Positions 1-48,506 are shown, counted from the stretch's first letter. The stretch: 48,506 nt of DNA from Thermoproteota archaeon (GCA_049700215.1 JBNAVT010000015.1:1-48506); one strand, 5' to 3'. Notes: generated by a model not told the origin, from the letters alone. Numbers and translations: made by a program.

Positions 1-2
1 CA

Positions 3-776
3 GCAACCGTTGCAGAAGCCCTGGGCTTAACGCCCAGCCTAACCGCGGCGGACACTGAGTTCGCGTGCAAGGCTGCGACGACAGCGATCCAAGCATGCTT
101 GGGAATGGTTAAGGCAGGATACATAAGATACGGGGTCTCGATAGGGGCTGACACAGCCCAGGGAGCGCCTAGGGACGCGCTTGAGTATACTGCTGCCGCG
201 GGCGGAGCCGCCTACGTGATAGGCGCGGGGGAAGGAGTGGTCGCTGAGGTTGAGGCAACATACTCCTACACGCAGGATGTTCCGGACTTCTGGAGGAGGG
301 ACGGCGCCAGCTACCCTAGGCACGCGGGAAGGTTCACAGGCGAGCCGGCTTACTTCGAGCACGTTATAAACTGCACGAGAGGCCTGCTTGAGAAAACCGG
401 GGCGACGCCGAGGGATTACGACTACGTGGTGTTCCACCAGCCTAACTCCAAGTTCCCGTTGAAAGCCGCTAGGGAGCTTGGCTTCGAGGAGAGGAAGCTC
501 CACCCGGGGCTCCTGGTTGACAGGCTTGGAAACACTTACTCAGGCTCCTCCCTAATCGGTTTAGCGGCGGTCCTTGATGCTGCAAGCCCGGGGGAGAGGA
601 TTCTGCTAACCTCATACGGCTCCGGAGCCGGGTCCGACTCCTTCAGCATAAGGGTGACGGAAGCCATAGACTCTAAGAGGGAGCTGGCTCCGCCCGTGAT
701 GTACTACCTGGATAAGCGTGAATACATTGATTACTCGACCTACGCGAGGTACAGGAGGCTTTTCAAAGAGAGGTGA
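3..776 (+). CDS. Hydroxymethylglutaryl-CoA synthase (archaeal type), 5'-truncated by window
   Basis: Frame is open from base 3 and includes the catalytic EFACKA motif. [26 protein letters not shown] and GNTYSGS motifs present. Adjacent to thiolase and DUF35. Confidence 0.93.
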
Positions 777-782
777 AAATGC

Positions 783-1949
783 TTGAAGAGGGATGTTGCT
801 ATAGTGGCTGTCGGCGCAACAAGGTTCGGGGAGCATTGGAGCAAGGGTCTTAAGGACCTGGCTTGGGAGGCAGGGGTTCAGGCCGTCGAGGAGGCTGGCA
901 TAAGCGGGAGAGACGTTCAGTATATTGTTTTCGGAAACATGTCTGGAGGAATGTTCGAGGGCCAGGAGCATGTTGGAGCCCTGGTTGCAGAGTTCCTAGG
1001 CTTAAACCCTGTGCCGGCGACAAGGGTTGAGGCAGCATGCGCCTCCGGCGGGGTGGCCTTCTTCCAGGGCTACCTGGCTGTAGCGTCAGGCATGTACGAC
1101 CTTGTGGCTGTCGGCGGCATAGAGAAGATGACTGACGTTGAACCCAGCCAGGCTACGGAGATTCTTTCAGCAGCCATGGACTACGAGTGGGAAGCATACT
1201 TCGGCGCAACCTTCCCAGGGGTCTACGCGCTCATGGCCACCAGGTACATGCATGACTACGGGCTTAAGCCGGAGACGCTTGCTAAAGTCGCTGTTAAAAA
1301 CCATTACCACGGGAGCATGAATCCTCTCGCCCATTTTAGAAACAGGATAACTGTGGAGGATGTGCTCTCCTCCCCAGTCGTAGCCTACCCGTTGAGGAGG
1401 AACGACTGCTGCCCTGTTTCAGACGGCGCTGCCTGCGTGCTGCTCGCCCCCCTGGAGGAGGCGCGTAAATACACGGATACGCCGATAATCGTTAAGGCTG
1501 TATCGCAAGCATCCGACACTCTCAGCCTACTGGGGAGGAGGGACATATGCACTCTGGACGCGACTGTGCACGCTGCCGAGAAGGCTTTCGCGATGGCTGG
1601 GCTCACAAGAAGGGATATTGACCTGGTTGAGGTGCACGACTGCTTCACAATAGCGGAGATACTTGCGCTCGAGGACCTTGGCTTCTGCGCCAAGGGGGAG
1701 GCTTTCAAGCTTTACGAGGAGGGGGAGACGTACGTGGGCGGCAGGCTTCCGGTGAACACTGACGGAGGGTTGAAAGCCGGGGGACACGCGGTCGGCGCGA
1801 CAGGAGTGAAGCAGATAGTTGAGATCGTGAAGCAGCTTAGGGGTGAGGCGGAGGGAGGCAGGCAGGTCGACGGGGCTGAAGTGGGCTTGGCGCACAACGT
1901 AGGAGGCTCGGGGGCAACGGCCGTCGTAACCATTCTTTCAAGGAGGTGA
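783..1949 (+). CDS. Acetyl-CoA C-acetyltransferase (SCP2-type/archaeal thiolase)
   Basis: [30 protein letters not shown] and HNVGGSG motifs. Confidence 0.93.
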
Positions 1950-1955
1950 AAAAGC

Positions 1956-2423
1956 ATGGGTGTCTCCGGAGTTCCTAGACACTGGAGGAGCCTGAAGGAA
2001 AGATACAGGCTTCTCGGCACGTATTGTGAAAATTGTAAGACAAGCTTCTTCCCGCCTAGGAAGATCTGCCCGAAATGCCGTAGGAGAGGAAGAACCAGGG
2101 AGGTTGAGTTCTCAGGCAGAGGCAGAGTGTTCAGCTACACGGTAATCCACGTCGGCTCCAAAACCTTCGAGCAGTATGCTCCCTACGTAATAGGGCTGAT
2201 TGAGCTCGAGGAGGGCCCGAGGGTTCTCTCGCAAATAGTGGACTGCAAGCCTGAGGACGTGCACATAGGGATGATGGTTGAAGCATGCTTCAGAAAGCTT
2301 TTCGAACAGGAGGACGGCGGAATAATAAGCTACGGCTTCAAGTTTAGACCGGTTGACGACAGCTGGGCTGAATACTACGCTAGGCTGCTTTCTGAAAAGA
2401 AGGCTAGGGCTGTGCAAACCTAG
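1956..2423 (+). CDS. DUF35 Zn-ribbon/OB-fold scaffold protein
   Basis: CxxC..FFPPR..CPxC followed by OB-fold (G.V.SYTVI, PYVIGLIELEEG, YGFKFRP). Matches the known HMGCS-thiolase-DUF35 cluster. Confidence 0.92.
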   Translation: MGVSGVPRHWRSLKERYRLLGTYCENCKTSFFPPRKICPKCRRRGRTREVEFSGRGRVFSYTVIHVGSKTFEQYAPYVIGLIELEEGPRVLSQIVDCKPEDVHIGMMVEACFRKLFEQEDGGIISYGFKFRPVDDSWAEYYARLLSEKKARAVQT

Positions 2424-2519
2424 CCTACTGTAGGATTTCCCTGCACGCCAATGTTTCCCCCAAGGGTTGCGAACAACTAGGCTTAATGTTTAAAAAACAC
2501 TCCCGCGTATTCTTCAGCG

Positions 2520-3359
2520 TTGCAGCCTCAATGCAGGATTGGGCCAGCCGGGTTCCCCTTGAAGGGGCCTCACGGGACTGACGCGATGCCCTATCTGAGG
2601 AAGATCGGTCTCGACGCGATGGAGTATCAAGCGGTTAGAAGCCTACGGATAAGCAGGAAGCCTGCGGTTGAGCTCGGCTCAGCCGCATCCGAGAACAATA
2701 TTCTTCTGACTCTCCACGGCCCCTACGCGATAAACCTTTCCTCAAGCAGGAGGCTTGTCAGGAGGCAGAGCATCCAGAGGCTCGTCAAGTCTGTTGAAAT
2801 AGCCTCCTGGATGGGGGCTTTCCACGTGACTTTCCACCCGGGCTACTACAGCGGGCTGCCCAGGGAGCTTGCGATGCAGGCTCAGAAGGAGGCTTTTAAA
2901 AACGTGCTGGAGAAGATGAGTGGGAAAAGCATCAGCGTGGAGCTGGGGCCTGAGACAACGGGTAAGCCAGACCAGTTTGGAACGCTTGAAGAATTGATCG
3001 AGCTTTCAAACTCGTTTGAAAACATCAGGCTTACTCTTGATTTCGCCCATATTCACGCCAGAATGGGCGGCTCGGTTAAGAGCCGCGGCGACTATGAGAA
3101 GATTCTCGACACGGTTGAGAAGAATCTTGGAAGCGAGAGGATGAGGAACCTGGTTGTACACTTCTCAGAGGTTGAAACGACTTCAAAGGGCTTCGGGGAG
3201 AGGCGGCACCACCCTCTTGGAAGCGGCTACGGGCCTGACTTCAGAAAGCTCGCGGAGATAATAGTTGAGAAAGGATACTCGTTCATAATAATATGCGAGT
3301 CCCCCCTGCTTGAAATAGACGCGTTGAAAATGAAGAGGATCCTGACCCGGTTTAAATAG
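2520..3359 (+). CDS. Endonuclease IV / AP endonuclease family TIM barrel
   Basis: H.PY.INL, FHPGYY, PETTGK..QFG.LEE, DFAHIHAR, HFS, HH and ICESP motifs. Confidence 0.88.
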   Translation: MQPQCRIGPAGFPLKGPHGTDAMPYLRKIGLDAMEYQAVRSLRISRKPAVELGSAASENNILLTLHGPYAINLSSSRRLVRRQSIQRLVKSVEIASWMGAFHVTFHPGYYSGLPRELAMQAQKEAFKNVLEKMSGKSISVELGPETTGKPDQFGTLEELIELSNSFENIRLTLDFAHIHARMGGSVKSRGDYEKILDTVEKNLGSERMRNLVVHFSEVETTSKGFGERRHHPLGSGYGPDFRKLAEIIVEKGYSFIIICESPLLEIDALKMKRILTRFK

Positions 3360-3440
3360 CGGCTTGACGGCTTGACTGAGAACCTGGTCTGAAGGCTGGA
3401 AGCGGAGCGTCCCTACCCTTCTAATGTTCGGCCAGCGGCT

Positions 3441-4025
3441 TCACTGCTTAGAGAGGGAGGAGATTATTTCCCTGCAGAACTCTGGAAGATCGTCGGGAAC
3501 CCTTCCAGTTACTATGTTCCCATCCTTCACGGCGGGAACGTCTTCGAACGCTGCGCCCGCGTTAATCAGATCATCCCTAACGGCTTCATACGCTGTAACC
3601 CTCTTCCCCCTAACTATGCCTGCTGAGATCAACACCTGGGGCCCATGGCAGATGGCTGCTATCAGCCTCCCAAGCTGGTTAACTCTCCTAACCAGCTCAA
3701 TAACCTTCCTGTCGATCCGCAACGAGTCTGGGGAGAACCCGCCGGGGAACAGGAGGCAGTCTACTTCCTCAGGCTTTACCTCTTCAAGCGTCTTTATGAC
3801 GTAACGTTTACCGGGAGCCATGACTTCAAGCGGCACTGGCGTCCTGTATCTGCCGGACACCGGCTTCTCAGCGGAAGGCCTTGGGTGCAGCCCACTCTTA
3901 ACCGGCACAATGGTGACGCTGGCTCCTTCCTCGCTCAACCGCAGCAAGGGATATAGCAGCTCAACATCCTCGAATTCGTTAGCCACGATTATAACTACAT
4001 TCTTTCCACTGAGGCTCATGCTCAT
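3441..4025 (-). CDS. PfpI/DJ-1 family (type 1 glutamine amidotransferase-like) protein
   Basis: FEDVEL, PGGFSPD.LR, AAICHGP and VTGR.PDDLP motifs. Start moved to the internal ATG (MSMSLSGK). Confidence 0.9.
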   Translation of the reverse strand: MSMSLSGKNVVIIVANEFEDVELLYPLLRLSEEGASVTIVPVKSGLHPRPSAEKPVSGRYRTPVPLEVMAPGKRYVIKTLEEVKPEEVDCLLFPGGFSPDSLRIDRKVIELVRRVNQLGRLIAAICHGPQVLISAGIVRGKRVTAYEAVRDDLINAGAAFEDVPAVKDGNIVTGRVPDDLPEFCREIISSLSKQ

Positions 4026-4189
4026 GGGAAAGTGCTCGACGTTTAAAAACTTTTCGACCTTGAGAACACGCGTGTCAATATGCTTATCTTGATACATTTA
4101 CGGGTTTTAAGCATGATGGCACGCTATTACCGTAAAAACCCGGGGAAACTCTTTAAGCAACAATGCTGCCCACCGCCGGGAAAAAGAGA

Positions 4190-5203
4190 CTAAAGCACAA
4201 GGTTTCTGCTTTCCCTAGGATCCACAACAATACCCTCAATCGGTTTCCTATCTAAATAGTTGAAAATGGCTTCCACCATCGTCTCATCCATGGCGGTTAA
4301 CGCTTCCCGAGTGTATGCAGCTATGTGAGGCGTAACCACGACGTTACCATATTTTAGAAGCGGGTGGTCAAGACCTATCGGCTCCTTCTCGACAACATCT
4401 AACGCCACCGCGCTTACAACACCTTTATCCAGGGCTTCGGCAAGAGCATCCTGGTCTACGAGTTCCCCCCTCGCAGTGTTAACCAGTATAATCCCCCTTC
4501 TCGCGCTCATTAGAGTTTCCCGGTTAATAATATGGTGTGTCTCAGGGCTAAGGCTCGTGTGAAGCGTAACTATGTCGCTTTCAGCCATTAGCTGAACAAT
4601 GCTGCCGGCAGGAACAACCCCGAGAGCCCTCATTTCCTCCTCTCGCACATACGGATCGTAGGCGATTACCCTTGATCCAAATCCTTTTCTAAGGATTTCA
4701 GCCACTCTGGAGCCAATATTACCGAATCCTACAACACCGACTGTAAGGCTACTTAAGTTTCTACTCACGAATTTAGCGCGCTCATGCCACCCGCCTTTTC
4801 TAACAGAGTCATTAGCCTCTACGACGCGTCTAAGCGCGGAAAGCATTAAAGCCAAAGCATGTTCCGCAACAGCCTCCCTTTCCCTGTATCCTGGCACAGC
4901 CACGACCTTCACCCCGTGCTTTTCCGCAGCCTTTAAATCAATATTGTCGAGACCTATGCCGTGCCTCACTATCATGACTACATCCGCATTACTTTTAAAG
5001 AATTCTTCACCATATCGCGGCGTCACGCTTGCCACGATAAAATGGTATCCAACCAGCTTTTCAGCCAACTCTTTCCCCGACAGGTTCTTCGGAACCTCGA
5101 TCTGGTTAACAGTGCATCTTGATTCAAGCCTGCTTACAGCGTCAGTAAACCTTCCAAAGGATTTGGAGTTCACGACAGCTACACGGGGCTTCACTCTCTT
5201 CAC
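4190..5203 (-). CDS. D-isomer-specific 2-hydroxyacid dehydrogenase
   Basis: G.GLDNID, AVAEH, GVVGFGNIG, VNTARG, ALDV..EP and TPHIA motifs. Confidence 0.9.
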   Translation of the reverse strand: MKRVKPRVAVVNSKSFGRFTDAVSRLESRCTVNQIEVPKNLSGKELAEKLVGYHFIVASVTPRYGEEFFKSNADVVMIVRHGIGLDNIDLKAAEKHGVKVVAVPGYREREAVAEHALALMLSALRRVVEANDSVRKGGWHERAKFVSRNLSSLTVGVVGFGNIGSRVAEILRKGFGSRVIAYDPYVREEEMRALGVVPAGSIVQLMAESDIVTLHTSLSPETHHIINRETLMSARRGIILVNTARGELVDQDALAEALDKGVVSAVALDVVEKEPIGLDHPLLKYGNVVVTPHIAAYTREALTAMDETMVEAIFNYLDRKPIEGIVVDPRESRNLVL

Positions 5204-6099
5204 CTTAAGCCTTCAGCATACTCGACGTAGGGCTGAGAGATCCTCTTAATCTCAAGCTTCTCCTCCCCGGTGAGCTTTCTCAAAGGGATTGGAGGCTCCC
5301 CAACGTCGACTCCCCTCAGCCTAAGTATTTCTCTGAGAACAACTTGGGTTTCAACACCGAATTTACCTAACTCTCTCCTAATCCTGTTTACGACGCTTTG
5401 AAGCTCAGCAGCCTTCTTAATATCCCTGTTTTTTACAGCAGCGTAAACCGCTAGGGGAATTTCTGGAAACGCGTTAGCTATTCCGCAGACATGGGCCCTG
5501 GCTCCGATGAGAAAAGCCACAGCTATCAGCGAGTCCCCGGCTCCCGCAACATAATGAGTCTTTCCAAACATATCCACGTAATTCTGCAGCTGCTCAACAT
5601 CGTAGCTCGTATCCTTCACGCCCATTACGCTCGGAACCTCACTGGTTATGGATTCAAAATCGCTTGGCGAAATGTTATACCCCTGTCTCCCCTTATTATT
5701 GTACACCATTACTGGAACACCGGCTCTTGAAAGACAACTATAGTATGAGATTAACCCGGTCTTGCCCGGCTTATGGTATATCGGGCCTACGGAGCTGACT
5801 GCAGCAACACCTAGGTTTGCCGCATGCTTCGCAAGCTCGAGAGCAGTCTCCACGTCTGCCGCGCCGACGTGAGCAATAATGCTCGCTCTACTCGGAGCAG
5901 CTTCAACCACTTTTTCAAGCATCTTTTCACGCTCATCCTTACTTATGAGCATCCCTTCACCATAAGTCCCTAGCACGAAAAAGCCTTTAACACCTTTCTC
6001 AACCAGGAAGCCTAATAGTGGAGCAACCCTCTCCCCGTCGACTTCAAAATCATTTTTAATCGGAGTTATTATTGCTGTAACTATGCCTTCAGGATACAT
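5200..6099 (-). CDS. DapA/NAL-family aldolase (KDG-aldolase-like)
   Basis: GTYGEG, AHVG, VYN and Schiff-base GVKDTS motifs. Overlaps the downstream gene by 4 bp. Confidence 0.85.
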   Translation of the reverse strand: MYPEGIVTAIITPIKNDFEVDGERVAPLLGFLVEKGVKGFFVLGTYGEGMLISKDEREKMLEKVVEAAPSRASIIAHVGAADVETALELAKHAANLGVAAVSSVGPIYHKPGKTGLISYYSCLSRAGVPVMVYNNKGRQGYNISPSDFESITSEVPSVMGVKDTSYDVEQLQNYVDMFGKTHYVAGAGDSLIAVAFLIGARAHVCGIANAFPEIPLAVYAAVKNRDIKKAAELQSVVNRIRRELGKFGVETQVVLREILRLRGVDVGEPPIPLRKLTGEEKLEIKRISQPYVEYAEGLR

Positions 6100-6152
6100 T
6101 ATTAACGGCTTAGTTGAAAGCCGAAACTATATAAGTTTTGTTCCCATGTTTC

Positions 6153-7664
6153 TCAACAAGACTTTCTCCCAATGCTCCTCAACAGTTTAACGAGTTCGAC
6201 GAAGACAGCGTAGTTCTCCTCGTAAACCATACTGTTCCTCTCCACGGGCACAACCCCCTCTTTAATACTCACCCATTTACTTGAAAACTCTCCCATGCTG
6301 GCGAGATTTAAAGCGTTGAAGGCTAGTGCTGCTGCACCGTAGTTGGTAGCGTCCTCACCCCCAGCTACAACGTTAATCCTACAGCCGAGAATATCTGAAA
6401 GTATTTGCGCCCATACCCTGGATTTTGAACCTCCTCCTACAAAGTATACTTCGTCCAGGCTTATCGAGTTTTCGGAGAGCGCGTCGCTAATCGCTCTAAT
6501 AACGTAACCCACTCCCTCCATTATTGATCTTATGAAATGAGCTCGACTGCAGCCTCTGGTGACGCCTATGAAAGCACCCGTTAAGTTCGGGTCTCTATAC
6601 GGAAACCTTTCACCCGTGAGAAAAGGCAGGAAGATAAGGCCTTCTGAACCCGGAGAAGCTTTTTCCGCCTCCAGGTCTAGAATACTGTAAGGGTCTCTGC
6701 CAATCATGCTGCCGGCTAGAGTCTCCATCTGGCCGAAATTGTCCCTGAACCACCTTAAACAGTCTCCGCCGCTGTTCGAAGCACCTCCTAAAGCGTAGAG
6801 ACCGTTTGCCGCATAGTAGGTGAAGAACCGCATTTCCAGACTCTTGTCGAGAACAACTCTCCTTGAAAGCTTTCTAACAACACCGGTGGTCCCGATGTTT
6901 AAAACAGTGCCTTTCTCAGTCAAGCCTAAACCGAAGTTCTGCGCCGCACCGTCGAACGTCGCCAAGACGATCTTCGTATCCGGAGCAAACCCGTATTCCC
7001 TGCCGACGCTAGAGGGAACAGCGTCTAAACTCTTCCCGCCCTCGCACAGCCTTGGAAACCTGTTCTCATCCACCCCAAGTAGGTCAAGCACTTTCTCACT
7101 GTACTTGAGTTTTTTAAGGTTAACAACACCACCCCCGCTGGCCGTGGCAAGATCTATATGCGGCTCCGTTGTCAAGCCGCTTTTCCACAACAAGTAATCC
7201 TTGCAGAACAAAAAATATCTCGCTTCTCTAAAGGTTTCAGGCTTCCTTTTCATAAACCAGTAAAGCTTGTACGGCATGAACACGAATATTGGAGGAGCCC
7301 CGGTTTCCCCGTAAAGCTCATAAGGATCAGTTTTCTCCAGCAGCTCTTTTTCAACCTCCGCCGCCCTAGTATCGTGGTGCGTCACCACCCTTGTTAAAGG
7401 AGCCCCATCCTTGTCCGCGAGAAGCACGCTATGGTTGTAAGTCGTCACGGATATTGCCCCGATGCTCCCCCCGTATTTTTTGCCGAAATAACCCAGCATG
7501 AAGGTGAAAGACTCCAAGAGCTCTTTCGGCTCATGACCAGCAAACCTGTTTTCCAAGTGGAGCGTTATCTCGCGAGTCTGCCTGTCAACAACCTTCCCCT
7601 CACTACTTATGACAAGACCCTTCATATTGGTGCTGCCGACGTCGATCGTAAGAACCAGGCTCAT
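6153..7664 (-). CDS. FGGY-family carbohydrate kinase (gluconokinase-like)
   Basis: IDVGSTN.K, D.RA, DGAA, IGTTG, LPFLTGER.P, EGV and GGGSKS..W motifs. Confidence 0.85.
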   Translation of the reverse strand: MSLVLTIDVGSTNMKGLVISSEGKVVDRQTREITLHLENRFAGHEPKELLESFTFMLGYFGKKYGGSIGAISVTTYNHSVLLADKDGAPLTRVVTHHDTRAAEVEKELLEKTDPYELYGETGAPPIFVFMPYKLYWFMKRKPETFREARYFLFCKDYLLWKSGLTTEPHIDLATASGGGVVNLKKLKYSEKVLDLLGVDENRFPRLCEGGKSLDAVPSSVGREYGFAPDTKIVLATFDGAAQNFGLGLTEKGTVLNIGTTGVVRKLSRRVVLDKSLEMRFFTYYAANGLYALGGASNSGGDCLRWFRDNFGQMETLAGSMIGRDPYSILDLEAEKASPGSEGLIFLPFLTGERFPYRDPNLTGAFIGVTRGCSRAHFIRSIMEGVGYVIRAISDALSENSISLDEVYFVGGGSKSRVWAQILSDILGCRINVVAGGEDATNYGAAALAFNALNLASMGEFSSKWVSIKEGVVPVERNSMVYEENYAVFVELVKLLRSIGRKSC

Positions 7665-7831
7665 CTCCCCGCCCGACTTTTATTTTTCCCAGGCTCTTCT
7701 TAATAACCTCTTCGCCACCAGGGTGAAGTGTTTCTTCAACTTTTTCATTAATGATTCTCACGCCTAAAACCTGGGGAAACTCATGAAACAAGTGGGGAAC
7801 CGTTGAACGCGCGAAACAAGAGTGTTTAGAG

Positions 7832-8128
7832 TTGCGCCAGCAGGGCTTAAAGATTTTTATACGTCTCAAACGTTTCAACTGCAGGTTGCCGCGTAAGGAG
7901 CCCCGAATACTTCTCGACGCCGAGGTCCTTGTGAGGCTTGCATACCTCACTATCACCGGTGAAACAGAGTTTAAAAACCTGGAGACGCTCAGGCTAGCAT
8001 ACGAGCAGGGCGGAGGCCAGACCGTTGCCGGCGAGGCTCAAGGCTCGCTGGAGCTGACGCCGCTTGAAGACCTGCGAAGATTCTTCGAGGAAACGCTTGG
8101 CTCCTCACAGGGCTCGACGGAGGAGTGA
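7832..8128 (+). CDS. Small hypothetical protein (start uncertain)
   Basis: The only ORF filling the gap, with host-like codon usage; it converges on the next gene. Confidence 0.45.
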   Translation: MRQQGLKIFIRLKRFNCRLPRKEPRILLDAEVLVRLAYLTITGETEFKNLETLRLAYEQGGGQTVAGEAQGSLELTPLEDLRRFFEETLGSSQGSTEE

Positions 8129-8143
8129 ATACAGGGCTTAACG

Positions 8144-9964
8144 CTAAAGCTCCTCGAACTCGTATTCCTCAGGCTTCCTGGGCGCCGGCCTTTCTCTCCC
8201 GCGAAGTATCTTAAACACTATTATCACTAAAACTATTGAAAAAACGCCGATTATTATGAGAACCACGTTCATCGACATGGGTATCCTTATAGTCACCTCC
8301 CTCTCCGTCAGGAAGCTCAACTTGACAGTCGCTGAATAGCCTAGGTTGGTTACTGTGACGGTCAGCTCCCCCCCGGCAACCCTGCCTACGTCTACAACGC
8401 CACCCGGCCCAGTGACATACTTAGCCTGAGTATTGTTCATGAAGACCACCCTTAGCTCAGCACCCTCTATAGGCATTGAAAAAGGGTCGACCAACCTGAC
8501 AGAACCGCTTACAACGTTGCACGAAACCCTGACCGCCTTAGGCTCACTAACATGTTCAACCTTAGCCTCGTCGAGAACGTTTAACCCAGCGTATTTAACC
8601 ATGGTCAGCCTAAGGTCTCCCGCAGTTGTCCAGATGCTTCTTAAAGTCCCGTTGTAAACAGTATTGTTGGCCAGAGTGCAAACGTAGAAGGATGGCGTCA
8701 GGAGAGCATTATCCCTGTCCACGAAGCTCAGGTTAACCAGGTACTCCTTACGGTGCTCTGCAGTCAGCCTAAGGTCTCCCTCAACAGTCAACACTAGCTC
8801 CGGGGAAAATATGGTTGAGCCGTCGCGTTCCCACATGGTGAACACGTATCGCAAGCCTTCAGTCGGATAGTATACTTCCTGAACCCTGAGCGTCTTCACC
8901 CCGGACGTAACGTAGAAAACAACCCCGGCTTCATCAGATATGACTTGGCTTTCATTATCCAGGCTAACCGTTACACCCGGCGTGCCGAAAACCCTTATCT
9001 CAGCATACCTAGCGCTGAAACCAGCCTCGCCAAAATTATTATCCTCGTTTGAATCATGAAACACGTTGAGCGCTTTAACCCATGCTTTCACAACGTGTCT
9101 ACCCTCCGGAATGTTTGAGACAAGCCTCTCGTATCTCACCCAGTCATCCTCCATCATGGGTGTCTTAAGCCCAAGCTGGCTGCCGGTGGCGTTCTCCAGA
9201 AGAACGTCGTCAATCATGACGGTTACAAGGTAGTCTGGGATGGTTGCGTCGCCGGAGTTTCTTAAAACCAGGATGAGTGTAAGGTTGGAGCCCGCGATGA
9301 GACTCTTCTTATCCAGGTAGACTCCTTCAAGCGCGATGTCGCACTTGGTGGCCCAGTTGTCAGGCGAGGATACGGCGCTCCATGTAGACGGGTTGCGCGG
9401 GATCGCGTTAACAGGCCAGGAATAGTTGACTCCCACCCCGGAGGCAACCAGGGCGAACCCCAGTGTTCTACGAGTATTAGGATAAACATCCAGCTTCGAC
9501 AACGGTATCGCTAGCTCCATCGTCCAGGAGACAGTTCCGTTCACGACCTTAAGAAGGACGCCGCTGGCAGGCTCCTCAATCCAGTCCTCACCGTGCCCGT
9601 AGAAGTATTTTAACTCGCCCGACCTGTTTACAGCATACCTTGTTGTGCTCACCGTGAGGACAGTACTGTTTAAAACACCAGTGTTAAACAGGAGGTCCAC
9701 CGTCCTACACGCGTTGCTTAAAACTATTGCGAAAAACAGGTGGCTATTGTTATGGACAGCGTAAGCCTTCACCCATGAAAGGTTAAGCTGTTCAACAGGA
9801 TACTCGCCTGTTGAAACAGCCCCGTCTACCCTCGGGTTCCTGTAAAGCGGGATGCTTAGCTCCAGCTCGGCTGAAACACTTAGGGTTAAGAACCCGGCTT
9901 TGGGAAGCATGATTATAAGTAGAAACAGCATACTGCTTGCAGCCGCTGCCCTAAGCCTCTTCAT
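8144..9964 (-). CDS. Secreted, C-terminally membrane-anchored beta-sandwich protein (DOMON/CBM9-like plus CARDB-like domains)
   Basis: N-terminal signal peptide. P.VDG...EY and W.MELAIPL (CBM9/DOMON-like) motifs. LRNSG...DSNEDNN (CARDB-like). Many NxS/T sequons and a C-terminal TM helix with basic tail. Confidence 0.7.
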   Translation of the reverse strand: MKRLRAAAASSMLFLLIIMLPKAGFLTLSVSAELELSIPLYRNPRVDGAVSTGEYPVEQLNLSWVKAYAVHNNSHLFFAIVLSNACRTVDLLFNTGVLNSTVLTVSTTRYAVNRSGELKYFYGHGEDWIEEPASGVLLKVVNGTVSWTMELAIPLSKLDVYPNTRRTLGFALVASGVGVNYSWPVNAIPRNPSTWSAVSSPDNWATKCDIALEGVYLDKKSLIAGSNLTLILVLRNSGDATIPDYLVTVMIDDVLLENATGSQLGLKTPMMEDDWVRYERLVSNIPEGRHVVKAWVKALNVFHDSNEDNNFGEAGFSARYAEIRVFGTPGVTVSLDNESQVISDEAGVVFYVTSGVKTLRVQEVYYPTEGLRYVFTMWERDGSTIFSPELVLTVEGDLRLTAEHRKEYLVNLSFVDRDNALLTPSFYVCTLANNTVYNGTLRSIWTTAGDLRLTMVKYAGLNVLDEAKVEHVSEPKAVRVSCNVVSGSVRLVDPFSMPIEGAELRVVFMNNTQAKYVTGPGGVVDVGRVAGGELTVTVTNLGYSATVKLSFLTEREVTIRIPMSMNVVLIIIGVFSIVLVIIVFKILRGRERPAPRKPEEYEFEEL

Positions 9965-10028
9965 AGTTCCTACCCGTGGGGAAACTCTTAAAAAGATTTT
10001 TTTGCAGCTGGAAAACAGTGGTTTCGCG

Positions 10029-11225
10029 TTGAAAGAGGTGTGCGTGCTAGCTTATTCAGGAGGGCTGGACACTTCAGTAATGATACCCTGGATAAGGGAG
10101 AAATACGGCATGGATGTTATCGCCGTCCTCATCGACGTGGGGCAGAAGGAGGATTTCGAAGCCGCTGTCGAAAGGGCTGAGAGGCTTGGAGCACTGGAGG
10201 TGGTTAAGACAGACGCTAGGAGAGAGTTTGTCGAAAACTATGTTTTCAGAGCCATAAAGGCCAACGGCCTGTACGAGGGGGTTTACCCAATGGGCACATC
10301 CCTCTCCAGGCCCCTAATAGCCTCGAAGATCGTTGAGGCCGCTGAGAAGAAGGGCGCGTCGACAGTGGCCCACGGCTGCACTGGGAAGGGGAACGACCAG
10401 GTTAGGTTTGAAGTATCAATAAGGTCGCTGAACCCTGGGCTTAGAATCCTCGCGCCGGTGAGAGAATGGGGGTTAAGCAGGGACGAGGAGGTTGAATACT
10501 TGGAGAAGAAGGGTGTTAAGATGGACCGTGGGAGAAGCAGGTTCAGCATAGACGACAACCTGTGGAGCAGGTCTATCGAGGGCGGTGAGCTTGAAGACCC
10601 TTGGGTGGAGCCTCCTGAGGAAGCATTCGTCTGGAGCAGGCCAGTGTCCGAGGCGCCGGGTGAGCCGGAGTACGTGACGCTCGAGTTCGACAAGGGTGTT
10701 CCAACAAGGCTGAACGGGGAGAGGCTTGACCCCGTTGAGCTAATACTCCGCGTAAACAAGACAGCCGGGTCCCACGGCTTCGGCAGGATAGACCACATGG
10801 AGGACCGTGTGGTCGGAATAAAGTCTAGAGAAGTCTATGAGGCTCCTGCAGCGTTAACCCTGATAAGGGCACACCAGGATCTTGAGAAACTCGTTTTAAC
10901 GAGGCTCGAGCTCGAGGAGAAGAAGAAGCTGGAGGCAACGTGGGCCTGGCTCGTCTACTCCGGGCTGTGGTTCGAACCATTAAGGATGGCTGTTGAAGCA
11001 TTCATAGACTGCACGCAGCAGAATGTAGACGGGGAGGTCAGGGTTAAGTTGTTCAAGGGGGAGGCGGCAGTCGTCGGCAGACGCTCGGCGAAATCACTCT
11101 ACGACGAGAAGAGAGCAACATACTCATCCCTATCCAGGTTCAACCAGAGCCTGGCGGACGGCTTCATACAGCTCTGGGGGCTCTCGACAGTAAGGGCGAA
11201 CGAGGTGCGTCAAAGTAAAAGCTAA
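10029..11225 (+). CDS. argG: Argininosuccinate synthase
   Basis: LAYSGGLDTS, AHGCTGKGNDQVRF, SID.NLW.RSIEGG.LEDP and GIKSREVYEAP motifs. TTG start at 10029 inferred. Confidence 0.96.
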   Translation: MKEVCVLAYSGGLDTSVMIPWIREKYGMDVIAVLIDVGQKEDFEAAVERAERLGALEVVKTDARREFVENYVFRAIKANGLYEGVYPMGTSLSRPLIASKIVEAAEKKGASTVAHGCTGKGNDQVRFEVSIRSLNPGLRILAPVREWGLSRDEEVEYLEKKGVKMDRGRSRFSIDDNLWSRSIEGGELEDPWVEPPEEAFVWSRPVSEAPGEPEYVTLEFDKGVPTRLNGERLDPVELILRVNKTAGSHGFGRIDHMEDRVVGIKSREVYEAPAALTLIRAHQDLEKLVLTRLELEEKKKLEATWAWLVYSGLWFEPLRMAVEAFIDCTQQNVDGEVRVKLFKGEAAVVGRRSAKSLYDEKRATYSSLSRFNQSLADGFIQLWGLSTVRANEVRQSKS

Positions 11226-11226
11226 A

Positions 11227-11234
11227 TTTATAAG
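11227..11234 (+). promoter_or_regulatory. Putative TATA box (TTTATAAG) for lysW-lysX
   Basis: Lies ~30 bp upstream of ATG 11263, consistent with a leaderless archaeal transcript. Confidence 0.55.
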
Positions 11235-11262
11235 CAAGAACATGAGGAATGTTCTACACTCC

Positions 11263-11436
11263 ATGAAGACAGAATGCGAGGAATGCTTAGCGGTGTTCGA
11301 GGTTTCTGAGGACGCGATAGTGGGTGAAGTAGTAACGTGCCCAGAATGCGGCTCAGACCTTGAGATAATAGAGATAAGCGGCGACACGGTTAAGACGAGG
11401 AAGATTCAGCTCTCAGGCGAGGACTGGGGCGAGTAG
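11263..11436 (+). CDS. lysW: Amino-group carrier protein LysW
   Basis: Two CxxC pairs and the C-terminal EDWGE signature. Confidence 0.96.
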   Translation: MKTECEECLAVFEVSEDAIVGEVVTCPECGSDLEIIEISGDTVKTRKIQLSGEDWGE

Positions 11437-11445
11437 GCGTAGGAA

Positions 11446-12300
11446 TTGCCTTTAAGCATTTTTTATGACCAGATAAGGTTTGAGGAGAAAGAGCTTTTCA
11501 AAGCAGCTGAAAACCTTTCAATACCATTTAAAAGGCTGAACGCCGACAATCTTTCGCTCACACTGGGCAGGAGGACGCCTGAGCTCCAGGATGTTGAAAC
11601 AGCCCTGCTCAGATGCGTATCCTACTTCAAGTCGCTCCACCTTTCAAGCTACCTTGAGGGGGTTGGAATACCAACGGTAAGCTCCTTCAAAACCCTGCAG
11701 ATAGCGGGCAATAAGCTTTTCACAACAGTGGAGCTCATGAAGAGAAACGTGAAAACCCCTTTCACAGTAGTCGCCTTCTCCTACCAGTCCGCCCTAGACT
11801 CTTTAAATAAGACAGGGTACCCCGCGGTTTTGAAACCCGTCATAGGAAGCTGGGGAAGACTAATCTCCCTTATAAAGGACAAGTATACTGCTGAAGCAGT
11901 TCTTGAAGACCGCTTATACATGTACCCCCTCTACCAGGTGTTTTTTGTTCAGGAGTATGTTGAGAAGCCCGGTAGAGACATTAGGGCTACGGTGATAGGG
12001 GGCGAGGTTGTTTCCGCAATATACCGCGTGTCTCCGCCGGACCAGTGGAAGACGAACATAGCCATAGGTGGAAAAAGCGAGAAAGCAGAGATCACCAGCG
12101 AGCTCGCGGAAATAGTTCTCAAAGCGGCCGAGGCAGTCGGGGGAGAAATAGTCGGGATCGACGTGATGGAAAGCCCGAGGGAGGGCTATGTTGTTAACGA
12201 GGTTAATCCCACGCCTGAGTTCAGGGGAAGCGTGGAGGCAACCCGCATCAACATTCCTGAAAAAATTATTAAATATCTCGTTTCAAAAGCCAGAAGATAG
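11446..12300 (+). CDS. lysX: LysX/ArgX ATP-grasp ligase
   Basis: KPVIGSWGRL, QEYV.KPGRDIR, WKTN.A.G and NEVN.TPEF motifs. Directly after lysW. Confidence 0.92.
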   Translation: MPLSIFYDQIRFEEKELFKAAENLSIPFKRLNADNLSLTLGRRTPELQDVETALLRCVSYFKSLHLSSYLEGVGIPTVSSFKTLQIAGNKLFTTVELMKRNVKTPFTVVAFSYQSALDSLNKTGYPAVLKPVIGSWGRLISLIKDKYTAEAVLEDRLYMYPLYQVFFVQEYVEKPGRDIRATVIGGEVVSAIYRVSPPDQWKTNIAIGGKSEKAEITSELAEIVLKAAEAVGGEIVGIDVMESPREGYVVNEVNPTPEFRGSVEATRINIPEKIIKYLVSKARR

Positions 12301-12436
12301 GCTGGCATGCTAGTGTGCGTTCAAAGAAGATTCCGCAACATGGGTGCTTAAAAAGCTCCTGTTTACGCTAACTGGATGAGAATATACTGTTATTCGAAAA
12401 AACTTATTTAGAACCTTAACCCTTATTAACCCCGCT

Positions 12437-13582
12437 ATGATTAGACTCGTAGGACTTGTTCTGGCTCTAGCCTTACTGTCATTCTTCCCTTCAACGCCTA
12501 AGGCTTACGCATCCCCCTTCGAGCTCTCCCACGATGATGGTAAGGCTGAATACGGTTGGAGCGATTTCTATCCTTATGCTGCAGCAGTAAGGTTCTCTCC
12601 CCCCTCGCAGAGCTGGAGGATAACAGCAATAAGGATTCACGCAACATGCTTCTTGAGGGGACCTGCACCGGTCTTCTACGTTCAAATCTGGGACAGCGGT
12701 TTAAACACTAAATATTGGTCAGCATTCCTCCTCGGCAGCGTCTTCAAGAACTCTACTCTAGACTGGTACACGATTCAGCTTCCAAACGTCGTCGTAACAG
12801 GCGTGTTCTACGTTGTTATTGTCCCAATGTTCACGCTCGACGGTGCCCAGCTCTGGATAAGCGTCGACGACGATCCCCCTTTCTCGAACAACAGCCTCAT
12901 AGTTGACGCCGGCGAGCACACAGTACTGGCTTCTCTAAACGCTACAAGTAAAAGGCCGGGGGACTTCATGATCAGAGTCGTAGGAGAGCCTACTCCAACC
13001 CCTCCCGAACTAAGGCTTTCCTCAATCGAGTTCAACCAGGATGAAACAGTTCTGGCTTTCAACTATCCGGGTGAAGCAGCGGGCTTCGAAGCAAGGCTCG
13101 TCAAGCCGGATGGAAGCTATACTGAAGAGAACGTTACCATGGTAGGCGGGAAACTGGTTGTGAGGGTTAGGGATGATGGCTTGCTTAACGTTAACCTAGT
13201 AACCCCTGCATATGAGACCATTGGGGTGAGCGTGAGGCTTGAAGCAGGCTTGAGAAGCCTTTACCAGTCTCTCCTAGCCAACCATACCGTTTTAAGCCGT
13301 GTTGCTAGCGACATGGCTGTTCAAATAGGTTTACTGACTAGAGAGAACGAGGACCTTAGTCTCAGGCTGAACCAGAGCCAAGCGTTAAACAGGCTTCAGG
13401 AGGCGAGGATAGAGGAACTTCTAGTCAACGTTTCCACGATTAAAGAGGATTTGGACAACGCGAGGGCTGAGGCCTCGAGGCTTAGAGGCGAGAATACCCT
13501 CCTCAAAGCAGGACTGGTCTTGATAATGGTTTCATTCCTACTGATTTTCCTCGAGGTGAGGAGAAGGTGGAGAAGAAGCTAG
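12437..13582 (+). CDS. Secreted beta-sandwich + coiled-coil protein with C-terminal membrane anchor
   Basis: Signal peptide (AYA cleavage), ELSHDDG..E domain start, heptad-rich segment, and TM helix followed by RRRWRR. Overlaps the next gene. Confidence 0.7.
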   Translation: MIRLVGLVLALALLSFFPSTPKAYASPFELSHDDGKAEYGWSDFYPYAAAVRFSPPSQSWRITAIRIHATCFLRGPAPVFYVQIWDSGLNTKYWSAFLLGSVFKNSTLDWYTIQLPNVVVTGVFYVVIVPMFTLDGAQLWISVDDDPPFSNNSLIVDAGEHTVLASLNATSKRPGDFMIRVVGEPTPTPPELRLSSIEFNQDETVLAFNYPGEAAGFEARLVKPDGSYTEENVTMVGGKLVVRVRDDGLLNVNLVTPAYETIGVSVRLEAGLRSLYQSLLANHTVLSRVASDMAVQIGLLTRENEDLSLRLNQSQALNRLQEARIEELLVNVSTIKEDLDNARAEASRLRGENTLLKAGLVLIMVSFLLIFLEVRRRWRRS

Positions 13583-16500
13583 CTGGAATCCTTCTAACCA
13601 TCCTAATCCTAAGCCTCGAGCTCAACAGCACCCTGCTAATCAGGGTTTCCGCGCAGCCTGAGGAGCTCGCTAAGAAGCTCGAGGAGTACTTGGGGAAAGC
13701 TATTCCAGAGGATCTTCTCGCTGAGGAGTGTGAGTACGTTGTCCCAGAGGGCTTCAACCTCACCCTTGCTGAAAGGCTGTGGAGGGATTTCAGCCTATAC
13801 GTTAGCACAGGCTGCACAACCAGCGAGCTTAGAAGCGAAGTTAAGAAGATTTATGGGAATTCCTCGCTGATCAAAGCGACGCTGTCAAACGGTGAAACCA
13901 TAGGGCTGAACGTTAGCAGCGTAAGTGTTGAGAGAAGCCTTGAAGATGGGAGCGTAAGCGTAAAGATACCTGTTGCCTCAAGCACGAGCCTCAACTATAC
14001 TCGCTACAACTTCACCAAGCAAGCAGGTTTCTACGAGGCCTGGAACAAGACCTTGGTTAGGGAGTACAGGGTTTGGAGGCGTGAGCAAGGCTGGTATGTT
14101 TACACCTTTGAAGACCTCGTGTCGAACAAGAGCTTCACAGTGGTCTCGAGAATCTGGGGAGAGTCCTCAAGGGTTGAGGAAACTTGGCTTGAAGGCTTGA
14201 GGAAGCTTGGCGGGGGAGCGTGGAACGAGCCTGTTCGCTATCTCCCATCATTCGAGTACACGAAGTGGGGATGGCTGCGCGTAAACGGGCCCGTGATAGC
14301 AGTACCCGGGCACTACGAGGAAGTTAGGCTCCTCTACCCGGAGCATAGGAGGAGCTTCAAAGTATTGTTCCCAGCCTACGACCCGGCGATAATAGAGGGC
14401 TGGGTTGTCGACGTCAATGTTTCTTCAACAAGCCTCAACACCGGCGAAACGCTTGAGATAAGCTATCTCGCGGAATACTGCTCGCCCTTCGGCGGGGAGC
14501 CTGAGCCGTTAAACGCTACCTTGAGCCTCGAAGCTCCAGGCTCCTTCGAGCCTCTAAGCAACCTTGAAACTAAGCTGGATGACGCACATACCTCAGGGGT
14601 TTTCAGGCTCAAGGCTGTTAAGCCTGGGACCTACAACATCACCCTAAGGCTTGAAGGCAACGCTGTCTTCGCGAACACCGCCAGCAATGAGGAAGCCTAT
14701 ACTATCCAGATCGTTTCCCCGCCAGCCCCGTCACTAAGCATTGAGACCGTTGAGCGGGACACCTCTGTTTTGAAGCACGCTAAACTGGTTTTAAGGATCA
14801 GGAATAACGGTGGCGGTGTTGCTAGAAACATTGTTTTAGAAATAACTGGAAGCAACATGGAGGGCTTTGCCAGAAGCATAGGGAGCATTGAAGCAGGCGA
14901 GGCCAGGGATGTTGAGCTTACTCTAAGACTACTCCAGCCTTCATCCTTAGCCAAGATAATTGTCAGGTATAGCGATGATGACGGCAACCCTTACCTGGTC
15001 AGTATTGAAACAATGGTTTCAACAGAGACTTTCTGGGTTCCGGAGCACTTCGAGGAGTACACCGTCGTCGTCCCAGAGCACGAGGAGACCCTAAGGGTAT
15101 TCGTACCGGGCTATGAGGCTGCAACCCATATTAGGTTCTACGCGTTGTGGGATGAGAGGATACTCGGCGAAGCAATCTTCAGGGCTGAAAGGCTGCATGA
15201 GACTCCTTATTATGAAACAAGCTTAAGCATGGGGCTCATACCCGTCCCCGTCCCAGGCCTAGGGGTTGAGCTGAGCATGGGTGCAGGCAGAGAAGCCTTA
15301 ACAGAAGCAGGAGTCAATATCATGGTTAAAACCATAGAGCCGTACTACGAGCACCTCGGCGTCCTCAGCGAGGATGATGTTCTCAGGCTGGTAGACGCGG
15401 ATAAGCAATCTCTCAGAATCGGAAACATCTCTTCAGACTACAGGGTTGAACCATTGAAGCCATACTGGGTCGAGGGCAAACCCATAGTGTTGAACGAGAC
15501 GCAGCTAGCCCTCTACCAAGCTATGATGGACGAGGTGAAGAAGGCTAACCCCGATATAGACTACGATTACAAGGAGACCCTGATCGACGTTAGAACTAAG
15601 GTGGGAAAGGCTGAACCAGGCTACATTGTTCTAACATACCACCCGTTGAAGGTTGTTGGCGAAGGGCCTCTAAGATCCATCAGGGTCAGGAACTTCGCCG
15701 GAATAGGCTTAGACTACAGGGTTAACGTTGAAACCTTCATTTTAACGGTTTTCGGGAAAACACGCAGCGAGAATGGTTGGAAACACCTCTTCCTCGGTGA
15801 GAAGGAGGATGCTGTCCTGCTCTCCTCAACCCTGGATCAGGTTTACGACAGGGAGGTCTTCATCAACATAACCTTTAACGGCAGGCTCGTCGCCAAAGCC
15901 AGGTTCATCCTTAAGCACGAGTCCTCACCATACTGGAAGGGCTTCTGGGACGGCTTAGCATCCCAAGCCTGGAAGATAGCTATAACCGTGGGGCTGATGG
16001 TTATCGTCGGCTTCATCGTCCCAGCTCAACACGTCGTGACGGCTTCGCAAATCATCCTCGGTGTAGGCGTAGCCATGAACCTCCTCGAGGTTGGAATGGA
16101 TGTTTACAACGCATATCTTGCTAGGGACGAGATGAACACTCTTGCCAGCGAATACGTGAACAAGTCGATAGAATATTCGAATAAGAAGATGCCTGAACAC
16201 GCTGCCGAATGCCTCGAGCTCGCCCACAGACTCAGGATCGAGGCTAACGCAACCATTGAAAACCTTGGGGTAAACGCCCTCTCAGGACTCGCCGCAGACG
16301 TTACGTGGGACGAGATAAGCATAGCACTCGGATGGAAGGAGCCCCTAGTCCTACCTGGAGAAAGCAAAGAGTACAAGGTTGGATACGCGACAGGCAGGGT
16401 CGCCGGAGCAGTAGTGCTCTGCATGCTGTACGCGGCGCTCTACACCATGATGGTCAAGATTAAGGCCGAGAGGATAATGGGCCAGCCGCTGAGCATAATC

Positions 16501-18600
16501 CAAGTCCTCAAGCTGATGGCGAGGGGAGTATACAACTGGATAACGCCAGCAATATGGGACGCAACCATACTTGCGGTCGAGAGAAAAGGAGCCGTGTTCT
16601 TCAGCAGGATTAGCGACCTCCTCCTAGGAAACAAGTATAGCAGGAGGTTCGGGGAAGCCATAGGAAACCTTGTGGGAAGCATAAAGGCAGACCCGCCTAA
16701 GGTTGACGAAGCCCTAGAGATCTCCACGGAGATCTCGAAACAAGTCGTGGAAAACGTGCCGAGCAGGGAGAGCTCCAGCAAGATTCTTGATGCTATTGGC
16801 ACGCTCATTGAGCGGTATTCTCCAGACGAGTTAAAGGAGAAGGGAGGCACGGTTGCGAGGAGCATAGTATCCATATGGGTCAAGGATGGGGATGAAGCAA
16901 TAGATTCGTTGAACAGCTGGCTCAGCGTCAACTCGAAGGACATTGAGAAGATGAAGGCCCTCGACAACATCCTGCTCGAAATAGAGGGAGACGCTGCGAA
17001 AGGAGTTGGATTAGAAATAGGAAACATAGTTGACGGCTATCTTAAAGTTAGGGGCATATACGATGAAGATACTGGAAACACTTTTCTCAATATTGTTCTA
17101 AAGAATCCCGATGCATTAAACGAGTTATTAGCTAAGATGGCTAGTGCAAAAAATTACTTTTTTGATTATAATGAAAAACCCCATGTAATTACATTGAAAA
17201 GAGGAGGATATAGTGATCTAAACTTGGGAAAGGACAATCAGCTAGAACCAGGAGTATATAGGGTAAAGGTTTACTGGAGGTATAGCGATGAGGAGGGATG
17301 TGTTGAATTCCTAGTCTCGAAGGATGTTAAATCAGAATATATTGCCATACCAGAGGATCATGTTAATAAAATATTAGATGAGATAAATGTTGATGAAGCA
17401 ATCATAAGGATAACTGGCGTTAAATCATTTGAGTACATTCCTGAACTCTATTTTCCGAAAAGTTTCCCTCTTGGAGGAAATGTGGTAAACTTAAATTTAA
17501 TCAGTGCCGAAGTTACGGTAATTGACGGATTTTACGGAAAACCGAGTAAACTTCCCATAATAAATTGGGAACTTAGAAGTATTAAGGGTGAAGCTGCTTT
17601 AGCAATAACAACTGAAGCTAAAGATATGTATGGCAGTAATAACCTCATTCTAACTTTCTATGAAGGCGGCAGGGTGAAATATAGAGACCGTTTCATCACC
17701 GATATTGAAGTGTACAGGGGACGATGGACTATCAAGTATATGACAACGCAAGGAATGGTTACACCTATGTTTATTGTTGGAAAGTATATTACGGTGCCGC
17801 AGGAGCTGAAAATGGCGGATGATGTTAGAGGTGTTACGGGTCTTAAAACTCTTAGTCTGAAAGAGCGTATTTTCAAAAGCGGCTATTACCTTTATGGATT
17901 AGAGAAAGTAGGAAACGAGGACATTAGTGCTGATGAGAGGCTAGTAATCAGGGCATGGTTCATTGATGAGAATGGTAACTATAAGCCCGCATTCTGTATG
18001 GATCCTGATTTAAAAGTTAGAGTTCCGGAAGGAGCAACCGAGATAGTAAGTATAGAAGTGTTAAAATATCCGGATGTTATTAACGATTTAGATGAATGCA
18101 TTCGAATGTTAAAACATTATCCTGATGATAAGTATCTGATAGGACAGGTTGGAGAATTGATAGCGAAAAGTAGCGAAAGTACTAACATCATGCTCTCAAA
18201 ATACCTAGATGAAATATCTAAAGAAACAGGGATCCCAAAGGATAAAATGAATCTCGTATGGCATAAATGGGTATACAATCCAGACCCTGATTTAAAAGTA
18301 GTAGTTCCAGAGGATGTAACCGATAAATATGGAAATTTAATTAAAGGTGGAAGCATCATAGCTATTGGTGAAGTGAAAAGCACTTCAACCTGCACACCAG
18401 CTAACTTTAAAAATGGGATTAATAACTGCAGGAGTAGCCTCGAAAATTTCTTCAATAGGAGTGAATTTGAAAGCGTTAAGTATGGCATCGCAATAGTGCT
18501 TGCCTATAATATAGACAATCCTCCTAGTGGGAAATCCTATGACCTCCCTCCGAAAATCGGTGATTATGGTAATCCCTATATGGAGTTGATTAAGAGGTGA
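13567..18600 (+). CDS. Large secreted multi-domain protein with C-terminal PD-(D/E)xK nuclease-like domain; candidate polymorphic toxin
   Basis: Signal peptide and Ig/CARDB-like domains (IRNNGGG.ARN..L..G.IEAGE). Hydrophobic helices near aa 800-960. AT-rich tip containing GQVGE..A / PDPD / GEVKST. Confidence 0.7.
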   Translation: MEKKLAGILLTILILSLELNSTLLIRVSAQPEELAKKLEEYLGKAIPEDLLAEECEYVVPEGFNLTLAERLWRDFSLYVSTGCTTSELRSEVKKIYGNSSLIKATLSNGETIGLNVSSVSVERSLEDGSVSVKIPVASSTSLNYTRYNFTKQAGFYEAWNKTLVREYRVWRREQGWYVYTFEDLVSNKSFTVVSRIWGESSRVEETWLEGLRKLGGGAWNEPVRYLPSFEYTKWGWLRVNGPVIAVPGHYEEVRLLYPEHRRSFKVLFPAYDPAIIEGWVVDVNVSSTSLNTGETLEISYLAEYCSPFGGEPEPLNATLSLEAPGSFEPLSNLETKLDDAHTSGVFRLKAVKPGTYNITLRLEGNAVFANTASNEEAYTIQIVSPPAPSLSIETVERDTSVLKHAKLVLRIRNNGGGVARNIVLEITGSNMEGFARSIGSIEAGEARDVELTLRLLQPSSLAKIIVRYSDDDGNPYLVSIETMVSTETFWVPEHFEEYTVVVPEHEETLRVFVPGYEAATHIRFYALWDERILGEAIFRAERLHETPYYETSLSMGLIPVPVPGLGVELSMGAGREALTEAGVNIMVKTIEPYYEHLGVLSEDDVLRLVDADKQSLRIGNISSDYRVEPLKPYWVEGKPIVLNETQLALYQAMMDEVKKANPDIDYDYKETLIDVRTKVGKAEPGYIVLTYHPLKVVGEGPLRSIRVRNFAGIGLDYRVNVETFILTVFGKTRSENGWKHLFLGEKEDAVLLSSTLDQVYDREVFINITFNGRLVAKARFILKHESSPYWKGFWDGLASQAWKIAITVGLMVIVGFIVPAQHVVTASQIILGVGVAMNLLEVGMDVYNAYLARDEMNTLASEYVNKSIEYSNKKMPEHAAECLELAHRLRIEANATIENLGVNALSGLAADVTWDEISIALGWKEPLVLPGESKEYKVGYATGRVAGAVVLCMLYAALYTMMVKIKAERIMGQPLSIIQVLKLMARGVYNWITPAIWDATILAVERKGAVFFSRISDLLLGNKYSRRFGEAIGNLVGSIKADPPKVDEALEISTEISKQVVENVPSRESSSKILDAIGTLIERYSPDELKEKGGTVARSIVSIWVKDGDEAIDSLNSWLSVNSKDIEKMKALDNILLEIEGDAAKGVGLEIGNIVDGYLKVRGIYDEDTGNTFLNIVLKNPDALNELLAKMASAKNYFFDYNEKPHVITLKRGGYSDLNLGKDNQLEPGVYRVKVYWRYSDEEGCVEFLVSKDVKSEYIAIPEDHVNKILDEINVDEAIIRITGVKSFEYIPELYFPKSFPLGGNVVNLNLISAEVTVIDGFYGKPSKLPIINWELRSIKGEAALAITTEAKDMYGSNNLILTFYEGGRVKYRDRFITDIEVYRGRWTIKYMTTQGMVTPMFIVGKYITVPQELKMADDVRGVTGLKTLSLKERIFKSGYYLYGLEKVGNEDISADERLVIRAWFIDENGNYKPAFCMDPDLKVRVPEGATEIVSIEVLKYPDVINDLDECIRMLKHYPDDKYLIGQVGELIAKSSESTNIMLSKYLDEISKETGIPKDKMNLVWHKWVYNPDPDLKVVVPEDVTDKYGNLIKGGSIIAIGEVKSTSTCTPANFKNGINNCRSSLENFFNRSEFESVKYGIAIVLAYNIDNPPSGKSYDLPPKIGDYGNPYMELIKR

Positions 18601-19292
18601 GCGATATGAGTTATCAAGAAGAGGGGGGAGTAGATATGGAGCTTCTGAAAAGGATAGGAATATATATTACTGATGGCAGGGGCAACTATGAAATCAGGAC
18701 CAAAGGCTTTCTCCCCGGTGAAGATAGCACATTAGAGCAAGTACCTACCAAATGGGTCGTTAGGGGTAGCTTCACTAAGAAGGTTTGTGGGGACATCGAG
18801 GGGAGGATAATTGTAGATACAGCCATCCTATACAATATATCGGAAGAGATCTTGGAAGTCTTACGTTCAGTTTATAAGGAGAAGCTTAAAGAAGCCGAGG
18901 ATAGCGAGGAGGAATCAAAGCTCATCAAGAAGATGGTTGAGGAAAAGTTCAGGATACAGAACGAGTTGAGGGATAGAAGCAACTGGGATAGATACTTCTC
19001 TAAAAAACCTTTTGGAAAACTCATGCGAAGGATTACATGGGGCGATGTGGCTGCAACAATGGTTACCAGGGAGTTCGGCGTCGAGGTTGTCCACTGGATT
19101 CCTCCAACACCCGATGAATACGTGTATTTTTACTCAACATTCGATTCGAAGGGTATGAGCAATGACCAGATTTTTGACGAAGTAAGGAAGAGGATTGATG
19201 CTGTTAGTAAGGCTGAACGAATTTATTATTTAGGTGAGGCTTTTTTGCGTAAGCGGAGAACCGAAAGGAGATACATACGGGGAAGATGGTGA
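18597..19292 (+). CDS. Hypothetical protein, candidate immunity protein 1
   Basis: Overlaps the toxin stop, is AT-rich, has no signal peptide, and is paralogous to the next gene. Confidence 0.65.
   Translation: MSDMSYQEEGGVDMELLKRIGIYITDGRGNYEIRTKGFLPGEDSTLEQVPTKWVVRGSFTKKVCGDIEGRIIVDTAILYNISEEILEVLRSVYKEKLKEAEDSEEESKLIKKMVEEKFRIQNELRDRSNWDRYFSKKPFGKLMRRITWGDVAATMVTREFGVEVVHWIPPTPDEYVYFYSTFDSKGMSNDQIFDEVRKRIDAVSKAERIYYLGEAFLRKRRTERRYIRGRW
18955..19207 (+). repeat. 253-bp exact direct repeat, copy 1
   Basis: TACAGAACGAG...GATGCTGTTAG is identical to 19674..19926 (offset 719). Confidence 0.97.
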
Positions 19293-19957
19293 ATATGTCT
19301 GAAGAAGTGAAGGTAAATGTGGAATTTTTGAGAAAAATAGGGAGATATATCTTTAGAGAGTTAAAGAATGAGAATAATCCTTTTGAAGTCAAGATTGAGA
19401 GAGCTTACTTTGTTAGAGATGAGTTATTAACAACAGAGGGTGTACCAACGAAGTGGGTTATTAAGGGTTGTGATCCCTTCGATGGGATTTACGAGATGGT
19501 TTGTGGAGATATCGAAGGGAAGATAGAAGTAAGAAGTCCACGTCTATACAATATCTCTTTCGACATATTGAGCATCCTATATCCAATCTATGAAGAGAAC
19601 CTTAAAAAGGTTGGGAAGAACAATGAGAAAAGATTAAAACTCATTGACGAACTGGCTCAGAGAAAGATCAAACTACAGAACGAGTTGAGGGATAGAAGCA
19701 ACTGGGATAGATACTTCTCTAAAAAACCTTTTGGAAAACTCATGCGAAGGATTACATGGGGCGATGTGGCTGCAACAATGGTTACCAGGGAGTTCGGCGT
19801 CGAGGTTGTCCACTGGATTCCTCCAACACCCGATGAATACGTGTATTTTTACTCAACATTCGATTCGAAGGGTATGAGCAATGACCAGATTTTTGACGAA
19901 GTAAGGAAGAGGATTGATGCTGTTAGAGAAGCCAGAATAAGGGCGAGATTTAAGTGA
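19286..19957 (+). CDS. Hypothetical protein, candidate immunity protein 2
   Basis: Shares VPTKWV, VCGDIEG and LYNIS with the previous gene, plus an identical ~84-codon block. Confidence 0.65.
   Translation: MVNMSEEVKVNVEFLRKIGRYIFRELKNENNPFEVKIERAYFVRDELLTTEGVPTKWVIKGCDPFDGIYEMVCGDIEGKIEVRSPRLYNISFDILSILYPIYEENLKKVGKNNEKRLKLIDELAQRKIKLQNELRDRSNWDRYFSKKPFGKLMRRITWGDVAATMVTREFGVEVVHWIPPTPDEYVYFYSTFDSKGMSNDQIFDEVRKRIDAVREARIRARFK
19674..19926 (+). repeat. 253-bp exact direct repeat, copy 2
   Basis: Identical to 18955..19207. Confidence 0.97.
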
Positions 19958-20013
19958 CGATGATGATGAAACCCAGAAAGAAGCTCGCTCCTCCTAAAAG
20001 AAGAACAATGATA

Positions 20014-20027
20014 TAGCGCGCGCGCTA
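20014..20027. repeat. Perfect palindrome TAGCGCGCGCGCTA (junction motif)
   Basis: Read directly; lies 57 bp after the second immunity-like gene. Confidence 0.9.
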
Positions 20028-20249
20028 AGAGGGAGGTTCGTTCTTCAATCACCCTTTGTATTAGAACCAGGAAAGGAAGAGAGGGTAAAAGTTACATTCT
20101 TACTGGAAAGCGGTACTCTTGAAGACCTTTTAACACTCATTTCTCAGAGACCTCCTATAAGCCTTTCAGGAAAAGCCACTCTAATCTTAAACTTGGCGGA
20201 GCTTCCCCTTAACATATCCATCAACTCTTGGGCTCCGTGGTGATTAGTT

Positions 20250-20879
20250 TTGGAGAAGTTTAGAATACCCTGTTTGATTAGCGGGGTGCTTTTTCTAATA
20301 GTATCCTTAATTGGCGGATCATGGTGGGAACTGATTGGTGGTGAGGCTTCCAAACCAGTTTTATACTTGGGCTTCTCGCCCTTCGACTTCAAAGTTGAGC
20401 TTCTTGGTTCACGGGTCGTTGAACCATCGCCATTTATGACTGCCCTATTCGTATCAGAAAGACTTCTTGCTATCCTTGGGTCAATAACGATAATCGTTGG
20501 CTCAATATTATACAAGAAAACATGGTCCCTGAGGCTCCTTAACCTTAGACCCTTTACTATGCCAGTAGGGTTTGGGATGTTAATTCTGATTGGCGTTATC
20601 TTGATAAAACTCTTAATAACACGCTTCGTCCCTTTAATAGATCGGGCTTTTCCAGACCTGCAGGAAGCATTAATGCCCTACTCAAACCGATACTTAACCA
20701 TAAACCTTCACTCAGTTATGCATGTCAATGGTTTCGTGAAAGTCAGTGTAACATCCCGGTTCACCATACAATTCTGGCTTGCAATACTCTCAGGAGCATT
20801 CTGTCTGGCAGGCATGATCATTCGTAGAATAGGAAAAAGGCCAAAGCCACCTCTACCATTACCCCCACCGTCACAGTAG
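20250..20879 (+). CDS. Hypothetical integral membrane protein (~4 TM)
   Basis: Four hydrophobic segments and a Pro-rich tail. Confidence 0.7.
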   Translation: MEKFRIPCLISGVLFLIVSLIGGSWWELIGGEASKPVLYLGFSPFDFKVELLGSRVVEPSPFMTALFVSERLLAILGSITIIVGSILYKKTWSLRLLNLRPFTMPVGFGMLILIGVILIKLLITRFVPLIDRAFPDLQEALMPYSNRYLTINLHSVMHVNGFVKVSVTSRFTIQFWLAILSGAFCLAGMIIRRIGKRPKPPLPLPPPSQ

Positions 20880-20931
20880 ATATTTTAAACAATTTCCTTA
20901 TTTATCCTAAATCTGTTCGATACTCACAGGA

Positions 20932-21516
20932 TTGAGTTCATTAAACACAGCGCGGCGAAAAATCTCCACGAGCCTAAAAAGAAGCCCATTCCTTGGGCTT
21001 GGACTGCTTTTTCTAGCATTTTCCGTGATGTTGGGGGCTAGGCCAGTATCATACACTGGGGTAGAGATGGAGAAGGAGCTTTGCCGAGAAACTCGGGTTC
21101 TTGAGCCGTATAGCATTGAATGGCTCTCGGTTCACGTCACCCCCTATTATCCCGCCAAGATGAAGAACCTGACTCTAAGTGTCTCTGCTTCCGAATACGC
21201 CTATAGAAGGTTCAGCCTAATGGTTTACGCGTTGAAGCCCGAGGAAACAGCCGGCTTCTCAGAGTGGTGGGCTGAAATCGAGGAGCACGGGATTTACGAG
21301 GAGCCTAATTCCTCGAAAGCGTTGCACGACGTTAAGGATGTTTCAGAAACAACCGCCATGGTTCCGATTACGATCTCCAGAGCCTTCGAGCTATGCTTGA
21401 TAATCTTAACAATATGCGAATATGAGAAGAACCTGGACAGGAGAAAGATTAAGGCTTATCTGAAATTATACCCGAAGAGTGTTGAGAAGGTTATCAAGAA
21501 TGCCGGGCTTATCTGA
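20932..21516 (+). CDS. Hypothetical protein with N-terminal TM; possibly chimeric or truncated
   Basis: N-terminal hydrophobic helix. The last ~40 codons are more AT-rich than the rest. Confidence 0.45.
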   Translation: MSSLNTARRKISTSLKRSPFLGLGLLFLAFSVMLGARPVSYTGVEMEKELCRETRVLEPYSIEWLSVHVTPYYPAKMKNLTLSVSASEYAYRRFSLMVYALKPEETAGFSEWWAEIEEHGIYEEPNSSKALHDVKDVSETTAMVPITISRAFELCLIILTICEYEKNLDRRKIKAYLKLYPKSVEKVIKNAGLI

Positions 21517-21715
21517 ATTCGTTTCCTTCGTAGCTGAAAAATCGGGTGTTAAGGATACGAGCTTAATAGAGTTGGATATAATTCTGCATAGAATGCTTAA
21601 AGAATTTTGTTCTTTACTGTTTCCACAAAATATCTCTTAAGGGAGGTAGCTGTTTGACAAAATGCTACTTCGGTTACTACCGGTTTAGCATTGACCTAGA
21701 CTTTACTTGGAGAGA

Positions 21716-22115
21716 TCAGGAAACATGGGCCGGTTCGGGGGAGAAGGAGCTGAGGGGAAAGCTGTTAGATGAAATAAGGGTTTTCGCCTCTTCCTTAGTG
21801 TACTCTCTTACCAAGTATCTTGAAGCTATGTAAGCGTCTTCTAAAAGACGGATCTCGGTTTTATTCTCCTCAAGGAAACTTGCAAGCTCTTTGCAATCAG
21901 GCAGCCTATTAAGAATCGAAGCGAGAGTCAGTATCGAGCGTACCCTGGGGTAATTACCTATTTTCTCCAGCAGTATTGATTTAAGATGGGGCTGCACCGC
22001 CTGCTCCGATAAGAAGGCGGCCAAGTCGTACTCTCCTGAATTAAGGCTCTAAGGCTCTTGTGAAAAAGGATTTTGCCCTCTTCCTCAAAAGCTTCACTTC
22101 ATAGGTACGCGGCAT
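21716..22115 (-). pseudogene. HEPN-domain gene, frameshifted
   Basis: MPRTYEVKLLRKRAKSFF.. reads in one frame and GEYDLAAFLSEQAVQ...LEDAYIASRY in another. The break is near the TAAGGCTC tandem at 22042-22057. Confidence 0.75.
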
Positions 22116-22333
22116 TACAAGAAAAATGTTTAGAGGGACTTATTAAAGTTTTCAGGATAGCTCGCGCGTCCAACCTGAAAAGATTGCGGAAACCATAGTA
22201 AGCCCTCAGCTAGGAATCTAGCACGCGCTCCCGTTAAACCTGAAGAAGCCTATAGCACGCTGGACAGGGTCCTACTGCGCAGCGGGTAGAAAAAGATTCT
22301 TAAACACCCCGTCTGGAGGATTAGGAGGTAAGG

Positions 22334-23389
22334 TTGGTTAACGTAGCGGTGTACGGGGCAAGCGGCTATGTCGGAGGAGAACTGCTTAGAATACTTCTCT
22401 CGCACAGCAAGGTGGAAATAGTCGCAGCCACTTCCAAGAGGTTCAGCGGCATGCCTGTTCACAAGGTTCACCCGAATCTTAGGAAGGTTTGCCAGATGAG
22501 CTTCGTGGAGCCCAGGGTTGAGAACGTGGCTAATGCTGAAGTTGTTTTCACAGCGCTTCCACACGGCCAGTCTACGCATGTGGTTAAAACGCTTCTCGAC
22601 AAGGGTTTGAAGGTTATAGACTTGGGAGCTGATTTCAGGCTTAAAGAGCCATCTGCCTACGAGAAATGGTACGGGTTTAAACACCCCTATCCTGATCTTC
22701 TTGAGAAGGCTGTCTACGGCCTGCCGGAGCTTCACAGAGACGAGATAAGGACGGCTAGTCTGATAGCAGTACCTGGCTGCATGGCTTCGGCGAGCATACT
22801 TGCGCTCGTACCTCCTGTTAAGAACGGTCTGGTAGACGGAAGACAGATATTCATAGACGCTAAAATAGGCTCCTCGGGAGCCGGCTCCTCTCCAACCTTA
22901 GAAGGATATCATCCGGAGAGGTATAACGTGGTCAGGCCCTATAAGCCGGCTGGGCACAGGCATGTCGCCGAGATAATTCAAGAGGTTTCGCAGGCTTCCG
23001 GCGGGGGAATAGTCGTAGGCTTCTCGCCGCATTCTGTGAACATCGTGAGGGGGATACTCGTGACTGTTCACACACGCCCATCCGGGAGGCTTCCTTCTTA
23101 CCCAGACCTATGGAGGTGTTACAGGCAGGCTTACGACAAGGAGCCCTTCATAAGGCTAGTTAGGGATCCGACGATGGTTCACGGCCTGCCCGACCCGAAG
23201 TACCTGATGGGCTCAAACTTCGCCGACATAGGTTTCGAGATAGATGCTGACTCGAACAGGATAATCCTGTTCGCAGCCATAGATAACCTGGTTAAGGGGG
23301 CTGCTGGAAACGCTGTCCAATGCTTCAACATAATGTTTAACTATAACGAGAAGGAGGGCTTAGCCTTCCCAGGCCTACACCCGGCGTGA
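22334..23389 (+). CDS. lysY: LysY/ArgC ([LysW]-aminoadipyl/glutamyl-phosphate reductase)
   Basis: GASGYVGGEL, ALPHG, DLGADFRL, YGLPELHR, PGC, HRH and IDNLVKGAAG motifs. Confidence 0.93.
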   Translation: MVNVAVYGASGYVGGELLRILLSHSKVEIVAATSKRFSGMPVHKVHPNLRKVCQMSFVEPRVENVANAEVVFTALPHGQSTHVVKTLLDKGLKVIDLGADFRLKEPSAYEKWYGFKHPYPDLLEKAVYGLPELHRDEIRTASLIAVPGCMASASILALVPPVKNGLVDGRQIFIDAKIGSSGAGSSPTLEGYHPERYNVVRPYKPAGHRHVAEIIQEVSQASGGGIVVGFSPHSVNIVRGILVTVHTRPSGRLPSYPDLWRCYRQAYDKEPFIRLVRDPTMVHGLPDPKYLMGSNFADIGFEIDADSNRIILFAAIDNLVKGAAGNAVQCFNIMFNYNEKEGLAFPGLHPA

Positions 23390-23399
23390 GTGTTGGAAG

Positions 23400-24197
23400 A
23401 TGATAGTGGTTAAAGCAGGGGGAACCCTCCTCGAGGAGGAAGCTCTGGAGAAGATAGTTGCGGACGTTGCTGAATACTCTAGGGGTGAGAGGGTCGTGTT
23501 CGTCCACGGGGGAGGAGTAGAGGTTACGGAGACGTGTAGGAGAATGGGTATTGAGCCAAGGTTCGTTGTTTCAGCAAGCGGGATGAGGAGCAGGGTGACC
23601 GACTGGGAGACCATGCAGGTCTACTTGATGACGATGGGGAGACTTAACAAGCTCGTGGTCTCTAAATTCCTCAGGATGGGCGTCAACGCCGTTGGCTTAA
23701 CCGGTGTAGACGGGGCTCTGGCAACCGCCACTAGGAAGGAGAAGATACTCGTTAAAAGAGAGGACGGTAGGAGGATACTGATGGACGGCGGGTTCACCGG
23801 GAAGATTGACAGGGTTAACGTTGACCTTTTGAAACTACTCTTGGACAACGGTATTCTACCGGTTCTAGCACCCATAGCCTTAAGCAGGGAGTTTGAGCCG
23901 CTCAACGTTGACAGCGACGCTTTCGCAGCCAAAGTTGCTTCAGCGATGAGAAGCAGCCTGCTGTACCTTACGAATGTTGAGGGCCTCCTGGTGGACGGGA
24001 GGCTCGTCGAGTCTCTGACGATGGCTGAAGCATCAGTCCTCCTCCCGAGCATAGGCCACGGCATGATGAGGAAAGTGCAGTCAGCTGTGGAGGCGCTTCA
24101 AGAGGGGGCTGCTTCAGTAAGAATATCCTCCGGGCTTGTTGAGAAGCCTGTTTCAAGCGCGCTCGGGAAGAAGCTTGGGACGCTCATAGTTAAATGA
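23400..24197 (+). CDS. lysZ: LysZ/ArgB ([LysW]-aminoadipate/glutamate kinase)
   Basis: VVK.GG, VHGGG, SGM.SR.TD, GFTGKI, LNVDSD and GM.RK motifs. Confidence 0.92.
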   Translation: MIVVKAGGTLLEEEALEKIVADVAEYSRGERVVFVHGGGVEVTETCRRMGIEPRFVVSASGMRSRVTDWETMQVYLMTMGRLNKLVVSKFLRMGVNAVGLTGVDGALATATRKEKILVKREDGRRILMDGGFTGKIDRVNVDLLKLLLDNGILPVLAPIALSREFEPLNVDSDAFAAKVASAMRSSLLYLTNVEGLLVDGRLVESLTMAEASVLLPSIGHGMMRKVQSAVEALQEGAASVRISSGLVEKPVSSALGKKLGTLIVK

Positions 24198-24209
24198 GGA
24201 TGCTTAAAA

Positions 24210-25415
24210 ATGGTTGACCCCTATGAGGTTGAGGACAGGCTTCTGCTTAAAACCTATGTTAAGAGGCGCATAGCGATAATAAGCGGGAAAGGGTCGGAGG
24301 TTTTCGACGATAAGGGTCGGAGGCTCATCGACCTGACTTCAGCCTACGGCGTCGCGATACTCGGCCACTCTAATCCCGTGATTGTTGAAGCAATCGTGAA
24401 CCAGTTGAAGAAAATATCCTCCTGCCACGGCTCGTTCTACAATGACGCTAGGGCGGAGTTCCTCGAGGAAACATCCCGCTTCACATCCCGCTTCTTCCCA
24501 AGGATGCTTCTCGTGAACAGTGGCGCGGAAGCCGTTGACCTAGCGATTAAAACAGCCTTCAGGAAAACAGGGAGAAGCAGGATTGTTGCAGCCAGGAGAA
24601 GCTTCCACGGCAAGACGCTGGGCGCGCTCAGCACGACATGGAACCCGGAGTACAAGAAGGGCTTGGAGCACGTCGTAGGCGAAAGGGTTGTGTTCGCAGA
24701 GTATGGTGACGCTGAGGATTTGAAAAACAAGGTTGACGGGGAGACTGCGGCGGTTATTCTCGAGCCTGTTCAGGGGGAAGGCGGGGTCAGGATTCCTCCA
24801 ACCGGTTACTTGAAGGCTGCGGAGGAAATAGCCTCCGACAAGGGAGCACTGCTCATACTGGATGAGATTCAGACAGGATTGAGGAGGACGGGAACATTCT
24901 TCGCGTTTGAAAAAGAAAAAGTTGAGCCGGATATTGCTCTCTTGGCTAAGGGAGTAGCCGGGGGAATCCCGGCTGGGGTAACGTTTTTCAGCGAGGAGGC
25001 TTCGACAGTCGGCGAACCCGGTTTCCACACTTCAACATACGGGGGAAACCCCTTGGCCTGCGCCGCGGGAGCCGCAACAATGAGGCTGCTGAGGGAAACA
25101 GTCACCAGGGAAACCGTGGAGGAGAGGTCTATAGCCTTCCGAGAAAGGCTTGAAGCCCTGATGAGCCTCAGGATCGTCAGGGAGATAAGGATAAGCGGCC
25201 TCATGATAGGCATTGAGCTGAAAGTCAGGTCTAAGCCTCTCGTCGACCTGCTCGCTGAAAAAGGAGTCCTGGTTTTAACAGCCGGCCCGACCGTGGTGAG
25301 GCTACTGCCGTCGCTCAACATACCGTTAAGCCTCGTCGACGAGGCGTGCAGCATTATTCTGGAAGCGATGAGGAGCTATGAGTCCAGGCTTGGAAGCGGT
25401 GCAGCCGCTGGTTAA
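24210..25415 (+). CDS. lysJ: LysJ/ArgD class III aminotransferase
   Basis: NSGAEA, FHGKT.G, EPVQGEGG, DEIQTG, AKG.AGG and HTSTYGGNP motifs. Confidence 0.92.
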   Translation: MVDPYEVEDRLLLKTYVKRRIAIISGKGSEVFDDKGRRLIDLTSAYGVAILGHSNPVIVEAIVNQLKKISSCHGSFYNDARAEFLEETSRFTSRFFPRMLLVNSGAEAVDLAIKTAFRKTGRSRIVAARRSFHGKTLGALSTTWNPEYKKGLEHVVGERVVFAEYGDAEDLKNKVDGETAAVILEPVQGEGGVRIPPTGYLKAAEEIASDKGALLILDEIQTGLRRTGTFFAFEKEKVEPDIALLAKGVAGGIPAGVTFFSEEASTVGEPGFHTSTYGGNPLACAAGAATMRLLRETVTRETVEERSIAFRERLEALMSLRIVREIRISGLMIGIELKVRSKPLVDLLAEKGVLVLTAGPTVVRLLPSLNIPLSLVDEACSIILEAMRSYESRLGSGAAAG

Positions 25416-26478
25416 ACTCCTCTCCAAGTATTCGCCGAGCGGGGAGGAAGAAGAGGCTCAGCAGGAGGTCTTCACCCTGCTGCTTGAAAACGGCTTTGAA
25501 AACGTTAGGAGAGACCAGGCGGGCAATGTTCTAGGGGAGAAGGGTGACGGGGGCAGGACGCTGCTCTTCTGCTCCCACGTGGACACTGTGCCAGGGCTTA
25601 TTGAAGTCAGGCTTGAATCCGGAAGATTATTCGGCAGGGGTGCTGTTGACGCTAAGGCTTCCCTTGCGGCGATGGCGCTGGCAGCATCAGGCTACTCAGG
25701 GAGAAGCCTCAGACTAGTCTACTCGTCAGTAGTCGGGGAAGAGTCTGACAGCAAGGGAGTTAGGAGACTTCTGGAGGAGATCCCGGCTCCGGACTACGTG
25801 GTCATAGGGGAGCCGACTGGGATCAGGGCTGCGGCAATAGCGTACAGGGGGAGCGCAACCGTCATCGTAAGGGTTTCGACACAGGGCGGGCACTCCTCCT
25901 CCCCCCTGGATGATTTCAACGCTATTGTTCAAACCATGAGGCTTGTTGAACACGTTAAGAAGAGGCTAGCCTTCTCTAAAGACCTTTTCTCAAACATAGG
26001 CGTCTCAATAACCATGATTAAAGGAGGATACGGGGACTCTAGAATACCGGACTCGAGCGAGGCACGCTTAAACCTCCGCTACCCTCCGCACGTAGGCTTC
26101 GAAGAGCTTTCGAGAATGTTCGCCGAAGCCTTGAAAGAGTATGTTGAGAAAGCGCGCGGAGCCCTGAACGTGAGTTACGAGTTTCTAGACTACCTGGAAG
26201 GATATGCTTCAGCGAAGGATCAGGTTATGATTAACGCCGTCAGGGAGGCGGTTAGAGAAACACTTGGAAGAGAACTTCTTCTGGTAAGGAAGCTTGGAAC
26301 ATCAGACTTCAACTATACTGGTCTGAAATGGGGCAGGCCGCAAATAGCATGGGGCCCGGGAGACCCCTCGCTGGCACACGGCTCGAGGGAAAGCATTACG
26401 GTTGAAGAGTTCACACAGGGTGTTGAAGCCTACAGAAGGTTTCTTGAAAACCTTGATTCAAGCCTAGCCCAGGGTTGA
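25378..26478 (+). CDS. lysK: LysK/ArgE M20 family carboxypeptidase
   Basis: SPSG.E, HVDTVPG, GRGAVDAK, GEE.DS.G, GEP, GTSD.N and GPGD..LAH motifs. Confidence 0.92.
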   Translation: MSPGLEAVQPLVKLLSKYSPSGEEEEAQQEVFTLLLENGFENVRRDQAGNVLGEKGDGGRTLLFCSHVDTVPGLIEVRLESGRLFGRGAVDAKASLAAMALAASGYSGRSLRLVYSSVVGEESDSKGVRRLLEEIPAPDYVVIGEPTGIRAAAIAYRGSATVIVRVSTQGGHSSSPLDDFNAIVQTMRLVEHVKKRLAFSKDLFSNIGVSITMIKGGYGDSRIPDSSEARLNLRYPPHVGFEELSRMFAEALKEYVEKARGALNVSYEFLDYLEGYASAKDQVMINAVREAVRETLGRELLLVRKLGTSDFNYTGLKWGRPQIAWGPGDPSLAHGSRESITVEEFTQGVEAYRRFLENLDSSLAQG

Positions 26479-26522
26479 AAACAACTTTTAAAAAACCCTT
26501 CGCGTTTGAAAGACTAATCGGG

Positions 26523-26798
26523 TTGAAAATCAGGGCCCACGTGTATGTAAGCGGCCTTGTTCAAGGAGTTTTCTTCAGGCATGAAACCAGCAGGCTCGCG
26601 CAAGCTCTCGGAGTGAGAGGATGGGTTAGGAATCTTCCAGACGGGAGGGTTGAGGCGGTTTTCGAAGGAGAGGAGGCGCTGGTGAGAAAAATGATAGACT
26701 TCTGCGGAAGGGGGCCGCCTGGAGCCCGGGTTACTGGAGTAAGAGTTGAGTGGGAGGAGTACAGGGGGGAGTTCGGAGGCTTCACTATAAGGCATTAA
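26523..26798 (+). CDS. acyP: Acylphosphatase
   Basis: VSG.VQGVFFR, GWVRNLPDGRVE and GPP.ARV motifs. TTG start inferred. Confidence 0.93.
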   Translation: MKIRAHVYVSGLVQGVFFRHETSRLAQALGVRGWVRNLPDGRVEAVFEGEEALVRKMIDFCGRGPPGARVTGVRVEWEEYRGEFGGFTIRH

Positions 26799-26853
26799 GC
26801 ATTTTCTCTTCAAGGAATGCTTTAAAAGCTCCAGCGTGCTACGCTACCTGTAG

Positions 26854-27288
26854 ATGGCGAGAAAAGTATTATTCATATGCGTGCAAAACAGTTTCAGAAG
26901 CCAGGTTGCAGAAGCATTCTTCAACTCAAATCCCCCGCTAGGATGGGTCGCGGTTAGCGCCGGCCCGAAGCCTGCTGAAAACGTCAACCCTAAGGCAGTC
27001 CAACTTTTAAAGGAAAGGGGAATAGATATTTCCGGCAGAAAGCCTAGGAAGCTGACTAGGGAGATGGAGGCTGAGGCGGATATTGCAGTAATAGTCTGCA
27101 GCGGCTCAGAATGCCCCGTGGTGAACGTTAATCATGTTGAGAACTGGGGAATAGAGGACCCTGCTGAAATGAGCCTGGAGGATGCTCGCAAGATTGTGAG
27201 CAAGATTGAAAACATGGTTAGGAACCTGGTTGAGAGAATAGTCAGGGGCGAGGCTCCTTCCAGGGGAATCGGGCTTAGCCTAGGCTGA
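26854..27288 (+). CDS. LMW-PTP/ArsC-family protein
   Basis: VLFICVQNSFRSQ.AEA, SAG, C....CP and W..EDP motifs. Confidence 0.88.
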   Translation: MARKVLFICVQNSFRSQVAEAFFNSNPPLGWVAVSAGPKPAENVNPKAVQLLKERGIDISGRKPRKLTREMEAEADIAVIVCSGSECPVVNVNHVENWGIEDPAEMSLEDARKIVSKIENMVRNLVERIVRGEAPSRGIGLSLG

Positions 27289-27333
27289 TTGTAACCTGCG
27301 GCTGGCAAGCGGAACGGTTAACCATTTAAAACG

Positions 27334-28437
27334 CTACTTGTAAACAGCCACGGGTCTTCCAAGCAGCCCGGCATCTAGCTCCACCAGTCCCAGCCCGCTT
27401 TCCCGGGGGAACAGTCTCATAGAGTTCTCAACCCTCGTCCCTCCTTTCTTAACAAGCTTGTCGGCGTGAAGCAGGTCGCAATCAAGATCCGCATAATTCA
27501 CGTTTCTAACTCCTGCTGCAAAATGGGCTCCTGCAGCAATACCTATTTCAGACTCGCTCATACACCCGATCATGCAGGATACTCCCGCAGCCTCAGCCAC
27601 GTCGGATATTTTCCTCGCCCTCAGTATTCCACCGCTCTTCGCAAGCTTAATGTTCATCATGTCGACAGCCTCCTCCCGGATGAGCCTCAGCGCGTCGGAG
27701 GGTGAATGAACGCTTTCATCAGCCATAACCGGTATTGGAGACTCCCTCCTAACCCTAGCCAGGCCCTTCACGTCGTGAGCGGGAACCGGCTGCTCGACGA
27801 ACCGTATTCTAAACTTCTCCACCCTGTTTAAGACTTCAACAGCCTGCTCGGGGCTCCAGCCCTCGTTCGCGTCAACCCTTATCTCAACACCCTCCCCCAC
27901 GGCCTCGCGAACCATCCTTATTCTTTCAACATCCTCGGAAGGGTTTACGCCAACCTTAAGCTTAAGAGCCCTGAAGCCCTTCTCCACAGCCTTGACGGCG
28001 TCAATAGCCATCTCCCTAGGAGTCTTAATGCTCAGCGTGAAGTCAGTCAGAACCTCAGCCCGGTAGCCTCCGAGAAGCATGAAAAGCGGTTTCCCAGCGG
28101 TCTTCCCGAGAATATCGTGGAGAGCAATATCTATAGCAGCCTTGGCGGCAGGATTCCCCTCGACAACCTGGTCCATGGTCTCCAGGTTCCGCTCAATCCT
28201 CAGTGGGCACGCGCCCACCAGCCTGGGCGCGATTCTAGACAGGGCTTCGACAACAGTCTCCACAGTCTCCCCAGTTACCCTCCTGGATGGAGAAGCCTCC
28301 CCCCAGCCTTCAACACCATAGTCGGTAACTATCCTAACCACGACGTTGCGGCTCTCCACGCTCGCGCCCGGCGCAATCCGGAAGGGCTCGAAAAACCGGA
28401 GAGTCACCGGATAAACCTCGATTCGCTCTATGCCCAT
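27334..28437 (-). CDS. Dipeptide (L-Ala-D/L-Glu) epimerase, enolase superfamily
   Basis: GWGEA, KLKVG, VDANEGW, EQP, ADES, NIKLAKSGG, GCM.E and DLD motifs. Confidence 0.9.
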   Translation of the reverse strand: MGIERIEVYPVTLRFFEPFRIAPGASVESRNVVVRIVTDYGVEGWGEASPSRRVTGETVETVVEALSRIAPRLVGACPLRIERNLETMDQVVEGNPAAKAAIDIALHDILGKTAGKPLFMLLGGYRAEVLTDFTLSIKTPREMAIDAVKAVEKGFRALKLKVGVNPSEDVERIRMVREAVGEGVEIRVDANEGWSPEQAVEVLNRVEKFRIRFVEQPVPAHDVKGLARVRRESPIPVMADESVHSPSDALRLIREEAVDMMNIKLAKSGGILRARKISDVAEAAGVSCMIGCMSESEIGIAAGAHFAAGVRNVNYADLDCDLLHADKLVKKGGTRVENSMRLFPRESGLGLVELDAGLLGRPVAVYK

Positions 28438-28478
28438 CTCGCCCAGACCACCCTTAACGGTAGGCAGCAGGGTTTCAA

Positions 28479-29750
28479 CTAGCCGCCTACACCCGCCGCT
28501 TCAAAACCCCTGTTCTTAAGATAATCCTGAACTTTCTTCTTAACGTCTTCGGGAACCTCCCGTTTAAACGGGAAGCTCTCCGCGTTAGCCATCCGCGAGA
28601 GAAACTCGCTGACGACAATCCCAACCATCTTGAAGCCGATTGGCGCTGAAAACCGTGCATCATCCTCAGGAGTGTGAATATGCGCCCCGGCGCCACTCCT
28701 CCTGTAGAAGCTTACAGAGGGCACGCCCCTGTTGGAGAAGGGCATGCTGTCGGAACTGTAAACATCCTGGGTTACGGAGAGGTTTACGCCAAGCTCCTTC
28801 GACAAGGCCTCTAGATAAGTCTTCACCTCAGCCGGGCCGGTTACTACAGCGTTACACCCGCCTATCGCACTCCCGTTCACATCCAGGTTGATCATCATCA
28901 TTACTTTCTCAACCTCATCCTTATGCTTCTCCACGTAGTTGAAGGAACCTCTTAGCCCAAGCTCCTCAGCCGTGAAGAAGACGAACCTAACTGTCCTCTT
29001 CAAATCCATGCTGCTTAAAGACTTAGCCAGCTCCATGAGAAGAGCCACTCCGCCAGCGTTGTCAACACCACCCTTCACACCGTAGACAGTGTCGTAGTGA
29101 GCCCCGACGACTATTATCTCCCCAGGGTATTTCACACCCTTCTTCTCAACAATAATGTTGAACGTTTCCGCTTCAAACTCCTCCTGCAGGAGGACCAGCC
29201 TAGACTTGGAAGCATGGTTCTTAACAAGCCTAAAAGCGTCTTCAAACCTTATGAAGACGGTTGGAACCCTGAACCTCCTGCTTACTTCGAAAAGCCTGTC
29301 AACCTGGGAAGGCTTCCTGAAAGGCGTGGCCTCGCTTAAAACAATCCCGGAGGGCTCGTGCTTGGAAAGCTCAAACAGCTTGTCGACAGTAAGCGGTGGC
29401 TCTGAGAAAAGCAGTATCTCCCCCCTCGCCCCGGAGAGAAGCAACGGGTCGCCGGTTTCAACGTAGCGCAGAGGGGCGACAACACCCTCTTCAGGAGTTG
29501 AACCGCTGAACCCGACTCCCCTGCAGTCAACCTGCTCGCTCCAAGGCTCCAGAACATGGAGCTCGCTCCTCAGAATCCGGAACGTTTTAACAGTGAACTC
29601 CTCCAGCAGCGGCTTGTAGCCGGCTTTCTCCATGACGCTCAAAACATACCTCCTAGCCTCCTCTTCACCAGGGGTTCCGGCAAGCCTCTCGCGGGAAGCC
29701 AAGCCGGTTAGAAAGCCGTACGCCTCCTCCTCCAGAAACACGCTGCCCAT
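28479..29750 (-). CDS. M28 family aminopeptidase with PA domain
   Basis: R.AGT.GE, GAHYD, G.DNAGG, AEE.GL.GS, NLD, SD..PF and HT..D motifs. Confidence 0.9.
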   Translation of the reverse strand: MGSVFLEEEAYGFLTGLASRERLAGTPGEEEARRYVLSVMEKAGYKPLLEEFTVKTFRILRSELHVLEPWSEQVDCRGVGFSGSTPEEGVVAPLRYVETGDPLLLSGARGEILLFSEPPLTVDKLFELSKHEPSGIVLSEATPFRKPSQVDRLFEVSRRFRVPTVFIRFEDAFRLVKNHASKSRLVLLQEEFEAETFNIIVEKKGVKYPGEIIVVGAHYDTVYGVKGGVDNAGGVALLMELAKSLSSMDLKRTVRFVFFTAEELGLRGSFNYVEKHKDEVEKVMMMINLDVNGSAIGGCNAVVTGPAEVKTYLEALSKELGVNLSVTQDVYSSDSMPFSNRGVPSVSFYRRSGAGAHIHTPEDDARFSAPIGFKMVGIVVSEFLSRMANAESFPFKREVPEDVKKKVQDYLKNRGFEAAGVGG

Positions 29751-29862
29751 AGGGGCTTAAGACGGGTTCAACAAGTTAAAAATGTTGCGAAAACCCGAGG
29801 AGCCTGCTCGCCATGCAGGGAGTGAGGAAAAATTTATTTTCGACACTAGTGTAGCCCCGGCG

Positions 29863-30975
29863 ATGAACGAGAGGGAGAGGCTGCTTAGAACACTCCAGTT
29901 TAAAGAGGTTGACAGGGTTCCGGACTACGAGTTCGGCTACTGGACTGAGACGATTGACCGCTGGCACGCTGAAGGCCTGCCCCTGCATCTCCACACTATT
30001 GGAGACGTCGAGGACTTTTTCATGCTTGAAGGCTGGGACACGATAGACATGCTTCCAGTGAACACTGGACTATGGCCCCCGCCGCCAGCGAGAAGAATCA
30101 GGGAGTACGACGACAAGATGGTGATAGACGATGGTCTGGGAGGAGTCTACGTAACTAAGAAATGGACCTCCACGATCCCGCAATACTTAAGGTACCCGAT
30201 TAGAAGCAGGGAGGACTGGGAGAAAATAAGACCCTTCTTCAACCCGGATACCCCGGGGAGGATACCGTTAAGCTACGACGAGATAATAGGGGTCTACAGG
30301 GAGAGGGATTATCCCCTAGGCATAAGCGTCGGAAGCCTCTACGGCTGGCTGAGAAACCTGATGGGCGTCCAGGGAATCTCAATAGCCTTCTACAGGGACC
30401 CGGACTGGGTGGCTGAAATGATGGATACGCTGGTAAACCTCTGGATAAACATGATTCGAAGAGCCTTGAGAAACATCAGGGTTGACTTCGCATCATGGTG
30501 GGAAGACATGGCTTACAACATGGGGCCGCTTCTCTCAGTCAGGCTTTTCGAAGAATTCATGGTTCCAAGGTATAGGAGGGTGACGGACGTTTTAAAAGAG
30601 TACGGTGTTGAAATAAACATTCTGGACTGCGACGGGAAGATAGATGAGCTTGTCCCAGGATGGTTGAAAGCAGGAATAAACTGCATGTTCCCGATTGAAG
30701 CGAAGTATACGAGCCCGGTGAAGCTTAGAGAACAGTATGGGGACAAGGTTCTCCTAATGGGCGGGGTTAACAAGCTCGCGCTCATTGAGGGGCCTAGAGC
30801 AATAGACAGGGAGCTTGAAAGCCTTTCTCAGCTCGTAAAGGAGGGAGGATACATACCAATGGTTGACCACAGGGTTCCGCCGGACGTGTCGCTCAGCAAC
30901 TACGTGTACTATTTGAAGGCTAAGAGGAAGATCATAGGGAGAAAAGAGGAGCTGCCTTATCCGGAGACAGCTTAA
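29863..30975 (+). CDS. Uroporphyrinogen decarboxylase-like (URO-D/MtaA-CmuA superfamily) protein
   Basis: VDRVP, LRNLMG, WEDMAY..GPL.S, DCDG, GGV.K and GGYIP.VDH.VPPDV motifs. Start moved to ATG 29863. Confidence 0.82.
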   Translation: MNERERLLRTLQFKEVDRVPDYEFGYWTETIDRWHAEGLPLHLHTIGDVEDFFMLEGWDTIDMLPVNTGLWPPPPARRIREYDDKMVIDDGLGGVYVTKKWTSTIPQYLRYPIRSREDWEKIRPFFNPDTPGRIPLSYDEIIGVYRERDYPLGISVGSLYGWLRNLMGVQGISIAFYRDPDWVAEMMDTLVNLWINMIRRALRNIRVDFASWWEDMAYNMGPLLSVRLFEEFMVPRYRRVTDVLKEYGVEINILDCDGKIDELVPGWLKAGINCMFPIEAKYTSPVKLREQYGDKVLLMGGVNKLALIEGPRAIDRELESLSQLVKEGGYIPMVDHRVPPDVSLSNYVYYLKAKRKIIGRKEELPYPETA

Positions 30976-31018
30976 GGAGCGCGCGCGCAAAATCAGAGCA
31001 AGATGGAATAAACTGACG

Positions 31019-31426
31019 TTGAATCACTTCTCGAACTCCTTAGACTTATTTCTATTATATTCAAACTTCCTACAAGAGGTGACTTCCCTCCAAAAAGAAC
31101 ATAACGCACCAGACATCCAGCGTTATCTTTCAACCATCAACGCAACGGACTTTCTGAGAGGCCTTTCCTTGCTCCCCCCAGAACAACTTCAAAGGGTCTT
31201 TAAAGTTCTGATAGATACCGGCACAATAGTAGCTATAAAGAATCCACTCGAGTTGAGCCACAAGGATAGGTTAACCTTGATCGATAGATTAAGTACGACG
31301 GCTAGAGAACTCGAGCAGGTCGTTGGAGTGAGTAAGATCACCCAAATACCAACGGACCTCGACAGACAACTTATAGAAAGATGTAGAGACAAAGACTACC
31401 ACGACATCGTAAGTAACGCCTTCTAG
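31019..31426 (+). pseudogene. Hypothetical ORF, probably 3'-truncated
   Basis: Its TAG stop is supplied by the TAGCGCGCGC motif. The end (LD..LIERC..Y.D.V..AF) resembles the start of a TIGR02391-type domain. Confidence 0.45.
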
Positions 31427-31518
31427 CGCGCGCATCTTGATCTCCATGATTTTGACAGAGCATCTGTAAATAAGCTGGAAAAGAGGTTTGGCAAGAAGTT
31501 TAGTAGACTTGCAAACAT

Positions 31519-31919
31519 CTACCCGCGCGCTAGCAAGCAGAATCTATTACGCACGTTATCCAACAACCACTCTTGATGATCAAGCAGCTGCCTGCCTATT
31601 AGACACCTCGTCGCCCTGAGGGCTGCAATGGTTGCCGGTTAATCTTCATCTCAGGAATCGTTAAATAGAGCAAGTAAAGATCTGTCCTGACATCAAGACT
31701 CGTGGCAGTAGCAATATGGATGCTGCCAACCCTCTGTGGATCTAGGAGATCTATGAGATCCTGGTCTATTGCAACTGCTCCTGAGAACCCTGTGTCAACC
31801 TGAAACATCCTGCTTAAGCCCTCCCCCTTTCCGCCAGCAGAAACCACGACGGTTATCGAGGGGGATGGAGGCTTGTCACGTGCATGAGGCCAGCACTCAG
31901 AACCCGATCGCGACAAGCT
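31519..31919 (-). pseudogene. Clan AA aspartyl-protease-like gene, frameshifted
   Basis: VDTGFSG motif present. The C-terminal CLIGRQLL motif is in a shifted frame that ends at the GC motif (31524-31533). Confidence 0.7.
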
Positions 31920-32349
31920 CCCTCGGTCTCCCAACACTGGTTATATAGATTTCGCCCGGCTTGTGCTTCTTCAACGCTCTTCTTAGCAGTCTTTGGATAT
32001 CGTAATCCTTGTCAACCATCTTTCCGTTAACAAACAGAATATATTCCCCTTCATGGTTGCTTATTGTTGAGCTTACCCCTGATTTCATCTCGCTGATAAC
32101 AGCGAGATCCAAGTTATAGACGGCACGCCTCGCATCATCCGGATCAGGCCTCGAAATAAGCCAACCTCTACGCCTGAGCTCGCTGAGCAGATTCTTCATG
32201 TAACTGGGTTTTACCCCAAGCGCCTCAGCCGCCTCCTTAAGACGGAAGGGTCCTCCTCCAAACTTACGGAGAATCACCGCATACGCATTTTCCAAGTATT
32301 TACGGGAGGCTCTTGGAGAAGCGTCCTCATAAGGATACGGGGCAACCAT
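31897..32349 (-). CDS. Winged-helix (MarR-like) protein with small C-terminal DUF5678-like domain
   Basis: EAAEALG..LSELRRRGWL...DARR..Y helix-turn-helix and wing. GEYI..V.GK.V C-terminal domain. Confidence 0.7.
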   Translation of the reverse strand: MVAPYPYEDASPRASRKYLENAYAVILRKFGGGPFRLKEAAEALGVKPSYMKNLLSELRRRGWLISRPDPDDARRAVYNLDLAVISEMKSGVSSTISNHEGEYILFVNGKMVDKDYDIQRLLRRALKKHKPGEIYITSVGRPRELVAIGF

Positions 32350-32573
32350 AAATAATATGACTAATATAAGCTTTTTCGGGAACGATCGGTGAAACCTATC
32401 ACTCCCGAGGAGGCATTTAAACCTCCATGGCAACCCCTGCGCTGGTAAAGCCGAAATAACTTCCCGCACTGCTAGCGAGTAAAGCGGAGCTTGCTGCAGG
32501 AGCATAAACCAATAAATTTGCTGGTCTCTGATTAGAAAGGTGTTTTGATAAAAAAAAGAGGGAGTTACGCGCG

Positions 32574-32911
32574 CTATGGTGGGCAGCCGGTTACAACATC
32601 GTCACCATACCCCTGCAGCAGGCGTCCTACACGGCCTCGGCGTGGTTCTACCAGCCTGGGCTGGCGCGCTAGTCATGTCGCTGAGCACAGTCATAGTTGC
32701 CTTAAATACTCAGACCCTGAGGAAATACGAGCCGGAGGAGGCGAGGAGGATGAAGAGGAGAGTGGTCACCGACCCGGTTTGCGGGATGAAGATAGAGCCT
32801 GAAACAGCATACAGCAGGCTGGAATACAGGGGGCAAACCATCTACTTCTGCTCCAGACACTGCGAGGAAGAATTCAGGAGAAACACTGAAAAATACGGGA
32901 AGAGAGCCTGA
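32574..32911 (+). pseudogene. C-terminal remnant of a Cu-type P1B-ATPase with YHS/TRASH domain
   Basis: LWWAAGYNIVTIP, then a 1-bp frameshift, then AAGVL..MSLSTVIVALN and DPVCGM...YFCS..C. Begins exactly at CGCGCGCTA. Confidence 0.85.
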
Positions 32912-33098
32912 GGTGCTGTATCGATAAACCCTACTTAAGCATCCCTGGTTCTCTGCACGAGCTTCCAACGTTTACACGAGCAGTCTAAGACACACGGGTC
33001 AAATGTTTGAAAACGAGAATAATCACAGGTTTTGGAGGAAAGCCTTCGGGGAAAAGTTAATACTTCGCGTAGACTGTTCCAGGCCACTTTAACCACGG

Positions 33099-33548
33099 GT
33101 GGCGATGCTGTTGGAAGCACTGATCGATGAAAAGATAAAGCTGGTTCTTAAATGCGGAACGATCGCAATAGTCGGATTATCCAGGGATCCGAATAAGGAC
33201 AGCTATAAGGTGGCTGAATATCTGAAGAAAAACGGATACCGTATTGTTCCGATCAACCCTTTCGCAGACAAGATCCTTGGTGAGAATTGTTTCAAAAGCC
33301 TGCTTGAAACCCCGGAGAATGTTCAAAAAACTATTGAAGTCGTCGACATCTTCAGGCCGTCTGAAGAAGTTCTCCCAATCGTTGAGCAGGCGATTCGACT
33401 GAAGCAGAAACACGGTAATCCCCTATTCATATGGATGCAGCTAGGAATAGTTAACACGCAGGCCGCTGAACTCGCGGAGAAAGCCGGTTTAACGGTTATA
33501 ATGAACAGGTGTATGATGATCGAGCATAAAAGATTCACCCGGACATAG
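33099..33548 (+). CDS. CoA-binding protein (YccU-like)
   Basis: IAIVGLS..P..SY.V..YL...GY...PINP, VDIFR, IWMQLGI and M.RC motifs. Confidence 0.9.
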   Translation: MAMLLEALIDEKIKLVLKCGTIAIVGLSRDPNKDSYKVAEYLKKNGYRIVPINPFADKILGENCFKSLLETPENVQKTIEVVDIFRPSEEVLPIVEQAIRLKQKHGNPLFIWMQLGIVNTQAAELAEKAGLTVIMNRCMMIEHKRFTRT

Positions 33549-33755
33549 AGGTTGTCAGACGAATCGTCGCAGAACCATTTATACTCGACGCCAGCGCTCG
33601 CTTCAACAACATCCCCCTGTAGTCACTGGCTCCAGAATATCTAATAATGTTCACACAAGCATGAAAGCAACCCTCCTCAAACACGTTAAAGCAGGAGCCA
33701 CTGGTCTCAAAAACCCTGGAGCAGCAGTAAAAACGAAGGTGGAACACCTCCTGGC

Positions 33756-34184
33756 CTACGGCAGCTCGCCAACCAGTATTGCACTAACATGCTTGCGCGC
33801 CACAGAAACCAGGTCGGAGTCAGCGCTCACAAGCGTTGAGCCAGTCGCCCGCGCTGCAACAATGTACGCTGAATCATAGAATGAAACACCCTCCTCCGTA
33901 GCCATTCTCAAAGCCTCAAGCTGCCTCTTAAGGTTGAGCGGAAGAAGCTCGGGAGAAATCTTGGAGAAAGCCTCAACACACGCCTCAGCAGTCTCAACAC
34001 TCATCAACCCTCTTCTCACAGCCTTCCATAGAGAATTGTTCAACTCGTACAGGAGAATATTTGGAGCATAAAGCCTCACACGACCCTCAACATACTCATC
34101 CCCCAGCCACCTGGCCTTCACACTCCAGGGCTCACCTGGAATAAACCAGGCCACCACAACGCTCGCGTCGACAACGTAGCTCAA
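33756..34184 (-). CDS. vapC: VapC/PIN-domain toxin
   Basis: VVDASV, E..N, SFYD.AY and SAD motifs. Confidence 0.9.
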   Translation of the reverse strand: MSYVVDASVVVAWFIPGEPWSVKARWLGDEYVEGRVRLYAPNILLYELNNSLWKAVRRGLMSVETAEACVEAFSKISPELLPLNLKRQLEALRMATEEGVSFYDSAYIVAARATGSTLVSADSDLVSVARKHVSAILVGELP

Positions 34185-34402
34185 CGCCCCCTATCCTCCC
34201 GGATCCACCGCACAACCTCACCCTCGGAAACAGGCTTAACCCGCTCCAAAACCGTTTCTAAACGCTTCAAAACCTCCCTACGCTCCTCAACCTCAATCTT
34301 CCTCAAAATAGCCTCTCTAACAACCTGGCTCCAGTTAACGTTTTTAAGAGCCTTCATCCGCCTCCTCAACTCTTTGTCTATACGAATAGTAATTACAGAC
34401 AT
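34181..34402 (-). CDS. VapB-type ribbon-helix-helix antitoxin
   Basis: VITIRID..L...M...NWS..VR.AI and C-terminal IREDR. Overlaps vapC by 4 bp. Confidence 0.88.
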   Translation of the reverse strand: MSVITIRIDKELRRRMKALKNVNWSQVVREAILRKIEVEERREVLKRLETVLERVKPVSEGEVVRWIREDRGR

Positions 34403-34591
34403 CTAGAAAAAGTAAATACAAAAGGTATTTAAGCCTTACGGAAAGCAACCAGGGGGAAACGAGAAGACAAAGAGAAAAATCTCAGCCAGACCATTTCTAA
34501 ATGAGGACAGAAGTCTGCATAAGCGGGAAACCACTGTCGAAACAATAGGCCAATCAGAGACGATACATCTTTTAAGTCTGATTAAACAATA

Positions 34592-35013
34592 TTAACATTC
34601 GGCCAGAAGCACCACTTTAGGTTGACCGCAAACCCCCTCAATAACCTTAAAATCCTCATCCCTAGTCACAGCCTCGTCAACGCCGTTAGCCACAGCGATG
34701 CCGGCGATCAAAACTTCAATAACGTTAACAGGCTTACCCGCCTTCAGCGCGCGCTTATCAACGGTTTCATACTGTTTCTCAACGCTCCGTATTTCTCCAC
34801 GAGTATCCTCTTAAACACATAAGCATGCTTCCAGAGAGCATTAGCAACCTCCATGAAGGCCAGCTCAAGGGTAAAATTCTCCTGTCTTAAACTCTTCTTA
34901 ACAAAGCTTCTGGCAGCATCGTAAAACTCATCCTTCACAAGAATGCTTGCAAAAACACTCGAATTCAGAACCTGCAAAACCTACCTCTCCCTAAACTCCC
35001 TGATAGCGCGCGC
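34592..35013 (-). pseudogene. Mosaic of TA remnants: antitoxin C-terminus, PIN N-terminal half, PIN C-terminal piece
   Basis: ARAIREFRER* (34981-35013); MQVLNSSV..EVANALWK (34744-34977); LKAGKPVN..LIAGIA..VTRDEDF (34592-34747, different frame). Confidence 0.75.
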
Positions 35014-35239
35014 TTGGGCAGCTTTTCAAAGACATGGCAATACTTGACAGCGTGGCGGTAAAAACATAAAGTTTTTCATCCGACGCAAACAATAATCCAA
35101 CAAGGCAACGCAGCCAACGCTCACCATCAAAACAACTATAAAAAGCTGAGAAACCCATTGCCCCTTAAGTCTGAAAACAGAAAGCGGGGAAAACGTGTAA
35201 AACTCGCGTTAAAAACCTAGAAACGTGAAGAGCCTGAGA

Positions 35240-35254
35240 ACCAATATTTAAATA
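35240..35254 (+). promoter_or_regulatory. Putative BRE/TATA (ACCAATATTTAAATA)
   Basis: Lies upstream of the transporter gene. An identical 15-mer precedes tbp at 44426-44440. Confidence 0.6.
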
Positions 35255-35291
35255 TGTGGCATACATAATATGCATGGAGGATGAAAATCTT

Positions 35292-37394
35292 ATGGCGGCA
35301 GAAGTTAAACTGGAAAAGGGCTTAACCGTAAAATCTCTCGCACTCACCATACCTTTGGCAGTATTCTTCTCCTTCATGTCGGTTTTAACAGGCATGTACA
35401 CTAATAAAATCAACACCTTCAGCTTCTTCGTACTACCAATGATATACATCGTGCTGGTGATGGAGCTTTTGGGACGCGCTAACCCGAGGCTGAGGCTGAC
35501 AGCCCAAGAATATGCGTTCATGTTCTCAGTGTTGACGTTCATTGCAGGGTATTTGACCTACCTGGTGGTGCATGCCCCCGCGAACGAGCCGGTGCACTAC
35601 TTCAACTACGGTGCTCTAAGCGACTACATCGCCTTCTCGATAGATGATTTAAAAGAATACTGGAGCAAGGCTGTCCCTCCAGTCATAATTGCTCCTGAGC
35701 CAATACGCTTCGAAATCGCCTCGCTTATATTGAACGGCAGGGCTCCGGGTCAAGACATTCCATGGGGCTATATCACTAGCGCTTTAATATACTGGAATCT
35801 GATCTACATTTTCTACGCTTTCATAAGCGTATTCGTAACCTTCACCTTCGGCAAGGTTTGGATAGAGGATGAGAGACTAGTTTTCCCACTGGCAGTACCC
35901 TCGCTCCACTTGTTCAAGGAAAGCGGCGAGGTTGACCCCGCTACGAACAAGTCTAGAATCTTCAACTTCAGGCTTGCAACCACAAAAATATTCTGGGGCA
36001 TGTTCGTAATAGGCCTGGTCAGCTCAGCGCAAGTTCTGGTAGCCGAGCTCTGGCCGGAGTTCCCAACGTCCGCATGGTGGGGCGAGCAGAAGATAGACCT
36101 GCCTTTCCTCGCCGCGCTCTGGCCCGGAATATATGCTTCAGCAATATTCTTCGTACCCCAGATAGCCGTGGGACTGGTCATGCCTAACGATGTTCTCATA
36201 ACACTGATACTCGGCTGGATAATCTTCGGCGTGCTCTACCAGGGCATAGGCGTTAGCATGGGTATTGTCGCATACCAGGCTGGAATGGAGTACGTCTGGC
36301 CTTGGGAACAATACCCGGGAGTATGGATGCCCTTCCCGTACAACTACGTTGGTTCAACCGGCGTGGGCCTTGGAATAGCGATATGGTGCCTCTACGCCCA
36401 GAGGAAGAGGTTTGCAAGCGTATTCAAATCCCTTTGGAAGGGAGGGGAGGAGAGAGGCCTATCCATGAGAACAATTCCATTGCTACTACTTATAGGCGCG
36501 TTCGGATGGTACGCTTTAATGCTGGTTGAGGGAGCAGACCCGTTGATCGCCCTCCTAGTACCACTATGGGCTCTTCTCTTCAACATATTCTACGCGAGAG
36601 TGTTCGCCGAAGTATTCTGGCACGTCGGCACAGCTTGGGGCAACGGCCCCGCCGTCTGGGACCCAACCTACGTTGCAGGGTCAGCCCTGAGAGGATGGCC
36701 TGCGCCCACCGCCGTAACTTGGGACACGCCTATGACTGACCCGGCCTGGTTCACGATAGCCAGGAACATCGCGAACATCGGCAACTGGAAAATATCCTTC
36801 AGCCCCCTGTCCTCCGGACACCAGGTAACTCTGTACAAGCTCGCCTACGAGCTGAGAATGAGGATGAGAGACTTCCTCATCGCGCTCGTAATAGGGCTGA
36901 TCATGGTGCTCTTCATCTACACGCCGCTGGACACCTATTTCCTCCTACACACGCAGGGCGGAATGAACCAGCTGGGCGACCGGCTATACACATGGTGGCC
37001 CTGGATGGCAGCAGGCTACTACCACAGGGGCAGGTGGGCAGGGCCCCCGGAGCTGACGGTAGAGTACTCCCTCGAGATATGCTACGGGCTCGGTATAGCT
37101 CTGGCACTAGCACTGTACATCCTGAAGACAAAGGTACCGTTCTTCTGGTTCATAAACGTCCCAGCGCTCTATGTCTCCATGACAATAGCCAACTACATGT
37201 GGCTGACCTCCCTGATAGCGCTAGTAATAAAGTTCCTCGTGATAAGAACCATCGGAATAAAGAAGTATGAGGAGTACGCCATGCCCATCGTAGCAGGATG
37301 GATCCTAGGCTTCGGCGCCCTATGGCTACCAGCGGTACTCATCAACATGGGGACAGTAGTATTCCCAAAGATGCAAACAATGTTCCAGCCGTGA
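35292..37394 (+). CDS. Large polytopic membrane protein, OPT/peptide-transporter-like
   Basis: About 15 or more TM helices. LT.QE, W...ERL.FPL and K....R..G.K.YE....P...G motifs typical of OPT-like families. Followed by a T7 tract at 37414-37420. Confidence 0.7.
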   Translation: MAAEVKLEKGLTVKSLALTIPLAVFFSFMSVLTGMYTNKINTFSFFVLPMIYIVLVMELLGRANPRLRLTAQEYAFMFSVLTFIAGYLTYLVVHAPANEPVHYFNYGALSDYIAFSIDDLKEYWSKAVPPVIIAPEPIRFEIASLILNGRAPGQDIPWGYITSALIYWNLIYIFYAFISVFVTFTFGKVWIEDERLVFPLAVPSLHLFKESGEVDPATNKSRIFNFRLATTKIFWGMFVIGLVSSAQVLVAELWPEFPTSAWWGEQKIDLPFLAALWPGIYASAIFFVPQIAVGLVMPNDVLITLILGWIIFGVLYQGIGVSMGIVAYQAGMEYVWPWEQYPGVWMPFPYNYVGSTGVGLGIAIWCLYAQRKRFASVFKSLWKGGEERGLSMRTIPLLLLIGAFGWYALMLVEGADPLIALLVPLWALLFNIFYARVFAEVFWHVGTAWGNGPAVWDPTYVAGSALRGWPAPTAVTWDTPMTDPAWFTIARNIANIGNWKISFSPLSSGHQVTLYKLAYELRMRMRDFLIALVIGLIMVLFIYTPLDTYFLLHTQGGMNQLGDRLYTWWPWMAAGYYHRGRWAGPPELTVEYSLEICYGLGIALALALYILKTKVPFFWFINVPALYVSMTIANYMWLTSLIALVIKFLVIRTIGIKKYEEYAMPIVAGWILGFGALWLPAVLINMGTVVFPKMQTMFQP

Positions 37395-37470
37395 AAACCC
37401 GCAGCACTCCCACTTTTTTTAAAAAACACAAACACCCGTGACAGAAGTTTAAACCAGAACAGGCGCGCGC

Positions 37471-37612
37471 TACAAGCAGGCTGAACCAGATCTTAAACCC
37501 GTTAAACCGGCGACTGAAACCCGCTTGAAAAAAGGATGAAAGTCACAGATTCACAACCATAAAAACAAGCCGTTCAAGCCCGAAAAACCATAGTAAAACA
37601 CACATAAAAACC
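37471..37612 (+). repeat. Dispersed ~140-bp intergenic repeat, copy A
   Basis: Shares AAGCAGGCTGAACC, AGATTCACAACCATAAAA and AAAAACCATAGTAAAACAC with 44247-44396. Its first 26 bp are identical to 40641-40666. Confidence 0.85.
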
Positions 37613-37662
37613 AGTATTGTGTGCGCTGAAACCACTTTAAAGGGCATTCGGGTTTTCAGAAT

Positions 37663-37692
37663 TAATCAGAGATAACCTTTTAAGTCTGATTA
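37663..37692 (+). promoter_or_regulatory. Inverted-repeat operator TAATCAGA-N14-TCTGATTA bracketing a TATA-like box
   Basis: Ends 25 bp upstream of the AbrB-type antitoxin ATG, consistent with TA autoregulation. Confidence 0.65.
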
Positions 37693-37716
37693 TATAACGA
37701 CAAACTGATGAAGTAA

Positions 37717-37971
37717 ATGAATCTGACTATAGAGACAAGAGTCGGAAAGAGGTACGCGATTTACCTGCCTAAGATCGTGGTCAAGACCCTCGGCATGAAG
37801 GAGGGGGACAGAGTATTGCTGAGAGTCTCGGGGGAGCGCATCATCCTAGAGATACTCCGCGACCCCATAGAGCTGGCACTCCACGGGAACAAGTTTGCTT
37901 CAATAAAGCCTGGGGAGATAGAGGCGATAAGCGTTGAAGAGCAGGCAAACCAAGCTAAGAATACTCCTTGA
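37717..37971 (+). CDS. AbrB/MazE-family antitoxin
   Basis: RVGKRY.IYLPK.V...LG.KEGD.V motif; overlaps a PIN gene. Confidence 0.88.
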   Translation: MNLTIETRVGKRYAIYLPKIVVKTLGMKEGDRVLLRVSGERIILEILRDPIELALHGNKFASIKPGEIEAISVEEQANQAKNTP

Positions 37972-38383
37972 CACATCCTTCATACTACCATCCCTAGGGA
38001 TCGACACGGGGATGGAGGCTTTGGAAGGCTTGAGAATACTCGCGGAGGCTAGGGCAGAAATACACTACTCGCGCTTCAGCATACTTGAATCACTCTGGGT
38101 GGCCACTAGAATAACAGGAGGAATACCCGGCGAAGCCTTTAACACAGGGCTCAGAAGCATTCTCGAGACCGGCAGGTACACGGAGGTGAAGGAGGATTCC
38201 AGAGTCTTCAGCGAGGCTCTAAGACTGTACACACAAGGCCACAGGGACATGATCGACAACATACTCTACGCAAGCTCAATCCACTTCGACCTCAAGCTGC
38301 TCACACTAGACAGAGAACTCAAGGAATTTATACGCAAGAATGGTTTGAAAGACACGCTAATAACGCCAGACCGACTAACTTAG
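37934..38383 (+). CDS. vapC: VapC/PIN-domain toxin
   Basis: ILLDTS, E, D.ID..LYA and LLTLD motifs. Confidence 0.88.
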   Translation: MKSRQTKLRILLDTSFILPSLGIDTGMEALEGLRILAEARAEIHYSRFSILESLWVATRITGGIPGEAFNTGLRSILETGRYTEVKEDSRVFSEALRLYTQGHRDMIDNILYASSIHFDLKLLTLDRELKEFIRKNGLKDTLITPDRLT

Positions 38384-38631
38384 CACCGAAGCAGAGGAGT
38401 ATGAAAACGAATCACCCCTACAAGCGTGCGAGCGATGTAACTCACTCTGGTTCCAACAGGGCTGACTCTGGCTTACTCTATCCGGTTGCCGAATAGAACT
38501 TTCCTCGAAATGGAAGTGACTTGGTTTCTAGAAGTCATTTTCATCTCTCCATATCTTCAACAGAATTAACCCCTAGCCAAGTCTTATATTTAGATTTCCA
38601 TCCTTCATTCAACGCTGTCTGACGGCTCAGC

Positions 38632-38653
38632 CATTTAGCGTGCACGCTAAATG
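38632..38653. repeat. Perfect 22-bp palindrome CATTTAGCGTGCACGCTAAATG
   Basis: Equals its own reverse complement. Confidence 0.92.
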
Positions 38654-39133
38654 TTTCCGAGTATGTTCAATGCTAAGACCAGCTCTTCTAGAAGCCTTAA
38701 ACGCTCTGTAGCCGAGCAGGATGACAACCGCATCCAGGAGGAGCATAGCAGCCCTCAGACAAGATCAGATAACCAGAACAATACTTGCCAAACCAGTCGC
38801 GGCGGAAAGCACTGGGACGCGCGCTGGCCTTTTACAATTCCCTAAAACGTCTCGACCCGTCGAGAAGAAACCGGATAATCGTACCGGGAATAATGATGCT
38901 GACAGCGGCCTCTGCCCTATACATGTCGATATTCATGGGCAGCGGTTTCGCTGCTCAAACGATACTACCGCTTAAACAAATAGGAAGAGCGCGCTACTGA
39001 GAAGATGCGGTATTGTCCTTCGCCATCTCATACTTTGGTTTACAGTATTATCGTAGGCTACGAGTTTAGCGCGCGAAAAGGACATTATAATGTCCAAAAA
39101 ATTTAAATATTGGAACACCATAGTATCCTTTGG

Positions 39134-40387
39134 TTGAGCAGTATCTTCGAGTTCAATCCTTGGTAGGAGAGCGGTGGAATAAACAGGGAGTTCGAGAGAC
39201 TCCAGAGGAGGATGCTTTTCAGCGTGTTAAAATCCAGCCTTCAGAGGAGACCGATTGACGTGATAGTCGGATTAAGAAGAGTTGGAAAGACCGTGCTAAT
39301 GTACCATTTGATAGACCATCTTTTGAAAAACGGGGTAGACTCAAAGAGGATTCTCTATTTCTCTTTCGACGTGGAAAGACAAGACATCGGGAGAATCATA
39401 AGGGAATACGAAGAGAGAGTGTTAAAAGCAAGGGTGAATGAGAAACGATGCTTCCTGTTTTTCGACGAGATTCATAAGCTTGCAGACTGGGAAAACAAGA
39501 TAAAAGTCCTTTACGATCTGAACCCGAACGTAAAGATGGTTCTATCAGGCTCCGCATCCTTAAACCTGATGAAAGGAAGCAGGGAGAGCCTGGCTGGAAG
39601 AGTAGTTTTCCACACCCTGTCCCCCCTGAAATACTTAGAATTCCTCAAGCTTAAAGGTGAAAAAATTCCCGATGAAAACGATTTCGAAATCCATGAAAGA
39701 AGGCTCTCCATCTTATTCGGCGAGTACCTGGTAAAAGGCTTCCCTGAAACCCTAGAGATGAGCGAGAGCGAAGCAAAGAACTACGTAAGGGAGCTTGTAG
39801 CGGAAAGAGTAATCTACAGGGATATTCCGGAAAGCTTCAGAATAGAAGACATAGAGATAGTGAGAATCCTTGCAAACTACTGTTTCGAAAACCCAGGGAC
39901 CATCATCAACGTGGACTCCCTTTCAAAAGACCTGGGGAGACACAGGAAAACAATAAGAAACGCTCTAAACTATCTGGAACTCTCGTTTCTGATAAAAAGA
40001 GTCAGCAACCTTAGAAAAAGCCTTCTTGCAAGCAGCAGGAAAAACAAGAAAGCATACCCCTTGCACCAATCCCTCGCAACAACAAGGGATGAAGACAAGA
40101 TTCTCGAAACCACGGTGAGGAGTGAAATCAACGCTGAATACTACTGGAGAAAAGGAAACAGTGAAGTGGATTTCGTGATTAGAAACAAGGAGATAATCCC
40201 GGTTGAAGTTAAAAGCACGGAGGAAGTAAAAACCAGAGACCTAAACCCACTAGTCAAATTCTCAAAGCTTTTCAACGCGAGAAAAGCAGTAGTCCTCTAC
40301 AGAGGAGTGGAAAAAGAGCTCCAGAAAGACGGAGTAAAAATCAGCCTAATACCGATACTAAAATACCTATGCTACCCCAAACCATAG
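39134..40387 (+). CDS. AAA+ ATPase (AAA_14/DUF4143, COG1373-like) with an in-frame TAG near the N-terminus
   Basis: GLRRVGKT, FFDEI, SGS, ESLAGR, GFPE and EVDF...PVEVK motifs. FNPW* at 39152-39166; an intact ORF resumes at ATG 39212. Confidence 0.85.
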
Positions 40388-40640
40388 ACCAGCCAGCACT
40401 CCGTCCCCTAAGAATACCAACTCTCCACCGGCCTATTCAGAAAAACCCTAACATAGGCCTCATCCTTATTCAAAACCCTCACCAAGTCGCCTAAAGAGAA
40501 AACACTAATCCTGGAATCCCGCAGCACCCTAACAACATCGCCGCTCCTACAAAACCACTATAATTCTCATAAATTTAAAGTTATCATTTTTGATAACCAT
40601 AAAACTACGTTTTATCTAGGAACAAAACCTAGCCGAAAAT

Positions 40641-40666
40641 TACAAGCAGGCTGAACCAGATCTTAA
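40641..40666 (+). repeat. Partial copy of the dispersed repeat (26 bp identical to 37471-37496)
   Basis: TACAAGCAGGCTGAACCAGATCTTAA. Confidence 0.9.
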
Positions 40667-40706
40667 GCATGGCCTGGTTACAACATCACTGTCAATGAAA
40701 ATGAAA

Positions 40707-41537
40707 CTAATAGTGGCGCAGCGTGCCCTTCTTCAAAACCTTCCTCTCCTCCCTGGCGAATACCATTATACCTGCAAGCATCCAGGAAACATTGAAAAGA
40801 AACAGGGGTATTAGGAGACCTGTTAACTCACCTAAGCCCCTGTTCATTAGCAGTAGGCTCCTCATCCCTTCTATCGCGTAAGTCGGCGGCAGCAGGTAGG
40901 AGAAGCATCTTAAGACAGGCAGGAGGACGCTTAACGGATAAGATATTGGGAGAAGTAGACCCAGTAGCGAGCTTAGGAAATTTACGAACCCGTTGTGCTC
41001 TTTAAAATCCAGAACTATTCCGGCGAGAGAGAAACCCATCCCTATAAAGCTGGGCAGGGCGATGAGGAAGAATAATAATGCAAGGGGCAGGTTTAAGATC
41101 CTCACGTTCAGGCCGAATACTACTGAAGCCAGGGTTATCTGCGAGGAAACCCATAGGAGGGTCGTCAGCATCGAGCTGAAAGCTTTCCCCAGCAGAATGG
41201 AAAACCTGCTGCACGGTGCTAGGAATGTTGACTCAAGGGTTCCGCTCCACTGCTCGCCTCTTAAAGCATAGCCTATCCCCCACAGGGTTGAGTAGGCGAA
41301 GCTGGAAACTATCATCCCGACTATCGTGAAAGAAACATAGTCTCCGGTGCTAGTCAGCCTCGCCAGGTTGTCAGAGTAAGGCGAGCCCACGAGAGCCATT
41401 CCGTATATCACTAGCGACAGGACCCAGAGCAGAGGCATCAAAGCATCAAAAAGCACCCAAATCGGGTACCTTATGTAAAGCATCAACTCCTTCTTCATCA
41501 CGGCAGCAAGAACCCTCATCTCATCAGTGAGACTCAT
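40707..41537 (-). CDS. ABC-2 type exporter permease
   Basis: EQWSGTLES...P.SR...LLGK motif and ~6 TM helices. Confidence 0.88.
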   Translation of the reverse strand: MSLTDEMRVLAAVMKKELMLYIRYPIWVLFDALMPLLWVLSLVIYGMALVGSPYSDNLARLTSTGDYVSFTIVGMIVSSFAYSTLWGIGYALRGEQWSGTLESTFLAPCSRFSILLGKAFSSMLTTLLWVSSQITLASVVFGLNVRILNLPLALLFFLIALPSFIGMGFSLAGIVLDFKEHNGFVNFLSSLLGLLLPISYPLSVLLPVLRCFSYLLPPTYAIEGMRSLLLMNRGLGELTGLLIPLFLFNVSWMLAGIMVFAREERKVLKKGTLRHY

Positions 41538-41550
41538 GTCCCACCATCCT

Positions 41551-42420
41551 CTAGTAGGCTTCAACCGCACCCCTCCTCCTAACCCTCTTCTCAACAGCGT
41601 TGAATAGAAGCATGCCCAGGATTAGAAACACCAGTGTTGTAGCGGCAAGGTAGGAAAGGGCCATGGCAATATTCAGATAGGGGTTGAACGATGGTAAAAG
41701 GAATGTTCTCACAGCCTCTAAAGCGGGTGTCAATGGGAATACTATGCTTACCATCATGATGTAATAGCCCACACCCCCAAAGAAGAATATGAATGTCCTC
41801 AAAGGATAATTAACCGGGCAGATAATGTATATGAGGGTGTCGACGAAGTTCAATAATGCACCCGGCTCCCTGTACATCAAAATTAAACCGGAGAGCACAA
41901 ACCCAATGCCGTAAAGAGCAAAGATCATCAGCAATACTGCTGAAGCTGCGAAAAACAGGTTCTCCCCCCTTATCCTAGCCCCGAACAACAAGCTGGCCAA
42001 GATGAATTGAACCACCGCGTAGAAAGTAGTTAACACGCTGTCCGACAATGCTTTCCCAAACAGTATGAAAAACTTGTTGCAGGGCGTGACAAGGATTGTC
42101 TCCAGCGTCCCTCCCCACTGTTCCCTCCTCAGGGAGAGCCCCATCCCCCATAAGGCTGACATAACGTAAGCGTAAAGCGAGCTTCCTATTATTGCGAAGG
42201 TTACGAAGTCAGAGCTTCCAGCGAGCTCTCTAAAGGATTCTGAAAACCTTCCTCCGACGAGAGCATGCCCCTGGAATACGAAGGGTGCCAGCCAGAAAAT
42301 CGGCATTATCGTCCAGAAAACAACCCAAAGAGGATACCTGAGGTTGATCAGTATCTCTTTCTTAGCCGTTGAAACAGCAACCCTAAGCTCCAGAATCAGG
42401 TTCCCCGCATCCAAGTTCAA
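41551..42420 (-). CDS. ABC-2 type exporter permease
   Basis: EQWGGTLET...P motif and ~6 TM helices; paralog of the neighbouring gene. Confidence 0.88.
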   Translation of the reverse strand: MNLDAGNLILELRVAVSTAKKEILINLRYPLWVVFWTIMPIFWLAPFVFQGHALVGGRFSESFRELAGSSDFVTFAIIGSSLYAYVMSALWGMGLSLRREQWGGTLETILVTPCNKFFILFGKALSDSVLTTFYAVVQFILASLLFGARIRGENLFFAASAVLLMIFALYGIGFVLSGLILMYREPGALLNFVDTLIYIICPVNYPLRTFIFFFGGVGYYIMMVSIVFPLTPALEAVRTFLLPSFNPYLNIAMALSYLAATTLVFLILGMLLFNAVEKRVRRRGAVEAY

Positions 42421-42919
42421 TCGCCCAACACCCCCCAGTAAGATTCATGAAGACATCCTCCAGCGTTGGCCTCTCTATGCTTAAGGAGAAAATCCTGCAG
42501 CCTGCTTTCGAAAAGACTCCCACAACCTCCTGAATGTTAGCGTCAACATTCTTCATGCATATCCTAATCATGGTCCTACCGTCTTGCTCAACATTGGCTA
42601 CTCTGCAGTCTTCGACAAATGTCAAATTTTCAACCGTGCTCAAAACCCTCTCATCCAGCTTGTTTACAACCATCTTCAAAACCTCGTTCATGCCAATCAA
42701 GGCTTTCAGCCTCTCAGGTGAATCCACGGCGGCTATCCTGCCTTTATTTATAAAGGCGACCCTGTCGCACATCTGGTCAGCCTCCTCCATGTAATGGGTT
42801 GTGAGCAGTATGGTCTTACCCTGTCTCTCGTTAAGCTCCTCTTTTATGAACAACCTTATGCTCCTCGAAAAACCAGGGTCTAGGCCCAAAGTCGGCTCAT
42901 CTAGAAGAAGAACCTCAGC
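42383..42919 (-). pseudogene. ABC transporter ATP-binding subunit, N-terminally truncated
   Basis: Walker B (LLLDEPTLGLD), TTHYMEEA and PTLEDVF are present. Walker A and the signature motif are absent. Homology starts at AGCGCGCGCTA (42917-42927). Confidence 0.85.
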
Positions 42920-43184
42920 GCGCGCTACACAGGAAAAATGACGCTTAAAGACCAGTTGACAAGCCATTTTTAAAGCATGCTTATAAGACGAACTCTGCTC
43001 ATGACATTTAGGTAACTTATGGAACGTAAGCATGTGAACAAAACCTGTTAACACGCGCTAAAATACTCCTTTCTTTTCTCGCCAAGTTACTTAAACATTA
43101 ATCCCTCAAATAGCTCGCGTGAGCGGAGTCAGGGGAAACGAGTTCTCGATTTAAGAATATGGCGTCTAGCCGGTTCAGTATCTT

Positions 43185-43625
43185 TTACATCCAGTACTCC
43201 GGTTTCTCGCTCCTCCTCTCCTTCTCCTCGCCCCTGAACCTCCACAACCCTTCTCCAGGCCTCTCTATCACCAGCATAAGCTCCTCAGCCAGCTTATCAC
43301 TTATAAGGGCTTCAACCTCGATGTGAGATATGACTATGTCCGATAAAACACTTCTGCCTTCACCCTCCTCAGTTAAAACGTTCACTTCAGCTCCAGACGG
43401 TATCTTGTAAACCCTCGTCGGCCCTCCCGCGGTATCGTAGATTTCAACGACCGCTTCCTCAGGCAGATTCGGCCATAGGCCCAGCTGCTCAGCAGCCTTA
43501 ACCGGTATGAGCAATTGAGCAACGGGTGATTCAAACCCTGTATTCACCAATGCCACTGTCTCAAGATACCTGCCATTTTTCAAAACTATCCTTATCCTAA
43601 CCCTTACGCCCACTTTTCCTCTCAC
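43185..43625 (-). CDS. Archaeal clan AA aspartyl-protease-like protein (LVNTGF variant)
   Basis: ALVNTGF, LLIP..A..LG, TAGG and E.LISD motifs. Confidence 0.7.
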   Translation of the reverse strand: MRGKVGVRVRIRIVLKNGRYLETVALVNTGFESPVAQLLIPVKAAEQLGLWPNLPEEAVVEIYDTAGGPTRVYKIPSGAEVNVLTEEGEGRSVLSDIVISHIEVEALISDKLAEELMLVIERPGEGLWRFRGEEKERRSEKPEYWM

Positions 43626-44246
43626 TCAAATACCCGGCTAAATCCCTAGGCTTAATATGTCCAATCCTAGGCCTGCGTCTAACCCATATGTGTCCAACCC
43701 GAACCCTGCGAGCCTCAACCCGACACTCCTGCTCGTTCAAGCCAAAAGTCATTCATCCAGCCGACTAAACACCATACTCGCCACATATAAACCTTAGCCC
43801 GTTCAAACAATCAAGATCCGCCTTAAAACCCCACATTGAAAACAAGTACCCAAACTCCTGGATTCGACAGGCTTAACCACCGATGCAACACCGACAAACG
43901 CGGGCGGTATGCGCAGCAACCTTACCGTTAAGATACAATGCTATATGATCCCATGGCCGTCGCCATCCATCATAATTAATAACATCCCTCTTTAACAAGT
44001 CGGTGATTGATGTTTTCTCCCTAGCGCGCGCTATCCGCGCAAGAAGCAAGAAGAGAATACGACGCCCATAGTATCAGGATGGAACCTCAGCCCCGTGCAA
44101 TATGGCTGTCGACGGCACCCGTCAACGCCAGGACAGCAAATTCCCAATATGCAAACCATGTTCCAACCATAAGACCCGCAGAGCGCGCTACCCCATACTC
44201 CTCTTATAAACACCCCGCAGCCAAAGCTTAAACACAACGGGCTTGT

Positions 44247-44396
44247 AAGCAGGCTGAACCGATACCCAGAAACCGTTAAAACCATCTCGAGCCGGGCTGA
44301 AAACCCGCGTGAAAAAAAGAAGGAAACCCACATAGATTCACAACCATAAAAACAAGCCGTTAAGCCGGAAAAACCATAGTAAAACACCCGTAAAAG
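44247..44396 (+). repeat. Dispersed intergenic repeat, copy B
   Basis: Colinear with 37471-37612, with indels. Confidence 0.85.
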
Positions 44397-44425
44397 CAGC
44401 AAAAAGAGCATAAAAACATAAGTAG

Positions 44426-44440
44426 ACCAATATTTAAATA
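44426..44440 (+). promoter_or_regulatory. Putative BRE/TATA of tbp
   Basis: ACCAATATTTAAATA, followed by a GAGGGG RBS-like sequence before the ATG. Confidence 0.65.
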
Positions 44441-44472
44441 CGCACTAACCCCTTTATAAAGAGGGGGACAAG

Positions 44473-45045
44473 ATGCAGACAACAGCAGAAAAACCCGAAA
44501 AACCAATAGTGGAAATCCAAAACGTAGTGGCATCAGTAATCCTAGACCAAAGAATAGACCTAAACCAAATCGTCAAAAACTTCGAAAACGTAGAATACAA
44601 GCCCGATCAGTTCCCCGGCCTAGTATTCAGACTCGAAAAACCCAAGACAGCAACACTAATCTTCAGCTCAGGAAAAATGGTCTCCACCGGAGCAAAAAGC
44701 GAGAAACAAGCACACGAAGCAGTCCACAAAATCGTGAGAGAACTCCGAGCCAAAAAAATAATCCAGAAAACAAAACCACAAATCACCGTGCAAAACATCG
44801 TAGCATCAGCAACACTACCAGGAAAAATAGACCTCGAACAAGCAGTCGTAAAACTAGAAAGAACAATGTACGAACCTGAGCAATTTCCCGGTCTAATATA
44901 TAGAATGCATGATCCAGACGTAGTTATATTATTATTTGCTTCTGGAAAATTAGTGTGTACTGGTGCTGTGAACGAGCAGATGGTTTACGATGCTGCGGAG
45001 AAGCTGATGGCTGAGCTAATACAGAAGGGTTTGCTAATCAGATAG
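44473..45045 (+). CDS. tbp: TATA-box-binding protein
   Basis: Two repeats of QN.VAS / Y.P.QFPGL..R / L.F.SGK.V.TGA. Confidence 0.97.
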   Translation: MQTTAEKPEKPIVEIQNVVASVILDQRIDLNQIVKNFENVEYKPDQFPGLVFRLEKPKTATLIFSSGKMVSTGAKSEKQAHEAVHKIVRELRAKKIIQKTKPQITVQNIVASATLPGKIDLEQAVVKLERTMYEPEQFPGLIYRMHDPDVVILLFASGKLVCTGAVNEQMVYDAAEKLMAELIQKGLLIR

Positions 45046-45051
45046 TGAACG

Positions 45052-45726
45052 ATGCTTAAGCCATATGAGTTTGACTTTTCTCATCCAGCGTTAAGGAGTT
45101 GTTTTTCAATAGAGTTAGTTAAGAAGTTGAAAAAAGTTAAGGGGGCTTATGATGAGCTTCTTAACCTTGCTGGCGAGCTTGATGAAAAGTTTGTTGAATA
45201 TTGCGGAAAATCCTCTGAGTATGGTCATATATATGGTATAATACGAGACTCTATTGATTCAGGTCTATCGGGTGTTAAAGATATGTTTGATCGGAATTGG
45301 GAAGATTTCTTCCAACATTATCACTTAGAAAGAAGATGTGAAAACTGTGGTGTCTCTTTGCGTGCGGATTCTCCAATCAATAAGGCACATATCATTAGGC
45401 GTCCTTTCTTTAAAAGACAAGGGACAAAAATCTACAGGGATGTTAATTTTGAGCATCATATGGCGAATACACTGATCTTATGTGCTAATTGCCATGACAG
45501 GATTGAAAAGAAGGGAGTGAACCCTAGTAAACGCTTGTTGAACAGGAGAGTAAGATTAAAGGATAGAATGCTGGTCGAATTAGAAGCAGATATTGGCTTC
45601 TTAAATGAGAAAATTTGGGAGATAACAGGATTCCTATTTGAAATTGAAAGCTATGAAAACGAGCTTAGAGAAGAACTTAACCGGAAAATGATGGAAAAGA
45701 TTGAGGAATGGGCTTACAGTTTTTAA
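45052..45726 (+). CDS. HNH endonuclease-domain protein
   Basis: CENC...KAHII...N.LILCANCH pattern flanked by helical/coiled-coil segments. AT-rich. Confidence 0.75.
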   Translation: MLKPYEFDFSHPALRSCFSIELVKKLKKVKGAYDELLNLAGELDEKFVEYCGKSSEYGHIYGIIRDSIDSGLSGVKDMFDRNWEDFFQHYHLERRCENCGVSLRADSPINKAHIIRRPFFKRQGTKIYRDVNFEHHMANTLILCANCHDRIEKKGVNPSKRLLNRRVRLKDRMLVELEADIGFLNEKIWEITGFLFEIESYENELREELNRKMMEKIEEWAYSF

Positions 45727-45828
45727 TAACTACGTGTGCCGCATTCTCTTGTCGCGCGCGCTTTGGTGCCTTTCTATTCAGAATATCTCTCGCTTGTCCA
45801 TTGCCTCAGACCTCTTGATTCATGCGCG

Positions 45829-47220
45829 CTAAAAGGGAAACCGGTGCTCCTTAAGAATATTTATGAATTTTTCCCTAGTTTCCCTAAGCTTTCCAGCAGC
45901 TTCAATGACTTTAAACGGGAAATCGGCATCATCTGAATATTCGATTTCGGTCACTAGTGAGACATCGATAAGGTCTGGTTCTGCTGAGATGCTCGAGTAT
46001 TCATGTGGCGGAATAGGTTTCACCATGAAAATGATGGATGGTTCCCATATGCACTCAACCTGAATGGGAGTTATCTTCAACGAGTCCGCGGATTCTCTTT
46101 CAGTCAAATCGATTAGTGAAGAAAGGATATCTGCTAATAGGGGAGAGAATCTCGTTATTTCATCTAAGTGGGAGCGGTCTAGAAGATATGCGACCGGATT
46201 TATTCTCTCTGTGTTTAACATATCAAGTATTTTTTTAAAAGAGGAATTCGCATGAACTCTTACCATTGTCTCACCCAAGAATAGACCAAAATATATGGGA
46301 GCACTATAAATTCTGAAACGAGGTTTCTCATCCGCTTTCTGCAACTCTGCTCTGACAAAGCCTCCGCACATATCAAACCATTGTTCATCACTCAGTTTCT
46401 GATGACGCCCGGCATATTTGAGATCCGTCACCAGACCCCAACTGGTACCTATCAGTTGAACCATCACGGTCCAGATTGGAAGACCCAACATCCCTTCCAC
46501 TAGGTCTCTGATTACAAAAGCCTTGTCATCCAGACCTAAGTTGTACACTATTTCTTCCCGAACCCTAGTCCATTCTCTCCAGAATTCCCTGATTGCTGAG
46601 GCTCTTTCAATAATCGCTTGAATCCTGTCTTCTTCGTCAGACATCACATGGTAAGGAACTTCTAAATAGAAGCCTTGAGCATCGTGATATTTGATAATGT
46701 TTCGAATTTCTCCAGCAACAATATTCATTTTCAGAGAATACTTATTGCTAATCCTAGTCGCTATCTCTGAAGCCTTCTTGAGAAGAAGATGAGTTAAGGG
46801 ATACTTTGAAGCCAGTTCCTCATCTTCAACTATTTTTTTAATATCAGTGTCAGTTAGACGTCCCTTACTTAGAAAACCTTCATTCATAACTAAATCGTAA
46901 ATTCCTCTATATCTTTGAGAAAGCAGATCCTCGCTTCTAAGAAGAAATGTTTCAACGACGAGTCTGCCATCGGCATTTATTGGATGAGGGAAATGCTGTA
47001 CGTCATGTAGTGACCTGCTTATTTCATCGGATTGCCATAATTCTTTAATAGCATTTTGATCTTCTTTCCCATGTAGAACATCGCTCACTTTTTCTCTATA
47101 TGTTTTGTCTAATATTTTTTCGTTCAGATGAACTCCGTGTTCATCTACTTCATACTTCGTATTAGTCGTATTTTCGAGGATCTGCCTTACCTTTTCAAGA
47201 ATAGAGTTCATAATATGCAT
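45829..47220 (-). CDS. Hypothetical protein, candidate immunity protein (possibly two fused domains)
   Basis: AT-rich and 32 bp downstream of a nuclease-tipped ORF. Weak similarity to 18597-19292. Confidence 0.6.
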   Translation of the reverse strand: MHIMNSILEKVRQILENTTNTKYEVDEHGVHLNEKILDKTYREKVSDVLHGKEDQNAIKELWQSDEISRSLHDVQHFPHPINADGRLVVETFLLRSEDLLSQRYRGIYDLVMNEGFLSKGRLTDTDIKKIVEDEELASKYPLTHLLLKKASEIATRISNKYSLKMNIVAGEIRNIIKYHDAQGFYLEVPYHVMSDEEDRIQAIIERASAIREFWREWTRVREEIVYNLGLDDKAFVIRDLVEGMLGLPIWTVMVQLIGTSWGLVTDLKYAGRHQKLSDEQWFDMCGGFVRAELQKADEKPRFRIYSAPIYFGLFLGETMVRVHANSSFKKILDMLNTERINPVAYLLDRSHLDEITRFSPLLADILSSLIDLTERESADSLKITPIQVECIWEPSIIFMVKPIPPHEYSSISAEPDLIDVSLVTEIEYSDDADFPFKVIEAAGKLRETREKFINILKEHRFPF

Positions 47221-47252
47221 CCCCGTTAATTTTTATAATTCGAGCGATGTTT

Positions 47253-48506
47253 TTAATCATTTGGGATATCAATCCACCTCCATTTAAAGTAAAATTGTCC
47301 AGTAGGTTTATTGAAATAGATAGCAAGTAACATGGCTTTCTTAACAGTTGGTCTCTGCCCTCTAATATTCTCATCCTGATTCCACTTGAGAATCGTATCA
47401 ACTAATTGTTGCTGAGCAGACCTTCCTCCTTTATCCGTTATCTTGCCATCGAGGATCTCGTCGATTCTCTCCACACATACGGTTGTAGATTTTGCTTCAA
47501 CAACTAGTAAGTAACCTTTATTCTCATCGACTGCGCATGCGTCGAAGAGCATGTATGGCATTGAAATGTAGCGATTTGAACCACTGGAATCGAAGATAAT
47601 CTCTGTTTTAGGTTCTAGGCCTATTCTCTGTAATTCTCCAATCATGGAACCCGCGACCTCGTTACCTACCACTCCCACTTCATTCTCACTTTCCCAATCA
47701 ATGCTCTTTAATTTAACCATAGATAGTTGCCCTTTCCCACTTTTTGTGCTTAGGTTTATATAAAATATGTTTACACTACTCGGTTTGCTAAGAAATATAG
47801 TGTTAACATGAGGATCTTTTTCGTTGGAACTTTTATAATATATTTCTAGAACATCAGATTCTGGGAAGTACTTTCCATCGACATATTGTGTTTGCGATGG
47901 ATCTTCTTCTCTCCCCCAAAGAACATAGACATCCGGATCTTCATATCCATTCCAAGCGACTTCTATCCGGGTATAACGTCCCGTATTTTGATCAATTATG
48001 CCTAGAACCAAATAAGGTCTAGTTGCCCCCATGGATAGGCCCTTTAATATATCGACTGGTATCTCCTTTCCATCTATAAGTAAAGCAAGAGCTCCGTCAG
48101 ATTTGACAATAGGCTTGAAAGGCAACTTGCCGGTAGAATAAGCTTTCGACAAAAAGTCTGATTCAGTTATCTTCATGATCGTGACATCCACTTCTTCTCC
48201 CTCTTCCCCGAAGGAACTTGGTACTTCGAATTGAGGTCTCTGTCTTAATGGATTGCAATATCTTATCGCTTCGATTCCTTTACATGCAATCGATATAAAG
48301 CAGGTATCATCACCAAGATAATCACGTAAAACTCTCTGAGGTACGTAAAATTGTAGACCTGACCCCATTCCCTTTCTTAATGTGACTCTGAGAGTTAACC
48401 CCTCCGGGTAGTTGATCATCCTGTTAAGCGTCTCCCATGCCTCCCTCTCCTCCTTCTCCATCAGTTTAACGACTACTGCTGAGGATAGTGCGCAGCCCTG
48501 CGTCAC
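47253..48506 (-). CDS. C-terminal part of a larger protein ending in a PD-(D/E)xK nuclease-like domain; candidate second toxin
   Basis: Frame is open to the window edge. G.VGNE.A / FDA.AVD / LVVEAKST / AQQQL motifs. AT-rich. Confidence 0.62.
   Translation of the reverse strand: MTQGCALSSAVVVKLMEKEEREAWETLNRMINYPEGLTLRVTLRKGMGSGLQFYVPQRVLRDYLGDDTCFISIACKGIEAIRYCNPLRQRPQFEVPSSFGEEGEEVDVTIMKITESDFLSKAYSTGKLPFKPIVKSDGALALLIDGKEIPVDILKGLSMGATRPYLVLGIIDQNTGRYTRIEVAWNGYEDPDVYVLWGREEDPSQTQYVDGKYFPESDVLEIYYKSSNEKDPHVNTIFLSKPSSVNIFYINLSTKSGKGQLSMVKLKSIDWESENEVGVVGNEVAGSMIGELQRIGLEPKTEIIFDSSGSNRYISMPYMLFDACAVDENKGYLLVVEAKSTTVCVERIDEILDGKITDKGGRSAQQQLVDTILKWNQDENIRGQRPTVKKAMLLAIYFNKPTGQFYFKWRWIDIPND

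Follow-up and report, generated by a model that had tools for sequence, protein, structure and literature searches.

A 12-nt alternating-GC palindrome that looks like a scar at deleted, truncated or reshuffled DNA in a hot-spring archaeal lineage

REP sequences, which depend on a Y1 (RAYT) gene, are imperfect palindromes of 20–40 nt whose head is conserved, and integron attC sites are structured sequences of 57–141 nt that need the IntI tyrosine recombinase. Excision of Tc1/mariner/IS630 and P elements leaves footprints, which are short, TA-flanked palindromic remnants with variation of a few bases, sometimes with adjacent deletions; we know of no prokaryote in which such footprints have built up by the hundred. 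In vertebrates, short interstitial telomeric repeats are a constant short repeat inserted at sites of double-strand-break repair, as seen across orthologous loci, using telomerase and its RNA template. The cyanobacterial HIP1 (GCGATCGC) and alternate HIPs are GC-rich palindromic octamers, many-fold over-represented and lineage-specific. Two reports describe HIP1 sites as present in coding and non-coding DNA and conserved between genomes at orthologous positions (PMC5861425), and alternate HIPs as co-occurring with a matching methyltransferase (PMC4390886).

The motif described here was found in a 48,506 nt stretch of DNA from a Thermoproteota archaeon (the window, which is part of genome G000), and has an A(GC)nT core, with n mostly 4, also 3 and 5, and TAGCGCGCGCTA as consensus. 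It shares with HIP1 the GC-rich, palindromic, over-represented and lineage-specific character, and with REP/REPIN sequences that it is short and extragenic, often just past genes, and present in hundreds of copies. The TA-flanked and variable palindrome, with deletions alongside at times, resembles excision footprints, the constant short insertion at break sites resembles interstitial telomeric repeats, and the unrelated small cassettes of the window (toxin-antitoxin genes, ATPases) with a recombination-type palindrome between them resemble attC arrays. Unlike HIP1, the motif is mostly located in intergenic or accessory DNA, does not keep its position between genomes, and appears together with indels, deletions and rearrangements, and unlike telomeric repeats it is self-complementary, with no reverse transcriptase found by a Pfam search in any of 17 genomes. 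Its information lies within 12 nt, which sets it apart from REP/REPIN; a REP/REPIN-RAYT reading was rejected, with no unit of ≥20 nt, no preference beyond ±2 and no Y1 transposase (PF01797) in any of 17 genomes. A CRISPR array, with regular identical repeats of 25–40 nt, was likewise rejected, the motif unit being 12 nt and its spacing irregular (tens of nt to tens of kb).

The first-pass annotation had listed nine GCGCGCGC sites in the window (20016, 30979, 31426, 34747, 35006, 37463, 42918, 44024 and 45754) and seven shorter sites (31524, 32568, 38818, 38989, 39069, 44183 and 45824), and every one of these was present. The nine sites correspond to 11 overlapping matches, and its rough chance expectation of under one octamer was borne out by 100 dinucleotide-preserving shuffles, in which it occurred 0.46 times on average and at most 3 times. 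None of the nine lies inside an intact conserved gene, as had also been proposed; they fall between genes or overlap stop codons (31424-26 and 44031-33), and the one at 42918 lies where an ABC ATPase gene is truncated. The sites and accessory segments of the window are:

12301..22149: variable lysX-argC segment, ~10 kb here, ~2.5 kb in G008 and ~4.3 kb in G002
20014..20027: TA(GC)5TA joint; on the right a gene lacking the 5' part seen in relatives, on the left unrelated low-GC DNA
30963..40706: small-cassette stretch of ~9.7 kb, motif copies between cassettes; relatives lack the stretch between URO-D and ABC
30979..30988: (GC)5, three bases past the stop of a URO-D family gene (29782-30975); synteny break
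31424..31433: TAGCGCGCGC; the TAG within terminates ORF 31019-31426
31524..31532: CGCGCGCTA half-type site; a block common to G011, G003, G013 and G007 begins at 31531
32568..32576: CGCGCGCTA; a YHS/CoA-binding block common to G002 and G008 begins at 32574
34746..34755: A(GC)4T, left boundary of a 259-nt block (34753-35011) also present in G002
35004..35014: TA(GC)4T, right boundary of the 259-nt block 34753-35011
37463..37472: (GC)4TA, 3' of a DUF6785 gene; small replacement in DNA collinear with G002
38818..39076: three short sites (CGCGCGC at 38818, A-GCGCGC-TA at 38989, TA-GCGCGCG at 39069) flanking short non-coding fragments
42917..42927: A(GC)4TA, truncation point of ABC ATPase gene 42383-43054 (minus strand)
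44022..44033: perfect TAGCGCGCGCTA; the minus-strand TAG terminates ORF 44031-44411
44182..44190: A(GC)3TA, short form
45753..45762: C(GC)4T, 27 nt past ORF 45052-45726
45824..45831: GCGCGCTA, provides the TAG stop of ORF 45829-47220 (minus strand)

The cassettes within 30963..40706 comprise an unknown ORF, MarR/AbiEi-like, YHS and CoA-binding genes, two PIN toxins, DUF6785 and an AAA_14 ATPase, and contigs of runs X3 and X4 join 30956/30963 straight to 40707/40708. Window cassettes were found on both strands, separated by a perfect 12-nt palindrome that is not attC-like. The lysX-argC segment includes low-GC DNA with a 1677-aa ORF, and in G008 the motif is located instead at its right edge.

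The 2.09 Mb genome contains 274 alternating-GC runs of ≥8 nt (176 of 8 nt, 55 of 10 nt and 34 of 9 nt, with longer runs rare), and a k-mer count confirmed the enrichment genome-wide, with 339 overlapping GCGCGCGC matches against ~28 expected from base composition (~12-fold). GCGC itself is rarer than expected (5309 versus 7628, observed/expected 0.70), which is compatible with restriction avoidance without being specific to it. The 165 exact octamers are flanked by A at -1 in 138 and T at -2 in 89, and by T at +1 in 137 and A at +2 in 92, with no base preference past ±2, and all-against-all BLAST of the ±150 nt around the 274 sites revealed no longer shared repeat, with similarity in just 5 flank pairs. 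A fixed cut position is not supported, as [not G]CGCGCGCTA occurred 32 times versus 12 for the control. Non-coding DNA makes up 16% of the genome and contains most of the sites (186/274, 68%), and 74/274 lie within ORFs of ≥100 aa. Across 401 genomes of the phylum, abundance of the motif is restricted to a subclade of one genus, where the richest genomes contain 35, 28 and 26 perfect 12-mers and close kin contain 0–1.

Comparison with relatives was possible for nine joints, which were picked where homology stopped or in retrieved loci rather than drawn at random from the 274 sites, and in 9/9 the relatives lack an alternating tract of ≥6 nt at the homologous point, in favour of a tract that arises de novo. 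Three of the joints are deletions (~45, ~375 and ~900 nt), three truncate a gene and one is a small replacement. Each deletion was polarised by two or three outgroups, in which neither boundary bears the motif. BLAST blocks stop or start within a few bases of the motif, as claimed in the first-pass annotation for the window, and the pattern extends beyond it. At 20016, homology (~75%) to five relatives (G014, G005, G011, G004 and G010) starts at the first base past the tract, and their reading frame extends upstream. At the 3' end of the URO-D gene, G002 and G008 align as far as 30962/30978, lack the tract and have the ABC transporter directly next, and at 37463 the alignment has TTG in G002 versus GCGCGCTA in G000. 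The ABC ATPase gene, intact in G002 and G008, continues there from CCTCAG into GGTCGTGCAG, and in G000 from CCTCAG into CGCGCGCTACACAGG, with loss of an N-terminal part of ~130 aa including Walker A; it supplies only the letters 'AG' to the joint, in line with the earlier observation that genes contribute only terminal letters. Relatives also lack the tract at a G008 site upstream of argC, and on contig C19 an IS607-type serine-recombinase gene is frameshifted at the tract, with the two halves matching positions 1-61 and 61-128 of Pfam Resolvase in different frames.

The ~375 and ~900 nt joints are asymmetric, with a complete ...GCGCTA by the intact flank on one side and the deletion on the other. 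The A/T flanks are part of the ancestral sequence at some joints but of the insert at others, which leaves the exact unit undefined, and TA is not duplicated at several joints. In related strains from other hot-spring runs, the motif constitutes the letters between the two sides of a deletion (GTTAGCGCGCGCT, AGCGCG), and contigs of such runs contain variant joints with (GC)5 and (GC)7. Of the motif-bearing spacers of G008, 42/53 touch a gene without a G000 ortholog, versus 249/688 motif-free spacers (odds ratio ~6.7 by our own arithmetic), and only 6/53 motif-bearing versus 369/688 motif-free spacers separate genes that are adjacent in both genomes. The tract is absent in the unbroken state, lies exactly at joints, and is a lineage-specific, bare 12-mer with fast turnover.

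The motif looks like a scar that marks deleted, truncated or reshuffled DNA in this small hot-spring lineage. Of the three mechanisms put forward in the first-pass annotation, the best fit is the writing of a (CG)n tract at joints as breaks are repaired, and on balance we think it probable that TAGCGCGCGCTA is a joint scar, a self-complementary tract that is either written during the rejoining of breaks or brought in on the DNA ends. Whenever this lineage rejoins a break, a short self-complementary tract may be left between the two DNA ends; if the same two ends are rejoined, the outcome would be a small insertion or replacement; if one end is chewed back first, it would be a deletion tagged by the tract; and if a different end is joined, gene truncations and reordered accessory cassettes would follow. 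We infer an enzyme, a tract that is synthesised or carried on the cut ends, and a bridging step, in which a lineage-specific break-and-rejoin activity would make or use alternating-GC ends. These (GC)n ends may bridge through self-pairing, and pairing in shifted registers would explain the two-nt length steps, while the outer A/TA/AG letters may overlap the flanks by 0–4 nt of microhomology. Tract-bearing ends would seed the tract at new places, so that scars may build up where damage is tolerated, namely in accessory islands, between genes and in genes that are decaying. Known end-joining does not yield a constant filler sequence. The process appears to be new, a cut-and-rejoin system without earlier description.

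Pfam searches found neither Ku nor reverse transcriptase in 17 genomes, and neither the PolX thumb domain nor the telomere resolvase PF16684 in five, so the end-joining machinery is hypothetical. Ku-dependent non-homologous end-joining with polymerase filler and fusion scars of hairpin telomeres (ResT/TelK type) were rejected on the same counts.

More tentatively, the scar may be a self-propagating 12-bp 'minimal mobile scar', for which a putative enzyme of the lineage would either build TAGCGCGCGCTA or cut at it. At high temperature, any two breaks would be bridged by the self-complementary GC ends, and every rejoining would seed a new cuttable site. If true, this would constitute a new end-joining route in archaea, in which the motif drives deletion of decaying genes and cassette shuffling, with the DNA between two copies being a mobilisable unit.

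A scar bears on two open questions, namely how archaeal DNA breaks are rejoined without Ku and how accessory islands are built and pruned, since hundreds of rejoining events appear to be naturally recorded by the motif, each tagged with the same 12 letters. Sister genomes lack the tag, so the responsible gene should be findable through comparative genomics, and the chemistry, bridging of ends by self-complementary GC at high temperature, is testable. If written by an enzyme, the tract would represent either a novel minimal mobile element or a novel form of end-joining, and it would provide a ready marker with which structural change in uncultured archaea could be dated and mapped.

We consider it unlikely that the joints are instead footprints of a putative cut-and-paste element with inverted TA(GC)n termini, or one duplicating TA. 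Excision would leave both termini, which would pair into a palindrome of variable n, and one-sided resection would give one-sided deletions; the palindromic unit with mirrored TA preference, the asymmetric joints, a lineage-specific distribution like that of an element invasion, and enrichment in accessory islands are all consistent with such an origin. However, no intact element was found, the flanks share nothing past 12 nt, TA duplication is inconsistent, and neither IS630/Tc1-type DDE nor Y1 transposases were found in any of 17 genomes. Transposase-family searches gave no candidate even in the 20-contig relative G008, all genomes being metagenome-assembled, from which plasmids and multi-copy elements may be absent. 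Neither the one DDE_Tnp_1 copy of G000 nor the TnpB fragments looked at are bounded by the motif, and no motif-rich virus was found, with 36 IMG/VR contigs having one site each. A MITE or insertion sequence was rejected, as flank BLAST found no multi-copy internal sequence and the segments between motifs are unique genes or fragments.

The earlier proposal of a site used by a recombinase or element stands as a candidate, but its recombinase was not found. A pre-existing site at which a site-specific recombinase shuffles cassettes in integron or shufflon manner, with new sites arising via secondary-site recombination, would account for the small-cassette arrays with single motif copies between them (window 30979-45831 and locus L194) and for the same blocks occurring in G008 in a different order and the same orientation, yet is quite improbable. 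Tyrosine recombinase (PF00589) was not detected in G000, with the control positive in 14/14 genomes, on which an integron reading was rejected; the sole serine recombinase is a pseudogene broken by the motif, and 12 bp is short for a recombinase site. Furthermore, unlike attC, the motif also marks plain deletions inside genes, the ~45 to 900 nt deletions occurred in collinear DNA with motif-free boundaries in the outgroups, and conservative recombination does not produce a small frameshifting insertion within one gene.

The analogy with HIP1 in the first-pass annotation fails, because the sites lack conservation and lie mostly between genes, and no methyltransferase was detected for them. An iterated palindrome kept by selection or methylation-directed repair bias, and made mainly by in-place point substitutions, would fit a hyper-abundant GC-rich palindromic octamer but is very unlikely here, with 0/9 compared sites common to relatives and sites arising through indels and at deletions. 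C5 methyltransferase (PF00145) had no match in the motif-rich G000, G002 and G008, and matched only in the motif-free G001 and G004, while strong PF01555 (N4/N6) matches do not follow the motif, in metagenome-assembled genomes where absence is not proof. The proposed check for a GCGC-specific methyltransferase or recombinase gave no candidate of either kind, and the searches yielded no matching transposase. Rearrangement linked to restriction-modification (GCGC/GCGCGC enzymes) was rejected, as the methyltransferase families searched gave no candidate, and the suggested fill-in of a G^CGCGC cut to give (GC)5 is not supported because no restriction-modification system was detected in these searches.

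Least credible, and already largely refuted, is a pre-existing fragile (CG)n that attracts breaks, or an artefact of the assembly or library. Z-DNA can form from alternating CG and all genomes compared are metagenome assemblies, but the suggested Z-DNA hotspot is contradicted by the absence of the tract from the unbroken ancestral state, a 12-nt repeat is much shorter than assembler k-mers, and the motif is present in at least nine independently assembled subclade genomes and absent from sister genomes of similar origin. Contigs made by another assembler from the probable source run cross every site in 29500-46500, contigs from a second study (≥99% identity) cross five of these, and a run X2 contig covering 43808-44318 crosses the site at 44022..44033.

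The nine GCGCGCGC sites and seven shorter sites that the first-pass annotation had read from the sequence alone were all present where it had placed them, and its estimate of less than one octamer per window by chance proved sound, with 11 overlapping octamer matches in the window versus a mean of 0.46 (maximum 3) in 100 dinucleotide-preserving window shuffles. No octamer in the window was located inside an intact conserved gene, also as claimed; the octamers were intergenic, on a stop codon (ORF 31019–31426 and, on the minus strand, ORF 44031–44411) or at a gene truncation. Across the genome containing the window (G000; 2.09 Mb in 85 contigs, 94.6% complete, 49% GC, with the window forming the entire contig C15), GCGCGCGC had 339 overlapping occurrences versus approximately 28 expected from base composition, and the tetramers GCGC (5309) and CGCG (5252) were both under-represented versus the 7628 expected. 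The 274 maximal alternating runs of at least 8 nt were mostly of 8 nt (176), then of 10 nt (55) and 9 nt (34), with 9 longer ones; a further 334 sites in G000 were shorter. Exact octamers (165) were preceded by T (89) A (138) and followed by T (137) A (92), with no preference farther out, and the unit is thus the 12-mer palindrome TAGCGCGCGCTA.

On a crude coding map (ORFs of at least 100 aa, 84% of bases coding), 186 of the 274 sites were intergenic, 74 coding and 14 on a boundary. A gene 3′ end was present within 10 nt of 23 sites, versus 4.1 for random positions; the palindrome has TAG on both strands, which may be the reason why ORFs often end in the motif. The sites were clustered (mean 1.15 and variance 2.22 per 10-kb bin, with up to 9 in a bin). 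All-against-all BLAST of the 150 nt on either side of the 274 sites gave only five similar pairs, so the motif is not the core of a MITE, REP or CRISPR repeat, and a search of the window against Rfam matched no family.

G000 encodes a TATA-binding protein (TBP) and a LysX/ArgX-type cluster, which mark it as an archaeon, and the sequencing runs containing its sequence are labelled hot-spring metagenomes. Among the 17 genomes of the genus, AGCGCGCGCT was counted 118 times in G000, 88 in G008, 70 in G002, 33 in G009, 32 in G007, 18 in G006 and 16 in G010, followed by G013 (6), G011 (3) and G014 (3), with none in G001, G003, G004, G005, G012, G015 or G016; outside the genus its level was that of the control. 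Across the phylum (401 genomes scanned), the perfect 12-mer occurred 35, 28, 26, 14, 11, 9 and 4 times in the same seven motif-rich genomes, 0–1 times in the remaining genus members and at most 5 times elsewhere, except for one genome with 12 (where the control pattern occurred 4 times). The motif-rich genomes are near relatives of G000, with approximately 80–92% BLAST identity across shared blocks, yet G011, which is as close to G000 by this measure, is almost free of the motif, indicating that the motif is young and dynamic.

BLAST of window positions 27000–46000 against the genus bore out the earlier observation that homology begins or ends at the motif:

Homology blocks with an end at a tract
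27001–30978: ends at the tract at 30979
31531 and 32574: block starts directly after the tracts at 31524 and 32568
34753–35011: block bounded by two tracts
40707–42918: ends at 42918, in G002, G008, G010, G016, G012 and G015

The comparators G002 and G008 have the URO-D gene, then 113–130 nt lacking a tract, and then the ABC transporter, and contigs of two other runs likewise link 30956/30963 to 40707/40708. G000 has approximately 9.7 kb of small cassettes between URO-D and ABC, which in G008 are located farther downstream in a different order. The ABC ATPase gene lacks its N-terminal third, with the octamer at 42918 at the truncation point: G002 and G008 read ...GAAGAACCTCAG|GGTCGTGCAG... and have an intact gene, Walker A included, while G000 reads ...GAAGAACCTCAG|CGCGCGCTACACAGG..., followed by unrelated DNA. 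The tract was therefore not pre-existing in this gene, which supplies AG alone, as anticipated by the suggestion that genes contribute only the terminal letters. At 20016, homology (~75%) to five genomes starts at the first base past the tract, and since the reading frame of these relatives extends further upstream, the G000 gene is 5′-truncated at the tract. The flanks of 37463 are collinear on both sides, with G002 reading ...ACAGGC TTG CAAGCAGG... and G000 ...ACAGGC GCGCGCTA CAAGCAGG..., which by this alignment is a small replacement without rearrangement. Conversely, G008 has a tract exactly at the start of homology to G000 upstream of argC, where G000 has none.

Further joints were found outside the window. 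A locus on contig C2 (L194) has a dense cluster of 13 GC tracts in 10.5 kb, and comparison with G002, G008, G011, G009 and G007 allowed three deletions to be polarised by outgroups sharing the long state:

Deletions at L194, with the tract in their place
~45 nt: GCGCGCGC; three outgroups
~375 nt, in an archaeal-ATPase gene: AGCGCGCGC; two outgroups
~900 nt: CGCGCGCTA; one outgroup for the left side, two for the right

A fourth tract marks a further truncation of the same archaeal-ATPase gene, which supplies AGC there. The unit's outer letters (A, AG, GC, TA) match the ancestral flank at some L194 joints and not at others, which is how microhomology of 0–4 nt would look. An IS607-type serine-recombinase gene on contig C19 carries a frameshift at ...GGTTGA GCGCGCGC TAAGGAGG..., and its halves match positions 1–61 and 61–128 of Pfam Resolvase in different frames. 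A DNA search of the genus found no intact close copy, which leaves 2, 5 or 8 nt as possible sizes of the net insertion. This gene is part of a decayed IS607-type element (C19, ~10071–11562), where it is located beside a TnpB fragment whose open frame spans 117 aa.

At all nine joints that have a comparator, a non-random sample chosen at homology ends or in fetched loci, the comparator lacked an alternating tract of at least 6 nt, which supports the central proposal of the first-pass annotation that the tract marks or arises at DNA joints. The surroundings of motif-bearing spacers were also compared in G008, using 808 kb of its ~2.2 Mb (two contigs in full plus 120 kb of a third), crude ORF calls of at least 80 aa and reciprocal best hits to G000 (94.6% complete):

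Flanking genes of G008 spacers with the motif (of 53) and without it (of 688)
Adjacent in both genomes: 6 with, 369 without
Near: 2 with, 30 without
Broken: 3 with, 29 without
Contig ends: 0 with, 11 without
One flanking gene lacking an ortholog: 19 with, 153 without
Both flanking genes lacking an ortholog: 23 with, 96 without

A gene lacking an ortholog thus adjoins 42/53 motif spacers versus 249/688 others, an odds ratio of approximately 6.7 with spacer length uncontrolled.

We propose that the tract would arise when DNA is rejoined: rejoining of the same two ends would give a small insertion, rejoining following resection a deletion with filler, and joining of a foreign end a truncation or cassette junction. 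As (GC)n is very stable and self-complementary, a pair of ends bearing it could bridge in any even register, which would yield the observed 6-, 8- and 10-nt lengths and palindromic symmetry without a dimeric reader. The tract may be synthesised at DNA ends, may be carried on ends made by an enzyme cutting at existing copies, or may derive from the ends of a cut-and-paste element yet to be discovered. Four joints that have CGCGCGCTA in common had hinted at a fixed cut position, TAG^CGCGCGCTA, which found no support in genome-wide counts (32 sites versus 12 for the control). Pfam searches of these MAGs detected no IS630-type DDE transposases (DDE_3), Y1/RAYT transposases (Y1_Tnp), reverse transcriptases (RVT_1) or Ku in any of 17 genomes, and no PolX or telomere resolvase in any of five. 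A tyrosine recombinase (PF00589), XerA-type included, was not matched in G000 either, with the control detected in 14/14 reference genomes; this may reflect incompleteness or divergence. The only Resolvase match was a broken copy, TnpB gave five matches, mostly fragments, and Cas1 is present at the start of a contig. TnpB was rejected as a motif-bounded element at two loci, one lacking GCGCGC and the other having one tract ~1.1 kb from the TnpB match, and so was the one G000 copy of DDE_Tnp_1, as its sole GCGCGC is internal and resembles ordinary coding sequence. A viral source was likewise dismissed, as the 36 IMG/VR contigs containing the 14-mer TAGCGCGCGCGCTA had a single copy each and no motif-rich virus was found.

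In behaviour, the nearest analogies are the footprints of transposon excision and the short telomeric repeats inserted at vertebrate break-repair sites; the enzymes responsible for these were not found in the genomes searched. On features tested, the motif falls outside the definitions of REP/RAYT, MITE, integron and CRISPR sequences. No description of the motif as a genome feature was found in the main texts searched, and the phenomenon appears to be new. The suggested likeness to HIP1 did not hold: HIP1 is conserved in position and spread through genes (PMC5861425) and HIP palindromes are tied to methyltransferases (PMC4390886), and the motif differs from it in all three features. The matching methyltransferase that had been envisaged was not apparent, as Pfam searches of the MAGs detected no C5 family in the motif-rich genomes, and those of the N4/N6 type do not follow the distribution of the motif. 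A Z-DNA fragile site, another early suggestion, would place the tract in DNA before breakage, while it was not pre-existing where the DNA is unbroken; judged from these alignments, the tract is neither a pre-existing fragile site nor a conserved signal.

An assembly or library chimera is not tenable, since eight contigs from a second pipeline, applied to the probable source run, cover 29500–46500 and cross every motif site there, and contigs of a second study (at least 99% identity) cross the sites at 38818, 44024, 44183, 45753 and 45824. Two joints in related strains are weak, as runs X3 and X4 gave diverged contigs only, with short sides at some joints: one links 36550 to 37125 via GTTAGCGCGCGCT (a 574-nt deletion, short side 23), and another, from a different run, links 33555 to 33756 via AGCGCG. 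Loose ends in related strains read ...TTAGCGCGCGCGC ahead of 31885 and ...TGTAGCGCGCGCGCGCGC ahead of 44913. For window positions 33546–33758, run X4 contains a related strain in which a 13-nt spacer replaces the 200-nt spacer between convergent CoA-binding and PIN genes, with the short motif form TAGCGCGCTA supplying the PIN gene stop codon.

Several other features were recorded. Window positions 12437–19957, between lysX and argC, form a low-GC (38–44%) insert with a 1677-aa ORF (13567–18600) and three neighbours, which is not at this place in G008; none of the four ORFs matched Pfam and neither of the two searched against NCBIfam (12437–13582 and 19286–19957) gave a match, nor did any of ten window ORFs of unknown function match an NCBIfam family. 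On contig C1 (~122930–123150; locus L197, 6930–7150), about a dozen iteron-like AAGCAC/AAGCAT repeats with 10–20 nt spacing terminate in a perfect TAGCGCGCGCTAG, and are possibly an origin or a binding array belonging to an integrated element. In the PEP synthase gene, the final 177 nt (L194, 8800–8976) have at least eight partial copies (73–81% identity) on a G008 contig (C4) and more in G007 and G009, situated within motif-rich regions. The 3′ end of the TBP gene (44473–45045) at 44890–45046, approximately 150 nt, also has many partial copies in relatives, spaced 1–3 kb apart (seven on G003:C26 and three each on G012:C67, G010:C56, G006:C21 and G011:C8); some of these genomes are motif-free, and one such fragment in run X2 is preceded by (GC)7. 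This TBP region looks like an integration hotspot leaving displaced gene ends; the TBP and PEP synthase fragments are unrelated in sequence, and were rejected as a single repeat family. Finally, the window contains a local repeat at 37471–37609, 40641–40666 and 44244–44395, of which the first copy begins directly after the motif at 37463; two of these places share an identical TACAAGCAGGCTGAACCAGATCTTAA, the 14-nt core of which has exactly three occurrences in the genome, all within the window, and a ~66-nt block is 91–97% identical between 37544 and 44331.
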